Counted from the stretch's first letter, positions 1-64,000 are shown. The stretch: DNA of 64,000 nucleotides from an uncultured Actinomycetota bacterium (GCA_963770565.1 CAVYQE010000010.1:1-64000); one strand, 5' to 3'. Notes: a model not told the origin generated them from the letters alone. Made by a program: numbers and translations.

Positions 1-2
1 AT

Positions 3-1592
3 CTGCTGGGGATCGACACCCTGCCGCGAGGCGTGCCGAGCGACCTGCTGGTGGCGCTGGCCTCGCGAGTGGTGCCCGGCGACGCGGTGCAGGACCTGGT
101 CCTGCTGGCGATCATCGCGTTGTCCGGCTGGGGCGCGGCGCGGCTGGCCGCTCGGCTCGCCGCGTCCTCACGTGCCGGGGCGACGGCTGACGCCCGATCG
201 ATCGTCGTGATGGCGGTCTCCGCAGCGGCGTTGTACTCGTGGAACCCGTATCTGGCCGAGCGGCTACGCCAGGGCCAGTGGGCGGTGCTGATCGGGTACG
301 CCGCACTGCCCTGGGTCGCGAGCGCCGCGCTCGCGCTGCATGCCGGCGAGGCCCGCGCGGCCCGCCGGCTGTTTCTTGCCCTTGCCTTCGCGGCGGCCGG
401 CGGGGCGTCGGCCGAGCTGCTCGCCGTCGTGGTCGGGTTGCCGATCGCCTGGTGGCCGGGGAGCCGGCTGAGCTGGCGCCGGCGGATCGCTCAGGTCAGC
501 GCCGCAGTGGTCGTCGTATCGCTTCCGTGGGCCGTCCCCGCATTGACCGCGCCGGGCGCCTACCCGGCGGACCGGGTCGGCGTACTGGCGTTTGCGGCCC
601 GGGCGGACACGCCGTTCGGGACGGTGGGGAGTCTGCTGGGCCTCGGCGGGATGTGGAACGCCCAGGTCGCGATGCCGGGTCATGGATCGTTGCTCGTCGC
701 CACGGTCGCGCTCGCACTCAGCGTCGCGGCGTTGTGGGCGCTGGTCGACGCAGGTCCGGTCGGTGCCGCCCGCGGCCTGGCCCTCGCCGGGCTGCTCGGC
801 TTCGCGCTCGCGGTCTGGGCGGCGATTCCGGGCGTCCGCCGGCTTGCGGTGAACGTCGGGTCCTCGAGCGCGGGCGGACTGCTGCGGGACGGCCAACGCT
901 GGCTCGCGCCGTTCGTCCTGCTCGTCGCGATCGGCTTCGGGTGGCTGGTCCGCTGGGCGAGCAGCAGGGTGGCGTTCGCCCCGGTGCTGGCGCTCGCCCC
1001 GGTGCTGTTGCTGCCGGCCGCGGCCTGGGGGAGCGACGGGGCGCTGGTCGCGGTGCATTGGCCACAGGCGTGGACGACCGCATCGGCCGCCGCGGAACGG
1101 CTGCCGAGCGGCCCGGTACTGGTGCTTCCGTGGGCATCGCAGCGGCAGTTCGGCTGGAACGGCGACCGGGTGCTGGCCGAGCCCGCCGCCGACTGGTTAC
1201 CTCGGCGAGTGGTGGCGGACGATTCGCTGCGGGTCGGGCCGAGTGCCACCCCGCTCGAGGACCCGCTGGCCCGCCGGATCGCCGCTGCGGTGACCGGCGA
1301 CGGACCGCTTCCGCCGGTGCTGCGGGCACAGGGGTACGCCGGCGTCCTGGTGGAAGTCGACCAGCCCGACGCGAGCAACGCGATCGCGCGCCTGGCCGGG
1401 TTGCGACCGGTCGTGACCGCTCCGACCCTGCGGCTCTATGCGGTCGGCGCGGCCGCGCCGGCCCGCCCTCCAACGGCATCTCGCGACGCTGCCCTCGTGG
1501 GTGACCTAATTGCTGTCCTGTTGATCCTCAGTTGTCTCGCAAGTCTTGCCGACATCACGACAACAGGCGGTCGGAACGTGTACCGTTCCTAG
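3..1592 (+). CDS. Polytopic membrane protein, Rv0226c-like (putative GT-C fold); 5' end lies before the window
   Basis: Frame is open from the window start (LLGIDTLPRGVPSD). Many TM segments; motifs WNPYLAERL..GQW, GLGGMWNA, LLRDGQRW. Neighbours match the aftD cluster. Confidence 0.75.
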   Translation: MLGIDTLPRGVPSDLLVALASRVVPGDAVQDLVLLAIIALSGWGAARLAARLAASSRAGATADARSIVVMAVSAAALYSWNPYLAERLRQGQWAVLIGYAALPWVASAALALHAGEARAARRLFLALAFAAAGGASAELLAVVVGLPIAWWPGSRLSWRRRIAQVSAAVVVVSLPWAVPALTAPGAYPADRVGVLAFAARADTPFGTVGSLLGLGGMWNAQVAMPGHGSLLVATVALALSVAALWALVDAGPVGAARGLALAGLLGFALAVWAAIPGVRRLAVNVGSSSAGGLLRDGQRWLAPFVLLVAIGFGWLVRWASSRVAFAPVLALAPVLLLPAAAWGSDGALVAVHWPQAWTTASAAAERLPSGPVLVLPWASQRQFGWNGDRVLAEPAADWLPRRVVADDSLRVGPSATPLEDPLARRIAAAVTGDGPLPPVLRAQGYAGVLVEVDQPDASNAIARLAGLRPVVTAPTLRLYAVGAAAPARPPTASRDAALVGDLIAVLLILSCLASLADITTTGGRNVYRS

Positions 1593-1634
1593 AAGGCCGT
1601 TCGGGGTTTGCGCGGCAACGACCAGGAGGTGCGC

Positions 1635-1775
1635 GTGTCAACAGCCGTTGCTGTGATCGTCGGCTTCGTCCTCGCGGCCGCGACGATCGCCGGGGTCGCC
1701 AAGTCGGTCACCGACCATGGCCACCACAGCACGGGCAACACGGGCGCCTCCGTCCAGCTATACGGGTCCCGCTAG
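1635..1775 (+). CDS. Small membrane/secreted protein, DUF2613 (Rv0236A)-like, 46 aa
   Basis: Not in the ORF track. AGGAGG at 1624-1629, GTG 1635, TAG 1773-1775. Translation MSTAVAVIVGFVLAAATIAGVAKSVTDHGHHSTGNTGASVQLYGSR: hydrophobic N-terminus and C-terminal YGxR. Followed by a terminator. Confidence 0.8.
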   Translation: MSTAVAVIVGFVLAAATIAGVAKSVTDHGHHSTGNTGASVQLYGSR

Positions 1776-1787
1776 CCGGGTCCGAAA

Positions 1788-1823
1788 ACAAAGACCGTCC
1801 GCATGCTGCGGGCGGTCTTTTGT
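1788..1823 (+). terminator. Intrinsic terminator hairpin
   Basis: AAAGACCGTCCGCA-tgc-TGCGGGCGGTCTTTT stem-loop with a T-run, just after the small ORF. Confidence 0.75.
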
Positions 1824-1973
1824 CGTAATGCGGGCCGGTTTCGGCGGGTAGTCCTTTTGGGCCATGTTGATCCGAAACCGAACCTGGTTCTTGCGTGGCT
1901 GACCGGGGTCACCTACGGTCGGCACGTCACCGCCATGTGTCCGTAACCTGACGGTCACCACGAGAGGATCACG

Positions 1974-3677
1974 ATGGCTGCCGCCCACGCATATGCCTCG
2001 GACGCACCTGGGATCGTCGGCCGGTTGTGGAACCGTGATCTGCCGTCGTACCCGAAGACCGGCCCGCGCTACTGGTACCTGTCACTTGTGGTCGTGACGA
2101 CCGTCATTCTTTACTACCAGCTCTACATCGGCGGCGCGGTCGCCACCCAGATCCTGGGCGGCTTCCACATGACCTTCCTGTACTACGTGGGCATCCTGGT
2201 GGTCGGCAACGCGATCGGCGCGTTCGCCTCGCTGGCGACCGGCATCTCGGACCGGATCGGCCGGGCCAACCTGGTCGTCTACGGCACGGTCATCACCTCG
2301 CTGCTGACCCTGCTCGGCGTCCCGCACATCCACACCAAGCTCGCGTTCGGCGTGATCTATGCCGCCGTGGCGCTGGTCGAGGGGGTCATCCTGGTCGCGA
2401 GCCCGGCACTGGTGCGCGACTTCAGCCCCCAGGTCGGCCGGGCCACCGCGATGGGCTTCTGGACCATGGGTCCGGTGCTCGGCAGCCTCGTGGTCAGCGA
2501 GGTCTCGAGCCACACACTGAACCACCTCAACGCCTGGCAGGACCAGTACGTCATCGCGGGTGTGGTCGGCCTGGTCGTTGCGATCGTGGGCATCTTCACG
2601 TTGCGCGAGCTCAGCGCCGGCATGCGCGACCAGGTGATGATCTCGTTGCAGGAGCAGACCGTGATCGAGCTGCGCGCTCGTGGCCTCGACGTCGATGAAG
2701 CCACCAGGCGGCCGTACCAGCAGATGTTCAAGCCGGACATCATGGGGTCGGCCCTCGCGATCAGCGTGTTCCTTCTCACCTACTACACCGCGGTTGCGTT
2801 CTTCCCGATCTACTTCCAGACCGTCCTGAACTTCACCCCGAGCCAGTCGAACAGCCTGCTGAACTGGTACTGGTCGTTCAACGCGATCGCGCTTGTGGTG
2901 TTCGGCGCGATGTCGGACAGGCTGTCGGTGCGCAAACCCTTCATGCTGATCGGCGCCCTCGGCAGCATCCTGATCAGCATCACCTTCCTGTCCAAGGCCA
3001 CCCACAACAACCCGACCTTTGGCAGCGTTGCGATCCTGCTGGTCTTCGTCGGCATCTGGGGTGGTGCGGCGTTCGGGCCGTGGATGGCGAGCTTCACCGA
3101 GACCGTCGAGGCGCGCAACCCGGCGCTCACCGCCACCGGCCTCGCGGTGTGGGGCTGGATCCTGCGGCTGATCGTGGCGGTCGCGTTCCTCGTTCTCCCG
3201 CACGTCATCAACTCCGTGACGCCGCTGGTGAACCAGGGTGCCAAGGTCCAGGCGGTGGATGCCCAGCTCAACGCGAAATACCCGCAGCTCGGAGCTGAGC
3301 TCGCGGCCCACCCGGACGTGTTCGCGGGGCTGGCCAAGTACACGAACCCCGCCGACATCCCCGGGCCGGTACTGAGCAAGGCGATCCTCACCGTCGGTAC
3401 GACCGCGTTGACGCAGGCCTCGTCGCCGGGCGCGAAGCCGCTTCTTGCTTATCTCAGCGTGAACGCGCCGCCGGTCCAGGCTGCGCAGAAGGCGGCGCCG
3501 CACCAGTGGCAGCACTGGTTGTGGATCTGCACCGGAGGCCAGATCCTGTTCATCCCGTTCATCTTCGTGATGGCCGGATACTGGCGACCGCGCGAGGCGC
3601 AGGAGGATATGCAGCGTCGCGAGAACCTCTCGCTCAGCGGAGCCGGCCCAGTCCCGACCGGCGCGCAGACCGTCTGA
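1974..3677 (+). CDS. MFS transporter
   Basis: About 12-13 TM helices, MFS motif A-like GISDRIGR and AMSDRLSVRK, GAGGA RBS. Confidence 0.85.
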   Translation: MAAAHAYASDAPGIVGRLWNRDLPSYPKTGPRYWYLSLVVVTTVILYYQLYIGGAVATQILGGFHMTFLYYVGILVVGNAIGAFASLATGISDRIGRANLVVYGTVITSLLTLLGVPHIHTKLAFGVIYAAVALVEGVILVASPALVRDFSPQVGRATAMGFWTMGPVLGSLVVSEVSSHTLNHLNAWQDQYVIAGVVGLVVAIVGIFTLRELSAGMRDQVMISLQEQTVIELRARGLDVDEATRRPYQQMFKPDIMGSALAISVFLLTYYTAVAFFPIYFQTVLNFTPSQSNSLLNWYWSFNAIALVVFGAMSDRLSVRKPFMLIGALGSILISITFLSKATHNNPTFGSVAILLVFVGIWGGAAFGPWMASFTETVEARNPALTATGLAVWGWILRLIVAVAFLVLPHVINSVTPLVNQGAKVQAVDAQLNAKYPQLGAELAAHPDVFAGLAKYTNPADIPGPVLSKAILTVGTTALTQASSPGAKPLLAYLSVNAPPVQAAQKAAPHQWQHWLWICTGGQILFIPFIFVMAGYWRPREAQEDMQRRENLSLSGAGPVPTGAQTV

Positions 3678-3685
3678 AAGGCTCC

Positions 3686-4888
3686 ATGAGCGCCCGACCC
3701 ACCCGCCGCGTCTCGACGGCTTCCCCGATTGTGACCGGGCAGCTCGACATCGCGGTCTGCAACTGGCGGGACCGGCGCCATCCGGAGGGCGGTGGATCGG
3801 AGCTCTATATCGAGTCCATCGCGGCTCGGCTGGCGGCCCGCGGGCATCGGGTCACGATGATGTGCGCGAGCGTCGAGGGCGAGCAGGCGGACGAGGTCCG
3901 TGACGGCGTACACATCCGGCGCCGAGGCTCGCACCACACCGTCTATCTGGCCGCCGCCTGGGCGCTGCTGACCCGCCGGGTCCGGCCGGACGTCGTCATC
4001 GACGTCCACAACGGGGTGCCGTTCCTGTCGACCGTCGTGACCCGCAAGCCGGTGGTGGCGCTCGTGCATCACGTGCATCGCGAGCAGTGGTCGATCGTGT
4101 TCGGCCCGCGCGCGGCGCGGGTCGGCTGGTGGGTCGAGTCGAGGCTCGGGCCGAGGCTGTACCGGCGATCGCGCTACATCGCGGTCAGCGAAGCGACCCG
4201 TCGCGACCTGGGCGGGCTCGGCGTGAGCCCGAACCGGATCACCGTCGTGCACAACGGCACGCCCACCTTGCCCGAGCCCCGTCTCGAGCGGTCTCCGACG
4301 CCGCGGGTGGTCGTGCTCGGCCGACTGGTCCCGCACAAGCAGGTCGGCGTCGTGCTCGCGGCGGCGGCGGTGCTGCGGCAGCGGCACCCAGACCTGGTCG
4401 TCGACGTAGTCGGGCACGGCTATTTCGAGGCCGATCTTCGTGCCCAGGCGGTCGAGCTGGACCTGCACGACGCGGTGGTCTTCCATGGCTGGGTCGACGA
4501 GCAGACCAAGTCGGATCTGCTGGCCCGCGCGTGGGTGAACGCCGTACCGAGCGTGAAGGAAGGCTGGGGGCTCGGGGTGGTCGAGGCGGCGACGCTCGGC
4601 ACTCCGTCGATTGCCTTCGCCGGTGCGGGCGGCTTGGAGGAGTCGATCGTCGCCGGCCAGACCGGTGTGCTCGTCGAGGGTGATGCCGCAGAGTTCGCCC
4701 GCGAGCTCGGACTGCTGCTCGACGACACCGAGCGGCGCACCAAACTCGGGTCGGCGGCCCGACGGCGCGCCGCGCTGTTCACCTGGGACGACGCCGCTGC
4801 TCAGGTCGCCGCCGTCCTGGATCTGGCGATGGGACGGGTCGCGGTCAGTGCCGACGCGGCCCAACCTGCGGTGTCGCCCGCCGCATAG
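3686..4888 (+). CDS. Glycosyltransferase family 4 (Rv0225-like)
   Basis: NWRDRRHPEGGGSE N-terminus, GRLVPHKQ, PSVKEGWGLGVVEAA (EX7E). ATG 3686 lies just after the MFS stop. Confidence 0.88.
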   Translation: MSARPTRRVSTASPIVTGQLDIAVCNWRDRRHPEGGGSELYIESIAARLAARGHRVTMMCASVEGEQADEVRDGVHIRRRGSHHTVYLAAAWALLTRRVRPDVVIDVHNGVPFLSTVVTRKPVVALVHHVHREQWSIVFGPRAARVGWWVESRLGPRLYRRSRYIAVSEATRRDLGGLGVSPNRITVVHNGTPTLPEPRLERSPTPRVVVLGRLVPHKQVGVVLAAAAVLRQRHPDLVVDVVGHGYFEADLRAQAVELDLHDAVVFHGWVDEQTKSDLLARAWVNAVPSVKEGWGLGVVEAATLGTPSIAFAGAGGLEESIVAGQTGVLVEGDAAEFARELGLLLDDTERRTKLGSAARRRAALFTWDDAAAQVAAVLDLAMGRVAVSADAAQPAVSPAA

Positions 4889-4900
4889 CGGCCCGCGCCG

Positions 4901-5656
4901 ATGCCCGATCAGCCGTGGCGGGAGAACGTCCGCCGGAGTGTCGCCCTGTTCGCTGCCTTCGTGCACGAGCAGGACGACCCCGATCGCTTCTACTCGCTGC
5001 TGTCGGCCGACAGCGTGGCGCAGCTGTCGGCGTACCACGGTGTCTCGGGTGACGTCGTCGTCGATGTCGGCGGCGGGCCGGGATACTTCAGGGATGACTT
5101 CACCGCCCGCGGCGCGTCGTCGTACATCGTGGTCGATCCGGACCTCGATGAGCTGTGGATCCGTGGGCGGCCCGGACCGCTCTGTGTGCGCGGCGACGGG
5201 ATGGTCTTGCCGCTGCGCACCGGGTCGGTCGACGTCTGCTTCTCGAGCAACGCCCTCGAGCACGTGCCCGAGCCCGAACGCTTCGCGGATGAGATGTTGC
5301 GGGTGACCCGGCCGGGCGGCCTGGTCTATCTCGCCTACACCAACTGGCTGTCACCGAACGGCGGCCACGAGACCAAGCCCTGGCACCTGCTGATCGGTGG
5401 CCGTCGGGCGGCCACCCGCTACGCCCGCCGCAACGGCCGGCGCCCGAAGAACGACTTCGGCCGGACCCTCTATCCGGTGTCGGCTGCCCAGATGCTGCGG
5501 TGGGCCGACCGGGCCGTGCGCGACGGCCGGGCCGAGCTGCTCACGCGGCAACCGCGATATCACCCGAGCTGGCTGCACTGGGTCATCGGAGTGCCCGGGC
5601 TGCGCGAGCTGGTCAGCTGGAACGTGCTTCTCGTTCTGCGGCGAGCGGCACCGTGA
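4901..5656 (+). CDS. Class I SAM-dependent methyltransferase (Rv0224c-like)
   Basis: VVDVGGGPG motif I, SSNALEHV, LRVTRPGG. Confidence 0.85.
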   Translation: MPDQPWRENVRRSVALFAAFVHEQDDPDRFYSLLSADSVAQLSAYHGVSGDVVVDVGGGPGYFRDDFTARGASSYIVVDPDLDELWIRGRPGPLCVRGDGMVLPLRTGSVDVCFSSNALEHVPEPERFADEMLRVTRPGGLVYLAYTNWLSPNGGHETKPWHLLIGGRRAATRYARRNGRRPKNDFGRTLYPVSAAQMLRWADRAVRDGRAELLTRQPRYHPSWLHWVIGVPGLRELVSWNVLLVLRRAAP

Positions 5657-6870
5657 CCGCCGCCGCGGTCGAGGCCGGCCGCCGCCGGCAGAACTTCGCC
5701 GCGCTGAACGGGGTTCGCGCGATCGCCGCGTACGCCGTCGTCGCGACCCACGCCGGGTTCGAGAGCGGCCGTTCGCTCGACAACGGCCCGTTCGCGCCGC
5801 TATTGGCCCGGCTGAACTTCGGCGTCACGCTGTTCTTCCTGTTGTCCGGATTCCTGTTGTCGCGCCAGTTCCTGACCGATACCAGCCGGCTCTCGCCCGG
5901 CCGGGTCGCGCACTTCTGGTGGCGCCGCGCACTACGGATCTTCCCGGCGTACTTCCTGGCGATCGCCGGCACCCTCGCGCTCCTGTCGACGCAGCGCTCG
6001 ACGGTGGGTGACTGGTTCAGCTACCTGTTCCTGGTCCAGACCTACGACCACCACTACACGAACCACTCGCTGTCGCAGAGCTGGACCCTCGTCGTCGAGG
6101 TGTCCTTCTACGCCGCATTGCCGCTGCTGATCTGGGCCGCCCGTTTCATCCGCAGACCGCGCCACGAGCAGCTGACCCTGCTCGTGGTCGCGATGTCGGC
6201 CGTGGCACTCGGCGCGAACCTGTTCACCCACTTCCGGTACGGCGGGTCGAGCATCGCGCTGCTCTGGCTGCCGGAATACCTGGACTGGTTCGCCCTCGGC
6301 ATCCTGCTCGCCTCGCTGTCGTTCGAGCCGACCGCGACCCGGTGGCGGCAGACCCTCACTGACTGGGCGAAGTCGCCGGGCACCTGCTGGATCGTCGGGG
6401 CGCTGACGTTCTGGTTGTTCACCCTGCCCCTCGCGGGGCCGTACGACGTCACCCCCGGCACGACCTGGGAGTGGACGCTGTATCACCTGCTGGCCGGCGT
6501 CTCCGCCTTCTTCTTCCTGTTGCCGCTGACCCAGGGCGGGACCCCGTGGTCCGATCGGCTGCTGGGCAACCGGGTCATGCAGTGGCTCGGCGAGATCTCC
6601 TACGGGGTCTACCTCTGGCATCTCGGCCTGCTGCTGGCCATCGCGCGCTGGCTGAACTGGCCGGTGTTCTCCGGCCACTTCTTTGCGCTGTTCGGGATGA
6701 CCGCGGTCGCTGCCACCGCGGTCGCAGCGGTCAGCTGGCATCTCTTCGAGCGTCCGCTACTGCGTCGGTTCTCCAGCTCCTGGCGGTCGGTCGCGCGGGA
6801 CAAGGCATCGAACCAGGACGATGCCGATCGCCGCAAGGCAGAGGACCTGCACCCCAGCGCTACCGGCTAG
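5653..6870 (+). CDS. Membrane acyltransferase (Acyl_transf_3 / OafA / TmaT-like)
   Basis: LNGVRAIA..VVATH, GVTLFFLLSGFLL, RRALRIFPAY, WTLVVEVSFY, GEISYGVYLWH. GTGA overlap with the upstream stop. Confidence 0.88.
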   Translation: MTAAAVEAGRRRQNFAALNGVRAIAAYAVVATHAGFESGRSLDNGPFAPLLARLNFGVTLFFLLSGFLLSRQFLTDTSRLSPGRVAHFWWRRALRIFPAYFLAIAGTLALLSTQRSTVGDWFSYLFLVQTYDHHYTNHSLSQSWTLVVEVSFYAALPLLIWAARFIRRPRHEQLTLLVVAMSAVALGANLFTHFRYGGSSIALLWLPEYLDWFALGILLASLSFEPTATRWRQTLTDWAKSPGTCWIVGALTFWLFTLPLAGPYDVTPGTTWEWTLYHLLAGVSAFFFLLPLTQGGTPWSDRLLGNRVMQWLGEISYGVYLWHLGLLLAIARWLNWPVFSGHFFALFGMTAVAATAVAAVSWHLFERPLLRRFSSSWRSVARDKASNQDDADRRKAEDLHPSATG

Positions 6871-9800
6871 CGGGTGGCGGGCCGCGGCGGTCGCCGCGGT
6901 CTCGGCGACGATCGCGGCGCCGACCGTGATCCCCAGCGCCCAGGTCGTGACGCGGTCGCGCAGTACGGACGGCGTCGCAACCTCGACCACGATGAGGATC
7001 GCCCCGATCACCAGGCCACTGACCGATCCGAGCAGGGCGAGCGTGCCGAGCACAAGGGCCCAGCGCACCAGCGCGGCGGGTGCGGTCGTGCCCACCGGGC
7101 GTCGCCGGCTCCGCCGCTGCCAGCGGCTCGGCAAGGGCAGCGTCAGTCCGAGGAGCAGCACGGCTGCGCCGGCCCCGCCGATCAGGCCGGCCCGGAACGC
7201 GGTCTGTGGCGTGAAGCGAAGGTGTACGACGCCGTCGGTACCCGACGGGACCACCCACGCCTGCTGCCACCCGTCGACCGTGACGGGCGACAGTGTCACC
7301 CCGTTGAAGGTGGCCTGCCACCCGGCGTTCTCGTTCTCATGGACCACGAGGAGCGCCGCCGCGGTGGTGTGGACCTCGACCGAGCGGGACGACGCGGACC
7401 AGGACAGCGTGCGAAGCGGGAGGGCGATCGGAGCCGGCCGGGCCGGTTGCCCGACCTTGGCCAACACCAAGGACTGTGGATCGGTCACATCGGTGGCGTT
7501 CAGCGTGATGCGGTGCGGCCCGGCGCCGAGCAGCATCCAGGCCGCTGGAAGGTGCAGCGCCAGGCTGCCGGGAGTGGGGCACGGCCTGGCGGTCAGCGCG
7601 GCGCCACCGAGGGCGGTCGCGCTGAGCGCCTTCACGTGGAGCTGCATCGTCGTACCGTCGACCACCATCGAGAGCCCGGCGCCGCAGGACAACGTGATGT
7701 CCGACCGGAAGAGCGGAATCGGCTCGTTGCGGCCGAGCAGGTTCACCTCGGCGATGCCGACCGGCAGGAACTCGGACTTCCCGGTGATCGAGCTGGTGGT
7801 GATTCGCAGCGATGCCCGGACCACATGGATCGAGACCGTGCGGGTCCGTACCGGGTAGTCGAGGCGGGCGATGCCGCTGGCGGGCAGGACGCGGTCGACC
7901 GTCTCACCACCCGCCGTCACCTCGACCTCGACCGGCGCCCGGGCGACACCGGTTGCGAGCGGGGTCAGCTCGACCGCGTTGAGCAGGTGCGGGCGGCGGG
8001 TGCTGATCGTGAGCGTCGGCTTCAGGTCGCTCACGGCCGCGGTCCAGCCGGTCGTGAGATCACCGTCGACCGCCGCCCCGGCCCGCTGCCGCGGGTCGTC
8101 GGAGTTGACCGACGATGCCAACGCACGCAGCGGCTCGCCCCGGTCGAGCAGCTGGTCGAGGCTCGTGCCGGGGCGGAGCCTCACCGTTGCCTGGGTGTCG
8201 TAGGTCGCACTTTTCGACAGCGCAAACGTCCGGGCCAGGCTGTTGTCCTCCTCACCGGCGGTCACCCAGGTCGGGTCACACACCGGCTGGCCGTTCACGG
8301 TCAGGCACTCGCCGCGGTAGCCGTCGGCGACGCTGAAGGCGATCAGGCCGGGTCGGCTCGCGCCCGGTACGACGAGGGACCGCGCGGCGAGGACCGACGG
8401 CAGCGAAAGCTCTGCGATCCCGGCGGCCGCGCCGTTCCCCCGGCCGGTGGCGCCGAGGAAGGTCAGCCGGACGAATCTGGTCGCCCCCGACGGAATGCGG
8501 ATCGTCTGCGGCGCGCCATCCGGCGTCACCGCCTCGTCCAGGTGCCCGGTCGAGGTGTCGACCCGGATCAGGTCGGGAAACACCCCGTTCGCCCCGGCGA
8601 ACGTCACGCTGGCCTGGGTGGTGTTGATCGGTGCGCGCAGGTCCACCTGGAGCCATTGCCCGATGGCACCGTCGATCGAGCCCACCCGCCAGGCGGTCGT
8701 GGGATCGCCGTCGAGCGCCGACCACGGGCCGTTGGCCGGGCTGACGTTGACCAGTGCGGTGGCTCCGGCGCCCGACGACGAGGCCTGCACGTCGCTGATT
8801 CCGAGGTAGGAGGTGGTCGAAAGCGCGGGCGCGGGGCTCGGCAGGTAGTCGTGAGCCGCGCGTTTGGTCGTGTACGGCTGGGTGGCGGTCATCGTGTCCG
8901 AGTAGTGGTCGATGCTCCCGAAGCCGAACTCGCGTCGTCTGACTCCGTCGCTCATCGCGGTCAGCGGCGGCTCCGTTCCTGCCACCATCGGCACGACCGA
9001 TGGCGCGAAGATGACCGGCTGGTCGGGCGTCACCCCGGCGGCAGTGAGGTCGGTAAGGTTGTCCGCCGAGCCGTTGGCTGCCACCGCCTGCGAGAGGGGG
9101 AGCAGCGCGGCCGCGCCACTCCAGCCGACGTTCTCGAAGACGGTGATCGCAGCCTGGCTGGGGACGGTTCCGTCGTCGATCAGCTCGTTCGGGTTGGTGG
9201 CCGGAATCACGCCGGGCCCGAAGTTGGCGACCTCGCGAAAGCCGGCCGAGTTCTCCAGGGTCGCGTAGATGTAGCGAAGCGGGGTGGCGTCAGACGCGGA
9301 GACGTCGAGATCGTTGCGCACGACGACGTACCGGACCCCTGACCGGGCGAGCACGGGGGAGAGGGTGGGGTCGTCGCGGCCGGCCGCGAGGTCGGAGTCG
9401 ATCTCGTCGAGCAGACGGATGTAGCCGGCCTGGGCGAGCGGGATCGAGTTGCGTGCCGACCAGGGCGACTTGGCGACCGGCTGCAACGCGTCGTCGCGCG
9501 GGCTGCCCCAGATGTAGATCGGCTGCGCCGCACCCGGTACGACAAGGGCGCGCCCGTCGCCCTGGTGGCCGAGCCAGTCCGCCGCCTGGACCCACCAGTT
9601 CGGCTCGTTCACGGTGTGGAGCTCGGGGATCAGGGTCCCGGTCACGGCCGGGGCCACGGCGGCGACCGCGATGCACAGGGCCGCAACCGTGAAGGTCGGA
9701 CGCGGGTCGAAGTCCCAGGTGCGGCGCGGGGTCCCGGCGGCGGCCGCGCTGCGCCGCCGCCAGCGAGCGATCGACATCGCCACGAGCTGGCCGACACCGA

Positions 9801-10926
9801 GGGCGAGCGGCAGCCGGATGACCGGGTCGAACTTGTGCACGTTGCGAAAGGCGTTCAATCCGCCGTTGAGGGCGTTTCGCTCGGTGAGGGCGAGGACCGG
9901 CCCGATGGAGGCGACATGGCCGAACGTGGTCAGCACGAGTCCGGTCGCGAGGCACAGAGCGAGGAAGAGTCGGTGCCGCGAGCCTCGGCGGCTGAGCCCG
10001 AAGAGCCCGGCGGCGGCGACCAGCGCGGTGGCGAAGATGACCGAACGCTCCGTCACGAAGATGTAGCCGGCCGGCCAGACCCCCTTCCCGAGGTAGGCCT
10101 CCCAGTGCTCCGCGCCGCGCAATGTGGTGGCGAGCGAGGTGGGACCGGTGGTGACCGCCGCCGACTCGATCCAGTTGAGAAACGGCGGGCTGTACTTGCC
10201 GAGCACGAGGAGCGGGACCGTCCACCACAGGCAGGCCAGGCCGACCGCCAACGCCCACCAGCGCATCAGGGCGGCGCGGCGCGGGCCCCGCTCCCGGGTG
10301 AGCAGCCACAGAATCGGGATCGGCAGGATCGCCAGGGTGGCCGCGGCGTTGGTCCCGCCGGCGAACAGCAAGGCGACACCCGAAAGTGCAGCGGCGCGCC
10401 GCGCCGAGCCGCCGTAGGCGCCGGCGCGCGAGCCGCGCACCAGAGGGATCAGCACCCACGGCGCCACAACGACCGGCAGCAGCTCGGAGGAGATGATGCC
10501 GATCTCCATCAGCATCCGCGGGGCGAGCGCGTAGACCAGACCGGCCGCGACCCGCGGCCACCAGCCCGCGATCCCGAGCAGGCGCGAGAGCCGGAAGACG
10601 CCGAGGAAGGCGACGACCAGGAGCACGGACTCCCAGCTGCGCTGGATCACCCACGGCGTGAGGTGGACCAGATGGCCGAGCGCGAAGAACGGTCCCATCG
10701 GGAACAGATATCCGTACGCCTGGTTCTGCAGCGTGCCGGCGTCCGAGGTCGGGTCCCACGCCGACGCCGCGGTGGCCAGGAAGTGCCACGGTGCGACCAC
10801 CAGGTCGAACTTGGTGTCGGCCGCGATCAGGGCCGAGCTCTGGGTGAAGACCAGGAGCGTGATGATCAGGCAGACCGCGATCAGCCGGAGCCGGTCCCGG
10901 GAAACCGCCGGGCTCGGGCTGGTCAT
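6757..10926 (-). CDS. aftD: Alpha-(1->3)-arabinofuranosyltransferase AftD family (DUF3367)
   Basis: DTKFDL, LQNQAYGYLFPMGPF, YSPPFLNWIES, FRNVHKFDP, discoidin-like ALDGDPTTAW repeats, VDGWQQAW; about 1390 aa. Confidence 0.88.
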   Translation of the reverse strand: MTSPSPAVSRDRLRLIAVCLIITLLVFTQSSALIAADTKFDLVVAPWHFLATAASAWDPTSDAGTLQNQAYGYLFPMGPFFALGHLVHLTPWVIQRSWESVLLVVAFLGVFRLSRLLGIAGWWPRVAAGLVYALAPRMLMEIGIISSELLPVVVAPWVLIPLVRGSRAGAYGGSARRAAALSGVALLFAGGTNAAATLAILPIPILWLLTRERGPRRAALMRWWALAVGLACLWWTVPLLVLGKYSPPFLNWIESAAVTTGPTSLATTLRGAEHWEAYLGKGVWPAGYIFVTERSVIFATALVAAAGLFGLSRRGSRHRLFLALCLATGLVLTTFGHVASIGPVLALTERNALNGGLNAFRNVHKFDPVIRLPLALGVGQLVAMSIARWRRRSAAAAGTPRRTWDFDPRPTFTVAALCIAVAAVAPAVTGTLIPELHTVNEPNWWVQAADWLGHQGDGRALVVPGAAQPIYIWGSPRDDALQPVAKSPWSARNSIPLAQAGYIRLLDEIDSDLAAGRDDPTLSPVLARSGVRYVVVRNDLDVSASDATPLRYIYATLENSAGFREVANFGPGVIPATNPNELIDDGTVPSQAAITVFENVGWSGAAALLPLSQAVAANGSADNLTDLTAAGVTPDQPVIFAPSVVPMVAGTEPPLTAMSDGVRRREFGFGSIDHYSDTMTATQPYTTKRAAHDYLPSPAPALSTTSYLGISDVQASSSGAGATALVNVSPANGPWSALDGDPTTAWRVGSIDGAIGQWLQVDLRAPINTTQASVTFAGANGVFPDLIRVDTSTGHLDEAVTPDGAPQTIRIPSGATRFVRLTFLGATGRGNGAAAGIAELSLPSVLAARSLVVPGASRPGLIAFSVADGYRGECLTVNGQPVCDPTWVTAGEEDNSLARTFALSKSATYDTQATVRLRPGTSLDQLLDRGEPLRALASSVNSDDPRQRAGAAVDGDLTTGWTAAVSDLKPTLTISTRRPHLLNAVELTPLATGVARAPVEVEVTAGGETVDRVLPASGIARLDYPVRTRTVSIHVVRASLRITTSSITGKSEFLPVGIAEVNLLGRNEPIPLFRSDITLSCGAGLSMVVDGTTMQLHVKALSATALGGAALTARPCPTPGSLALHLPAAWMLLGAGPHRITLNATDVTDPQSLVLAKVGQPARPAPIALPLRTLSWSASSRSVEVHTTAAALLVVHENENAGWQATFNGVTLSPVTVDGWQQAWVVPSGTDGVVHLRFTPQTAFRAGLIGGAGAAVLLLGLTLPLPSRWQRRSRRRPVGTTAPAALVRWALVLGTLALLGSVSGLVIGAILIVVEVATPSVLRDRVTTWALGITVGAAIVAETAATAAARHPLAGSAGVQVLCLAAIGIVLVRCLVPRDRPPGAGEPTQ

Positions 10927-10981
10927 CCGTGGCCGCGGATCGTCGAGCCCTGTGCCCGTCGTCCGGGGGTGGTCCGCGGCA

Positions 10982-11756
10982 CTAATACGGCCAGTCGCGC
11001 GAGGGGTGGCCGAGCAGCCGGGCCACCGGATAGGCACGCACCGTGAGAGCGCACTTGACCATGATCATCCGGGCGAAATAGCCGAGCTGCCAGAGCTGCC
11101 GGGCCGTGTTGCGGGCCCGTTCGACGCCCCGGACGGGTTGGTGGCGATACTCGGCCATCGAGCCGTCCCGGCCGACGTAGGCGAAGCGGCCGCCGAAGAC
11201 CAGCAGTCGCAGCTGCGCGCCCGTGACGCCAATGGCGTTAAAGGCGTCATGGATGAGCAGCGTCCCTCCGGTGGCGACTCGGTCGCCCCAACGTTCGATG
11301 TCGTCCTTGGCGGGTGCGTATCGATGCGCGCCGTCTATGTAGAGGAGATCGATCGGGCCAGCGACGTCGGCGAGCGCCGTACTCGAGGTCTTGCGGATGT
11401 GCCCGACCCGGTCGGCGACCCCGGCCGCGGCGAGGTTGGCCATGAACGTGGCGTGGTCCGCCGCACCGCGTCCGGCGTCGGGCGAGATCTCGTTCGGTCC
11501 GCGATCACCGCCGCCGTGCGGGTCGATCGCGGTCACCCGCACACTCCTGGTCCGCGCCCTTCGCGAGGACGATCGTCGACCGGCCGTGGAAGGACCCGAT
11601 CTCGACGATCTGACCGGTCTCGGGCACTGCCCGGGCGGCCTGCCAGAGCCGCGCCGCCTGCGCGTCGGTCATCCAGCCTTCGACGCCCGTGACCGCGGCC
11701 AGGGTGCTCGCGAAGGCGTTCGGCCCGAGACGATCAGGCGTGGGGTTCTCAGGCAT
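10982..11756 (-). CDS. Class I SAM methyltransferase (Methyltransf_24-like), split by one frameshift near 11543
   Basis: N-part VEGWMT..IVEIGSFHGRST (frame of ORF 11505..11903) continues as VRVTAIDPH..IDLLYIDGAHRY..IHD (frame of ORF 10982..11542); one extra base at the junction. Confidence 0.75.
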
Positions 11757-11806
11757 CGAACGGGACAGTAGTCGACCGCGCTGAAGCCGGCATCGTTCGG
11801 CGGTGA

Positions 11807-12634
11807 TCAGGGCCGGTGGGTCTTGAAGATCGCCGTACCGGGGAGGATCGCACCGCGCAGTGGGCTCCACTGCCCCCAGGGCCGGTCGTGACCGGCCGGC
11901 CACTCAGGCTCGACGATGTCGTCGATCACCAGGCCCGCCGCCACGACGTCGCGGACCCGGTCTCCGATCGTGCGGTGATGCTCGACGTAGGTCGGGATGC
12001 CGCGCTCGTCCTGCTCGACATACGCCCGCCGGTCGAAGTACGACGTCTGGGCCACCAGGCCGCCCACTCCGGGATCATCGGGAAAGCACCACCGGATCGG
12101 GTGGGTCACCGAGAACACCCACCGGCCGCCGGGACGCAACACCCGCGCGACCTCACGCATGACGGTGGCCGAGTCGGCCACGAACGGCAGGGCGCCGTAC
12201 GCCGAGCAGGCCAGGTCGAACGACGCATCAGCGAACGGCAGCTGCTGCGCGTCGGCCTGCACGGCACACACCACGACACCGGTGCGGGCATCGAGGGCGC
12301 GCGCGTGAGCCAGCTGGGACGCGGAGAGGTCGACTGCGACCGGCCAGGCCCGCTGCCCGAGGAGCCAGCGGCTGCACTGCGCGGCGCCGGCGCCGACCTC
12401 GAGCACCCGCTTGCCGGCCACGTCGCCGAGCAGGTGCGCATCGGCCTCCCGAAGCCGCTCGGGGCACCAGACGAAGTCTGCGTCGCCGAGGAAGTCACCG
12501 TGCTCGTCCTGGTAGTCCGACGCACTGCTGTCCCACCAGCTCTGCGAGGCCCGGCGGCTTTCGCTGGCCGCGACGTCACGTCGGACCGGCTTCAGGAAGG
12601 TGGCCGCGCCTTCCGCGGGTTCGGCTTCCTGCAT
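11807..12634 (-). CDS. Class I SAM-dependent methyltransferase (actinobacterial type usually near rpsA)
   Basis: WWD...YQDEHGDFLG, VLEVGAGAAQCSRWL, RVLRPGG, HHRTIGD. CACAAT -10 lies 6 nt before the ATG. Confidence 0.85.
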   Translation of the reverse strand: MQEAEPAEGAATFLKPVRRDVAASESRRASQSWWDSSASDYQDEHGDFLGDADFVWCPERLREADAHLLGDVAGKRVLEVGAGAAQCSRWLLGQRAWPVAVDLSASQLAHARALDARTGVVVCAVQADAQQLPFADASFDLACSAYGALPFVADSATVMREVARVLRPGGRWVFSVTHPIRWCFPDDPGVGGLVAQTSYFDRRAYVEQDERGIPTYVEHHRTIGDRVRDVVAAGLVIDDIVEPEWPAGHDRPWGQWSPLRGAILPGTAIFKTHRP

Positions 12635-12750
12635 GCCACCATTGTGGTGTCTCAGGCGCGCGACCCCACCCGCCGGGCCGCATAGGATTTCGCCGTCGAG
12701 CCAGTTCGGCCCTGAGGGCGTAGTTGACCGAGCGTGGACGGAGCCTGCCG

Positions 12751-14691
12751 GTGACGCAGTCGGATACCGCGGAGTCGGATACCGCGGAGCGTACGACGCA
12801 GAGCGCCGCCACGAGCCTGGCAAAGGCACTATCCGGGCTGGGATCGGTCGAGGTCTACACCGTCGGGCTGGTGGTGGTCGCCCTGCTGCAGGCGGTCTGG
12901 CTGGCGATCCTGATGCACGCCGGCTGGTACTACCAGGCCGACTTCGACAACCTCGCGGCCGCGACCGGGAGCTCGCTCAGCTGGTCCTACCTGATCGCGT
13001 CGCAGGGCGGGCATCTCGACGTCGTCGGCCGGCTCGTGCTGTGGGTGCTCAACCGCACGGTGCCGTTGAACTACGGCGCCACCATCGCACTGCGCGCGGT
13101 CGCGTCCGCGGTGGTGACCTACCTGCTCGGGCGGCTGCTCCGGGAGCTGGTCGGACCGCGCCGCGGGCTGCTCGCCCTGGTGGTGCTCTTCGCGCTCAGT
13201 CCGCTGCTCGTGCAGAGCACGCTGTGGCTGACCTCGGCGATCAACTTCCTGTTGTCCGAGCTGCTGGTGCTCGCCGCGCTGCGCTCGCATGTTCGTTACG
13301 CCGTGACCGGTCGACTGCGCTGGGCGGCGTGCACCGGCGCCGCAATGCTCGCCGCAACGCTCGTCGCCGAGCAGGCCGCGGTCACGGCGCTGGCGCTTCC
13401 GGTGCTGACCTTCGCGTTCCTGTCGGAAGGCCCGGTGCGGAGCCGGCTACGCGCGGTTCGCCGCAGCTGGCCGGCCTGGCTGATGACCGGCGTGCCGATC
13501 CTCGCCTTCGCGGTGTTCTACTTCGCGTCGGGCAAGTACGCGACGAAGACGAGCGGGTTCACCGCCGGCGATGCGGTGGGGCTGGTGCGGGCGTTCTGGT
13601 TCGACACCCTGGTACCCGGGCTCTTCGGCGGCCCGCTGGCCTGGAGCACGTTGGGCGGCAACTTCTTCGCCTTCAGCGACCCTCCGATCGCCGAACGCGT
13701 GGTCGCCGTCGTACTGCTCGCGCTCGTCATCGCGTGGACGGTCCGGCGTACCTCGCTCTGGGCGTTGTGGGGCTGGGCGATCCCGGCCTTGGTCAGCGGG
13801 ATCGGCCTGGTCTTCGTCGGGCGCGCCCGGTTCGAGCTCTTCGGCGGCTTCTCGGTCTCCAGGCACTTCGAGTACGCGTCGTACGCGGCGGTCCCCGCCG
13901 CCGTCGGTGTCGCGCTGGCGATCTGGCCGGTGTCCCTGGTCGACATCCGAGCGCGGATCGCCGGTGCGAGGATTCCGGTCGACGAGCGACCGAAGCCGTC
14001 CCGACATGCCATCCTCCGGCGGTGGCCGGAGCGCGGGGTCGTGGTCGCGATCGCGCTGCTCTCGGCGATCTCGGCCGGTACGTACGCCCAACACTGGTCG
14101 CAGTCGCCGGCCAAGGCCTACGTCGCGCGGCTTTCCGCCGGGCTGTCGGAGGAGGGCTCCGACGCCACGGTGTTCGACACCTTCGTGGCGGGCAATGTCA
14201 TGCCGGCGATCCAGGACCACCGGCACGTGGGCGATTTGCTGGCCCTGATGGGCTCGCACGCCTACCTGAACAACGGGCCGCTCCCGGCCCGCGTCGTCAG
14301 CTCGGCCGGAAACCTGGTCCCCGCCGGTTTCCTGACCACCGCCTCGGTGCACATGCCGCACTCGAACCCGTTCTGCAACGACCTGTACGCCGGTCAGACC
14401 CCCAAGAGGCAACGGCTCAGCAGCGTTCCGCACCTGAACGAGTGGTTCCTGCGGCTTACCTATTTCGAGCAGCGGCCATCCATCCTCGACGTCCAGGCGG
14501 TGACTGCGCAGGGCACCGTCATCACGCCGGTTGGCGGAAGCCAGGTGTTGCTCCAAACGCGGGTAGGCAACGTCTACTTGCTGCTGCCGCAGTCCCAACC
14601 GGTCGCGGTACGGATCCAGGGCGCGACGCTGGCCACCAATGTCTGCCTGACCGGTATCTCGGTCGGCTACCCGTTCCCGGCCGGGAAGTAG
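12751..14691 (+). CDS. Polytopic membrane protein, putative GT-C glycosyltransferase with an extracellular C-terminal domain
   Basis: First TM followed by WYYQADFDNL acidic loop, about 11 TMs, soluble C-terminal domain; next to a GT2. Confidence 0.55.
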   Translation: MTQSDTAESDTAERTTQSAATSLAKALSGLGSVEVYTVGLVVVALLQAVWLAILMHAGWYYQADFDNLAAATGSSLSWSYLIASQGGHLDVVGRLVLWVLNRTVPLNYGATIALRAVASAVVTYLLGRLLRELVGPRRGLLALVVLFALSPLLVQSTLWLTSAINFLLSELLVLAALRSHVRYAVTGRLRWAACTGAAMLAATLVAEQAAVTALALPVLTFAFLSEGPVRSRLRAVRRSWPAWLMTGVPILAFAVFYFASGKYATKTSGFTAGDAVGLVRAFWFDTLVPGLFGGPLAWSTLGGNFFAFSDPPIAERVVAVVLLALVIAWTVRRTSLWALWGWAIPALVSGIGLVFVGRARFELFGGFSVSRHFEYASYAAVPAAVGVALAIWPVSLVDIRARIAGARIPVDERPKPSRHAILRRWPERGVVVAIALLSAISAGTYAQHWSQSPAKAYVARLSAGLSEEGSDATVFDTFVAGNVMPAIQDHRHVGDLLALMGSHAYLNNGPLPARVVSSAGNLVPAGFLTTASVHMPHSNPFCNDLYAGQTPKRQRLSSVPHLNEWFLRLTYFEQRPSILDVQAVTAQGTVITPVGGSQVLLQTRVGNVYLLLPQSQPVAVRIQGATLATNVCLTGISVGYPFPAGK

Positions 14692-14766
14692 CGTCCGGCC
14701 GGAAGGTAACGCAGTGGGAGTTGTGACCGCGGCCCTCGGGAGCCCGTTCTCGATACCATTTCAACG

Positions 14767-15846
14767 GTGAAGCTGGTCGTGCAGATCCCGTGCCTCAACG
14801 AGGAGCTCACCCTGCCGGCCGTCCTGCAGACGATCCCGCAGTCCATCCCCGGAATCGACGAAATCGTCGTCCTCGTCATCGACGACGGGTCAACGGATGC
14901 GACGGTCGAGGTAGCCCGCCACCACGGGGTGACCCAGTTCGTCCGGCACGCCGGCACCCGCGGGCTCGGGCGCTCCTTCCACGACGGCATCGAGCGCGCT
15001 CTGGAGCTCGGGGCCGACATCGTCGTGAACACCGACGGCGACAACCAGTACCCGCAGGCGCGGATCCCGGACCTGGTGGCGCCGATCGTCGAGGGCACCG
15101 CGGACATCGTGATCGCCGATCGACAGGTCCACCTGGTCGAGCACTTCTCCAGAGCGAAGGTCCTGCTGCAGCGGATCGGTAGTCGCGTCGTCAACCGGGC
15201 GGCGGGGACGAGAGTGCCCGATGCGGCCAGCGGCTTCCGGGCCTACTCGCGCGACAGCCTGATGTTGCTCAACACCATCACCCGCTTCAGCTACACGATG
15301 GAGACGATCATCCAGGCCGGCAACAAGCGGCTGAAGATCACCAGTGTCCCGGTCGTCACCAATCCCAAGACCCGCGAGTCGAGGCTGTTCCGTTCGCCCG
15401 CGCAGCACGTCCGGATGTCGGCCGCGGCGATCCTGCGGGCCTGGATCATGTACCGGCCGATCACGCTCTTCACCATGCTCGCGGTCTGCTCCGGTGTGCT
15501 CGGCCTGGTGCCGTTCGTGCGGTGGGCGTACCTACAGGTCACGGACACCGTCCCCGGCGGCCACGTCCAGTCGTTGCTGGCCGGCTCCGTCCTTCTCATC
15601 TTCGCGTTCCTGTGCGTCCTCGTGGGGATCATCGCGGACTTGGTGCGGACAAACCGGATCCTGATCGAGGACACCTTGGAACACACCAAGAAGATGCGTT
15701 TCGGCCGTGACGCCGCGACGCTGGACCTGCCGACGGCGTTGCTCGAAGGCAGCGCCGTCGTCAGCGCAGCCGGGTCGGTCGAAGAAGCGACGTCTGGTCC
15801 GGATACGGCAACGTCGGTGTCAGGCCCCGCAGCCGGGTTTCGGTGA
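14767..15846 (+). CDS. Glycosyltransferase family 2 (polyprenol-phosphate sugar synthase-like, two C-terminal TMs)
   Basis: IPCLNEE, IDDGSTD, NTDGDNQY, DAASGFRAYS. TACCAT -10 lies 7 nt upstream (leaderless). Confidence 0.88.
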   Translation: MKLVVQIPCLNEELTLPAVLQTIPQSIPGIDEIVVLVIDDGSTDATVEVARHHGVTQFVRHAGTRGLGRSFHDGIERALELGADIVVNTDGDNQYPQARIPDLVAPIVEGTADIVIADRQVHLVEHFSRAKVLLQRIGSRVVNRAAGTRVPDAASGFRAYSRDSLMLLNTITRFSYTMETIIQAGNKRLKITSVPVVTNPKTRESRLFRSPAQHVRMSAAAILRAWIMYRPITLFTMLAVCSGVLGLVPFVRWAYLQVTDTVPGGHVQSLLAGSVLLIFAFLCVLVGIIADLVRTNRILIEDTLEHTKKMRFGRDAATLDLPTALLEGSAVVSAAGSVEEATSGPDTATSVSGPAAGFR

Positions 15847-16501
15847 CCGGGGCGGCCGCGATCGCCAGCCGGTAGCGCCGCCGGGCGCTGTTGTCGAAGA
15901 CGACGAGGCCGTCCACCTGTAGGTGTGGCATGGCCCGGGCGAGGCAGGCCTGGCGGGCCCGGCCGTCGATCACGACCAGATCGAACGTGCCGTGCCCGTC
16001 GATCGCCGCGACGTAAGCCTCGAAGTCGAGGCCCGCGCAGCCCTCCTTCGCCGACGGCACGACCGGATCCTCGGTCCGTGCGGCGGGCACTACGTCCATC
16101 GTGACGTTGCCGGCGGCCGCGAGTCGCTCGCCGACCAGCGAGGCAAAGCCGGGATCGTGCTCGACGGTGCGCACCTCGTCGGCCCGTTGGGCCAGCCAGA
16201 GCGTGCTGGCGCCGGACCCGTACTCGAAGACCCGGATCGGCCGGGGCCGGGCGGCCAGCCACGCCTCGACCGCGTCGATCGACCGGTACGTCCACCACGG
16301 CACGTCGAGCCCGGCCAGCGCGAGCGAGTCGTGCGCACAGGTCAGGCTGTACATCCAGTGCCGGATCCGGTGCGCCCGGGCGGGCGGCCGGCTCGGCATC
16401 AGCCCCAGCCGGTCCAGCCCTCTGCCGGCGCCGCGTGCGGTTGCCGCGTAGCCGGCCTTCGTCCCGTTGATCAGCTCGCTGCGGATCCGTCCATTGGTCA
16501 T
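15761..16501 (-). CDS. Class I SAM-dependent methyltransferase
   Basis: VPWWTY, VFEYGSGASTLW, FDLVVIDGRAR, VVFDNS. ATGA overlap with the upstream gene. Confidence 0.75.
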   Translation of the reverse strand: MTNGRIRSELINGTKAGYAATARGAGRGLDRLGLMPSRPPARAHRIRHWMYSLTCAHDSLALAGLDVPWWTYRSIDAVEAWLAARPRPIRVFEYGSGASTLWLAQRADEVRTVEHDPGFASLVGERLAAAGNVTMDVVPAARTEDPVVPSAKEGCAGLDFEAYVAAIDGHGTFDLVVIDGRARQACLARAMPHLQVDGLVVFDNSARRRYRLAIAAAPVTETRLRGLTPTLPYPDQTSLLRPTRLR

Positions 16502-17517
16502 GGCAGCAAGCCAGGAGTCGATCCGGAGGACGGTGCCGCGGCGGGCGCGGGGATCCGGCCGGGCGCGCGGCGTCCGGCGACGACCAGGGCGGTAGCGCCC
16601 AGCACCGCGTCCACGAGCAGCAGCGACGACCGCGACAACAGCGCGACGGCTGCGCCGGACGCGGTCGGCAGCCCGCACAGCGCGACGAAGACCAGCTCGC
16701 GGACGCCTGCGCCCGCGGGCACCGGAACGGCCAGGAAGCCGACTGTCCACGCCGCCACCGCGGCCAGGATGATCTGCGACGGAGAGGCGTCGAGGCTCAG
16801 CAACCTGGTGAGGGACAGCGAGGCCACTCCGAGCAACACCCAGGCGGGCGCGCACCAGCCGACCAGGCTCGCCAGCGTCGACACCGGCGGAGCGGGCGCG
16901 TCGAGGCGGCCACCGGTCAGCCGCCGCGCCGCCGCCAGCACAGGGCGGAGCAGGGTCGGATGGACCACGGCCGGGGCAAGGACGAGCAGCGGCGCGAACA
17001 GCCAGCCCCACCCCGGTCCGCCGGCGAGCGCCATCGCCGGACCGGCGACGCCACAGACCATCCCGGCGGCGACACACATCGTGCCGTAGGCGAGCAGCGT
17101 GGAGGAGTAGCTCGAGGCTCGGGCGATGCCGCCGCGCCGGGCCAGCTCTCCTCGCCCGAGCACGGTCCACACGCTGCCCGGCAGGTACTTGCCGAGCTCG
17201 CCGCCGAGGTACCACGCGCTCGCGTCGACCGGATTGGTCCGGATCCCGAACGCGAGGAGCCAGCGCCACCATTGCAGCGCCAGAACGAGCACGAACGCGG
17301 TTGCGCAGGCCAGGGCCGGCGCGAGCCAGCCGAGCCGGGCGTGCCTCAGCTCGGTGCGGACCGACGGCCAGGAGTCGGTGAGCTCGCGGACGCAGAATCC
17401 GATCGCGGCCAGCGCGACCACCCCGCCGAGGACACGGAGCCAGCGGGCTCGGCGATGCCGGAGCTGTGCGACCGGTGCGCCGTCGCGGGCCGCCTGCTCA
17501 GCACCGGCGTCGGCCAC
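16498..17517 (-). CDS. Lysylphosphatidylglycerol-synthase TM domain (flippase-like) protein
   Basis: LGKYLPGSVW, PVPAGAGVRE, about 8 TMs. TATCGT -10 lies 6 nt before the GTG. Confidence 0.75.
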   Translation of the reverse strand: MADAGAEQAARDGAPVAQLRHRRARWLRVLGGVVALAAIGFCVRELTDSWPSVRTELRHARLGWLAPALACATAFVLVLALQWWRWLLAFGIRTNPVDASAWYLGGELGKYLPGSVWTVLGRGELARRGGIARASSYSSTLLAYGTMCVAAGMVCGVAGPAMALAGGPGWGWLFAPLLVLAPAVVHPTLLRPVLAAARRLTGGRLDAPAPPVSTLASLVGWCAPAWVLLGVASLSLTRLLSLDASPSQIILAAVAAWTVGFLAVPVPAGAGVRELVFVALCGLPTASGAAVALLSRSSLLLVDAVLGATALVVAGRRAPGRIPAPAAAPSSGSTPGLLP

Positions 17518-17644
17518 CCCTGCACGATACGGGCTGCGACCTGCCCGACTTGGACACATTCACAACCGCGATTAGACTCGCTGGTCGCGCTGCGGAACCC
17601 CTCGGCGTACCCCTATTTCTATCCATGTCCGGAGTCCCTACTAC

Positions 17645-19345
17645 ATGACCACTGCCGTCGCAGACCCGAACGCCGCCCCGAAGACATACGCCCAGGTCGC
17701 CATCAACGACATCGGCAGCCCCGAAGACTTTCTCGCCGCCATCGAAGGCACGATCAAGGAATTCAACGATGGCGACATCGTCGAAGGCGTGATCGTTCGC
17801 GTCGACCGCGACGAGGTCCTTCTCGACATCGGTTACAAGACCGAAGGGGTCATCCCCAGCCGCGAGCTGTCGATCAAGCACGACGTCGACCCCAATGAAG
17901 TGGTGTCCGTCGGCGACGCGATCGAAGCCCTTGTCCTGCAGAAGGAGGACAAGGAAGGCCGGCTGATCCTGTCCAAGAAGCGGGCGCAGTACGAGCGCGC
18001 CTGGGGCACGATCGAGCAGATCAAGGACGAGGACGGCATCGTCACCGGCACGGTCATCGAGGTCGTCAAGGGCGGCCTCATCCTCGACATCGGGTTGCGC
18101 GGCTTCCTGCCCGCCTCGCTGGTCGAGATGCGTCGGGTCCGCGACCTCCAGCCCTACGTCGGCAAGGAGCTCGAGGCCAAGATCATCGAGCTGGACAAGA
18201 ACCGGAACAACGTCGTGTTGTCGCGCCGGGCGTGGCTCGAGCAGACCCAGAGCGAGGTCCGGCAGAACTTCCTGACCCAGCTGCTCAAGGGCCAGGTCCG
18301 CAAGGGCGTCGTGTCCTCGATCGTCAACTTCGGCGCCTTCGTCGACCTCGGCGGGGTCGACGGCCTGGTTCACGTCTCCGAGCTGTCCTGGAAGCACATC
18401 GACCACCCGAGCGAGGTCGTCGAGGTCGGCCAAGAGGTCACCGTCGAGGTGCTCGACGTCGACATGGACCGCGAGCGGGTTTCGCTGTCGCTCAAGGCGA
18501 CTCAGGAAGACCCGTGGCAGGCCTTCGCCCGCACTCACACGATCGGGCAGGTCGTGCCCGGCCGGGTCACCAAGCTGGTGCCGTTCGGCTCCTTCGTCCG
18601 GGTGGCCGAGGGCATCGAGGGCCTGGTCCATATCTCCGAGCTGGCCGAGCGGCACGTCGAGATCCCGGAGCAGGTCGTCAACGTCGGCGACGAGATCTTC
18701 GTCAAGGTCATCGACATCGACCTCGAGCGGCGCCGGATCTCGCTGTCGCTGAAGCAGGCCAACGAGGGCACTGTCGGCGAGGCGGTGGCCGACCACTTCG
18801 ACCCGACCCAGTACGGCATGCCCGCCCAGTACGACGACGCCGGCAACTACATCTACCCCGAAGGCTTCGACTCCGAGACCAACGAGTGGAAGCCGGGCTA
18901 CGAGGCGCAGCAGGCCGAGTGGGAGGCGCAGTACGCCAAGGCGCACGAGCGCTGGGAGGCGCACCAGAAGCAGATGACCGCGGCCCAGGCTGCGGACGCC
19001 GAGGCGGCCGAGACCACGTCGTACACCTCGGAGCCGGCCGCAGCGACGGAAGGCGCACCGGCCGCGGCCGGCACGCTGGCCAGCGACGAAGCGCTTGCCG
19101 AGTTGCGCCGCAAGCTGACCGGCGCCGACGACGAGCCCGAAGCCGAGCCCGAAGCCGCCGCGCCTGAAGCGGCCGCGGCGCCGGAGGCTGCTGCCGACGA
19201 GCCCGCAGCGGACGACGCCACGGCCCCGGCGGCGGAGGCTTCGGCCGACGCCGCTCCGGAAGCCGCCGAGTCCGAGGCCACCGAACCTGTGGCCGCCGAG
19301 CCTGAGGCCGCCGAGCCTGAGGCCGCCGAACCAGCCGACGAGTAG
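17645..19345 (+). CDS. rpsA: 30S ribosomal protein S1 with a long acidic C-terminal tail
   Basis: [21 protein letters not shown], four S1 repeats, [16 protein letters not shown]. Confidence 0.97.
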
Positions 19346-19370
19346 ATCGAGTAGCGCGCGGCGGTCTGAC

Positions 19371-19973
19371 GTGCTCAACGTCGGGTTGACCGGCGGCATC
19401 GGTGCCGGCAAGAGCGAGGTCACCCGTCGCCTAGCCGCGCTCGGCGCCGTGGTGATCGATGCGGACGCGATCGCCCGGGAGGTGGTCGAGGTCGGGACAC
19501 CCGGCCTCGACGCGGTTGTGGCGGAGTTCGGCCGCGAGGTGCTCGCGGCCGACGGCTCGCTCGACCGTGAAGCGGTCGCTTCGCTGGTGTTCGCCGATCC
19601 CGATGCGCGTGCCCGGTTGAACGCGATCGTGCATCCGCTGGTCGGGCATAGGGTCGCCGAGCTGATGGCGCAGGTCGCGGCCACTGACCCGGACGCGGTC
19701 GTGGTTCACGACGTACCGCTGATCGTCGAGGCCGGGATCCGGGACCGGTACAACGTGGTCGTGGTGGTCGACGCCCCGGTCGAGGTGCAGCTCGACCGGC
19801 TGACCGGGCTGCGGGGGATGACCGAGCCCGACGCCCGGGCGCGGATCGCGGCCCAGGCGAGCCGGGAGCAGCGGCTCGAGATCGCCGATCACGTGATCGT
19901 CAACGACGGCAACCTCGCCGAGCTCGACGCCCAGGTCGCCGCGCTCTGGCACACGCTGACCACCCCGCAGTGA
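19371..19973 (+). CDS. coaE: Dephospho-CoA kinase
   Basis: [32 protein letters not shown]; follows rpsA. Confidence 0.95.
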
Positions 19974-20087
19974 GCCCCGTTTCAGCACACAGCGCCGGTC
20001 CGGCCCGCCCGGTCGACCGGACGTTCGCGGACATCCGTCACACCCGTAACGGGTTGTGTGCTGGAAGGGGACCGGGCCGGAGGGAAG

Positions 20088-20109
20088 TGTCGGAGTGGCG
20101 GCGTACGTT
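20088..20109 (+). promoter_or_regulatory. RecA-NDp/PafBC-type DNA-damage promoter of uvrB
   Basis: TGTCGG-agtggcggcg-TACGTT; GTG start 8 nt downstream. Confidence 0.75.
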
Positions 20110-20117
20110 CTGATGCT

Positions 20118-22229
20118 GTGAGTACTGTGACGTCGATCCGGCCGAGCGAGGCGCCGTTCCGGGTGGAGTCGGACTTCGAGGCCTCCGGCGACCAGCCGGC
20201 CGCGATCGAGGAGCTGGCCCGCCGGGTGAGCGCCGGCGAGCGGCACACCGTGCTGCTCGGTGCGACCGGCACGGGCAAGTCGGCGACCACGGCCTGGCTG
20301 GTGGAGAAGCTGCAGCGTCCCACCCTGGTGATGGCGCCTAACAAGACCCTCGCGGCGCAGCTCGCGAACGAGTTCCGCGAGCTGCTGCCGCACAACGCGG
20401 TCGAATACTTCGTCTCCTACTACGACTACTACCAGCCTGAGGCGTACGTCCCACAGACCGACACCTACATCGAGAAGGACTCCTCGATCAACGAGGAGGT
20501 CGAGCGGCTTCGACACTCCGCGACGATGAGCCTGCTGACCAGGCGCGACGTGATCGTGGTGGCGAGCGTGTCGTGCATCTACGGTCTGGGCACCCCGCAG
20601 GAGTACGTCGACCGGTGCGTGCAGCTCGACGTCGGGCAGACGATCGAGCGCGACGCGTTGCTGCGGCGGTTCGTCGACATCCAATACAGCCGCAACGACC
20701 TGGCCTTCACCCGCGGCACCTTCCGGGTGCGCGGCGACACGGTCGAGGTGTTCCCGGTCTATCAGGAGCTCGCGACCCGGATCGAGATGTTCGGTGACGA
20801 GATCGAGCGGATCTCGACGCTGCACCCGCTGACCGGCGAGGTGATCAGCGAGGACACCACCGCGTTGGTGTTCCCGGCGACCCACTACGTTGCCGGTCCG
20901 GAGCGGATGGAGCGCGCGATCTCGGGCATCGAGACCGAGCTCGAGGCCCGGCTGGCCGAGCTCGAGACGCACGGGAAGCTGCTCGAGGCGCAGCGGCTGC
21001 GGATGCGGACGACGTACGACATCGAGATGATGCGCCAGGTCGGCTTCTGCTCGGGCATCGAGAACTACTCGCGACACATCGACGGCCGCGCCCAAGGGAC
21101 ACCGCCGCACACTCTGCTCGACTACTTCCCGGACGACTTCCTGCTCGTGATCGACGAGTCGCACGTCACCGTCCCGCAGATCGGCGGTATGTACGAAGGC
21201 GACATGAGCCGCAAGCGCACCCTGGTCGACCACGGCTTCCGGCTGCCGAGCGCGATGGACAACCGGCCGTTGCGCTGGGAGGAGTTCCTCGAGCGGATCG
21301 GGCAGACCGTGTACCTGTCCGCGACCCCAGGGCCGTACGAGATGGGGCAGGTCAAGGGCGACGTGGTGGAGCAGGTGATCCGCCCGACCGGCCTGGTCGA
21401 CCCGCTGGTCGTCGTCAAGCCGCCCAAGGGCCAGATCGACGACCTGATCCACGAGATCAGGATTCGCGCCGAGCGCAACGAGCGAGTGCTCGTCACCACG
21501 CTGACCAAGAAGATGGCCGAGGATCTGACCGACTACCTGCTCGAGAACTCAGTCCGGGTTCGCTACCTGCACAGCGAGGTCGACACACTGCGCCGGGTCG
21601 AGCTGCTGCGCGAGCTGCGCAAAGGCGACTACGACGTCCTGGTCGGGATCAACCTGCTCCGCGAAGGCCTCGACCTGCCCGAGGTCTCACTGGTGTCGAT
21701 TCTCGACGCCGACAAGGAAGGGTTCCTGCGCAGTGGCACCTCGCTGATCCAGACCATCGGCCGGGCCGCCCGGCACGTGTCCGGCGAGGTCCACATGTAC
21801 GCCGACAGCATCACGCCGTCGATGCAGAAGGCGATCGAGGAGACCAACCGGCGACGGGACAAGCAGATCGCCTACAACGCCGAGCGCGGCGTCGATCCGC
21901 AGCCGCTTCGCAAGCGGATCGCCGACATTCTCGACGACATCGTGCGCGGCGAAGAGGGTGAGCTGATCGGGGGCAGCGGCCGGGCGCAGTCTCGCGGCAA
22001 GACGCCGGTGCCGGGGATGGCGAGCAAGTCGCCGACCGCCGGCCAGCATGCCGCCGAGCTGGCTGGGATGCCGAAGGCCGAGCTTGCGCTGCTGATTCAA
22101 CAACTTCAGGACCAGATGCACGACGCCGCCGCCGAGCTGCACTTCGAGCTGGCCGCCCGGCTCCGCGACGAAGTCAACGAGTTGAAGAAGGAGTTCCGCG
22201 CAATGTCCGCCGCGGGTCTGCCGGGCTGA
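20118..22229 (+). CDS. uvrB: Excinuclease ABC subunit B
   Basis: [44 protein letters not shown]-terminal UVR domain. Confidence 0.97.
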
Positions 22230-22731
22230 GTTGCCGAAGCGGCACCAGCAAGGTCCGCTCCGGGTCTTGGCGGTCCCGACCGAGCGGCCAGGACAGTGCT
22301 TGATTCAATGCCACGGAAGCGCGTTCGACATATTCGTTGGCGCCGGATCGCACGGGCAGGTTCGCTACATCCGGACGTCAGAAGGTGGTTCAGATCGGCA
22401 CCCGCCCTTCGGGTGCCAGGCCGGGCTAGCACAACGGCGCCTCCATACCGTGCTCACGGGAGACGGTGCCGCGGGCTAGGCAGTTCGGTCGCAGTGCCTC
22501 GCTACAAGTCGTCAGCATTTGCACACGATCCGCCCCTGCGGAATCGAGTACTCAACGATCCGCCAGTGTCCGTAGGCCAACCTGACGCAGGAGCGCGTCA
22601 CTCGTTGAAACCGTGGCCGCGTATTCCCAAACGGGAGGCTGGTGAAGCGAAACAGCCCTCTTGCGATCTTGAGGGCGTCGAACTGGCGGCGCTCGTTCGT
22701 GACTGGCTTGTCGTCGTGAGAGGTTGGCGGG

Positions 22732-23556
22732 GTGGAGTTGCCGGGTGGGATCGATCTTTCTGGGCGGGTTGCGGTCGTCACCGGGGCTGGAAGCGCAGAG
22801 GGGATCGGGTTCGCCGCCGCTCGCCAGCTCGGCGAGCTCGGGGCTTCGGTGGTACTGGCGGCGACCACGTCCCGGGCCGAAGAGCGGGCGGCGGAGTTGG
22901 CGGAGCGGGGGATCCCTTCACTTGGGGTGGTCGGCGACCTGACCATCGAGGGCAGCGCGCAGGTCTTGGTGGATGCGGCGGTCGGCCGGTGGGGCCGCCT
23001 CGACATCGTCGTCAACAACGCGGGGATGGTCTCGGTCACCGACCCGCACTTCGAGTCCGGCGCCGTCGACACGATGTCGTACGACACCTGGCGGGCATCG
23101 CTCACCCGCAACCTCGATACCGCGTTCCTGGTCAGCTCGGCCGCCTGGCCGGTGATGAAGGAGCAGGGCTGGGGCCGGGTCGTCATGGTGAGCAGCGTGA
23201 CCGGGCCGGTGATGGCGACCCCCGACGACGTCGGCTACGCCGCGTCGAAGGCCGGGATGCTCGGGCTGTGCCGGGCGATGGCGATGGACGGCGCGCCGCA
23301 CGGCATCACGGTCAACGCGGTGGCACCGGGCTGGATCGCGACCGCGTCGCAGACCGACAGCGAGCGCCGCGAAGGGGTCGCGACGCCGGTCGGTCGAAGC
23401 GGCACGGCCGACGAGGTCGCCGCTGCGATCACATGGCTGTGCACTCCGGGCGCCTCCTACGTCACCGGCCAGAACCTGGTGGTCGACGGTGGCAACAGCG
23501 TGTCGGAGGCCCGCGCCTGGCCGAGCGGCGGTGAGGACAGCCATGACCCACAGTGA
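22732..23556 (+). CDS. SDR family NAD(P)-dependent oxidoreductase
   Basis: VVTGAGSAEGIG, NNAG, YAASK, NAVAPGWI, YVTGQNLVVDGG. Confidence 0.9.
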   Translation: MELPGGIDLSGRVAVVTGAGSAEGIGFAAARQLGELGASVVLAATTSRAEERAAELAERGIPSLGVVGDLTIEGSAQVLVDAAVGRWGRLDIVVNNAGMVSVTDPHFESGAVDTMSYDTWRASLTRNLDTAFLVSSAAWPVMKEQGWGRVVMVSSVTGPVMATPDDVGYAASKAGMLGLCRAMAMDGAPHGITVNAVAPGWIATASQTDSERREGVATPVGRSGTADEVAAAITWLCTPGASYVTGQNLVVDGGNSVSEARAWPSGGEDSHDPQ

Positions 23557-23884
23557 GTTGCTCGCCTACTGCCTGGCGAAGCCCGGCGCGGTCCAGGACG
23601 AGCCGTGGGAAGGCGACGTCGTCGCGAAGGTCGGCGGCAAGATCTTCAGCTTCAACGCCGCGACCGCCCTCGGGGTGAAATGCGGCCGCAACCCTGACGA
23701 GGCGGCCGAGCTTCGCACCCGCTACCCGGACGACGTCAAGGCAATGGCATACATCGGCCGGTTCGGGTGGAACACGGTCGCGATCGACGGCGCGGTGCCC
23801 GATGACGAGCTGCTCGAGCTCGTCGACGCGTCGTACGACGCAGTGGTCGCGAGCCTGCCGAAGGCCAAGCGGCCGGTCGGCTAG
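23543..23884 (+). CDS. MmcQ/YjbR family protein
   Basis: YCLAKPGA..PW, KVGGKIF, WNTV, ELVDASYDAV. GAGGA RBS. Confidence 0.85.
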   Translation: MTHSELLAYCLAKPGAVQDEPWEGDVVAKVGGKIFSFNAATALGVKCGRNPDEAAELRTRYPDDVKAMAYIGRFGWNTVAIDGAVPDDELLELVDASYDAVVASLPKAKRPVG

Positions 23885-25737
23885 CCGGACCGCCGCACCC
23901 GCCCGCCGCGCTTGCCGTGATCGGCGGGCGTCACCACCGCGCCGTGCATGAGCGCGTTGGTGGCCGACTTCGTGGTCGCGGTGTTGCGGCCGCTGCGGGC
24001 CGGCACCCGGTCGGTCGTGGTCGGCGCCGCGGGGAACCAGCGGGTGGCCGGGATGGTCTTGCCGTGCTGGGTCGGCATCCGCTGATTCGTCGGGATGGTC
24101 GGTGACGCCCCGCCCATCTCGGTGTCCTCGTCGGCGCAGGTACCGGTGCCCACCGGCGAGCCCAGCGGCATCGTGGGCAGCGCCGGCATCGACATGTCGT
24201 GCCTGCCGCGGAACAACGCCGAGGTCAGGTCGCCGACCGTCTCCTTCCGCCACTTCGACACGTTCGGCACCTCGATCCCGAACCGCTCGGCGAGCAGCTT
24301 CAGCTGGGAGGTGTGGTCGAACACCTCGGCGGCGATGTGGCCGCCACGGCTGAACGGCGAGATCATCAGCGCCGGCACCCGGACGCCCAGCCCGACCGGG
24401 CCAGAGATCGCCTGATACTGGCTGTTGCCCCGGTGGTTCGAGGTCAGGAACTCGCCGTGGGTGCCCTTCGGCGGGGTCGGCGGCGCGACATGGTCGAACC
24501 AGCCGTCGTTCTCGTCGTACATGACGAACAGCGCGGTCTTGGACCACACCTTCTTATTGGAGGTGAGGGCATCGAGCACGGACTGCGTGAACCACATCCC
24601 GCGGTCCGGCGGCGACGACGGGTGCTCGTCGAAGCCGAGCGGCGGAATGATCCAGGACACCGCGGGGAAGTTGCCGGACTTGATGTCGGCGAGGAAGTCG
24701 TTCGGGAAGGTCGGGAGGAACGCCCTGCGGTGCAGCTGCGTCTTGGGGTCCTTGTACGCCTTGAAGTACGGCAGCACGTGGTCGGTCAGCAGCAGCACGT
24801 AGGGGCTGGTCGCGTCGTAGATCGACGGGTCCCAGGTCGAGAACTTCTTCAGCGGGGCGAACTTGCCGGTCGTGTGCGCGTTGGACGGGTGGTAGACCTT
24901 CCAGGGCACGCCCTTGTCCTGTAGGTGTTCCTGGACGGTCTCCCAGCGGCAGGTCCAGAGGAAGTTCGGGATGATGCTCGGGTTGGTCTCGGTGATCGGA
25001 CCGCCCTTGCCGCCCTCCGGGTCGATCGTGCCGGTGTTGGCCATCAGCCGGTTCGGGTGGGTCGGGCCGAGCACCGACGAGAAGTAGGCGTCGCACAGCG
25101 TGAAGTGGTCGGCCAGCGCCCAGTGGAACGGCAGGTCGCGGCGGGTGTAGTAGCCCATCGTCATGGCGCCGTCGGGGTTGCCCTCGTTCGCCTTGGCGGT
25201 GTGGACCTTGACGAACCGGTCCATCTTGCCGTGGTTCCAGCACTGGTGCTGCGGGCCCCAGTTGTGGGTGAGGTCGTTGGTGCACTCCTCGCCGATGCTC
25301 GGGTCGAGGTGGAACGGCAGCAGTTTCTTGCGCGGCGAGAGCGTGGTCCCGCCCGGGTAGTCCTGGGCAAACGGTCCGAGCGAGTGCTTCGGATGGTCGT
25401 CGAAGCCACGGCCGCGCGGGTAGGCGCCGAAGTAGTGGTCGTAGGAGCGGTTCTCCAGCATCAGGAACACGATGTGGTCCACCGCGCCGAGGTCGCCGCC
25501 GGCCGGAGCGATCGAGGCGGCGTGCCGGACCGACGCGACCTGCTTGGCCGCGTGTGCGGCCCGTCGGGCCGACCGGACCTCCTCGGGCGGCATCGTCGCC
25601 GCGGCCACCCGTTCAGGCACGCCCAGCAGGGCGCCGGCGCCGACCGCCGACAAGGCCGCGATCAGCTCGCGACGCGACATGTTGCCGAGCCGGAGCATGT
25701 GCTCGACTCGCTCGGCGGGTGTCTTGTCGTCGTCCAT
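23881..25737 (-). CDS. Tat-exported phospholipase C / phosphoesterase family protein
   Basis: SRRELI twin-arginine signal, HIVFLMLENRSYDHYFG, THPNR, DEHP, YDENDGWFDHV, GVRVP, FDHTS. Confidence 0.88.
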   Translation of the reverse strand: MDDDKTPAERVEHMLRLGNMSRRELIAALSAVGAGALLGVPERVAAATMPPEEVRSARRAAHAAKQVASVRHAASIAPAGGDLGAVDHIVFLMLENRSYDHYFGAYPRGRGFDDHPKHSLGPFAQDYPGGTTLSPRKKLLPFHLDPSIGEECTNDLTHNWGPQHQCWNHGKMDRFVKVHTAKANEGNPDGAMTMGYYTRRDLPFHWALADHFTLCDAYFSSVLGPTHPNRLMANTGTIDPEGGKGGPITETNPSIIPNFLWTCRWETVQEHLQDKGVPWKVYHPSNAHTTGKFAPLKKFSTWDPSIYDATSPYVLLLTDHVLPYFKAYKDPKTQLHRRAFLPTFPNDFLADIKSGNFPAVSWIIPPLGFDEHPSSPPDRGMWFTQSVLDALTSNKKVWSKTALFVMYDENDGWFDHVAPPTPPKGTHGEFLTSNHRGNSQYQAISGPVGLGVRVPALMISPFSRGGHIAAEVFDHTSQLKLLAERFGIEVPNVSKWRKETVGDLTSALFRGRHDMSMPALPTMPLGSPVGTGTCADEDTEMGGASPTIPTNQRMPTQHGKTIPATRWFPAAPTTTDRVPARSGRNTATTKSATNALMHGAVVTPADHGKRGGRVRRSG

Positions 25738-25742
25738 AGGGC

Positions 25743-26216
25743 TCAACTCCTGCTCCAGTAGGTCGCCATGAGCTCGTGTGACCAGGCGGGTTGGTGGACC
25801 TCGCCTCGCGGCAGGAACTCGGTCATGACCGGCTTGAGGTCGAGGACCGGAGTGTTGTCGATCGCGTCGAGGGCCTCGACGGTCAGGGTCAGGTGGTCGA
25901 TGCCGAGCAGCCGGCAGGCGGTGACGCCGAGCCGGTTCGGCCGCATCTTCGCTCGCTGGGCGAAGATCCCGACGCTCGGCCAGTCCGGGTTGCCGCGCGG
26001 GTGGCGGGCCCCGGCCTGCACCTCGTCGTCGGCGACCTGGTCGAACAGATAGACCACCTCGACATGTGAGAAGTCCTCGAGGCCGGCCAGGCTCTCCGGG
26101 GTGAACCGCTCCGGGTCGAGGGTGATCGTCGCGCTCACCGACTCCCAGTCGTCGTCGATCGCCTCGTGGCGGGACGAGTGCACCCAGCCGATCGGGTGCA
26201 TGTCGTACGTCGTCAC
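25743..26216 (-). CDS. TrmO/TsaA-like (UPF0066) SAM-binding methyltransferase
   Basis: PIGWV, LAGLEDFSHV, GIFAQR..RPNRLG, LDAIDNTPVLDLKP. Alternative start at 26225. Confidence 0.8.
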   Translation of the reverse strand: MTTYDMHPIGWVHSSRHEAIDDDWESVSATITLDPERFTPESLAGLEDFSHVEVVYLFDQVADDEVQAGARHPRGNPDWPSVGIFAQRAKMRPNRLGVTACRLLGIDHLTLTVEALDAIDNTPVLDLKPVMTEFLPRGEVHQPAWSHELMATYWSRS

Positions 26217-26276
26217 GCCGCTCACTCTGCCATGCCGGCGGGCCGGGATCCGCCGGTCACCACATGTACGGCGGGG

Positions 26277-26933
26277 CTACCAGCCCCGTTCACGCCACTC
26301 GGCCAGGTTTGGCCGTTCGGCGCCGAGCGTACTGTCGCCGCCGTGGCCCGGGTAGAACCAGGTGTCGTCGGGCAGCCGGCCGAAGATCTTCTCCTCGAGG
26401 TCGTCCATCAGGCTCAGGTGGTCCTCCGGCCGGGTGGTCAGCCCGTGCCCGCCGGGGAACAGCGAGTCGCCGGTGAACAGATGTTTGCGGTCCTCGCCCT
26501 GATAGAGCAGGGCGATCGAGCCGGGGGTGTGGCCGACCAGGTGGATCACTGACAGCCGGCAGTCGCCGACGACGACTTCGTCGCCCTCGACCAGCGGCTC
26601 GAAGGTGGTGATCGGCAGCGGCTCGGCGTCCTCCGGGTGCACCGCGACCGGCGCGCCGGTGGCGGCGATCACCTCGGGCAGCGCCTGCCAGTGGTCGGCG
26701 TGCTGATGGGTAGTGACGATCCGCTGGAGCGAATCGCCGTCGAGCACTCCGAGCAGGACGTCCGGCGAGTGCGCGGCGTCGATCAGCAGCACATCGCCGG
26801 TGTTCCGGCATCGCAGGAAGTAGGCGTTGTTGTCCATCGGCCCGACCGCGACCTTGGTCAGCGTCAGGTCACCGAGCACCCTGGTCTGGGGTGGGCCACC
26901 CACGGTGACATTTCCGTCGTATTCGTCAGTCAT
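26277..26933 (-). CDS. MBL fold metallo-hydrolase
   Basis: THQHADH, GHTPGS, FTGDSLF, PGHG. TAGGCT -10 lies 7 nt before the ATG; divergent from uvrA. Confidence 0.9.
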   Translation of the reverse strand: MTDEYDGNVTVGGPPQTRVLGDLTLTKVAVGPMDNNAYFLRCRNTGDVLLIDAAHSPDVLLGVLDGDSLQRIVTTHQHADHWQALPEVIAATGAPVAVHPEDAEPLPITTFEPLVEGDEVVVGDCRLSVIHLVGHTPGSIALLYQGEDRKHLFTGDSLFPGGHGLTTRPEDHLSLMDDLEEKIFGRLPDDTWFYPGHGGDSTLGAERPNLAEWRERGW

Positions 26934-26997
26934 GGGCAGGAGCCTAGTGTCGGCCGCCCGGGCGGCGGAGGCCGAGGCGGCAACTCCGGTCCGAAAC

Positions 26998-27019
26998 TGT
27001 CGGAGCCGCCACGTAGCAT
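26998..27019 (+). promoter_or_regulatory. RecA-NDp/PafBC-type DNA-damage promoter of uvrA
   Basis: TGTCGG-agccgccacg-TAGCAT. Confidence 0.75.
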
Positions 27020-27121
27020 CGGGGAGGCCAAGAACCGGGCGTGATTTCCCGCGCGCGGACCCTGGCGTGAGCGCCGCCCGACCCGACCCGTGACCGCTTC
27101 CCCCCGAGCCAGAAAGCACTT

Positions 27122-30010
27122 GTGGCAGACCGTCTGATCGTCCGTGGAGCGCGCGAGCACAACCTGCGCGATGTGAGCATCGACCTGCCTCGCGACGCGC
27201 TGATCGTGTTCACCGGGCTGTCCGGGAGCGGCAAGTCGAGCCTGGCCTTCGACACGATCTTCGCCGAGGGTCAGCGCCGGTACGTCGAGTCCCTCTCGGC
27301 CTACGCGCGGCAGTTCCTCGGCCAGATGGACAAGCCCGACGTCGACTTCATCGAGGGGCTCAGCCCGGCGGTCTCGATCGACCAGCGCTCGACCAGCCGC
27401 AACCCGCGCTCGACGGTCGGGACGATCACCGAGGTGTGGGACTACCTCCGGCTGCTGTACGCCCGGATCGGCCTCCCGCACTGCCCGGTCTGCGGCGAGC
27501 TGATCGCCCGGCAGAGCCCGCAGCAGATCGTCGACCGGGTCCTCGACCTCGACGAGGGCACCCGCTTCCAGGTGCTCGCGCCGGTCGTGCGCGGCCGCAA
27601 GGGCGAGTACGCCGAGCTGTTCCGCGAGCTGCAGACCAAGGGGTTCAGCCGCGCCCGGGTCGACGGCGCGGTGATCTCCCTGAGCGACGCCCCGAAGCTG
27701 GCCAAGTACGAAAAGCACGACATCGACGTGGTGATCGACCGGCTGTCGGTCAAACGGGATGCCAAGCGCCGGCTGACCGACTCGGTGGAGACCGCGCTGG
27801 GCCTGGCCGGCGGCGTGCTGGTGCTCGACTTCGTCGACCTGCCCGAGAACGACCCGCACCGGGAGCGCAAGTACTCCGAGCGGCTGGCCTGCCCCAACGA
27901 CCATCCGCTGACCATGGAGGACCTCGAGCCGCGGGCCTTCTCGTTCAACTCGCCGTACGGTGCCTGCCCGACCTGTGCCGGTCTCGGCACCCGGCTCGAG
28001 GCGGACGAGGAGCTGATCGTCCCGGACCCGACCAAGACCCTTGCCCAGGGTGCGGTCGTGCCGTGGTCGGGGGCGCACGGGCGCGACTACTTCGGCCGGT
28101 TGGTCGAGGCGCTGGGCGAGGAGCTCGGCTTCGGCATGGACACCGCCTGGGAGAAGCTGCCGGCCAAGGCCCGCAAGGCGATCCTGACCGGCCATCCGAA
28201 GCAGGTGCACGTCCGCTACCGCAACCGCTACGGGCGGGAGCGGTCCTACTGGACCAAGTTCGAGGGCGTGGTCAGCTACGTCGAGCGCCGGCACAGCGAG
28301 GCCGAGAGCGACACCAGCCGGGACCGGTTCGAGGGATTCATGCGCGAAGTGCCCTGCCCGTCCTGCGAGGGGGCCCGGCTCAAGCCCGAGTCGCTCGCGG
28401 TGACGGTCGGGGGCAAGTCGATCGCCGAGGTGGCCACGCTGCCGATCGGCGAGTGCGCCCGCTGGCTTTCCGGACTGAAACTGACCGCGCGCGAGGAGCA
28501 GATCGCGGTCCGGGTGCTGAAGGAGATCAACGAGCGGCTGCGGTTCCTGGTCGATGTCGGGCTGCACTACCTCTCGCTGGATCGGGCCTCCGCCACGCTG
28601 GCCGGCGGCGAGGCGCAACGGATCAGGCTCGCCACCCAGATCGGCTCCGGGCTGGTCGGGGTGCTCTATGTGCTCGACGAGCCGTCGATCGGGCTGCATC
28701 AGCGCGACAACCGGCGGCTGATCGAGACCCTGGTCCGGCTCCGCAACATGGGCAACACGCTGATCGTGGTCGAGCACGACGAGGAGACCATCCGGACCGC
28801 GGATTGGGTCGTCGACATCGGCCCGGGTGCCGGCGAGCACGGCGGCGAGATCGTCCACTCGGGCACCTACAAGGAGCTGCTCGAGGTCGAGCGGTCGATC
28901 ACCGGCGCCTACCTGTCCGGCCGCCGCGAGATCCCGATCCCGGACATCCGCCGCCAGCCGACGCCGGGCCGGACCCTGACCGTGGTCAACGCCCGGGAGC
29001 ACAACCTGCGCGAGGTCACCGCGGAGTTCCCGCTCGGCTGCTTCGTGACCGTCACCGGGGTGTCCGGCTCAGGCAAGTCCACCTTGGTCAACGACATCCT
29101 GTACGCCGTCCTCGCCCGGGAGCTCAACGGCGCCCGGCTGGTCCCGGGCCGGCACCGGACCGTGACCGGGCTGGAGCACGTGGACAAGGTGGTCGGGGTC
29201 GACCAGTCGCCGATCGGCCGCACGCCGCGGTCCAACCCGGCGACCTACACCAAGGTGTTCGACCGGATCCGCAGCCTGTTCGCCGAGACGACTGAGGCGA
29301 AGGTCCGGGGCTACCTGCCCGGGCGGTTCTCCTTCAACGTCAAGGGTGGCCGCTGCGAGAACTGCCAGGGCGACGGCACGATCAAGATCGAGATGAACTT
29401 CCTCCCGGACGTCTACGTCCCGTGCGAGGTCTGCCACGGCGCCCGCTACAACCGCGAGACCCTCGAGGTGCATTTCAAGGGCAAGACGATTGCCGACGTA
29501 CTGGACATGTCGATCGAGGAGGGCGCGGAGTTCTTCGAGGCGATCCCGGCGATCTCCCGGCACCTCACGACGCTGGTCGACGTCGGCCTCGGGTACGTCC
29601 GGCTCGGGCAGCCGGCCCCGACCCTGTCCGGCGGCGAGGCGCAGCGGGTGAAGCTCGCCTCGGAGCTGCAGAAGCGCTCGACCGGACGGACCGTCTACAT
29701 CCTCGACGAGCCGACCACCGGCCTGCACTTCGAGGACATCCGCAAGCTGCTCGGTGTGCTGACCCGGCTGGTCGACGCCGGCAACACGGTGATCGTCATC
29801 GAGCACAACCTGGACGTGGTCAAGACCGCGGACTGGATTATCGACATGGGGCCGGAGGGCGGTTCGGGCGGTGGCCGGATCATTGCCGAGGGCTCGCCGG
29901 AGACGGTCGCGACGATTGCCGAGTCGCACACCGGTGCTTTCCTTCGCGACACCCTCGGTGACCGGGTGCGGCCGGTCCCTGCGCCGAGGAAGGCCCGTAA
30001 GCGGGCCTGA
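27122..30010 (+). CDS. uvrA: Excinuclease ABC subunit A
   Basis: GAREHNL, two Walker A motifs ([16 protein letters not shown]), zinc fingers, [12 protein letters not shown]. Confidence 0.97.
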
Positions 30011-30034
30011 TCTCCGCACGATCCCGGCTCACGG

Positions 30035-30056
30035 TGTCCGGACCGCGGACTAGATT
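30035..30056 (+). promoter_or_regulatory. RecA-NDp/PafBC-type DNA-damage promoter of uvrC
   Basis: TGTCCG-gaccgcggac-TAGATT; GTG start 7 nt downstream. Confidence 0.65.
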
Positions 30057-30063
30057 TGATCGC

Positions 30064-32091
30064 GTGGCAGACCCGGCGAGCTATCGACCCGCTCCCGGCT
30101 CGATCCCCGACTCGCCGGGTGTCTATCGGTTCCGCGACGAGCACGGCCGGGTTGTGTACGTCGGCAAGGCCAAGAGCCTGCGCAGCCGGTTGTCGTCGTA
30201 CTTCCAGGACATCGCAAACCTGCACCCAAGGACCCAGCAGATGGTGCTGTCCGCGGCGGCGGTCGACTGGACCGTCGTCTCGACCGAGGTCGAGGCGCTG
30301 CAGCTGGAATACAACTGGATCAAGGAGTTCGACCCGCGCTTCAATGTGCGTTACCGCGACGACAAGTCCTATCCCTGGCTCGCGGTCACCCTCGACGAGC
30401 CGTACCCCCGCGCGCAAGTGATGCGCGGCGCGAAACGCAAGGGCGTCAAGTACTTCGGGCCCTACGCGCACGCCTGGGCGATCCGCGACACCCTCGACAC
30501 GTTGCTCCGCGTCTTCCCGATGCGGACCTGTAGCGCCGGGGTGTTCAAGCGGTCAGGTCAGGTCGGCCGGCCGTGCCTGCTCGGCTACATCGGCAAGTGC
30601 TCGGCGCCCTGCGTCGGCCGGGTCGACGAGGCCGAGCACCGCGCGATCGTCGACGACTTCGTCGATTTCATGTCCGGGCAGACCCAGAAGTTCATCAAGC
30701 GGCTCGAGCGCGAGATGCGGGCTGCATCGAATGACCAGGAGTACGAGCGGGCCGCCCGGTTGCGGGACGACATCGGTGCGTTGACCCGGGCGATGGAGAA
30801 GCAGGCGGTCGTGCTCGGTGACGGCACCGACGCCGACGTCGTCGCCTTCGCCCAGGACGAGCTCGAGGCCGCGGTCCAGGTGTTCTACGTGCGCGGTGGG
30901 CGGGTGCGTGGGCAGCGCGGCTGGGTGGTCGACAAGGTCGGCGATGTGCGTACCGGTGACCTTGTCGAGCAGTTCCTCACCCAGACCTATCTCGACAGCG
31001 CGTCGCTCGACAGCGAGGTGCCACGAGAGGTGCTCGTCCCTGAGCTGCCGGACGACCCGGATGTGGTCACCGAGCTGCTGGAGCTGGTCCGCGGCGCCCG
31101 GGTGTCGCTGCGCGTGCCGCAGCGCGGTGACAAGCGCGCCCTGCTGGAGACGGTCGAACGCAATGCGGCCGAGTCGTTTGCGCGGCACAAGCTCAGGCGC
31201 TCGTCCGACCTGACTGCACGGTCACTCGCGTTGCAGGAGCTGCAGGTGTCGCTGTCGCTGCCGACCGCGCCGCTGCGGATCGAGTGCTATGACGTCTCAA
31301 ACCTGCAGGGCACCGAGGTAGTCGCGTCGATGGTGGTCTTCGAGGACGGGCTGCCGCGCAAGAGCGAATACCGGCGGTTCGCGATCAAGTGGGTCGAGGG
31401 TCAGGACGACGTCGCCTCGATCCACGAGGTGATCAGCCGGCGGTTTCGGCGCTATCTGGAGGAGCGGAGTGAGACCGGTGAGGCCGGGGTCGACGACAGC
31501 GACGAGGACGCCGGACCGTCACCGATCGACCCGGTGACCGGACGGCCGCGAAAGTTCGCCTACCCACCGCAGCTTGTGGTCGTCGACGGCGGCCCGCCGC
31601 AGGTCGCGGCGGCCGCTGCCGCGATGCGCGAGCTCGGTGTCGACGACGTCGCGTTGTGCGGTCTGGCGAAACGGCTCGAAGAGGTCTGGCTGCCGGGCGA
31701 CGCGGACCCGGTGATCCTGCCGCGCACCAGCGAGGCGCTCTATCTGCTGCAGCGGATTCGCGACGAGGCGCATCGATTCGCGATCACCTACCACCGGCAG
31801 AAGCGTTCGGTCTCGATGACGCAAAGTCAGCTCGACGGCGTGCCCGGCCTCGGGGAGACCCGACGCAAGGCGTTGTTGCGTCACTTCGGGTCGGTGAAGC
31901 GGTTGCGCGCCGCGACGGTCGAGGAGATCGCCGAGGTGCCAGGAGTAGGCCGGCGTACCGCGATCGCCGTGCACGATGCGCTCGCGGCGACGGCCGCGCC
32001 GGCGCCCGGCGTCGACCCCACAACGGGGGAGATCGTCGAGCCCCGCGACATCGCAACTGCCGGGGTGGCAGGCTCTGGGGTGAGCCCATGA
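30064..32091 (+). CDS. uvrC: Excinuclease ABC subunit C
   Basis: GIY-YIG ([14 protein letters not shown]), [19 protein letters not shown]-terminal HhH. Confidence 0.96.
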
Positions 32092-32981
32092 CCACCACCC
32101 CGTCGACGCCATCAGCCGCGCCGCTCGAGCTCGCCGTCATCACCGGCCTGTCCGGCGCCGGACGGAGCACCGCGGCGAAGTGCCTCGAGGACCTCGGGTG
32201 GTACGTCGTCGACAACCTGCCTCCGGCGCTGATCTCATCGGTTGTCGATCTGGCCGCTCGTTCGCACGGCGAGGTGGACCGGATCGCCGTCGTCGTCGAT
32301 GTCCGCAGTCGCGCGTTCAGCTCCGATCTTCACGAGGCGCTCGACAGCATGACCCGCACCGGTCATCAGACCAGGGTGCTGTTCCTGGAGGCGCCGGACG
32401 AGGTGCTGGTCAGGCGGTTCGACGGCGTACGCCGGCCGCATCCGCTGCAGGCCGACGGTCGATTGGTCGACGGCATCGCGCAAGAACGCGAGCTGCTCCG
32501 CGAGCTGCGCAGCGAGGCCGATCTGGTGATCGACACCAGCGAGCTCAACGTCCACGAGCTGCGGGCGAAGATCGCGGCGGCCTTCGAGGAAGAGTCCGCC
32601 GACGCGCTGCACCTGACGATGGTGTCCTTCGGTTATAAGTACGGCCTGCCGGTCGACGCCGACGTGGTGATCGACTGCCGACTCCTGCCCAACCCGCACT
32701 GGGTGCCGGACCTGCGGCCACTCACCGGCGAGGACCCGGCGGTCCGCGACTATGTCCTGGCGCAACCGGGTGCAGCCGAGTTCATCGACGCTGCGCTCGC
32801 GCTGCTACGCAGGTATGAGCAGGGGTACGTCGGCGAAGGAAAGCACTACGCCACAATTGCAGTCGGGTGCACGGGCGGTCGGCACCGTAGCGTGGCCGTC
32901 TCAGGCGAGCTTGCGCGGCGAATGCGAGAGGACGGCATCGAGATCCAGTTGTCGCATCGAGACATGAACCACGAGTCATGA
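32088..32981 (+). CDS. rapZ: RNase adapter RapZ (YvcJ) P-loop protein
   Basis: [45 protein letters not shown] overlap with uvrC. Confidence 0.93.
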
Positions 32982-33030
32982 CCCCTGACGGTTGTGCGAC
33001 CGTTCGCGGCCGGGTCGCGGGAGCGGCGAG

Positions 33031-34014
33031 GTGAGCGCATCGGGTGGTCCGAAGGTGGTTGCCTTCGGCGGCGGTCACGGTCTGTCGGCTTCGCTCGCCG
33101 CGCTGCGCCGGGTCACGTCCAACCTGACTGCCGTCGTCACGGTGGCCGACGACGGTGGCTCGAGCGGCGTGCTTCGAACCGAGCTCGACGCACTTCCGCC
33201 GGGTGACCTCCGAATGGCGCTGGCAGCCCTCGCCGGTGACGACGACGGCTCGCAGCTATGGGCCGAGGTCTGCCAGCACCGGTTCGGCGGCGAGGGCACG
33301 CTGGCCGGGCATCCGGTCGGCAACCTGCTGCTGACCGGACTCAACTCGGTCACCGGCGATCCGGTCGTGAGCCTGGAGATGGTCGGCAGGTTGCTGGGCG
33401 CGGTCGGCAGGGTCCTTCCGTTGTCGGTGCAGCCGATCGACATCGTCGCCGAGGTGATCGGTCTTGATCCGGCCGACCCGGGTGCGCTTCGCGAGGTCCG
33501 TGGTCAGGTCGCGGTGGCCACGACGCCGGGGCAGGTGGTGGGCGTTCGGTTGCACCCGGCGTCGGTCGACGCGTGCCCGCAGGCCGTGGACGCGGTTCTC
33601 GAGGCGGATTGGGTGGTGTTCGGGCCGGGATCGTGGTTCACCAGCGTGATCCCGCACCTGCTGGTGCCGGACATTGCCAAGGCGCTGGCGATGACGACCG
33701 CCCGGCGGATCGTGACCCTGAACATGTCCGCCCAGGACGGCGAGACCGAGGGCTTCTCCCCGGAAACCCACCTCGAGGTGCTCGGCGCGCATGCGCCGGA
33801 CCTGCACGTCGACATCGTGCTGGCCGCCCGCCGCGCCCTCGACAGCGGGCACGGCTCGCTGCAAACCGCCGCGGAGAGCCTCGGGGCCGAGCTGGTGATC
33901 GCACACCTGGGCAACGACCAGTCGATCCCTACCCACGACCCGCAACGGCTGGCCGCGGCGTACGACTCGATCTTCACCAACACCGCAATCAAAGGGGACT
34001 CCGCATGGCGATGA
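33031..34014 (+). CDS. yvcK: UDP-GlcNAc-binding protein YvcK/CuvA family
   Basis: [38 protein letters not shown]. Confidence 0.9.
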
Positions 34015-34994
34015 CGGCAGCGGTCAAGGACGAGCTCGCCAGGGTGGTCGTCACCAAGCCGTGTTGCCGCAAGGCAGAGATCGCCACGATGCTGCGGTTC
34101 GCGGGCGGGCTGCACCTGGTCGGCAAGGGCCAGCTGGTGATCGAGGCCGATCTTGACACCGGAGCGACCGCCCGGCGGCTGCGCAAGAATCTGGCCGAGG
34201 TTTACGGGCACTCCTCGGAGCTGGCGGTCGTGTCGGCCGGCGGGCTCCGGAAGGGGTCGCGCTACCTGGTCCGGGTGACCAAGGACGGCCATGCGCTGGC
34301 CCGGCAGACCGGCTTGGTCGACGGCAACGGCCGGCCGGTCCGCGGGCTGCCGCCGCAGGTCGTGTCGGGTGCGCTCTGCGATGCGGCGGCGGCCTGGCGC
34401 GGGGCGTTCCTCGCGCACGGCTCGCTGACCGAACCCGGTCGCTCATCGTCGCTGGAGATCACCTGCCCCGGGCCGGAGTCCGCGCTGGCACTGGTCGGTG
34501 CCGCGCGGCGGCTGGGGGTCTCGGCCAAGGCCCGCGAGGTGCGCGGGGTCGATCGGGTGGTCATCCGTGACGGCGATGCGATCAGCGTGATGCTCACCAA
34601 GCTCGGGGCGCACGACAGCGTCCTGGCCTGGGAAGAGCGGCGGATGCGCCGTGAGGTGCGCGCGACCGCGAACCGGCTGGCCAACTTCGACGACGCGAAC
34701 CTTCGTCGCTCGGCCCGGGCCGCCGTCGCGGCCGGCGCGCGGGTGGCGCGGGCGATGGAGATCCTCGGCGACGACGCCCCGGAGCACCTGCTGTCGGCCG
34801 GCCGGCTTCGGCTCGACCACGCGAACGCTTCGCTCGAGGAGCTCGGTGCGCTCGCTGACCCGGCGCTGACCAAGGACGCGATCGCCGGCCGGATCCGGCG
34901 GCTGCTGGCGATGGCCGACTCGCGCGCCGACGAGCTCGGCGTGCCCAACACCGAGGCGTCCTTGACCCCGGAGATGCTCGCCGACGCCCAGTGA
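34005..34994 (+). CDS. whiA: DNA-binding protein WhiA
   Basis: [50 protein letters not shown]. Confidence 0.95.
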
Positions 34995-35016
34995 CCCCCC
35001 GTCACATGGCCGGCAT

Positions 35017-35063
35017 CGATGGGCCATGCGTGGGGCTATAGCCCCACCGATGGGCCATGCGTG
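35017..35063. repeat. Perfect 18-bp palindrome flanked by 16-bp direct repeats (REP-like element or bidirectional terminator)
   Basis: CGATGGGCCATGCGTG at 35017 and 35048; GTGGGGCTATAGCCCCAC at 35030-35047; between convergent genes. Confidence 0.6.
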
Positions 35064-35075
35064 TGGTGACGCGGC

Positions 35076-35948
35076 TTAGCGACTGACCAGGGTCGGTGCG
35101 CTGGTGTCGACCGGGAGGGCGAGTCGCTGGACCCTGACCAGGCGCCCGGTCGCGTCGTACGGCCCGAACGTCTCGCCCTGGTAGCTGATCGTGTACGTCG
35201 CGCCCCACCGGGTGCGCAGGGTCAGCCGGGCGATGCCGCCGTGTAGGTAGGAGTGCGCCAGGGGAGTGCTGGCGCTCAGCCAACCCGAGGTGGAGCCGTC
35301 GCCCCAGTGCCAGTCGGCAACGGTGGCGTCGAGGGTGATCGTCTCGGTGACCTCGCCGCTGCCGAACGGCACCGGGGTCAGCGAACCTGGGACGCTCGCG
35401 GTAAAGAAGGTGGCGAGGCCGGCCAGGGTCGCGCCGGACGGGCTGGTCGAGATGTCGAGGTCGGGCGGCGTCACGTCCTTCAGGTAGCGGCGGACGTCTC
35501 CGAACGCCTTGGTGCCGACCGGGACCGGTTGTTGGGGACCGCCGAGACAGACCGTGCCGACGACCCGGTCGGCGACCGCGTCCGTGCTGAGGTAGATCTT
35601 GTAGAGCAGTTGCCCCTTCCTACAGTTGCCCGTCGTGCTTGCCCCGGTGCACGCGTTGATGCTGGTCGGGTCGCCCGGACTCGCAGAGGCACACGCCAGC
35701 ATCAGCGTCCACGAGCAGTCGCCGCACGCTTGCTGGGTGCCGGAGCGCGCGGCCAGGTCGAGCACCCACGGAACACCACGGACGGCGAGCAACCCGTGGA
35801 ACTCGCCGGCGTTCTGGTTCGCGCCGACACCGCACGCGGTGGTGCTGAAGGTGGTGCAGTGACCAGGCGTCGCGGCATGGGCGAAGCCGGGAGCGAGCAC
35901 GGTCAGCGTGACCGCGAGTGCTGCGAACAACCCGAGCAAGCGCGTCAT
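35076..35948 (-). CDS. Secreted Cys-rich protein with a C-terminal PKD-like domain
   Basis: Signal peptide ending AHA, several Cys pairs, WHWGDGS...HSY..G motif. Confidence 0.6.
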   Translation of the reverse strand: MTRLLGLFAALAVTLTVLAPGFAHAATPGHCTTFSTTACGVGANQNAGEFHGLLAVRGVPWVLDLAARSGTQQACGDCSWTLMLACASASPGDPTSINACTGASTTGNCRKGQLLYKIYLSTDAVADRVVGTVCLGGPQQPVPVGTKAFGDVRRYLKDVTPPDLDISTSPSGATLAGLATFFTASVPGSLTPVPFGSGEVTETITLDATVADWHWGDGSTSGWLSASTPLAHSYLHGGIARLTLRTRWGATYTISYQGETFGPYDATGRLVRVQRLALPVDTSAPTLVSR

Positions 35949-36511
35949 CAGACGGCCGTGATCCGAGCGATCAGCCACCGACTGCCGCCACGCACAAGTA
36001 GGAAGTCACGATGAACTCGCTTGGCCGGAGGTGCATGGCTCAGGGTCTGATTGTTGGGGCCGACCATGCCGCCCTTGGCGGCGTTGAACAGCACCAACAC
36101 ATCCACGACGCCGGGGCCATCCACGCTTGGCGTGTATTTGATGACGTGGACGCGGTCGATGTAGCGCTCGCCGCGACTGCGCGCGTACCTGACCGACTTG
36201 GCCTGGATCTGGCAGGGGCACTTGGGCGTGAAGATCGCGCTCCAACCCTCGGCGTTCATGTCGTCGTGCAGGTTGTTGAGGACCGAGTAGTAGCGCTTCA
36301 CCACACTCGTGGCGGCCGCAAGCTCACCAGCTTGGCCGGCGACCAGGGGAGGAGCCCCGGGACCAGGCGTCGGGACCGCGATCGAAGCGGTGGGCGGCGT
36401 ATGGTGTGGCGCAAGGCTTTGGGGCCCTGACGCCGCCTCACCCGCGCAGCCGCTGAGCGCAGCGACGAGCACAGCAGCGAGGGCAAAGCCTTTCCCCGAT
36501 CCGGTCAGCAC
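35948..36511 (-). CDS. Putative lipoprotein (possibly DUF6318-like)
   Basis: LSGC lipobox, Pro-rich linker, CPC motif, NTF2-like end (WLIARI). Stop overlaps the next start; TACGTT -10 lies 6 nt upstream. Confidence 0.55.
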   Translation of the reverse strand: MLTGSGKGFALAAVLVAALSGCAGEAASGPQSLAPHHTPPTASIAVPTPGPGAPPLVAGQAGELAAATSVVKRYYSVLNNLHDDMNAEGWSAIFTPKCPCQIQAKSVRYARSRGERYIDRVHVIKYTPSVDGPGVVDVLVLFNAAKGGMVGPNNQTLSHAPPAKRVHRDFLLVRGGSRWLIARITAV

Positions 36512-36612
36512 CGGCACAACGTAACGAGGGCGCGACGATCGCGGCGGACGTTGTCCACAGGCCTCGAAATGCCCCCCGAACGGCGTAACGGGCGGTTGTG
36601 CCGGATGAGCGT

Positions 36613-36638
36613 TCAAGCCTGAGCGGAACGTGGCCGAT
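36613..36638 (+). promoter_or_regulatory. Sigma-28 (FliA/WhiG)-type promoter of the roadblock-DUF4388-GTPase operon
   Basis: TCAAG-N15-GCCGAT(GT). Confidence 0.7.
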
Positions 36639-36683
36639 GTGGAACGTGAGGCCCCCCACCCTTGGGACAGGCCGTGAGACGAG

Positions 36684-37301
36684 GTGTCCGTGATGTCCGA
36701 CTCTGCTAACCGCTCCCAGCGGCTGGATCGAGCGATCGCCGACCTGCTGGCGCAGGTGCCTGAGATTGAGGCCGCAGCGGTGGTTTCCTTCGACGGTCTG
36801 CCGATGGCGAGTGCGCTTCCGGCGACGATGGATGAGGACCGGGTCGCCGCGATGAGCGCCGCCCTGCTGAGCCTCGGGGAGCGAGCGGCTGAAGGGCTCG
36901 GCCGCGGTTCGCTCAACCAGGTCTACATCGAGGGCGACCACGGCACTGTCTTCCTGGTGTCGGCCGAGGACGAGGCCGTGTTGGTCGCGGTCGCGGCCCG
37001 CGGCGCCAAGGTCGGCATGATGCTTTACGAGGTACGCCGGTCCGCTCAGACCGTCGCCAATGTGCTGCGCGCCGAGGTCGAGCCGGAGCTGCTGGCCGAG
37101 CCGGCTGCCGAGTTGCCCCCGCTGCAAGCCGTCGCCCCGCCGCTGCCCGAGCCGGAGCCCGCGCCCGTTGCGGACGTTGCCCCGGCAATGGACGCCGAGC
37201 CGAGCGCACCCTACGCCCCGATGTCCTCGGACCCGGCGTGGGTATCACACCTTCCGAACGGATCTGCGGTCGCCGCCAGCGACCCGCAGCCCTGGTCCTG
37301 A
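36684..37301 (+). CDS. Roadblock/LC7 (MglB-like) protein with a Pro/Ala-rich tail
   Basis: AAVVSFDGLPMAS, DRVAAMSAALLSLGER, LNQVYIEG. Alternative ATG at 36693. Confidence 0.88.
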   Translation: MSVMSDSANRSQRLDRAIADLLAQVPEIEAAAVVSFDGLPMASALPATMDEDRVAAMSAALLSLGERAAEGLGRGSLNQVYIEGDHGTVFLVSAEDEAVLVAVAARGAKVGMMLYEVRRSAQTVANVLRAEVEPELLAEPAAELPPLQAVAPPLPEPEPAPVADVAPAMDAEPSAPYAPMSSDPAWVSHLPNGSAVAASDPQPWS

Positions 37302-37337
37302 CCCCCCTAACCACCCGACGCCCACCCGAGGTCTGCC

Positions 37338-38453
37338 GTGAGACTTGAAGGCTCGCTAGACGCCTTCAGCCTGCCGGATATCTTCTCGCTGCTCAGCATG
37401 ACGAAGAAGACCGGCGGACTGCATCTTCGCCGTTCCGGCGCGCACGGCGTCGTCTGGCTCGGCGACGGGTTGATCAGTGGCGGCGCCTCGGACCTGTCGA
37501 GGCTGGCGTTGGGTCGTCGGCTGGCCGGGTGCGGCCATGTCTCTGACGAACAGCTCCGCGAGGCGGTCGAGCTGGTCGCCGGGTCTACCGACGTCGGCCT
37601 TGCCCGCGCGCTTCGCGACGCGAGCGCCATCGATGAGGGCGAGTTGCACACGGTGGTCTGCGAGCACATCGTGGACACCGTCTTCGACCTGATGCGCTGG
37701 ACCGAGGGCGTCTTCGAGTTCGTCATCGACGAGGCCAACGTCGACGACGTCGGGGTGACCCTCGAGGTCGAGGAGGTCGTGACCGACGCGCGGCACCGGC
37801 TGGACACCTGGGCGACGATCGATGAGGGACTCGCCTCGCTGGACACCGTGTTGTCGCTGTCGCTCAACCCGGATCTCGACCCGACCCTGCAGCGCGACGA
37901 GTGGGCACTGCTGGCGCTCATCGACGGGCGGCGCACCATCAGCGACGTCGTCAACCTCTGCGGCCGCGGTGAGTACGCCGTCGTCGTGGCGCTCAACGAG
38001 CTGGTCACGAAGGGCTTGGTCCACACCGAGGAGTCCGAAGGCGTCGCGGCCCTGCAACAGCGGCAAGATCTGGTCGGTTCACTCGAGACCGAGGTCGCAC
38101 CGGCAACGTCGATCCTTGCCGACGTCCTCAGCGACAACTCGGCGGTCGGCGAGACCGATGTCGACGCCGAGTCCCTCCTGGTCCCGGCCGAGCCGGAGGT
38201 CGCGACTGAGGCCGACGACGACGAGGACAGCGACGACAACGAGCAGGTCGCGGACATCTCCACCCTGCCGCGCGCGACGTCCCACGACGATGCCGACGGC
38301 GGCCTTCACTCGCACGACCACCCCGAGCCGCTCGCCGCGGCCGTGTCCGGCGGTGGAATGGTCACCGCCGTACCGTCCGGGGCGATCGAACGCGACCCGA
38401 GCGTCAACAAGAGCTTGCTGCTGCGCTTGATCGCCGGCGTGAGAGGGCTGTAG
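37338..38453 (+). CDS. DUF4388 (PATAN-like) domain protein with a winged-helix middle region
   Basis: LEGSLDAFSLPDIFSLL..KKTGGL, LMRWTEGVFEF, EWALLALIDGRRTI, C-terminal LLLRLIAGVRGL. Confidence 0.8.
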   Translation: MRLEGSLDAFSLPDIFSLLSMTKKTGGLHLRRSGAHGVVWLGDGLISGGASDLSRLALGRRLAGCGHVSDEQLREAVELVAGSTDVGLARALRDASAIDEGELHTVVCEHIVDTVFDLMRWTEGVFEFVIDEANVDDVGVTLEVEEVVTDARHRLDTWATIDEGLASLDTVLSLSLNPDLDPTLQRDEWALLALIDGRRTISDVVNLCGRGEYAVVVALNELVTKGLVHTEESEGVAALQQRQDLVGSLETEVAPATSILADVLSDNSAVGETDVDAESLLVPAEPEVATEADDDEDSDDNEQVADISTLPRATSHDDADGGLHSHDHPEPLAAAVSGGGMVTAVPSGAIERDPSVNKSLLLRLIAGVRGL

Positions 38454-38455
38454 TC

Positions 38456-39034
38456 ATGGCGACCAGGACACGTCGGCGGACCGCAGGCACTGCGGTGAAG
38501 ATCGTGGTGACCGGCCCGTTCGCGGCCGGCAAGACCACCCTGATCCGCACGATCAGCGAGATCACGGTCCTCTCGACCGAGCGCAGCATCAGCGACGAGA
38601 CCCGCGCCCGCAAGACCGACACCACGGTCGCGATGGACTTCGGCCGGATCACGATCGACCGAGACCTCGTGCTGTACCTGTTCGGCACCCCGGGGCAGGA
38701 CCGGTTCGACTTCATGTGGGAGATCCTCGGCGAGGGCATGCTCGGATACGTCCTGCTCGTTGATTCGTCGCGAGCCGACTCGCTCGACGAGGCGGTCAGT
38801 ATCCGCGAGGCCTTCCGCAAGATGGCGCGGGTTCCGTTCGTAATCGGACTGAACCGGGCCGAGGGCCTCGACGAAGCCGAAGAGGCGACCGTCCGCAGCC
38901 GGCTCGACCTCGAGGACGACGTCCCCGTGGTGCCCTGCGACGTCACCGATCGCGAATCGGTGAAGGCGGTGCTGCTCGCCCTGCTGTACGCCGTTGTCGA
39001 CTCGCTGGACGCCGCTGCCGCCGTGCAGGCCTAG
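38456..39034 (+). CDS. Small P-loop GTPase, MglA/CvnD-like
   Basis: KIVVTGPFAAGKTT, TTVAMDFG, LFGTPGQDRFDFMW, LNR (G4), CDV (G5). Confidence 0.88.
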   Translation: MATRTRRRTAGTAVKIVVTGPFAAGKTTLIRTISEITVLSTERSISDETRARKTDTTVAMDFGRITIDRDLVLYLFGTPGQDRFDFMWEILGEGMLGYVLLVDSSRADSLDEAVSIREAFRKMARVPFVIGLNRAEGLDEAEEATVRSRLDLEDDVPVVPCDVTDRESVKAVLLALLYAVVDSLDAAAAVQA

Positions 39035-39049
39035 CGCCCGCCGCGGAGG

Positions 39050-39505
39050 GTGAGCGTGTTCGGCCGGCGCAAGAAGCCCGCCAAGCTCGGCATGCGACGT
39101 CGGACGTCGTTCGCCTGGTCCAACGTTGCTTTCCCGCCGCCGGCGCCGGCCGGCCACTCCGTCGAGGCGCCAGCTCCGGACCCGGTCGCTGAGTCGGCAC
39201 CGGAGCCGATTGCCTCCACACCGCCGCCTGCGCCGGACGCGACAGCCGCGCCGATGCCGCCGCCGGCCGAGCCGGTGGCCCCGAACCCGGCCCCGAGGCC
39301 GATGAGGCCAACCGTCGCCGCGGCCGGCCAGAAGCTCGCGTCGGAGCCGGTCGCCGAGGTGCTGCCGCCTGCGCCCGCCGGGTCACGTCCGACTGTGCGG
39401 CTCGGCTTCGTCGACGGGACTTCGTACGAACTCGCCGACTCTTCCGGTGAGTCAAAGGCGCTTAGACGAGTTGCCGCCCAGTTGATCGACGGGCCCTCGG
39501 CCTGA
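39050..39505 (+). CDS. Pro-rich hypothetical protein
   Basis: GGAGG RBS, basic N-terminus, Pro/Ala linker, short C-terminal VRLGFVDGT domain; co-oriented with the GTPase operon. Confidence 0.55.
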   Translation: MSVFGRRKKPAKLGMRRRTSFAWSNVAFPPPAPAGHSVEAPAPDPVAESAPEPIASTPPPAPDATAAPMPPPAEPVAPNPAPRPMRPTVAAAGQKLASEPVAEVLPPAPAGSRPTVRLGFVDGTSYELADSSGESKALRRVAAQLIDGPSA

Positions 39506-39515
39506 CCGGGTTCTG

Positions 39516-40286
39516 TCAGGGTCGACGTACCACCCACCGCACATAGTCGTAGTCGTGGTCCGGGCGTATGACCCGCTCGACGACGCGCAGCCCGTGGTTG
39601 GCGAACATGATTTCCGCTCGCTTCGCCGGCACCGCGAGCATCGAGATTCCGGACAGTCCGGTCCGATGGAGCCGCTCAGGGCGGACGCCGAGCGATCGAA
39701 GCACCCGGTAGAGCTGAAAGCGAGGCTGGAGGCGCGCCCGAAGCTGGTGGGCTGACTCCGGCAGCTCGATGACGGCCGGGGCGCCTGCTGCAAGTGAACT
39801 CGCGATGATGCCGATCGCGTTGTCGATCGCGGTTAGGGTCGGAAGATGCTGCAGCACCAGTAGCGACATCGCGAAGTCGTGCTCGCCCGCCTCGGCGAGC
39901 TCGGACGGAGCCGCTGTAGTGATGTTGGAGATCCTGGCCGTCGCGGCACGTGCCTGCAGCGTCGCCAGCATCCCGGGGGAGATGTCGACCGACGTCACGT
40001 GCTCGAAACGGGCGGCGAGCGCGAATGACAGCCGACCGGTGCCGGCGCCGTAGTCGACCGCACGCCCGTAGTTCACTGGCGGCCCGGCGGCAAGGCACTC
40101 ATCGACCGCTTGGACGCCGCTGGCGTAGAAGTCCGTGAGGTCGGTATCCCAGCCGCCATGGCGGCGGGACCTCTCGGTGAGCACAGCCCAGTCGGGGTCC
40201 TCGGCACCGAGCGACCTCCACACCTCTTGCTGTCGACCCTGCCGGTCGAGGTGTGAGCCTGGGTCTTCACCGGCGTTCGCCGTCAC
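39516..40286 (-). CDS. Class I SAM-dependent methyltransferase
   Basis: AVDYGAGTGRL, VDISPGML, LLVLQHL. GAGGAG RBS. Confidence 0.8.
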   Translation of the reverse strand: MTANAGEDPGSHLDRQGRQQEVWRSLGAEDPDWAVLTERSRRHGGWDTDLTDFYASGVQAVDECLAAGPPVNYGRAVDYGAGTGRLSFALAARFEHVTSVDISPGMLATLQARAATARISNITTAAPSELAEAGEHDFAMSLLVLQHLPTLTAIDNAIGIIASSLAAGAPAVIELPESAHQLRARLQPRFQLYRVLRSLGVRPERLHRTGLSGISMLAVPAKRAEIMFANHGLRVVERVIRPDHDYDYVRWVVRRP

Positions 40287-40296
40287 GATTTGCTCC

Positions 40297-41121
40297 TCAT
40301 GTGACCCGCCTGCCGATCAGTCGACGAGCGGCCAGACCGGTGCGGACGGCAGCCACCGCAAGAGGACCGCGCACCGGACCGAGCCGACGCCGGCAGAGTC
40401 GCTCGAACGCACCTATCCACCGCGCACCGCCTCCGGAAGCCCCTTGATCATGCCTGACGACGATCGACGAGACGAGCCGAAAGCGAGCCCCCTGGGCGGA
40501 GGCGGCGGTGCCCCACGCGACGTCCTCGGCGTAGATGAGCTCGTCTTCCGGGATCGGACCGAAGCGCTCGAAGACATCGGCCGCGAGCACGGGGCATGCC
40601 ATGCACAGCCACTGCACGCCGCCGGCGCGGCGGGCCTGGGCGCGGGTCAGGAACACTCCTCGAAGCCCCGGCAACAGATGGCTCAGGAACAGGAAGTAGC
40701 CGGCCACTGACCGCAAGGTGAGTGGACCACCGCCCGGACCGATCTGGAGGCGCCCTTCGGAGCCCGCCAGGAGCGGTGCGATTCCGTCAAGATCTGAGAT
40801 CAGCGCTTCGGTCAGCCGAGTCAGCTGGCTCACGTCGAGGTGTACGTCGGGGTTTAAAAGGAGCCATGGCCGGCGCGGTGAGTCGACCGTTGCGACAGCA
40901 CGGTTGACGGCAGCTGCGAATCCGACGTTGCGATCGATCAACAATGCCTCTGCACGATGAGATGCGCATACCAGCGACACACCGGCGGGGTCGTCACCGT
41001 TGTCGACGACGATTACATGATGACCGGCCAGCAGCCCGCTGTCGAGCTGGCGTTCGATGTTGGGCAGGCTGTGGTAGTTCACGAGCACGACGGTGAGACC
41101 ACCGTGCGAATCGGTGGTCAT
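40297..41121 (-). CDS. Glycosyltransferase family 2 (WbbL/rhamnosyltransferase-like)
   Basis: VVLVNY, VVDNG, NVGFAAAVN, LLLNPD, YAEDV. Confidence 0.8.
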   Translation of the reverse strand: MTTDSHGGLTVVLVNYHSLPNIERQLDSGLLAGHHVIVVDNGDDPAGVSLVCASHRAEALLIDRNVGFAAAVNRAVATVDSPRRPWLLLNPDVHLDVSQLTRLTEALISDLDGIAPLLAGSEGRLQIGPGGGPLTLRSVAGYFLFLSHLLPGLRGVFLTRAQARRAGGVQWLCMACPVLAADVFERFGPIPEDELIYAEDVAWGTAASAQGARFRLVSSIVVRHDQGASGGGARWIGAFERLCRRRLGPVRGPLAVAAVRTGLAARRLIGRRVT

Positions 41122-41144
41122 AGTTGCGTCCGGTTCGCACACTG

Positions 41145-42269
41145 CTAGGCGATCCGTTTGCGCGTCGTAGCGGCCCGGGGTTGCGCAGCTACCTGTCTCA
41201 AAGCCTTGAGGACGGTCGATGCGCTCGCGGTCCAACTCAACGCACGCGAGCGTTGCCGGCCACGGGAGCTGAGGTCCATGCGCGCGTTGGTGTTGGTCAG
41301 CAGCTCGGTGAGCGCGGCCGACCAGGAACCGACGTCGAGTGGTGCGAGGATCACTCCCGCGTCGCCGACGACCTCGGGCAGACTGCCGGTGTTGCTTGCC
41401 ACAACCGGGACGCCGGCGTACATCGCCTCGATCGCCGGGATGCCGAAACCTTCGAACAATGATGGAAAGGCGAGGACATCAGCGTTGACGTACTCGTCGG
41501 CGAGTTGCACCTCGGAGACGTAGCCGGTGAAGGTGACCGCGTCTCCGAGCATGACGCGTAGTTCGTGCTCGATCGTTTGCCCAGGCGGCGGGACGTTGCC
41601 GACGACCCGAAGCTCGACCGAAACGCCGCTCGCCCGCATCCGCGCTACCGCGGCGCCAACCGTGACGAGGTTCTTGCGCGGCAAGACGTTGCCGACCGCG
41701 ACGACGCGACGTTCGTGGTCCGGTCGTTGGCGACGGGTCGCGGCATCGACGAACGAGCCGAGGGTTGGGTCGATTGCGTTTGGAGCAACGAGTACCTGCT
41801 CGGCTGTGAGCTCGTAGCGATCAACCAACCCGCGGCGGGTGAACTCGGATGGCACAAGCAACAAAGCTGCGTGCCGAACGCTGTGATCGATCGAGGCGCG
41901 CACTCTGATGCGAAAGCGTCGAGACAGCCAGGCGTGGCTCTGTGGGTCGAAGGGGGACAGGTCGTGGATCATGACGACACAAGGTCGTCGCGTGAGTGGC
42001 TTGGTGTACTGCACGAGCAACGCATCGGCCTTCACCTGGCGCGCTAGTCTTGGCAGATCGACCGCGAGCCGGCGTACGGCCGAGCCCGACAGCGCCAACG
42101 GAGCTCTTCCGGTTAACTCGGCGACCTCGGACCGCCCGCTCTCGCCGGTGCCAAAGAAGACGTCATCCGAGCCGGTAAGGAGGGCGAGCTCGCGGCTGAT
42201 GTTGCGCGCCCAGGTTTCGTTCCCGGTCTGATGAACGCCGATGTGATGGACATCGATGAGAAACCTCAC
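41145..42269 (-). CDS. Glycosyltransferase family 4
   Basis: IHDL, PRKNL, FPSLFEGFGIPAIEAM, SLPEVVGDAG. Confidence 0.88.
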   Translation of the reverse strand: MRFLIDVHHIGVHQTGNETWARNISRELALLTGSDDVFFGTGESGRSEVAELTGRAPLALSGSAVRRLAVDLPRLARQVKADALLVQYTKPLTRRPCVVMIHDLSPFDPQSHAWLSRRFRIRVRASIDHSVRHAALLLVPSEFTRRGLVDRYELTAEQVLVAPNAIDPTLGSFVDAATRRQRPDHERRVVAVGNVLPRKNLVTVGAAVARMRASGVSVELRVVGNVPPPGQTIEHELRVMLGDAVTFTGYVSEVQLADEYVNADVLAFPSLFEGFGIPAIEAMYAGVPVVASNTGSLPEVVGDAGVILAPLDVGSWSAALTELLTNTNARMDLSSRGRQRSRALSWTASASTVLKALRQVAAQPRAATTRKRIA

Positions 42270-42475
42270 CGGCTACATCCGGTCCCACCTGTGGTCACCC
42301 CGAAACCATAACGTCCGCCACGTCGTTATCAGAGTTGTTGCGTAGGCGTGGGCGAATCCAATCCGGGTCAGAGGTCTGGACCACGCAACGCTTCCCGGAT
42401 ACACGGTCCCGACGAGGTCCGACAGTAGGTTTCAGGCGTGCACACGTTCGCGGTTCTCAGTGGTCACCACCGGAG

Positions 42476-43678
42476 GTGACTGGCTTGCGAGTGCTGGTCT
42501 TCGCGCCGTGGGTGCCGCACCCGGACATCGGCCATGCGGGCGGGCTGCTTGTGCTCGGGCACACTCGCGAGCTTGCGGCTCTCTGTGACGTGTCGCTAGT
42601 GGCGCCGACCCACGAGGGTGTGACCACCATCGAGGGCATCGACCTGGTGCCGATCGCCATCAACGTGCCGGGGCGAGGGTTGAGGCGGCGGTTGCGCTAC
42701 CTGCGCTGGCTCGCGCGAGGCCTCGGCCCAGGACCGCAGGAGTTGGATGGGCTTCGACGGTTCCTGCGATCTCCGCATGGCCGGCGACTCACCGCAGCGG
42801 CCGACGTCGTGGAAGTTCACTTCGAGGACATGTTGCCGATCCTCGACGATCTTGACCGCCGATCCCGAGTCGTCCTGTGGGCACATGACGTGGTGTCGGA
42901 GGACCTGATCGTGGCGCAGGTGAATCTGCGTTCGAGGCGGCGCCGAGTTGAGTCCCGAGTCCGGCTCGTGGGTACTCTACGAGCGGAGCGCCGACTTCTT
43001 CCTCAATGCGACGCTGCCGTCGTCTTCAAAGCTGCGGATCAAGACTCGTTGCGTTCCTTGGGGTTCACGGGTCCACTGCGCGTGGCCAGCCCGCGAATCT
43101 TCCCATCGACACCAGATGTTGAAACCCGTCCGCTGTCTGCAGAGCCGATCGTGGTGATCGTGGCGGCCTTCGACCGCGCGGTGAACCGCGAGGGCTTGAT
43201 GTGGTTCGTGAGTCGAGTTTGGCCAGGGGTACGAGACCGGGTGCCAACGGCGCGGCTCGTTGTCGTTGGAGCGCACGCACCGAGCGTGACCGTTGAAGGG
43301 GTCAAGGTCGTCGGCTTCGTGCCCGATCTGTCGTCGGTGTACGCCGAAGCCGATGTGGCCGTCGTTCCGGCACGCGGCGGCGCCGGGCTGAAATTCACGG
43401 TCGCGCAGGCGCTGACAAATGGCGTACCTGTGGTGAGCACGACCAGTGGCGCGCGCGGCTATCCGAGTCCCGACGACGCTGTCTTTCTGGTCCGCCGTGA
43501 CGACCCTGATGGTTTCGCCGCGGCCGTCGTCGAGATCTTGAACGCCCCGGATCGAGGGCGCGCCGCAGGTGCGGCCGGCCGCGCATGGTGGCGGGCTGAG
43601 GACGCGTCTCGGGCCGGCGCCGGCGCCCTTGTCGAGTGGTACTCCGATCTGGCACGGAACGGCGGCGCCGATGGATAG
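42476..43678 (+). CDS. Glycosyltransferase family 4-like
   Basis: NREGLMWFVSRVWP, GFVPDL, VVPARGGAGLKFTVAQAL, GVPVVST. Confidence 0.78.
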   Translation: MTGLRVLVFAPWVPHPDIGHAGGLLVLGHTRELAALCDVSLVAPTHEGVTTIEGIDLVPIAINVPGRGLRRRLRYLRWLARGLGPGPQELDGLRRFLRSPHGRRLTAAADVVEVHFEDMLPILDDLDRRSRVVLWAHDVVSEDLIVAQVNLRSRRRRVESRVRLVGTLRAERRLLPQCDAAVVFKAADQDSLRSLGFTGPLRVASPRIFPSTPDVETRPLSAEPIVVIVAAFDRAVNREGLMWFVSRVWPGVRDRVPTARLVVVGAHAPSVTVEGVKVVGFVPDLSSVYAEADVAVVPARGGAGLKFTVAQALTNGVPVVSTTSGARGYPSPDDAVFLVRRDDPDGFAAAVVEILNAPDRGRAAGAAGRAWWRAEDASRAGAGALVEWYSDLARNGGADG

Positions 43679-45053
43679 CCTGGCCGCCACGTGGGGCCGA
43701 GTGCGCAACTCCGGGCCGCTAGTCGTACTGCGGCTGTTGGCCCTCGGGCTCACGCTGGGTCTGTCCGTCGCGCTCGCGCGTCGTGTCGGTGCGGGGCCGT
43801 ACGGCTCATACGCGGCCGGCGCAGCGCTGACTGCGGTGGTTTTCGCGCCCGGCCCATTCGGCGCCGACCAGATGTACCTCACCGGCATGCTCAGCTTCCG
43901 CCGGGCGCTTCGCCGCGCATTGGCGGCAGGCCTCGTGTTGGCCGTGCTGACCTGCGGTGTTGCCTTGGCTTGGCCTTCGCTACCCCGAACCGCCCGGGTG
44001 TGCGCCGTCCTGTTGGCCGTTGCCGCTGCCGCTCAGACCATCTTGGCGATCTGGTTTACCGAGCCGGTTCGGCGCTTGGACTTCGCTCGCCGGGCCAGGC
44101 GGGAGCTTGCCCTCCTGATTGCCACCGTCATCGCCGGAATCGCGGCTCTGCTCGTGAGCCGGTCGGCTGAGTTGTTCGCGACAAGCGCGGTGGTGGCCAG
44201 CGTCTGCCTGTTGACGTTCGCCTTGGCCCGGCACGGGCGAGACCATCGCAGTGGCGCCCACCAGGATGAGCCTCTCCTCCGAAGCGAGTCTCGAAGCTCC
44301 TCGATCCGACATGGGTTGGCCTACTCCGCATCGAGTGTGTTCTACACGGCGTATTTCCAAGTGGACGTGGTGATCCTCGCGGCGCTGCGCGGATCGGAGG
44401 CCGCCGGACAGTATCGGGTCGCGGTGAATGCCCTGTCCGCCTTCGTTGTCATCGCGGTGGTGATGAACAACGACATCCTGCGCCCCATCCTGATCCGACG
44501 ATCGGGAGCAGAATTCGACCGAGCGTCTCGTCGTGGCCTACGGGTAGCCCTCCTCGTCGGGCTGGCTTCCGCGCTCGTTCTCGCCGTTGCCGGGCGTTGG
44601 CTCATCCCAGTGGTCTACGGCAGCGCCTATCAATCCGCAGTCCCTCTCGTCACGATTCTCGCCGCCGGGCTGCTTGCTCACTTCTACAACAGCTGGGCGG
44701 GAAACGCGTTGATTGCCGCAGGCGCGATCTCGCGCGTGGTGGCCATCCAGACCGCGATGCTGGCGGTCAACCTGGTCGCCAACCTGGTCGCGTTGCGCAG
44801 TCACGGTGCGACCGCGTGCGCCGTCATCACCGTCGTCACCGAGGTGGTGGGAGCGGTGGGCTATCTCACCGCGGCCCGATTCGGTGCCCTCTCGCGCCTA
44901 GTCGGGCGTCGCGACGACCTGAAGGCGTTTGCCCGCCTTGGCGATGGAGGCGAGGTAGTCAGCGGTGCGAGCGCCGACAGTGGTGAGGGCCCCGGGCCGA
45001 TAGTTGTCGAAACCGACGTCATCACGCCCGGCTTCGGTGAGATCGGGCCCTGA
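43671..45053 (+). CDS. Polysaccharide/oligosaccharide flippase (Wzx-like)
   Basis: About 12 TMs, LARRVGAGPYG, YFQVDVVIL..AAGQYRVA, YGSAYQSAVP. Confidence 0.78.
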   Translation: MDSLAATWGRVRNSGPLVVLRLLALGLTLGLSVALARRVGAGPYGSYAAGAALTAVVFAPGPFGADQMYLTGMLSFRRALRRALAAGLVLAVLTCGVALAWPSLPRTARVCAVLLAVAAAAQTILAIWFTEPVRRLDFARRARRELALLIATVIAGIAALLVSRSAELFATSAVVASVCLLTFALARHGRDHRSGAHQDEPLLRSESRSSSIRHGLAYSASSVFYTAYFQVDVVILAALRGSEAAGQYRVAVNALSAFVVIAVVMNNDILRPILIRRSGAEFDRASRRGLRVALLVGLASALVLAVAGRWLIPVVYGSAYQSAVPLVTILAAGLLAHFYNSWAGNALIAAGAISRVVAIQTAMLAVNLVANLVALRSHGATACAVITVVTEVVGAVGYLTAARFGALSRLVGRRDDLKAFARLGDGGEVVSGASADSGEGPGPIVVETDVITPGFGEIGP

Positions 45054-45827
45054 CCGACCCGGCGTGCGCATGCCGAGCGACTGTACGACGCTGCGGCGAG
45101 TGGGCACCGGCTCGCCAAAGGTCCGGACCCGCGTGACCTGGAAACCGGCTACCTCGAGCAAGCGGTTGAGGGTGGACGGGGTGAACTGCCAGAGATGCTG
45201 GCTTGGCCGCAGATCTACCCAACCTGATCCGGCGGCCCGACGGTCCCAGGACCCGAAGTTCGGCACCTCGATCACCAGCCGGCCGTCAGAGGGGAGCAGG
45301 CCTCGTAAAACGTGCAGAAAACCGATCGGATCCTCGAGGTGCTCGACAACGTGGTGGAGCGTGACGACTGCGAACGGTGCAAGTCGACTGGCTTCGTCCA
45401 GGCTGGAAACCGACGAGATCGACTTGCCGGCCGCGATCTCGCGCGCAGCATCCGAGATCTCAACGCCAAGGACGTTCCATCCTCGGCCTCGCGCGCGGGC
45501 CAGGAATGCGCCGGTCGCCGACCCGACGTCAAGCAGGCGATCGCCGGGGGTAGGGACGCCGAGCATCCGGAGCTCCGGCTCGAAGCGGGCGTCGTCATAA
45601 CGTGCGGCCAGTCCCGAGTCGAAGTCGCGGTGCTGCGGGTCGCCGTCCGACCCGGTGAAGTAGTCCAGGTCGTATGTCTCGGACGGGTCTCCACAGTTGA
45701 TGACAAGCCCACATGTGCAACGGCGGAATGTCGATACCAGAGGCTTCCAGCTGCCACTCACGGCCTCGCCGCATACTGGGCACCGAAGAACGCGGGTTGT
45801 CACCCGTTCGGCGTCGGCACGGCTCAC
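44898..45827 (-). CDS. Class I SAM-dependent methyltransferase with an N-terminal Cys cluster
   Basis: CPVC..CTCG, LLDVGSATG, HHVVEHLEDP, IEVPN, HLWQFT. Confidence 0.8.
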   Translation of the reverse strand: MSRADAERVTTRVLRCPVCGEAVSGSWKPLVSTFRRCTCGLVINCGDPSETYDLDYFTGSDGDPQHRDFDSGLAARYDDARFEPELRMLGVPTPGDRLLDVGSATGAFLARARGRGWNVLGVEISDAAREIAAGKSISSVSSLDEASRLAPFAVVTLHHVVEHLEDPIGFLHVLRGLLPSDGRLVIEVPNFGSWDRRAAGSGWVDLRPSQHLWQFTPSTLNRLLEVAGFQVTRVRTFGEPVPTRRSVVQSLGMRTPGRSGPDLTEAGRDDVGFDNYRPGALTTVGARTADYLASIAKAGKRLQVVATPD

Positions 45828-45889
45828 CCGTTCACTTTAGAGGCTCGCTAATCCCGCATTATGGAACGGCGCGACAGTACGTTTTATAC

Positions 45890-47791
45890 GTGCGTGCGAT
45901 CTTTGCCTTCCGTCGGCGCACCGACTTCTTCCTCGCCGTCATCGACATCGGGCTGGGTCTCCTCGCCGGGCTGGTCGCCTACTCGCTTCGCTTCGGCGGG
46001 ACCACGGTGCCCGGTTTCTACGTCGTCCGCTACCAGGCGATGACGGTCGGCCTCGCAGTCGGTTCGGTGCTCGCCGGCCGCGCGGCCGGTCTCTACCGGC
46101 GAGGGGTGCTGCGGGCGGGGGAGTCGAACGTCGAGCCGGCGGTGGAGTCGGCCCTGGCCGTCGGCCTCGCGGTGTTCCTGGTCAACCAGTTCAACTTCCA
46201 CGGCGCCCTCTCGCGGTCGTGGATCGGCCTGGTCACCCTCGCCCTCCTGCTGTTCGGAATCGGATCGCGCGCGCTGATCCGCTCCGGGCGCCGGCTGCTG
46301 GTCCCGTTCGGGATCGCCCTCGAGCGTTACGCCGTGGTCGGTGACGACCGCGCGGGTCGTCGTCTGTACGACGACCTCACCCGGGCCGCCGGCACTCCGT
46401 TCAGAGTGGTGACGCTGCTGCCGCGGGAGCTGTCACCGGCGGAGCTGTCGGCCCGCGCCAGCGAGCTCCGGCTCGAAGGGCTGATCCTGACCGCCGACAC
46501 GGACCCGGTCGTGGCCGGCAAGCTGGCGGGCGCGCTGTCCGGAGCGGGCATCGACGTCTTGCTGGCACCCGGCCTGTCCGGACTGGAGCTGCGGGTGGCG
46601 AGCGTCGCGATGTTGCACGGTGTCCCGCTGCTGCGCGCGTCCGGACTCGCGCCCCGGTATCGCGCGATCCGCACCCGGACCCGCGGCCGCGGCCACGGCG
46701 TGGCGATCCTCGGCACCCGCGGAATCCCGGCGAACTATGGCGGCTTCGAGACCTTCGCCGAGCGACTGTCGCTCTACCTGGTCGCGGCCGGGATCCCGGT
46801 TACGGTCTACTGCCGCAAGCATCACGCCACGGCCGGTACCGAGTGGCATGGCGTGCGCCTGGTCACGTTGCCGACCATCCGGTCGAAGTATCTCGACACG
46901 GTCGTGCACACCTTTCTCTCCACCGTGCACCTGGTGACCCGCACCCGAATCCGCAACGTGATGTTGTGCAACGCGGCCAACGCGCCGGCCCTGCCGATCC
47001 TTCGGCTCACCGGGCGGCGGGTGGTGCTGAACGTCGACGGGCTCGAATGGCGCCGCGGCAAGTGGGGCATCGCGGGCCGGGCGTGGTACCGGCTCGGGGA
47101 GTGGCTGTCGGTGCGACTGGCCAGCGTGCTCGTGACGGACGCCGAGGAGGTCCGGACCTACTACCACGTGCGCCATGACACGGATTCGGTGATGGTTCCG
47201 TACGGCGCCGATCCAGTGCCCAGGGGACTGCTGCTGCCGCCCGACGTGGGTGTACAGCCGGACGGCTACGCCCTCTACGTCGCCCGGTGGGAGCGGGAGA
47301 ACAATCCCGACCTGGTCGCTCGGGCGCACGCCGGCTCACACAGCACCCGCCAGCTGGTGATGCTCGGCCACGCGGCGTACGACGCCGAGCTCGAGCGCGA
47401 GGTCCGGGCCGCGGCGGCCCCGACCGCGGTGCTGCCGGGCTCGGTGTACGGCGAGACCTACACCGCGCTGCAGAGCAACGCCCGCTGCTACATCCATGCG
47501 ACCGAGGTCGGCGGGACCCACCCCGCCCTGATCGAGGCGATGGGCGCTCAGAACCTCTGCCTGGTCCTCGACACCCCCGAAAACCGCGAGGTGGCCGGAC
47601 CGGACGCGTGGTACTTCGCCGACGAGGCCGAGTTGCGCGACCTGCTCGACGAGGTCGACCGGCTCGACCAGGCCCAGCTTGCCGAGTTGCGGGAGGCGTC
47701 CGGGCAGCGGGCGGCCGAGCGCTTCTCCTGGACCCAGGTGGGCAGCACCTATCTCGCGCTGCTGACCGGGGAGGGTTCGACGACCGGCTGA
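45890..47791 (+). CDS. Fusion protein: membrane/CoA-binding-like N-terminal region of a priming sugar transferase joined to a DUF1972/GT4 glycosyltransferase
   Basis: Four TMs, YAVVG.., and HGVPLL, then VAILGTRGIPANYGGFETFAE, NVDGLEWRRGKW, EVGGTHPALIEAM. Confidence 0.75.
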   Translation: MRAIFAFRRRTDFFLAVIDIGLGLLAGLVAYSLRFGGTTVPGFYVVRYQAMTVGLAVGSVLAGRAAGLYRRGVLRAGESNVEPAVESALAVGLAVFLVNQFNFHGALSRSWIGLVTLALLLFGIGSRALIRSGRRLLVPFGIALERYAVVGDDRAGRRLYDDLTRAAGTPFRVVTLLPRELSPAELSARASELRLEGLILTADTDPVVAGKLAGALSGAGIDVLLAPGLSGLELRVASVAMLHGVPLLRASGLAPRYRAIRTRTRGRGHGVAILGTRGIPANYGGFETFAERLSLYLVAAGIPVTVYCRKHHATAGTEWHGVRLVTLPTIRSKYLDTVVHTFLSTVHLVTRTRIRNVMLCNAANAPALPILRLTGRRVVLNVDGLEWRRGKWGIAGRAWYRLGEWLSVRLASVLVTDAEEVRTYYHVRHDTDSVMVPYGADPVPRGLLLPPDVGVQPDGYALYVARWERENNPDLVARAHAGSHSTRQLVMLGHAAYDAELEREVRAAAAPTAVLPGSVYGETYTALQSNARCYIHATEVGGTHPALIEAMGAQNLCLVLDTPENREVAGPDAWYFADEAELRDLLDEVDRLDQAQLAELREASGQRAAERFSWTQVGSTYLALLTGEGSTTG

Positions 47792-47794
47792 GGG

Positions 47795-47820
47795 TCAAGC
47801 ATCGCTGCGATCGCGCCGAT
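47795..47820 (+). promoter_or_regulatory. Sigma-28-type promoter of the ligase-pilB unit (leaderless)
   Basis: TCAAG-N15-GCCGAT(GC); GTG start 8 nt downstream. Confidence 0.7.
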
Positions 47821-47828
47821 GCCACAGC

Positions 47829-49346
47829 GTGACCCAAGCCGCGGTCACGGCGTCGCCCACGACCGCTGTGACCCCTTCCGCGCGCGCGCCCGAGCCGCCG
47901 TCGAGCCCGCCTGCCCGGCTGCGTGGGATCACCCTGCTTCAAGCCAACGCTGAGACCGCTGCAGTGCTCGCCGTCTGCGCCTGGTGGCTGTTGCTCGCAC
48001 CCCGGCTCGAAGGCGGCCGCGGAGCGGGCGCGGTGACCGGGGGAGCGATCGTCACCGGCCTGGCCACGCTCGTCATCCGGCCGCACCGGTTCGCTCCGCG
48101 CGGCGCGATCTGGCTGGCGCTCGCGGTCAGCGCCGCTGCGCTCGGCGTCGCGGTGCTGGCCCCCACCGGATGGGCCGGTGCACCTGCCGCGGCCAGCTAC
48201 GTCTGCGTGAGCTGGACCGTGATCGTCGTCGCGGCGGCCGCGAGGTCCAACCCCAAGCTCGCGAACCTGATCGTGCTCATGGTCGTCGCCGGCGTCCTGG
48301 TCGAGGTCGCCGAGTCGTGGCTGGCCTGGTGGGGCGGCTCCGATGCCAGCGTGCCGATCTCCGGCACCTTCTACTGGTACGACCCGTTCGCCGCCTTCAT
48401 GCTTGCCGGCACGGTCATCGGGTTCTCCCTGTGGCTGTGGCGCTCGGGGCCGGTCGCGGCGTTCGGCCTGCTCGGCGCGGCGCTGGGCACCATCGGCCTG
48501 GTCTACTCGACCAGCCGCGCTGCCGGAGCTTGCTTCGGGATCGCCCTCCTGGCCGTCGGCGTCGTCCACCTGGCCACCCGCGGCGTCGCCGGGGTGAGAC
48601 GCCTGGTCGTCGCCCTCGCGGCGGTCGGTCTCGCGGTCTGGGGCATCGCCGGGCCGCCGTTCTTTGCGCATCGGTCGCTGCCGTTCGCGGGCACGAGCGG
48701 ACGAGCCAGCGGCCAGTCGCTGAGCCAGAACGGCGGTTATCGGCTCGACTTCTGGCACGAGGCGATCGGGGTCTTCCACCGACACCCGTTGGTCGGGGGC
48801 GGGTTCCACTCGCTCGCGTCGGCGGCGCAGGGTCACGTGCCGCCGGGCTGGCCACTCTCGCCGCTGGCCCACAACGGATATCTGCAGGCGCTGTCCGACG
48901 GCGGCCTGCTTCTCGGCGTCCCGTTCCTGCTCGCGGTCGCCATCCTCGGCTGGTACGTCGTACGAGGCTTGGTCACCGCAGTTCGCCGGCGCGAGCTCAC
49001 CTCCGCCGGGTTCGTCGTCCTGTTGTGCCTTGGTGCCCTCCTGGTGCACTCGGCGGTCGACTTCGACTGGTCGTACGCGGCCGACTTCGAGGTCGTGGCC
49101 GTCCTGGCCGGCTTGGTCGCGGCGATGCACTGGTCGCGGGACGAGCCTCAGACGCGGCCCGCGCCATCCCGGCTGGTCGCGGGCGCGGTGCTCGTCGGCG
49201 TCGTCCTCACCGGGGTGGCGGCGGTCGCCGCCTGGCCCGGAGACTTCAAGCAGTCGTTGCCCCTTGGGCACTCAGCAGTGCGGTCCCTTTGGCACTCCGC
49301 AGCGCAGGCGCCTGCGCACCCCACGAGTAGCGGGAGTTCACAGTGA
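47829..49346 (+). CDS. O-antigen ligase family (Wzy_C) protein, candidate pilin oligosaccharyltransferase
   Basis: YSTSRAA, RLDFW..HPLVGGG, AHNGYLQALSDGG, VHSAVDFDW. Stop overlaps the pilB GTG. Confidence 0.82.
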   Translation: MTQAAVTASPTTAVTPSARAPEPPSSPPARLRGITLLQANAETAAVLAVCAWWLLLAPRLEGGRGAGAVTGGAIVTGLATLVIRPHRFAPRGAIWLALAVSAAALGVAVLAPTGWAGAPAAASYVCVSWTVIVVAAAARSNPKLANLIVLMVVAGVLVEVAESWLAWWGGSDASVPISGTFYWYDPFAAFMLAGTVIGFSLWLWRSGPVAAFGLLGAALGTIGLVYSTSRAAGACFGIALLAVGVVHLATRGVAGVRRLVVALAAVGLAVWGIAGPPFFAHRSLPFAGTSGRASGQSLSQNGGYRLDFWHEAIGVFHRHPLVGGGFHSLASAAQGHVPPGWPLSPLAHNGYLQALSDGGLLLGVPFLLAVAILGWYVVRGLVTAVRRRELTSAGFVVLLCLGALLVHSAVDFDWSYAADFEVVAVLAGLVAAMHWSRDEPQTRPAPSRLVAGAVLVGVVLTGVAAVAAWPGDFKQSLPLGHSAVRSLWHSAAQAPAHPTSSGSSQ

Positions 49347-51015
49347 AGCAACTCGGCGACATCCTGCTCGACGACGGCCTCGTCACCCAGGAGCAGCTGC
49401 ACTGCTGCTTACGACGAGCAGCAGCGGGTAGGCCGCAGCCTCGGCCGGGTGCTGGTCGACCGTGGCGTGCTCACCGAGAGCCAGCTCGTCGCCGCGCTCG
49501 CCCAGCAGATCGGCCTGCGGTTCGTCGACCTGTCCGACTTCCCGGTCGACGGCTCAGCGCTGTCGACCGTGCCGCCGATCGTGTGCCGTCGCTACGTCGC
49601 CCTTCCGATCGGCTTCGAGGACGGCCGGCTGCTGGTCGCGATGGCGGACCCGGCGAACGTCTTCGCCCTCGACGACATCCGCTCGCATCACCGGCATCGA
49701 GGTCAAGCCGGTCGTCGCGACCAAGGCCGATGTCAGCGCGGCGATCGACCGCTACCACCGCGCCGACTCCGACCTCGACGACCTCACGATGGCGCTCGAC
49801 GACGAGGAAGACCCGGCGCTCGACAACGTCAAGGAGGTCGTCGAGGACGCGCCGATCGTCAAGTTCGTCAACCTGCTGATCACCCAGGCGATCCAGGACC
49901 GGGCCTCCGACATCCACATCGAGCCGACCGAGCGCGACCTGCGGGTCCGGTTCCGCATCGACGGCGTGCTGCACGAGATCATGCGCTCGCCGCGCAACGA
50001 TCCAGTCCGGCGTCATCCAGCCGGCTGAAGATCATGGCCGACATCAACATCGCCGAGCGCCGGATCCCGCAGGACGGCCGGCTGTCGGTGACCGCCAGCG
50101 GGAAGAAGATCGACCTGCGGGTGGCGACCCTGCCGACCGTGTGGGGCGAGAAGGTCGTCATGCGAATCCTGGACAACTCGACCGCGATGCTGAACCTCTC
50201 CGACCTGGGCTTCAGCGAGGGCAACTTCGAGCGTTACTCGGTGAGCTTCATCGAAGCCGTACGGGATGATCCTGGTGACCGGCCCGACCGGTTCGGGAAA
50301 GTCGACCACGCTGTACGCGACGCTGAACATCGTCAGCCGGCCCGAGATCAACGTCATCACGGTCGAGGACCCGGTCGAGTACCGGCATGCCGGGCATCAA
50401 CCAGGTGCAGGCGAACCCCAAGGCCGGCCTGACCTTCGCCACCGCGCTGCGCTCGATCCTGCGGTCCGACCCCGACGTCGTCCTGATCGGTGAGATCCGC
50501 GACCACGAGACCGCGCAGATCGCGATCGAAGCGGCTCTCACCGGTCACCTCGTGCTGTCCACGCTTGCACACCAACGACGCGCCGGCGGCGATCACCCGG
50601 CTGATCGAGATGGGCATCGAGCCCTTCCTGGTCGGGTCCGCGCTCGACTGCGTGCTGGCCCAGCGGCTCGCCCGCCGGCTGTGCGACAAGTGCAAGGAGG
50701 CCTACACGGCCGAGCCGTCGAGTGCTGCGCTCGGCCGCATTCCCGTGGGAGGACGGCGAACCGCTGCCGACGCTGTACCGCGCGGTCGGCTGCTCGGCCT
50801 GCTCCAAGACCGGCTACCGCGGCCGGCTCGCCCTGCACGAGGTCATGGCGGTCGTCCGAGGAGATCGAGCGGCTGGCGGTCGACGCGCGCGTCGGCGTTC
50901 GAGATCGGCCGGGTCGCCAGTCGAGCAGGGCATGCTCACGCTTCGGCTCGACGGCATGGACAAGGTTCGGGCCGGGGTGACCTCAATCGAGGAGATCTTG
51001 CGCGTCGTGGTGTGA
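49343..51015 (+). CDS. pilB: Type IV pilus assembly ATPase PilB (GspE/PulE), about 10 apparent frameshifts
   Basis: Pieces across frames: MshEN-like [18 protein letters not shown] and [64 protein letters not shown]. Confidence 0.88.
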
Positions 51016-51047
51016 CGGCGACCCGCCATTCGGGTGGGCCGAGGTTG

Positions 51048-51074
51048 CTCAAGACGGGGCGAATGCTGGCCGAT
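51048..51074 (+). promoter_or_regulatory. Sigma-28-type promoter of pilT-pilC
   Basis: CTCAAG-N15-GCCGAT(GC). Confidence 0.7.
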
Positions 51075-51136
51075 GCAGACGTGTGGCGGGACAGGTCTCG
51101 CTGCTCGCGGACGACCGCAGATGAGGGGACACGCAC

Positions 51137-52607
51137 GTGGAGACACAGGGCAACGAAGGCTCGTCCTTTCCGCCGGTTGTCACGTCGGAGTCAACGGCTT
51201 CGGTCGGCCTGACCCCGCTGGACCCGGGCTGGACCCCTGACGGCGGAATGGTGACCTCGCCGTCCGCACCGCCGGCCACCTTGGCCCCGCCGGCTCCGAC
51301 GGTTGCGCCACCTGCACCCGCGCCGGTCCCGGCACCGACTGTGGCACCGGTCGCTCCGGTGGCCGCGCCCGCGCCGACCCCGGCTCCGGCATACGCCCCG
51401 CCGCTGCCGACGGTCTCCCCGAACCTGCCCCCGATGGCACCGCCCACACCGGACGCCGACGCGTTGACCAACGTGAACTCCCAGGTCGAGCTCGACACCA
51501 GCTACGCCCGCGCCGCGCTCGAAGAGGACAGCGGGATCGAGGCCGCGTTGCTGTCCGAGCTGCTCGTCGAGTGCCAGGACGGCGGCGCCTCCGACCTTCA
51601 CCTGACCGCAGGTGCTCGCCCGACGCTGCGGATCAACGGCACCCTGGTGCCGATGGAGGATCGCGCGATCCTCACCCCGCCGGTCATCCAGCGGATGCTG
51701 TACGCGATCCTCACCCAGAAGCAGCGCGAGCGGTTCGAGGAAGAGCTCGAGCTCGACTTCGCCTACTCGGTGCCCGGCCGGGCCCGCTTCCGGGTCAACC
51801 TCTACCGGCAGCGCGACGCGCTCGGCGCCGCCTTCCGGCTCATCCCGTACGAGATCAAGAAGCTCGAAGAGCTCGGCGTCCCGCCGAGCGTCGCCAACTT
51901 CGCCATGCTGCCGCGTGGCTTCGTCCTCGTCACCGGCCCGACCGGCTCGGGTAAGTCGACGACGCTCGCAGCGCTGGTCGACCTGGCCAACCGCCAGCGG
52001 CGCGACCACATCATGACCGTCGAGGACCCGATCGAGTTCCTGCACACGCACCAGGCCTGCCTGGTCAACCAGCGCGAGGTCGGCGAGGACACCCACTCGT
52101 TCCAGAACGCGCTCAAGCACGTGCTGCGCCAGGACCCCGACATCATCCTGGTCGGCGAAATGCGTGACCTGGAGACGATCTCGGTCGCGCTGACCGCGGC
52201 CGAGACCGGCCACCTCGTCTTCGCCACCCTGCACACCCAGGACGCGGCGCAGACCATCGACCGCATCATCGACGTCTTCCCGCCGCACCAGCAGCAGCAG
52301 GTCCGGGTGCAGCTCGCCGGCGCCCTTCAGGGCGTCGTCTGCCAGACGCTGTGCAAGACCTACGACGGCAAGGGCCGCGTGGTTGCGACCGAGGTGCTGG
52401 TCGCGACTCCCGCGATCCGCAACCTCATCCGCGAGGGCAAGACCCACCAGATCTACTCCGCGCTGCAGGCCGGCGCCAAGCACGGCATGCACACCATGGA
52501 CCAGCACCTGGCCGAGCTGGTCAAGTCGGGCCGGATCACCTACGAGACCGGCGCTCGAGAAGTGCCACCACGTCGAGGACTTCAACCGGCTCACCGGCCG
52601 GGCCTGA
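51137..52607 (+). CDS. pilT: Type IV pilus retraction ATPase PilT with a Pro-rich N-terminal extension; one frameshift near 52553
   Basis: [49 protein letters not shown]. The true C-terminus [17 protein letters not shown] is in another frame. Confidence 0.92.
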
Positions 52608-52618
52608 AAGGAAGCACG

Positions 52619-53862
52619 ATGGCAACCGTCACGACGTACGAGTACTCGGTCCGCGACCGGGCGGGCAAGATGGTCAACGGTGAGCTCGAGGCCGAGACGC
52701 CGAGTCAGCGGTCGTCCAGCGGCTGAAGGCGATGGGCTATGCCCCCGTGTCGATCTCCGAGGCCAACACCGGCCTGAACAAGGAGCTGAAGATCCCGGGC
52801 TTCGGCAACAAGGTGAAGCTCAAGGACCTGGCGATCTTCTCGCGCCAGTTCGCGACGATGATCAACTCCGGCCTGTCGCTGCTGCGCGCGCTGAGCATCC
52901 TCGCCGAGCAGACGGAGAACAAGGAGCTCGCGCGGGTCCTCGCGCGAGGTCCGCAACGACGTCGAGGCCGGCGCCGCGCTGTCGCTGGCCATGGGCAAGC
53001 ACTCCCGAAGGTCTTCCCGCCGCTGATGGTCAACATGATGCAAGGCCGGCGAGGTCGGCGGTTTCCTCGACGCGGTGCTGCTGCAGATCGCGGAGAACTA
53101 CGAGTCCGAGGTCAAGCTGCGCGGCAAGATCAAGTCCGCGATGACCTACCCGGTCGTGGTCGTTCATGCATCGCGATCATCGCGCTGATCGGCATGCTGC
53201 TCTTCATCGTGCCGTCGTTCGCGAAGATGTTCGGCTCGCTCGGCGGCAAGCTGCCGGCGCCGACGCAGATCCTCGTCGACCTGTCGCACGTCGATGAAGT
53301 TCATCCTGCCGTCATGATCGTCGGTGCTGGTCGTCGGCAGTCATCGGTCTGGAACAAGGTCAAGCACCAGCGAGCGGGTCCGCAAGGTCGTCGACCCGTT
53401 GAAGCTGAAGTGCCGGTCTTCGGCATGCTTGTTCCAGAAGATCGCGCTCAGCCGCTTCGCCCGCAACCTGGGCACCATGATGTCGTTCCGGCGTGCCGAT
53501 CCTGCAGAGCCTCGACATCGTCGCCGACACGACCGGCAACGTGGTACTATCACCGCGGCGGTCCGCGACGTGCAGGACAGCGTCCGCAACGGCGAGTCGC
53601 TCACCGCAGCCGCTGAGCACGCACGACGTGTTCCCACCGATGGTCGTGCAGATGATGGCGGTCGGCGAGGACGACCGGTGCGCTCGACACGATGCTGGCC
53701 AAGATCAGCGAGTTCTACGACCAGGAGGTCGAAGCGACGACCGAGGCGCTCACCGCGCTGATCGAGCCCCTGATGATCGCCTTCCTCGGCGGCATCGTCG
53801 GATCGATGATCGTCGCGCTGTACATGCCGATCTTCGAGGTCTACAACCACGTCGGAAGCTGA
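52619..53862 (+). CDS. pilC: Type IV pilus platform protein PilC (T2SS F family), multiple apparent frameshifts
   Basis: YEYSVRD, FSRQFATMINSGL, AGEVGG, SAMTYP, FPPMVVQMMAVGE, LIEPLMI, ALYMPIF spread over different frames. Confidence 0.87.
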
Positions 53863-53916
53863 TCAAGCGGCCGAATGGCCTAATCAAATTCCACCAAACA
53901 TGTGGCCTACGGCCCT

Positions 53917-53941
53917 TCAAGTCTGGACCTGGAAAGCCGAT
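53917..53941 (+). promoter_or_regulatory. Sigma-28-type promoter of the riboswitch-pilin transcript
   Basis: TCAAG-N14-GCCGAT(CT), about 25 nt before the riboswitch. Confidence 0.65.
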
Positions 53942-53965
53942 CTATCCCATGTCATCGAGCCGTAA

Positions 53966-54053
53966 GGCCAGGCAAGGGCACACCCGTCGTGAGGCGGGGT
54001 CGCAAAGCTACGGGACTCAAGGCCCACCGCGAGTCAGCCGAGCTGCCTCGGCC
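53966..54053 (+). ncRNA. Cyclic di-GMP-I (GEMM) riboswitch
   Basis: AGGGCACA-CCCGTC-GTGA-GGCGGG-GTCGCAAAGCTACGG-GACTC...GAGTC-AGCCGAGCTGCC: GNRA-capped P2, CGCAAAGC junction, P3, and P1 GGCCAGG/CCTCGGCC; in the 5' UTR of a pilin. Confidence 0.85.
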
Positions 54054-54134
54054 GGCGCCTCTTAACGGAGGAGCCGCGCAGAGGGGGAGCGCTCACCAGC
54101 GCGGCTCACCGAAAGTACTACGGAAGGATCCGCA

Positions 54135-54575
54135 ATGCTTGCTCGACTCCGCAAGATGCAGGAGGAGAACGAGGGCGGCTTCACGCTCATCGAGCTCCTG
54201 GTCGTGATCATCATTATCGGCATCCTTGCCGCGATCGCGATCCCGGTCTTCCTCCAGCAGCGCAAGAAGGGCTACGACGCGGCGATCAAGTCCGACCTCG
54301 TCGCTGCCGCGACTGCTGAAGAGACCTACCTGACCGACTTCAACACCTACACCGACAGCACGGCGAACCTGTCCACCTCTGAGACCTTCAAGTTCTCGGC
54401 GGCCGGCGACTACACCAACAACACCCAGGCGCTGACCATCGTGTCCGCCACGAACCAGGGTTACTGCATCACCGGTGTCGCTGCCTCGGGCAACAAGTGG
54501 TTCTACGACAGTGGCAACGGTGGCGTTCAGCCGCTGGCGACCACGTACACCTGCTCTGTCTCAGGCGCAGCCTGA
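54135..54575 (+). CDS. pilA: Type IV pilin, probable major pilin
   Basis: G|FTLIELLVVIIIIGILAAIAIP class III signal, two C-terminal Cys, AAGGA RBS. Confidence 0.9.
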   Translation: MLARLRKMQEENEGGFTLIELLVVIIIIGILAAIAIPVFLQQRKKGYDAAIKSDLVAAATAEETYLTDFNTYTDSTANLSTSETFKFSAAGDYTNNTQALTIVSATNQGYCITGVAASGNKWFYDSGNGGVQPLATTYTCSVSGAA

Positions 54576-54586
54576 TCCAGCGCTAC

Positions 54587-54622
54587 GTCGGAGGCCCGCG
54601 GCGCCTGCTGCGGGCCTCCGAC
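54587..54622 (+). terminator. Strong hairpin after the first pilin
   Basis: GTCGGAGGCCCGCGGC-gcct-GCTGCGGGCCTCCGAC, 16-bp stem. Confidence 0.7.
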
Positions 54623-54683
54623 GCTTGTAAGCGGTTTCCGAACGTCACTTGATCGATCCGACCCGTCACAGGAGGCGACGAAC

Positions 54684-55133
54684 ATGCACGGTCTGATGGC
54701 CCGGCGCTCGTCCGCCGACGCCGACACCGGGTTCAGCATGATCGAGCTTCTCGTCGTGATCATCATCATCGGCATCCTGGCCGCGGTCGCGATCCCAGTC
54801 TTCCTCCAGCAGCGCAAGAAGGGCTACGACGCGGCGATCAAGTCCGACCTCGTCGCCGCCGCCAGCGCCGAGGAGGCATACATCACTGAGCAGAACGTCT
54901 ACACCGACAGCGTCAACACGCTGAAGAGCGCAGAGGGCTTCAAGTTCTCCCAGGCCGGCTCGTACAGCGGCGGGACGGCAACGATCACCGTCGTGTCGAA
55001 CTCGAACATGGGCTACTGCATCACGGCGACCGCGGCGTCGGGCAACACCTGGTTCTACGACAGCGGCAACGGGGGCCTGCAGCCGTTGAACACCAGCGGG
55101 ACATACACCTGCTCGGTCTCCGGAGCTTCATAG
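54684..55133 (+). CDS. Type IV pilin, close paralog of the first pilin
   Basis: G|FSMIELL, shared QQRKKGYDAAIKSDLVAAA, AGGAGG RBS. Confidence 0.88.
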   Translation: MHGLMARRSSADADTGFSMIELLVVIIIIGILAAVAIPVFLQQRKKGYDAAIKSDLVAAASAEEAYITEQNVYTDSVNTLKSAEGFKFSQAGSYSGGTATITVVSNSNMGYCITATAASGNTWFYDSGNGGLQPLNTSGTYTCSVSGAS

Positions 55134-55182
55134 CCGGGGCACGAGCCCACATAGCCGAGGTAAGTCGAGGGGAGGGCCTCAG

Positions 55183-55632
55183 ATGACGATCTTGAGCGCT
55201 CGACGGCTGGCAGACGACACCGAGCGCGGATTCACGCTCATCGAGCTTCTCGTCGTCATCATCATCATCGGAATCCTCGCGGCGATCGCGATCCCGGTCT
55301 TCCTCAACCAGCGGCTGAAGGCGTACGACACGGCGTCGAAGAACGATCTTCGTAATCTGGCCAACTTCGAAGAGATCTACCTCGACGACTTCTCGTCCTA
55401 CGGCACGATCGCCAGCGTCCAGGCCAACGAGCCGACCGTGAAGGCCAGCGGCGGAGTGACGCTCTCGGTCGTCGACTACATCGGCAACGCCGGCTACTGC
55501 CTGTCGGCGTCACACGTGGGCGACCCCAAGGTCTGGTACTACGACAGCCAGGGCGGCGGCCTGCAGCCGAACGGCGCGTCCGGGTGCCCCGTCACCACGG
55601 GTGGCACGCCCGGCGACAGCATCACCGGCTGA
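55183..55632 (+). CDS. Type IV pilin, third paralog
   Basis: G|FTLIELL, YCL..WYYDS.GGG..C. Confidence 0.88.
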   Translation: MTILSARRLADDTERGFTLIELLVVIIIIGILAAIAIPVFLNQRLKAYDTASKNDLRNLANFEEIYLDDFSSYGTIASVQANEPTVKASGGVTLSVVDYIGNAGYCLSASHVGDPKVWYYDSQGGGLQPNGASGCPVTTGGTPGDSITG

Positions 55633-55656
55633 TCGGACGATCCACCCAGATGGCTA

Positions 55657-55682
55657 TCAATCAGCGGCACGCTCGTGCCGAT
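55657..55682 (+). promoter_or_regulatory. Sigma-28-type promoter of the minor pilin operon (leaderless)
   Basis: TCAAT-N15-GCCGAT(AG); in-frame GTG 9 nt downstream. Confidence 0.6.
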
Positions 55683-55691
55683 AGTGCGACG

Positions 55692-58172
55692 GTGACCCGC
55701 TTCTTGACGCGCGCCCTCGCACCCCGTCGCGGCTCCGACGAGGGCTTCTCCATGGTCGAGATGATGGTCGCGTTGCTCATCATCGCGATCGTCTCCGCCG
55801 CCAGCGTCGCGTTCTTCGTCGACAACATCCGCGGGGTCAACGATCAGCGCCAGCACCAAGAGGCGGTCTATCTGGCCGACCAGCAGATGGAGACGGTCGA
55901 GTCGTTGCCGGTCGCGAAGCTGGTCGCCGGCCGTACCCAGACAGAGGTCAACGCCCTCTACACCACGGCAGCCGCGACCAAGCTCAACATCACCGGCCAG
56001 GACGACACCTCCAACGCCGGCAACTACGACTCGACCGCGAGCTCGACCGGTAGCGAGACGGTGCCGCTGACTGTCACTCAGACGGTCAACAAGGTTCCGT
56101 ACGCGCTGACCACGTTCATCGACGTGTGCTGGTACAGCAATGTGACCGGCTTCTGCACGCCGACGTCGGGCGCGACGACCACCCAGGAATACCGCGTGTC
56201 CGTCTACGTCACCTGGAAGTCTCCCGGTGCGTGCGCGAGCGGCTGCAACTACTCGACCAGCACCCTGATCGACCCGAGCGCCGACCCGTTGTTCAACACG
56301 AACATCAGTTCGCCGACCGGGACCCTGACGACCCCCGCGTCCGGGACGGTCGACAACGACAACGACGCCAGCAGCTGCACGACCAACGGCAACACGTTCG
56401 CCGGCACGCTCTTTAAGATCACCGGCGGCGCAAATCTCAAGTCGAATATCAGAGTTCTGATCTCGGCCGGCGGTGGCGCGATCCCGCCCGCGAGCATCTA
56501 CCAGCCGGTCGCGGCCGAGGTCGACTTCTGCCTGCAGACCTATGACGTGCCGGGTCCTTACACGCTCTCGATCATCAACACCGATGGCGGGCACTTCCAG
56601 ACCTCGATCACCGAGACGGCGAACATCACCGGCGCCGGCGGCTGGACGCCGACGGTGCGGAACCTGACCCTGACCGGTGGCGGCTTCGAGTCCGGCGCCA
56701 CCTTCACCGCGACCGGAGCGAGCTGGTCGGCGGCCAACCCGCTGGTGAGCGGCAAGAGCATCAACAAAGGCGACAGCACCGACGACTCGGTGGTGCTGAC
56801 CAACTTCGTCGGTCCGACCAACGGCGGCACCGCCGTCATCACGATGACGAACCCGGACCTGACGTCCGACACGTGGACGATCACCGCTCCCAAGGTGACC
56901 GCGCTGAGCCGGACGGTGATCGTGGCCGGCCAGAACATGGCCGTGTCGGTGACCGGCACCGGCTTCCAGAACGGGCTCACTCCGGTCGTCACCAACGCCA
57001 CCCTGTCCGCAACGGTGGTCTCGTCGAGCTCGGTCAGCATGGTGATGACCGGCATGGTGGCCGGCACCAATGCGACCGTGATCCTCGAGAACCCCGACGG
57101 CGGCACCACCGCGACGATGTCGTTCCCGGTCGATCCGCCCCCGGTTGTGCTCAGCGCGACCCCGAACAAGATCGTGGCCGGCCAGGCGATGAACGTCACC
57201 GTCACCGGTACCGGCTTCGTCTCGGGCATGACGCTGTCGCAGACCAACGGAACCGCGCTGACCGTGATCTCGCTGAACTCGACCACGTTGGTGCTGTCGA
57301 TCACGGCCGCCACCGCGGGGTCCGACGCGATCACGATGACGAACCCGGACGGTGGTACGACGAGCTTCTCGCTCACCGTCGACCCGCCGCCGGTGATCGC
57401 CTCCTCATCGCCGAGCCCGCTGCTCGTGAGCGTTGCGCACACGGTGACCTTGACCGGTACCGGCTTCGTCAGCGGACTGACCGTGGCCGCGGCCAACGGC
57501 AGCTTCACACTCGGAACGGTCACCCCGACGTCGATCACCCTGACCAACTTCCTCTCGAGCACCGTCGGGTCGGACGTGGTCACGGTCACCAACCCCGACG
57601 GCGGCATCGGCGTCTACACGCTGACCATCTCGCCCCCGCCGACCCTGACCTCGATCACCGGCGCCCCCGTGGTGAAGAGCCAGGCGAAGACGATCACGCT
57701 GGTCGGCACCGGCTTCCAGGCCGGCCTGAGCGTTACGGCGAGCAACGGCACCTGGACGGTCGGGACGATCACGGCGACCTCGATCGTGCTGAACAACTTC
57801 ACCGCGACCGCTACGGGCACGGACACGATCAACGTGACCAACCCCGACGGTGGCACTGCTTCCATCGGCCTTACGGTTGACGCTGCGCCCACGATCACTG
57901 CGGTGACGCCGGCGACAGTGAAGCACAACACGGCGAAGACGTACACGCTGACGGGTACCGGCTTCGTGACCGGCGCGACGATCACGATCACCGAGAACGG
58001 TACGTCGATGACGGGCATCTCGGCGACGACGGTGTTGAGCTCGACCTCGCTCACATTCAGCGCCACGGCGCGCGCGACGCCGACCTCCGGGAATGCAACC
58101 GTGGTGATCACCGTCACCAACCCGGACGGCGGAGTCAGTAACGCGTTCTCCAAGACCATGACGGCGAGCTGA
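55692..58172 (+). CDS. Large modular minor pilin (PilV-like) with tandem IPT/TIG-like Ig repeats
   Basis: G|FSMVEMMVALL N-terminus; about 6-7 repeats of roughly 82 aa (vTGTGF..G...NPDGG). Confidence 0.8.
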   Translation: MTRFLTRALAPRRGSDEGFSMVEMMVALLIIAIVSAASVAFFVDNIRGVNDQRQHQEAVYLADQQMETVESLPVAKLVAGRTQTEVNALYTTAAATKLNITGQDDTSNAGNYDSTASSTGSETVPLTVTQTVNKVPYALTTFIDVCWYSNVTGFCTPTSGATTTQEYRVSVYVTWKSPGACASGCNYSTSTLIDPSADPLFNTNISSPTGTLTTPASGTVDNDNDASSCTTNGNTFAGTLFKITGGANLKSNIRVLISAGGGAIPPASIYQPVAAEVDFCLQTYDVPGPYTLSIINTDGGHFQTSITETANITGAGGWTPTVRNLTLTGGGFESGATFTATGASWSAANPLVSGKSINKGDSTDDSVVLTNFVGPTNGGTAVITMTNPDLTSDTWTITAPKVTALSRTVIVAGQNMAVSVTGTGFQNGLTPVVTNATLSATVVSSSSVSMVMTGMVAGTNATVILENPDGGTTATMSFPVDPPPVVLSATPNKIVAGQAMNVTVTGTGFVSGMTLSQTNGTALTVISLNSTTLVLSITAATAGSDAITMTNPDGGTTSFSLTVDPPPVIASSSPSPLLVSVAHTVTLTGTGFVSGLTVAAANGSFTLGTVTPTSITLTNFLSSTVGSDVVTVTNPDGGIGVYTLTISPPPTLTSITGAPVVKSQAKTITLVGTGFQAGLSVTASNGTWTVGTITATSIVLNNFTATATGTDTINVTNPDGGTASIGLTVDAAPTITAVTPATVKHNTAKTYTLTGTGFVTGATITITENGTSMTGISATTVLSSTSLTFSATARATPTSGNATVVITVTNPDGGVSNAFSKTMTAS

Positions 58173-58174
58173 CC

Positions 58175-58798
58175 ATGCGAGCGAACCTGCGGCGCCGGCT
58201 GCGCAAGTCGGACGAGGGAACCAGCCTCATCGAGCTGCTGGTCGTAATGATCATCTTCACGATGATCATGGCGATCATCACCACCGCAATCGTGAACATG
58301 GTGCACGAGGGCCAGCGGCAGTCCGGGCAGAGCAACGACATGAGCGCCGCGCGCAAGGTGATCACGATCCTCGATCACTCGGCGCGCTACGCCAATGCGA
58401 TCACGGCCCCGGGCACCGGCACCGACGGCAACTTCTACGTCGAGTTCCAGACGGGGAACAACGGCCAGCAGCAGACCTGCACGCAGTGGCGCTGGGTGCA
58501 GACCGGCGGCAAGCTGCAGTGGCGGACCTGGCAGCCGCCGTTGAGCGGCATCGGCTCGGTCACGGCCACCAACTGGTCCACAGCCGCGATCGGCATCAGC
58601 AAGATCGGGTCGACGCCGGTGTTCTCGATCGCGGTCGCCTCGTCGGCCGACGCCAAGGAGCAGCTCACCGTGGCGTTCACCGCGACCAGCGGCGCGCCGT
58701 CGACGAGCTCCTCGAGCCAGGTGACCTTGACCGCGATCAACTCCGCCTCAAACAGTGCACCTCTCGCCGCAACATGCACCCAGGTTGGTCGTCCATGA
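58175..58798 (+). CDS. Minor pilin (PilW-like)
   Basis: G|TSLIELLVVMII; two Cys. Confidence 0.75.
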   Translation: MRANLRRRLRKSDEGTSLIELLVVMIIFTMIMAIITTAIVNMVHEGQRQSGQSNDMSAARKVITILDHSARYANAITAPGTGTDGNFYVEFQTGNNGQQQTCTQWRWVQTGGKLQWRTWQPPLSGIGSVTATNWSTAAIGISKIGSTPVFSIAVASSADAKEQLTVAFTATSGAPSTSSSSQVTLTAINSASNSAPLAATCTQVGRP

Positions 58799-60558
58799 AC
58801 CGATTGATCCGCATCGTGCGCAGCCGCCAGAACAACGACGGCGGCTTCGCCATGATCTTCACGCTCTTCCTGATCCTGATCATTGCGGTGGTGAGCGTCA
58901 CGGTCGCCGACATCATGATCAACCAGGTCGGCCCGACCACGCTCGCGCAGAAGCAGGTGCGGACAGTCGATGCAGCGTCCGCGGGCATGCAGGCCGCGCT
59001 CGGCCAGCTGCGCAACACCTCGACGAACGGCGGCGGTGACCTCACCAAGCTGCCGTGCTCGGACACCACCGACTCGGGCGGCGTGACGCTGACCGTCGGT
59101 ACCCCCAAGCAGACCGTCTCGGTCGCCGGTGACCAGATCAACGGGACGGTCGAGCAGGTCACGCCGGCCAACACGGTCGCGACCTACCGCACCGTGATCG
59201 CCTACTTCCAGACCGACCCGACCTCGCACGAGGCCGACTCCTCGACGACCTGGTGGGCCAACAACGCGATCCCGTGCAAGGCCGGCATCGTGAAGTACGT
59301 CCCGACGTACGCGTTCATCCAGTCGTACGGACTAGGCCAGACGCTCCCGAACCAGGCCGCGACCGAGGGCAACCGCACCCTGCATGCGGTCTACCAGTTC
59401 AACGCGACCAACACCAACACGGTCGGCGGCCGGATGGCCGAGTTCAACAGCAGCGCTCAGGACACGATGTGCCTCGACACTGGCCGCGCCGAGCCGACCG
59501 CCGGCACTGTGGCGACGATGCAGCCCTGCCTGGCCCTCGGCACGCCACAGCAGACTTGGCAGTACCGCGCCGACCTCACCCTGTTCTACGGCGGCGACAC
59601 GACGCTGAACCTGTGCATTCAGAACGTGACCGCGACCTATGGGCATGCCGGTACGCCGAAGCTCGAGCCGTGCGCGACGATCGGGTCCGGCACGACCTAC
59701 CCGTACGCGAACCAGACGCAGCAGGAGCAGGAGTGGGCCTACAACGACAACGGCCAGCTCGAAGCGCCTGACATCAACAACGGAAGCGTCGGCGGCGGCA
59801 CTGCGCCGGACCCGGGTGGCTGCCTCGAGGGCGCCGGTGTCACCACCTCCGCAGCGGCGGTGGCCGGCGCGGCCCTCAGCGTCGTCACCTGCAGCGGCTC
59901 GTCTGGCGACCTCACCGCGTGGAACCCCGACCCGCAGGTCGGCGCCGGCAAGTCCGGTGGCAACGTGACCGGTATCCCCGGTGCGCCGACCCAGCAGTAC
60001 GTCAACTACGCGATGTTTGGGAACTGCCTCGACGTCAACGGCCAGCAGTTCGGCAACAAGCTGATCGCCTACCCGTGCAAGCAGGCGCCGGACTCGACGA
60101 CCCTGACCTGGAACCAGCTGTGGCATTTCCAGACCGTGTCGGGCTCGTACGGCATCTTCTACACGAACTGCTCGGCCGGGGCGAGCGGTTGCATCCCGTC
60201 GAGCCCGGCCTCATCGGTGAAGGACTGCCTGGTCTCACCGGGCACCCTCAACGGCCTGGTGTACGGCGTGCAGTGCCCGACCGGCACGCCGCCGGACAAC
60301 GAGCTGTGGGACCCGACCGGCGTCGTCTCCGGCAACTACCCGAGCTCTTACCTGCTTATCAACAAGGCGGACGGCTACTGCATGGCGCCGGATCCGACCC
60401 AGCGGTCGAACGGCTGGGCGCAGATTGCCGTTACAACCTGCGACGGCACCAACATTCCGTCCGGCGCGGGCGCGAAGAACTCGTTGCTGCTGAAGTGGAA
60501 CGCGCCGGCGACGAACCCCAACGCCGGGTTGAGCAGCATCCAGGAAGACTCCAACTAG
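58795..60558 (+). CDS. Minor pilin (PilX-like, lacking Glu5) with ricin-type beta-trefoil lectin repeats
   Basis: G|FAMIFTL, AASAGMQAAL; C-terminal MCLD..C..QQTW, CLDV..C..NQLW, NELW repeats. ATGA overlap. Confidence 0.78.
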   Translation: MNRLIRIVRSRQNNDGGFAMIFTLFLILIIAVVSVTVADIMINQVGPTTLAQKQVRTVDAASAGMQAALGQLRNTSTNGGGDLTKLPCSDTTDSGGVTLTVGTPKQTVSVAGDQINGTVEQVTPANTVATYRTVIAYFQTDPTSHEADSSTTWWANNAIPCKAGIVKYVPTYAFIQSYGLGQTLPNQAATEGNRTLHAVYQFNATNTNTVGGRMAEFNSSAQDTMCLDTGRAEPTAGTVATMQPCLALGTPQQTWQYRADLTLFYGGDTTLNLCIQNVTATYGHAGTPKLEPCATIGSGTTYPYANQTQQEQEWAYNDNGQLEAPDINNGSVGGGTAPDPGGCLEGAGVTTSAAAVAGAALSVVTCSGSSGDLTAWNPDPQVGAGKSGGNVTGIPGAPTQQYVNYAMFGNCLDVNGQQFGNKLIAYPCKQAPDSTTLTWNQLWHFQTVSGSYGIFYTNCSAGASGCIPSSPASSVKDCLVSPGTLNGLVYGVQCPTGTPPDNELWDPTGVVSGNYPSSYLLINKADGYCMAPDPTQRSNGWAQIAVTTCDGTNIPSGAGAKNSLLLKWNAPATNPNAGLSSIQEDSN

Positions 60559-60626
60559 CGCTGGTGATCGGCGGCTCGCGGATCGAGCCGCCCGGCACCG
60601 TCGCGCCGAACCGGTAGCCTCCTCGC

Positions 60627-61409
60627 GTGGCCGGCCTGCTCGCCCTGATCGGGCTTTTCGGTCTCGCCATCGGCTCGTTCCTCAACGTTGTCATCTGGCG
60701 GGTGCCGCGCGGCGAGTCGGTTGCCCGCCCGCCGTCGCACTGCCCGTCCTGCGACGTGTTGATCAGCCACCGCGACAACGTGCCGGTGCTGTCGTGGCTG
60801 TTCCTTCGGGGCCGATGCCGCAACTGCAACGCCAGGATCTCGATCCGCTATCCGCTGGTGGAACTTGCGACCTGCGCCCTGTTTGTTGCGTTCGGGATTC
60901 GGTTCGGGATCCACGCGGATCTGTTTGCGTACCTGTACCTGGCCGCGGTCGGCATTGCGCTGGCAATGATCGACATCGATCTGCTGCGCCTTCCGGATGC
61001 GCTCACCCTCCCGTCGTACCCGGTTGGCCTAGCGCTGCTCGGGATCGCCGCATGGGTCGACAACGCCCCTCACGCCTTCGTACGGGCCCTGCTGGGGATG
61101 GCTGCCCTAGCAGCCTTCTACGCCCTTGTATGGCTGATCTACCCGGCCGGAATGGGCTTCGGAGACGTGAAGCTGGCCGGCCTGGTGGGCCTCTATCTCG
61201 CCTGGCTCGGCTGGGACCAGCTCGTCGTAGGGGCATTTGCCGCGTTTGTCGTCGGTGCGGTCGCGAGCGTCGGCATCGTGGCGGTCAAGGGCGGCAACCG
61301 CAAGACCCGGGTGCCATTCGGTCCGTTCATGTTGATCGGGCTCCTGATCGGGATTTATGCGGGTCACCCGATTGCCCACGCATACACCCATTTCACTTCT
61401 GGATCTTGA
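60627..61409 (+). CDS. pilD: Prepilin peptidase (A24)
   Basis: GSFLNVVIWRVP, CPSC..CRNC, IDID, GMGFGDVKL, PFGPF. Confidence 0.93.
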   Translation: MAGLLALIGLFGLAIGSFLNVVIWRVPRGESVARPPSHCPSCDVLISHRDNVPVLSWLFLRGRCRNCNARISIRYPLVELATCALFVAFGIRFGIHADLFAYLYLAAVGIALAMIDIDLLRLPDALTLPSYPVGLALLGIAAWVDNAPHAFVRALLGMAALAAFYALVWLIYPAGMGFGDVKLAGLVGLYLAWLGWDQLVVGAFAAFVVGAVASVGIVAVKGGNRKTRVPFGPFMLIGLLIGIYAGHPIAHAYTHFTSGS

Positions 61410-61451
61410 ACGGGCCCTAGCCCGACCGGACCAATTTCCGGCCTCCGTCTG

Positions 61452-61478
61452 CTCAAGAAGCGCCGTGTCCTTACCGAT
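61452..61478 (+). promoter_or_regulatory. Sigma-28-type promoter of pilMNO
   Basis: CTCAAG-N15-ACCGAT(CT). Confidence 0.6.
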
Positions 61479-61547
61479 CTGGTCCTTTGACAGACAACCA
61501 GACCGCGTAAGCGCTCGGGTGTTGCTCGCGTACGGGAGGACGAACCA

Positions 61548-62627
61548 GTGGCAGGACGAACTGCGGTTGGTCTCGACATCGGGACCTCCGGTGTCCGCGC
61601 AGCCGAACTCGCGTTCGGCAAGGGACCGGCGACGCTTATGCGATTCGGCCAGGTGGCGCTCCCGCAAGGAGCGGTACGCGATGGCGAGGTGGTCGACCCA
61701 CAGCTGGTCGCCGATGCGATCAAGCACCTGTGGTCGACGGCGAAGTTCTCGTCGAAGAACGTAGTGCTCGGCGTCGCCAACCAGAAGGTGATCGTCCGTC
61801 AGGTCGATCTGCCCTGGATGCCCGCGGACGAGCTGCGCAAGTCACTGCCCCTGCAGGTGCAGGACTTCCTGCCGATCCCGATCGAGCAGGCGATCCTCGA
61901 CTTCCACCCGATCTCCGAGGTGACCGGCGAGGGTGGCAACCGGATGCTGCGGGTGCTCGTCGTCGCCGCGGCTCGTGACATGATCCTCACCGCCCTCGAG
62001 TCCGTGAAGCGAGCCGGACTGCGGGCCACCCAGGTCGACCTCACCCCGTTCGCCGTGCTTCGCGCGCTCGGCCGGGTCGACGAGGTCGGCGGTGCGCCGG
62101 GATCGCAGAGCGGGACCGAAGCGCTTATCGACGTCGGGGCGAAGGTCACCAACATCGTCATCCACCAGAACGGCAACCCGCGCTTCGTCCGCATCCTGCT
62201 GATGGGCGGCGACAACATCACCGACGCCGTCAGCGAGCGGCTCGGTGTCCCGTTCGACCAGGCAATCGCGGTCAAGCAGCAGGTCGGGATGTCTCCGGTT
62301 CGCGGCGACGCGATGAGCGACCACCCGGCGGCTCGAGTGATCGAGGCCTCGGCCGGCTCGTTCGTCGAAGAGGTCCGCGGTTCGCTTGACTACTACCTCG
62401 CGCAGCCGTCGTCCGTTCCGCTGACGCGCATCGTTCTTTCCGGTGGCGGCGCCCGCCTCACCGGTCTTGGCCAGCGGCTCGCCGCTGCCACTCGTCTCCC
62501 GGTTGAGCCAGGTGTCGCTACCGCGGCACTGAAGATCGGCAAGACCGGACTCACCGAAGAGCAACTGAGCTACGTCGAGCCGCAGATCGCAGTGCCGGTC
62601 GGACTCGCACTGGGGGTGGCGTCGTGA
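61548..62627 (+). CDS. pilM: Type IV pilus assembly protein PilM
   Basis: VGLDIGTSGVR, LIDVGAKVT, LSGGGARL, VGLALG. GGAGG RBS. Confidence 0.93.
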   Translation: MAGRTAVGLDIGTSGVRAAELAFGKGPATLMRFGQVALPQGAVRDGEVVDPQLVADAIKHLWSTAKFSSKNVVLGVANQKVIVRQVDLPWMPADELRKSLPLQVQDFLPIPIEQAILDFHPISEVTGEGGNRMLRVLVVAAARDMILTALESVKRAGLRATQVDLTPFAVLRALGRVDEVGGAPGSQSGTEALIDVGAKVTNIVIHQNGNPRFVRILLMGGDNITDAVSERLGVPFDQAIAVKQQVGMSPVRGDAMSDHPAARVIEASAGSFVEEVRGSLDYYLAQPSSVPLTRIVLSGGGARLTGLGQRLAAATRLPVEPGVATAALKIGKTGLTEEQLSYVEPQIAVPVGLALGVAS

Positions 62628-63310
62628 CCACGCAGACCGAGCTGACGGCGGGCGTTGCGGCGATGCCGCGCGTCAACCTCATGCCGCCGGAGATCGCGGA
62701 GGCCGAGCGCTTCCGCCGGCTTCAGCTGGCGATGGGTGCCGCAGTCGTTGCCTCCGTCGTCGTCGTGGGCGGACTCTACGTCCACGCCAAGAGCGGAATC
62801 TCCTCGGCTCGCGCCCAGGTGACCCAGGCGCAGGCCGACCAGACGTCGCTGCAGACGAAGCTGGACGGCCTGGCCAGCGTCCGGCAGACCTTTGCCGAGG
62901 TGCTGGGCAAGCAGCAGTTGCTGCAGGCCGCCATGGGTCAGGAGATCCGTTGGTCCTACGTGCTCAACGACCTGTCGTTGCGGGTGCCGAGCAACGTCTG
63001 GCTGACCGGTGTTTCGGCGAGCGAGATCACGACCGGGGTCGGCGCACCTGGCTCGAGCACGGCCACTGTGCTGCCCGGGGCTCCGCTCGACGACATCGGA
63101 ACAGTGTCGTTCGCGGGCGTGGGCTTCAAGCACGACGACGTCGCGGCCTGGCTCAACTCCATCGCCAAGGAGCGGGGCTTCAGTGACCCGACCTTCAGTG
63201 CTTCGACCGAGAATGCGATCGGCTCACGCCCGGTCGTCACCTTCGGCAGCACGGCGGTCTTGACCTCCAAGGCATTGTCCAACCGATTCGTCCAGAAGGC
63301 GGGCAGCTGA
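62624..63310 (+). CDS. pilN: Type IV pilus assembly protein PilN
   Basis: RVNLMPPE motif, one TM, coiled coil, PSNVWLT. Confidence 0.88.
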   Translation: MTTQTELTAGVAAMPRVNLMPPEIAEAERFRRLQLAMGAAVVASVVVVGGLYVHAKSGISSARAQVTQAQADQTSLQTKLDGLASVRQTFAEVLGKQQLLQAAMGQEIRWSYVLNDLSLRVPSNVWLTGVSASEITTGVGAPGSSTATVLPGAPLDDIGTVSFAGVGFKHDDVAAWLNSIAKERGFSDPTFSASTENAIGSRPVVTFGSTAVLTSKALSNRFVQKAGS

Positions 63311-63311
63311 C

Positions 63312-64000
63312 ATGACCAAGACACGCCAATGGTCGGTGTTCACGGCGATTGCCGTGCTTGCCGTCCTCGCGGTCGGCTGGTTCCTGCTGGTCAAGCCGCA
63401 GAACTCCAAGGTCACCAGCCTGAAGTCTCAGGCTGCGAGCCAGCAGGCGAGCAACCAGCTCCTTGTGTCGCAAATCGCAACGCTGCAGTCCGAGGAGAAG
63501 CAGCTTCCGCAGCAGCAGCAGGCTCTGCAGAAGTTCGCCACGCAGGTGCCGACCGACGCCTCCGAGCCGATGATCATCCGGCAGCTCTCTGCGGCCGCGG
63601 CGGGCTCAGGGGTCGACCTCGTGTCGATCACCCCTGGTGCGCCGACGGCGGTGGCGGCCACTGCGACCGCAGTGGGCGGCAGCGCGCTGACCCCGGCGGC
63701 GAGCACTGGCTCCACGCTCGTGCAGCTGCCGATCTCGCTCGGCATCACCGGCACCTTCCCGAACGTGGAGTCGTTCTTCCAGTCGCTGGAGAAGCTGCCG
63801 CGAGCCCTGCTGGTCACCGGCTGGTCGCTCTGCCCCGACCCGGACACCAGTGCGGGGTCAGGCGGATCGGTGAGTTGCGCTCTCCCGGCGACCCCGACTG
63901 GCGACACCCTGCCGACTAACGCACTGGGCGGTGTTCTCACGGCCTACGTGTTCTATGCGCCCCCGGCCAGTGCAACCACGACGGTTGCGCCGGGCGTCAC
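63312..64000 (+). CDS. pilO: Type IV pilus assembly protein PilO, truncated by the window end
   Basis: Not in the ORF track (no stop in the window). MTKTRQW..GWFLLVKPQ, coiled coil, QVP, ITGTFPNVESFFQSLEKLPR. Confidence 0.82.
   Translation, partial: MTKTRQWSVFTAIAVLAVLAVGWFLLVKPQNSKVTSLKSQAASQQASNQLLVSQIATLQSEEKQLPQQQQALQKFATQVPTDASEPMIIRQLSAAAAGSGVDLVSITPGAPTAVAATATAVGGSALTPAASTGSTLVQLPISLGITGTFPNVESFFQSLEKLPRALLVTGWSLCPDPDTSAGSGGSVSCALPATPTGDTLPTNALGGVLTAYVFYAPPASATTTVAPGV

Follow-up and report, generated by a model that had tools for sequence, protein, structure and literature searches.

The window analysed here, a 64,000-nucleotide stretch of DNA from an uncultured actinobacterium, carries a type IV pilus cluster preceded by a small-GTPase operon and a group of glycan-synthesis genes, and it raises the question of whether these neighbours are run as one programme. 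A reading made from the sequence alone had proposed that they are, as an undescribed sigma-28 regulon. Our analysis supports this in part: the sigma-28 promoters and the link of the GTPase genes to the pilus stand, whereas the term 'undescribed' does not. The gene identities that it gave (roadblock, DUF4388, GTPase, ligase, pil genes and riboswitch) were confirmed by profile matches (Table 1).

Table 1 Features of the window, with positions counted from its first nucleotide
Feature	Position	Strand	Evidence and remarks
P1, sigma-28/WhiG-type promoter, Roadblock operon	36613..36638	+	TCAAG-N15-GCCGAT; matrix 27.1, the genome's best; GCCGAT 45 nt from Roadblock start
Roadblock/LC7 (MglB-like) protein, 205 aa	36684..37301	+	PF03259, 67.3 bits (cut-off 23)
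PATAN (DUF4388) protein, 371 aa	37338..38453	+	PF14332, 72.3 bits (cut-off 25), residues 4-159
MglA-family small GTPase, 192 aa	38456..39034	+	PF03029, 74.4 bits; weak Arf/Ras matches
ORF of 151 aa, no family	39050..39505	+	conserved within the genus only
Glycan-synthesis island	39516..47791	mixed	in 7 of 16 clusters compared
Island genes: methyltransferase, unknown ORF, GT4		-
Island genes: GT, Wzx-like flippase, DUF1972-GT1		+
P2, sigma-28-type promoter, Wzy_C	47795..47820	+	matrix 21.6; GTG 8 nt downstream of GCCGAT
Wzy_C (O-antigen-ligase family) membrane protein	47829..49346	+	PF04932, 54.8 bits (cut-off 31.7)
pilB, extension ATPase	49334..51015	+	MshEN N-terminal domain, 53.3 bits; at least 5 frame pieces in assembly
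P3, sigma-28-type promoter, pilT	51049..51074	+	matrix 24.0; GCCGAT 62 nt from pilT start
PilT/PilU-family ATPase, N-terminal extension	51137..52726	+	TIGR01420, 488.8 bits (cut-off 319.1)
pilC, platform protein	52619..53853	+	profile match; frameshifted in assembly
P4, sigma-28-type promoter, riboswitch and pilin	53917..53941	+	15-nt spacing; matrix 14.5; riboswitch 26 nt downstream
c-di-GMP-I-GGC riboswitch aptamer, pilin leader	53968..54051	+	RF03167, 67.8 bits (gathering score 59)
Three pilin genes	54135-54575, 54684-55133, 55183-55632	+	N_methyl motif in each
P5, sigma-28-type promoter, minor pilins	55657..55682	+	TCAAT-N15-GCCGATAG; matrix below 14; GTG 9 nt downstream of the -10 box
Large minor pilin (826 aa, TIG domain), 207-aa pilin-like ORF, ricin-lectin protein	55692..60558	+
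Prepilin peptidase PilD	60627..61409	+	PF06750, 121 bits; PF01478, 45.4 bits
P6, sigma-28-type promoter, pilM	61453..61478	+	-10 box ACCGAT, 69 nt from pilM start; matrix 25.2
pilM, pilN, pilO (pilO runs off the window)	61548..64000	+	TIGR01175, 204.8 bits; PilN and PilO Pfam matches

A sigma-28-type motif precedes six predicted transcription units

A pattern search of the window with TCAA(G/T)-N14/15-(G/A)CCGAT returned six matches (P1 to P6), all on the + strand and each in the gap immediately 5′ of a gene start. These are the six sites that the sequence-only reading had described; four of its start positions are exact, and the two given as 51048 and 61452 are off by one. Their frequency lies well above background, since 100 dinucleotide shuffles of the window gave a mean of 0.17 matches and a maximum of 1. 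In the whole genome (4.43 Mb, both strands) there are 32 matches, six of which fall within this 25 kb.

Because the pattern was derived from these six sites, two independent tests were made. The first used the WhiG2 consensus T(A/C)AA-N16-GCCGATAA, which was published from ChIP-seq and start-site-mapped sites (preprint 10.64898/2026.01.14.699351). The window sites agree with it, which bears out their assignment to the sigma-28 type; four of the six fit the -35 T(A/C)AA, the 16-nt spacer and the -10 GCCGA(TAA) exactly, and the deviations are a 15-nt spacer in P4 and ACCGA in P6. Taken alone the published consensus is unspecific, with 139 matches to T[AC]AA-N16-GCCGA genome-wide. Of the 139, 14 lie outside called genes and no more than 250 nt from a gene start on the same strand. 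This region holds four of the 14, including one at 54017, within the riboswitch, that does not belong to the earlier set of six. P5 is also an N16 match, the fifth in the region, but was scored as intragenic, the minor-pilin ORF having been called over-long.

The second test was a genome scan with a weight matrix, a check of the kind suggested along with the motif; the training set comprised 46 sites, all from other genomes. The matrix ranked 36611, 61451, 51047 and 47793 among the six best matches outside called genes in the genome, the first two being orthologous to training sites and the last two not. It is weak on P4 and P5, both of which are conserved in position in relatives. The 16-nt spacing is kept in 44 of the 46 sites of relatives, and bases that the search did not force are also conserved, namely the G after TCAA (0.95), the G two bases before TCAA (0.89) and the T after CCGA (0.76).

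Transcripts from P2 and P5 may be leaderless, as had been proposed from in-frame GTG codons 8-9 nt after the motif. Both codons are present: that at 47829 opens a 505-aa Wzy_C ORF, and that at 55692 opens an 826-aa ORF whose prepilin motif is thereby placed at residues 17-38, a normal leader length.

The sites are conserved in relatives

Orthologues of the Roadblock protein occur in 24 relatives, and the motif stands 5′ of the gene in all 25 loci including our own, 65-118 nt before the start and with a diverged spacer. The Roadblock loci of the 24 relatives contain only eight other matches in 183,786 nt. The motif also precedes pilM in 24 of 28 loci and is missing from the other four. Across 16 aligned clusters, matrix scores of at least 13 were obtained before Roadblock (16/16), pilT (16/16), pilM (9/9 clusters that include the gene) and wzy (6/7 clusters that have it). 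At the position of P4, T[CTA]AA followed by CGA was seen by eye in 19 of 21 pilin-linked loci, and the strict pattern lies 5′ of the riboswitch in only 11 of 30 loci. P5 and its GTG are conserved in the four genomes examined (G000, G001, G004 and G021). No site was found before pilB in seven clusters lacking wzy, nor before Roadblock in L075 and L103, the two most distant pil-linked loci.

The glycan island ends in a Wzy_C gene

Wzy_C is the last gene of the island, and its end overlaps the start of pilB. Pilin O-oligosaccharyltransferases such as PglL and TfpO also have a Wzy_C domain; by sequence, the protein has no solved relative and no NCBIfam name. As far as sequence goes the gene could equally be a polysaccharide polymerase, serving a Wzx/Wzy-type surface polysaccharide that is co-expressed with pili, in which case the pilus need not be glycosylated. 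We rate this alternative at a little under even chances. The gene closes an island that also encodes glycosyltransferases and a Wzx-like flippase, and the island is missing from nine of the 16 clusters, all of which suits a polymerase; yet Wzy_C adjoins pilB and is preceded by a conserved sigma-28 site of its own, G031 has two wzy copies with such a site before each, and PglL and TfpO share the domain. The polymerase would also fit with Myxococcus, where exopolysaccharide and type IV pili work together (PMC5544727).

A type IVa set of pilus genes, partly frameshifted in the assembly

The window encodes a type IVa set of PilB, PilT, PilC, PilM/N/O, prepilin peptidase and pilins, with pilB and pilC out of frame in this assembly. 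The pilT assignment of the sequence-only reading is borne out by its TIGR01420 match, and an intact PilB orthologue from G001 scores 650 bits with TIGR02538, under the cut-off of 675.65, and 62.2 bits with the MshE c-di-GMP motif (cut-off 38). Searches of the genome (94.9% complete) found neither the secretin PilQ (PF00263) nor FlhA. A missing secretin is expected for a single-membrane cell, and it fits the monoderm-type pilus that had been claimed; the organism appears to be an actinobacterium without flagella and secretin.

With at least five frame changes in pilB, several in pilC and intact genes on either side, the machine might be decaying in this strain, the frameshifts being real and the regulon driving a dead pilus. 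This is unlikely. Short-read contigs from three runs representing two samples (X1 and X2 share one) have one base fewer exactly at the frame changes, at 49399, 49686, 49999 and 50016 in pilB, and one-base differences at 52698, 53163, 53166, 53244, 53291 and 53672 in pilC; a further shift lies near 52550 in pilT. The contigs are 5-10% different from the window in those stretches, and the flanking contigs show 0-1 differences. The in-frame pieces are 77-87% identical to relatives, like intact genes, and many split genes also occur in other few-contig genomes (G004, G021 and G010). Together the contigs, the identities and the split genes indicate that the consensus, from a long-read or mixed-strain assembly, contains errors, and we regard the frameshifts in pilB, the 3′ end of pilT and pilC as probably assembly errors.

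The GTPase module is linked to pilB

The operon behind P1 encodes a Roadblock protein, a PATAN protein and a GTPase. In an alignment, the PATAN protein has a variable acidic and proline linker followed by a near-invariant 22-residue motif at the C-terminus. The GTPase boxes GPFAAGKT (P-loop), TTVAMDFG (switch threonine) and GTPGQ (G3 with its glutamine) are invariant in 18 sequences, in which the NKxD box is not kept: N133 never varies and R134 hardly does, but the Asp lacks conservation, and the window reads LNRAEG. The small_GTP model gives 35.2 bits, under its cut-off of 42.5, and the nearest solved structures are those of MglA (E 7.8e-5 to 7.9e-4). The GTPase and its Roadblock partner share one operon in 25 of 25 loci.

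In 16 genomes, including our own, the module lies upstream of pil markers on one contig and strand, 5.6-28 kb away, and in no genome do module and markers lie on one contig but further apart. In each of the 16 genomes whose contigs permit checking, the module precedes pilB and shares its strand, and the same gene order recurs in six more Actinomycetota loci (L069-L072, L075 and L103). The proposed membership of the GTPase operon in the pilus gene group is supported, linkage and promoter both being conserved in relatives. The operon's distance of about 10 kb from pilB is correct for this window but is owed to the inserted glycan island; the module directly abuts pilB in nine of the 16 clusters.

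The promoters could be real and the operon nevertheless a general conservon-like signalling module that adjoins the pili and shares their sigma factor, and acts elsewhere, in cell division, the envelope or development. Among named proteins, the GTPase is indeed closest to Streptomyces conservon CvnD proteins (45-49% identity), which are regulators of development. In Chloroflexota, the queries used here found no pil gene within 10 kb of the PATAN-GTPase pairs, so linkage to pili is not universal for the module. Published WhiG regulons, too, include many non-pilus genes (10.64898/2026.01.14.699351). Against this stand the same-strand adjacency to pilB in every judgeable genome and the six further loci, the lack of a separate sigma-28 site before pilB in seven clusters, the absence from the operon of a CvnA histidine kinase and a DUF742 (CvnC) gene, and the binding of cyanobacterial PATAN proteins to PilB1. 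We consider a general signalling module quite improbable, and from gene context we infer that the pilus motor is the target of the GTPase.

WhiG, RsiG and c-di-GMP

Identification of a whiG or fliA gene and of rsiG had also been suggested as a check. The genome has a single gene over the WhiG equivalog cut-off, at C1:1409444-1410121 (NF004935, 405.3 bits, cut-off 343; TIGR02479, 282.7 bits, cut-off 189.6). RsiG is represented by two homologues (PF22802), a twin-motif protein of 228 aa (107.3 bits) and a single-motif protein of 180 aa (55.8 bits). Both carry what we take to be the RsiG signature, E(X)3S(X)2R(X)3Q(X)3D. Among 41 related genomes, WhiG is over the cut-off in 34 and RsiG in 38. The operon, PilM, WhiG, RsiG and the riboswitch are jointly missing from G028 and G037, and all but the riboswitch, for which there is a match, from G029; each of the three genomes is 100% complete. 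That the bipartite motif is read by something else than WhiG, be it another sigma factor or a regulator, is highly improbable: the assignment to WhiG is a prediction from sequence, other sigma-70-family genes match the FliA/WhiG model below the cut-off (129, 120 and 110 bits) and some relatives have a second match of 161-181 bits, but both boxes and the 16-nt spacing are those of the WhiG consensus, only one gene passes the equivalog cut-off, and WhiG and RsiG are missing together with the operon and PilM from those three genomes.

Elsewhere in the genome, sites precede the single-motif rsiG-like gene (score 19.4) and an MCP gene in a CheW-MCP-MCP-CheA/CheY-REC/GAF cluster (22.5). A second PATAN gene, of 974 aa, lies beside rsiG and has a conserved site in five of five loci checked. 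These predicted targets fit a pilus and c-di-GMP regulon, and the genome has 18 GGDEF matches. The riboswitch in the pilin leader matches the full model (positions 1-80 of 80) and is followed in the predicted fold by a strong hairpin with no U-tract. RF03167 matches occur in 27 of the 41 genomes, and 10 of these pass the cut-off. In the literature searched, which mentions the GGC variant in passing, no ligand for it was found.

A model for the pilus regulon

We propose that this type IVa pilus cluster of an uncultured soil actinobacterium is transcribed as at least six units from sigma-28-class promoters, most likely by the genome's single WhiG, and that the two RsiG-type anti-sigma homologues would keep WhiG inactive at high c-di-GMP, as in Rubrobacter. 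In the basic layout, the GTPase unit lies directly 5′ of pilB and is probably co-transcribed with it. The module may be a nucleotide switch that determines the place or time of PilB/PilT motor activity; Roadblock would regulate the GTPase, and PATAN would serve as adaptor to the motor. Between the GTPase gene and pilB, a glycan island would have been inserted in this genus, such that Wzy_C, with a sigma-28 promoter of its own, has become the first gene of the pilB unit. There are three levels at which c-di-GMP could act: WhiG-RsiG, the riboswitch in the pilin leader and the MshEN domain of PilB. We hold this explanation as a whole, a WhiG-type pilus regulon headed by the GTPase module, to be likely.

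Comparison with known systems

As in the MglA/MglB polarity switch of Myxococcus xanthus and Thermus thermophilus, a small Ras-like GTPase stands beside a Roadblock protein, type IV pili are linked to the pair, and the G3 box is TxxGQ-like. In contrast, the sequences are very distant, the two genes are separated by a PATAN gene, and the module sits within the pil cluster under the same promoter type as the pil genes. MglA/MglB genes often neighbour PATAN genes, and PATAN regulators bind PilB1 in Synechocystis. The Synechocystis PATAN-REC proteins (PixG, PixE, LsiR and TaxP2) likewise tie a DUF4388/PATAN protein to the pilus motor, a tie that gene context suggests here; however, our protein has its linker and C-terminal motif instead of a receiver domain, and the upstream signal would be the GTPase rather than a phosphorelay. 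The Streptomyces conservons (CvnA-D) also combine a Roadblock protein with a GTPase from the Pfam family ATP_bind_1, whereas here a PATAN protein takes the place of the CvnA kinase and the DUF742 CvnC, and the context is pili rather than development. The MshEN domain, encoded by a pilB that is frameshifted in the window, resembles by sequence the c-di-GMP-binding domains of Vibrio cholerae MshE/PilB.

Also among the closest systems is the (RsiG)2-(c-di-GMP)2-WhiG switch of Rubrobacter radiotolerans, where control of type IV pili has been shown (PMC8325347) and which a 2026 preprint predicts for five actinobacterial families (10.64898/2026.01.14.699351). With WhiG-pilus control already in print, 'undescribed system' was too strong. 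Shared features are sigma-28-type promoters in several units of a pilus cluster, and WhiG, RsiG and c-di-GMP enzymes in the genome. The promoters here are known from sequence rather than from mapped transcription starts; they head six units instead of three, the pilin leader contains a riboswitch, and the first predicted promoter heads the Roadblock-PATAN-GTPase operon. That operon appears in the main text of neither publication, and the main text of the preprint has no occurrence of roadblock, GTPase, MglA, O-antigen or riboswitch, although its supplementary target tables may include the genes. Two things look new: the GTPase module as first unit of pilus cluster and regulon, likely a new component of a known regulatory circuit, and the second PATAN gene next to rsiG.

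Sigma-28-type sites precede the units of the pilus region

Six matches to TCAAK-N14/15-RCCGAT are found in the window, at 36613, 47795, 51049, 53917, 55657 and 61453, all on the + strand and all placed in gaps immediately 5′ of genes, which confirms the sequence-only reading. Dinucleotide shuffles of the window gave a mean of 0.17 matches and a maximum of one, and the whole genome (4.43 Mb, both strands) contains 32 matches, six of them in the 25 kb of this region. The in-frame GTG codons claimed for two of the boxes are also present, 8 nt after the box at 47795 and 9 nt after that at 55657. If the large minor pilin starts at 55692, its prepilin motif occupies residues 17-38 and the leader is of normal length; in the longer ORF the motif falls at 53-74.

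Because this pattern had been derived from these very sites, two independent yardsticks were applied. The first was the published WhiG2 consensus T(A/C)AA-N16-GCCGATAA, in which the last three bases are variable, searched as T[AC]AA-N16-GCCGA. It matches the genome 139 times, and 14 of these matches lie outside called genes with a same-strand gene start no more than 250 nt away, a count that is approximate because the GC3-based gene caller is crude, covering 79-96% of each contig and calling the first 400 kb of contig C1 poorly. Four of the 14 fall in the pil region, including one (54017) taken as a likely chance match because it lies inside the riboswitch. The second yardstick was a weight matrix built from 46 distinct sites of other genomes only, and it returned 36611, 61451, 51047 and 47793 among its six best matches outside called genes, with the same approximation; 36611 and 61451 have orthologues among the training sites, 51047 and 47793 do not. 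The matrix thus recovers four of the proposed sites and is weak on the remaining two, 53917 (14.5) and 55657 (<14).

A further matrix match at 42525-42554 (- strand, score 20.6) was taken as chance: its -35 box reads CACAAG, the GT4 start is 256 nt away, the match falls within a + strand GT gene or at its edge, and it is missing from the maps of relatives. Elsewhere in the genome, two high-scoring matches, C2:451804-451833 (22.9) and C1:170362-170391 (25.5, inside a called ORF), have no convincing downstream gene in the crude calls. Among the sequencing runs listed as carrying window 47700-56000 there is no RNA run, and in the matching DNA runs the share of sampled words is 0.24 at most.

Features of the pilus region and the two RsiG genes (window positions unless a contig is named)
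Feature	Position	Detail
Roadblock/LC7	36684-37301	
DUF4388/PATAN protein	37338-38453	
Small GTPase	38456-39034	
Unnamed ORF		between small GTPase gene and glycan island
Glycan island	39516-47791	methyltransferase, glycosyltransferases, Wzx-like flippase, DUF1972-GT1 protein
Wzy_C	47829-49346	
pilB		MshEN N-terminus
PilT-family ATPase		TIGR01420, 488.8 bits
pilC		3′ of PilT-family ATPase gene
c-di-GMP-I-GGC riboswitch	53968-54051	67.8 bits vs 59
Pilin genes		three pilins, then large minor pilin, pilin-like ORF, ricin-lectin protein
Prepilin peptidase, pilMNO		in this order
RsiG, twin-motif	C2:563685-564371	228 aa
RsiG, single-motif	C1:530465-531007	180 aa; sigma-28-type site directly upstream, score 19.4

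The literature searched yielded no ligand for the GGC riboswitch variant, and a comparison of Wzy_C with solved structures gave nothing at E up to 0.1. Inside pilO (63397-63606), npcTB_6715, a family of Mycobacterium sRNAs, is matched weakly (19.9 bits vs a gathering score of 72, E 0.35), almost certainly by chance.

The sites are conserved in related genomes

The Roadblock-PATAN-GTPase operon is present in 24 of 40 related genomes, which range over family, order and class. Each of the 25 loci, our own included, has the motif 65-118 nt before the start of Roadblock, with a diverged spacer, and only eight other matches are found in the 183,786 nt of the 24 relatives' loci. It also lies upstream of pilM in 24 of the 28 loci having upstream sequence; by the strict pattern it is absent from L050, L055, L064 and L067, and the matrix recovers a TCCGAT variant in the genome of L055.

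Fifteen relatives' clusters were mapped beside that of the window, giving 16. At a matrix threshold of >=13, a site is found 5′ of Roadblock and of pilT in every cluster (16/16 each), of pilM in all nine clusters reaching that gene, and of wzy in six of the seven wzy-bearing clusters; genome G031 has two wzy copies, each with its own site. The strict pattern precedes the riboswitch in 11 of 30 loci, at -51 to -56 in ten of them, and inspection by eye of the pilin-linked riboswitch loci revealed T[CTA]AA and a CGA core at this place in 19/21. The minor-pilin site, with a GTG 9-10 nt downstream, is kept in 4/4 genomes examined. As comparative sequence evidence, this makes the original observation of putative promoters much stronger.

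The GTPase operon heads the pilus cluster

In 16 genomes the GTPase operon and pil markers share a contig and a strand, with the operon upstream. The operon is linked to pilM over 12-28 kb in the window's own genome (G000) and in G004, G010, G015, G021, G026, G027, G031 and G034, and to the pilin riboswitch over 5.6-22 kb in G001, G008, G013, G017, G023, G025 and G030. The remaining nine operon-bearing genomes have contigs too short to judge or no pil marker that could be found, and no operon-bearing genome has the operon and a pil marker far apart on one contig. Together with the motif before Roadblock in all 25 loci, this linkage bears out the proposal that the operon belongs with the pili.

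The gene following the GTPase is pilB in 9/16 clusters, at a spacing of 150-570 nt. These nine lack the glycan island with Wzy_C (window 39516-49346), which separates the two genes in 7/16 (G000, G001, G004, G010, G017, G021 and G031), accounts for the window's 10-kb gap between operon and pilB, and seems to have been inserted where the GTPase gene and pilB once adjoined. In seven clusters pilB has no sigma-28 site before it, and it is therefore probably co-transcribed with the GTPase operon there, judging from the arrangement of sites and genes; it is possible that a promoter of another type drives pilB in those clusters. A matrix match in G015 (3949-3977) was not counted as a promoter because it overlaps the pilB start.

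The same gene order recurs in at least six further Actinomycetota loci from a public genome scan (L069-L072, L075 and L103). L075 and L103, the two most distant of the six, have no site before Roadblock. Among the best 80 loci of the scan, pil-linked copies of the module are confined to uncultured genomes; the Chloroflexota loci listed pair a PATAN gene with a GTPase gene and lack pil genes within 10 kb, and Streptomyces and its kin among the loci listed have the conservon form.

The GTPase retains the P-loop, the switch threonines and GTPGQ, the Asp of NKxD is not kept, and its nearest solved relatives are MglA proteins (E 7.8e-5). In the PATAN protein a highly variable acidic/proline-rich linker is followed by a near-invariant C-terminal 22-residue motif (consensus IERDPSVNKSLLLRLIAGVRGL, in 12/12 aligned sequences), which looks like a docking or membrane helix. 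A complex prediction for PilB (553 aa) and the PATAN protein (369 aa), both from G001, scored 0.00 and returned 'no answer'.

Frameshifts in pilB, pilT and pilC

The pilB reading frame of the window is broken into at least five pieces, and the 3′ end of pilT and pilC are also shifted (49334-53853). Short-read contigs from three runs on two samples (runs X1 and X2 share a sample) are one base shorter at 49399, 49686, 49999, 50016, 52550, 53163, 53166, 53244, 53291 and 53672 and two bases shorter at 52698, and these differences coincide with the positions of frame change. Divergence between contigs and window is 5-10% within the frameshifted stretches, and flanking contigs match the window near-perfectly. 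The frameshifts are likely an assembly consensus error. Real decay of the three genes is unlikely, since the short-read contigs are without the extra bases and other few-contig genomes (G004, G010 and G021) have similarly split genes.

Relative to the remainder of the genome, the first 400 kb of contig C1 (C1:1-400000) is lower in G+C (0.56-0.68) and its GC signal at third positions is weak; a foreign element, another replicon or a binning error might each explain this.

WhiG, RsiG and other likely targets

The search for whiG and rsiG was successful: one gene exceeds the WhiG equivalog cut-off (405.3 bits vs 343), and there are two RsiG matches. With a WhiG gene present and both yardsticks placing sites in the pil region, the assignment to a sigma-28 regulon appears right. 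At the single-motif RsiG-like gene (locus L149, C1:530465-531048) 13 nt separate the end of GCCGAT from the called start, and this site would form a feedback loop on the anti-sigma factor.

WhiG exceeds its cut-off in 34/41 genomes and RsiG likewise in 38/41, tallies that take in the unpublished genomes G032 and G040. The operon, PilM, WhiG and RsiG are all missing from three complete genomes, G028, G037 and G029; the riboswitch is likewise missing from the first two, and G029 has a riboswitch match. Since the related genomes are not independent, these joint absences are a matter of consistency rather than a test.

The genome (94.9% complete) has 18 GGDEF matches, and neither FlhA nor a secretin was found in it. 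A chemosensory cluster at locus L209 (C2:263242-270603) encodes CheW, two MCPs, a CheA-CheW-REC hybrid and a REC-GAF protein, and its two MCP genes flank a site scoring 22.5; as no flagellar export gene was found, this system may steer pili. The twin-motif rsiG is divergent to a neighbouring gene whose 974-aa product has a PATAN domain at its N-terminus (C2:563685-567359, loci L150 and L151). This pairing is seen in 23/23 genomes where the PATAN paralogue was matched, with gaps of 0.2-1.1 kb, and a GCTCAAC-N15-TGCCGA site lies 5′ of the large PATAN gene in 5/5 loci checked, making the gene pair a second lead of the same kind as the GTPase module.

Proposed mechanism and comparison with known systems

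The sequence itself shows that promoter-like boxes are conserved, in what order the genes lie and that WhiG and RsiG are present; from these we infer the rest of the mechanism. WhiG would transcribe the six units once c-di-GMP is low enough to release it from RsiG. Regulated by Roadblock and with the PATAN protein as adaptor, the GTPase would set where or when PilB and PilT act, and the PilB MshEN domain and the leader riboswitch would provide two further c-di-GMP inputs. Pilus glycosylation and control by the GTPase, both suggested in the sequence-only reading, are unproven. We hold only tentatively, at well below even confidence, that in a class-level lineage of uncultured soil Actinomycetota the type IVa pilus machine has, as an ancestral and integral component, the Roadblock-PATAN-GTPase switch, co-transcribed with pilB and wired to c-di-GMP through WhiG-RsiG, the pilin-leader riboswitch and PilB MshEN, with rsiG itself coupled to a second large PATAN protein. 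If so, PATAN proteins would generally connect the c-di-GMP sigma switch to the pilus motor in single-membrane bacteria.

Type IV pili of Actinomycetota have been little studied, and it was not until 2021 that WhiG-RsiG-c-di-GMP was found to control them. To call the present system undescribed was too strong. In Rubrobacter radiotolerans WhiG-RsiG-c-di-GMP controls type IV pili, as established by consensus search and transcription start mapping, and the pil cluster has three such promoters (PMC8325347). A 2026 preprint predicts WhiG pilus targets in five families, Cellulomonadaceae, Cryptosporangiaceae, Sanguibacteraceae, Rubrobacteraceae and Jonesiaceae; its main text, as distinct from its supplementary target tables, contains no occurrence of roadblock, GTPase, MglA, O-antigen or riboswitch (10.64898/2026.01.14.699351). 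Type IVa pilus clusters are reported from 108/157 species of the uncultured soil class Aridivitia (PMC13755416). Genes for MglA-family GTPases and MglB sometimes lie near PATAN genes, and Group 5 MglA is found in Actinobacteria and Chloroflexi (PMC4316618); in Synechocystis, PATAN-REC regulators bind PilB1 (preprint 10.1101/2021.06.11.447907). In the literature searched, supplements aside, no earlier account connects the GTPase module with WhiG or with actinobacterial pili.

For the control of pilus placement and switching in bacteria without an outer membrane, the conserved GTPase-Roadblock-PATAN unit, which heads the pilus cluster and would share its sigma factor, is a concrete candidate. 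The module joins three separate fields: MglA/MglB polarity in Myxococcus, the PATAN regulators of cyanobacteria and WhiG-RsiG in Actinomycetota.
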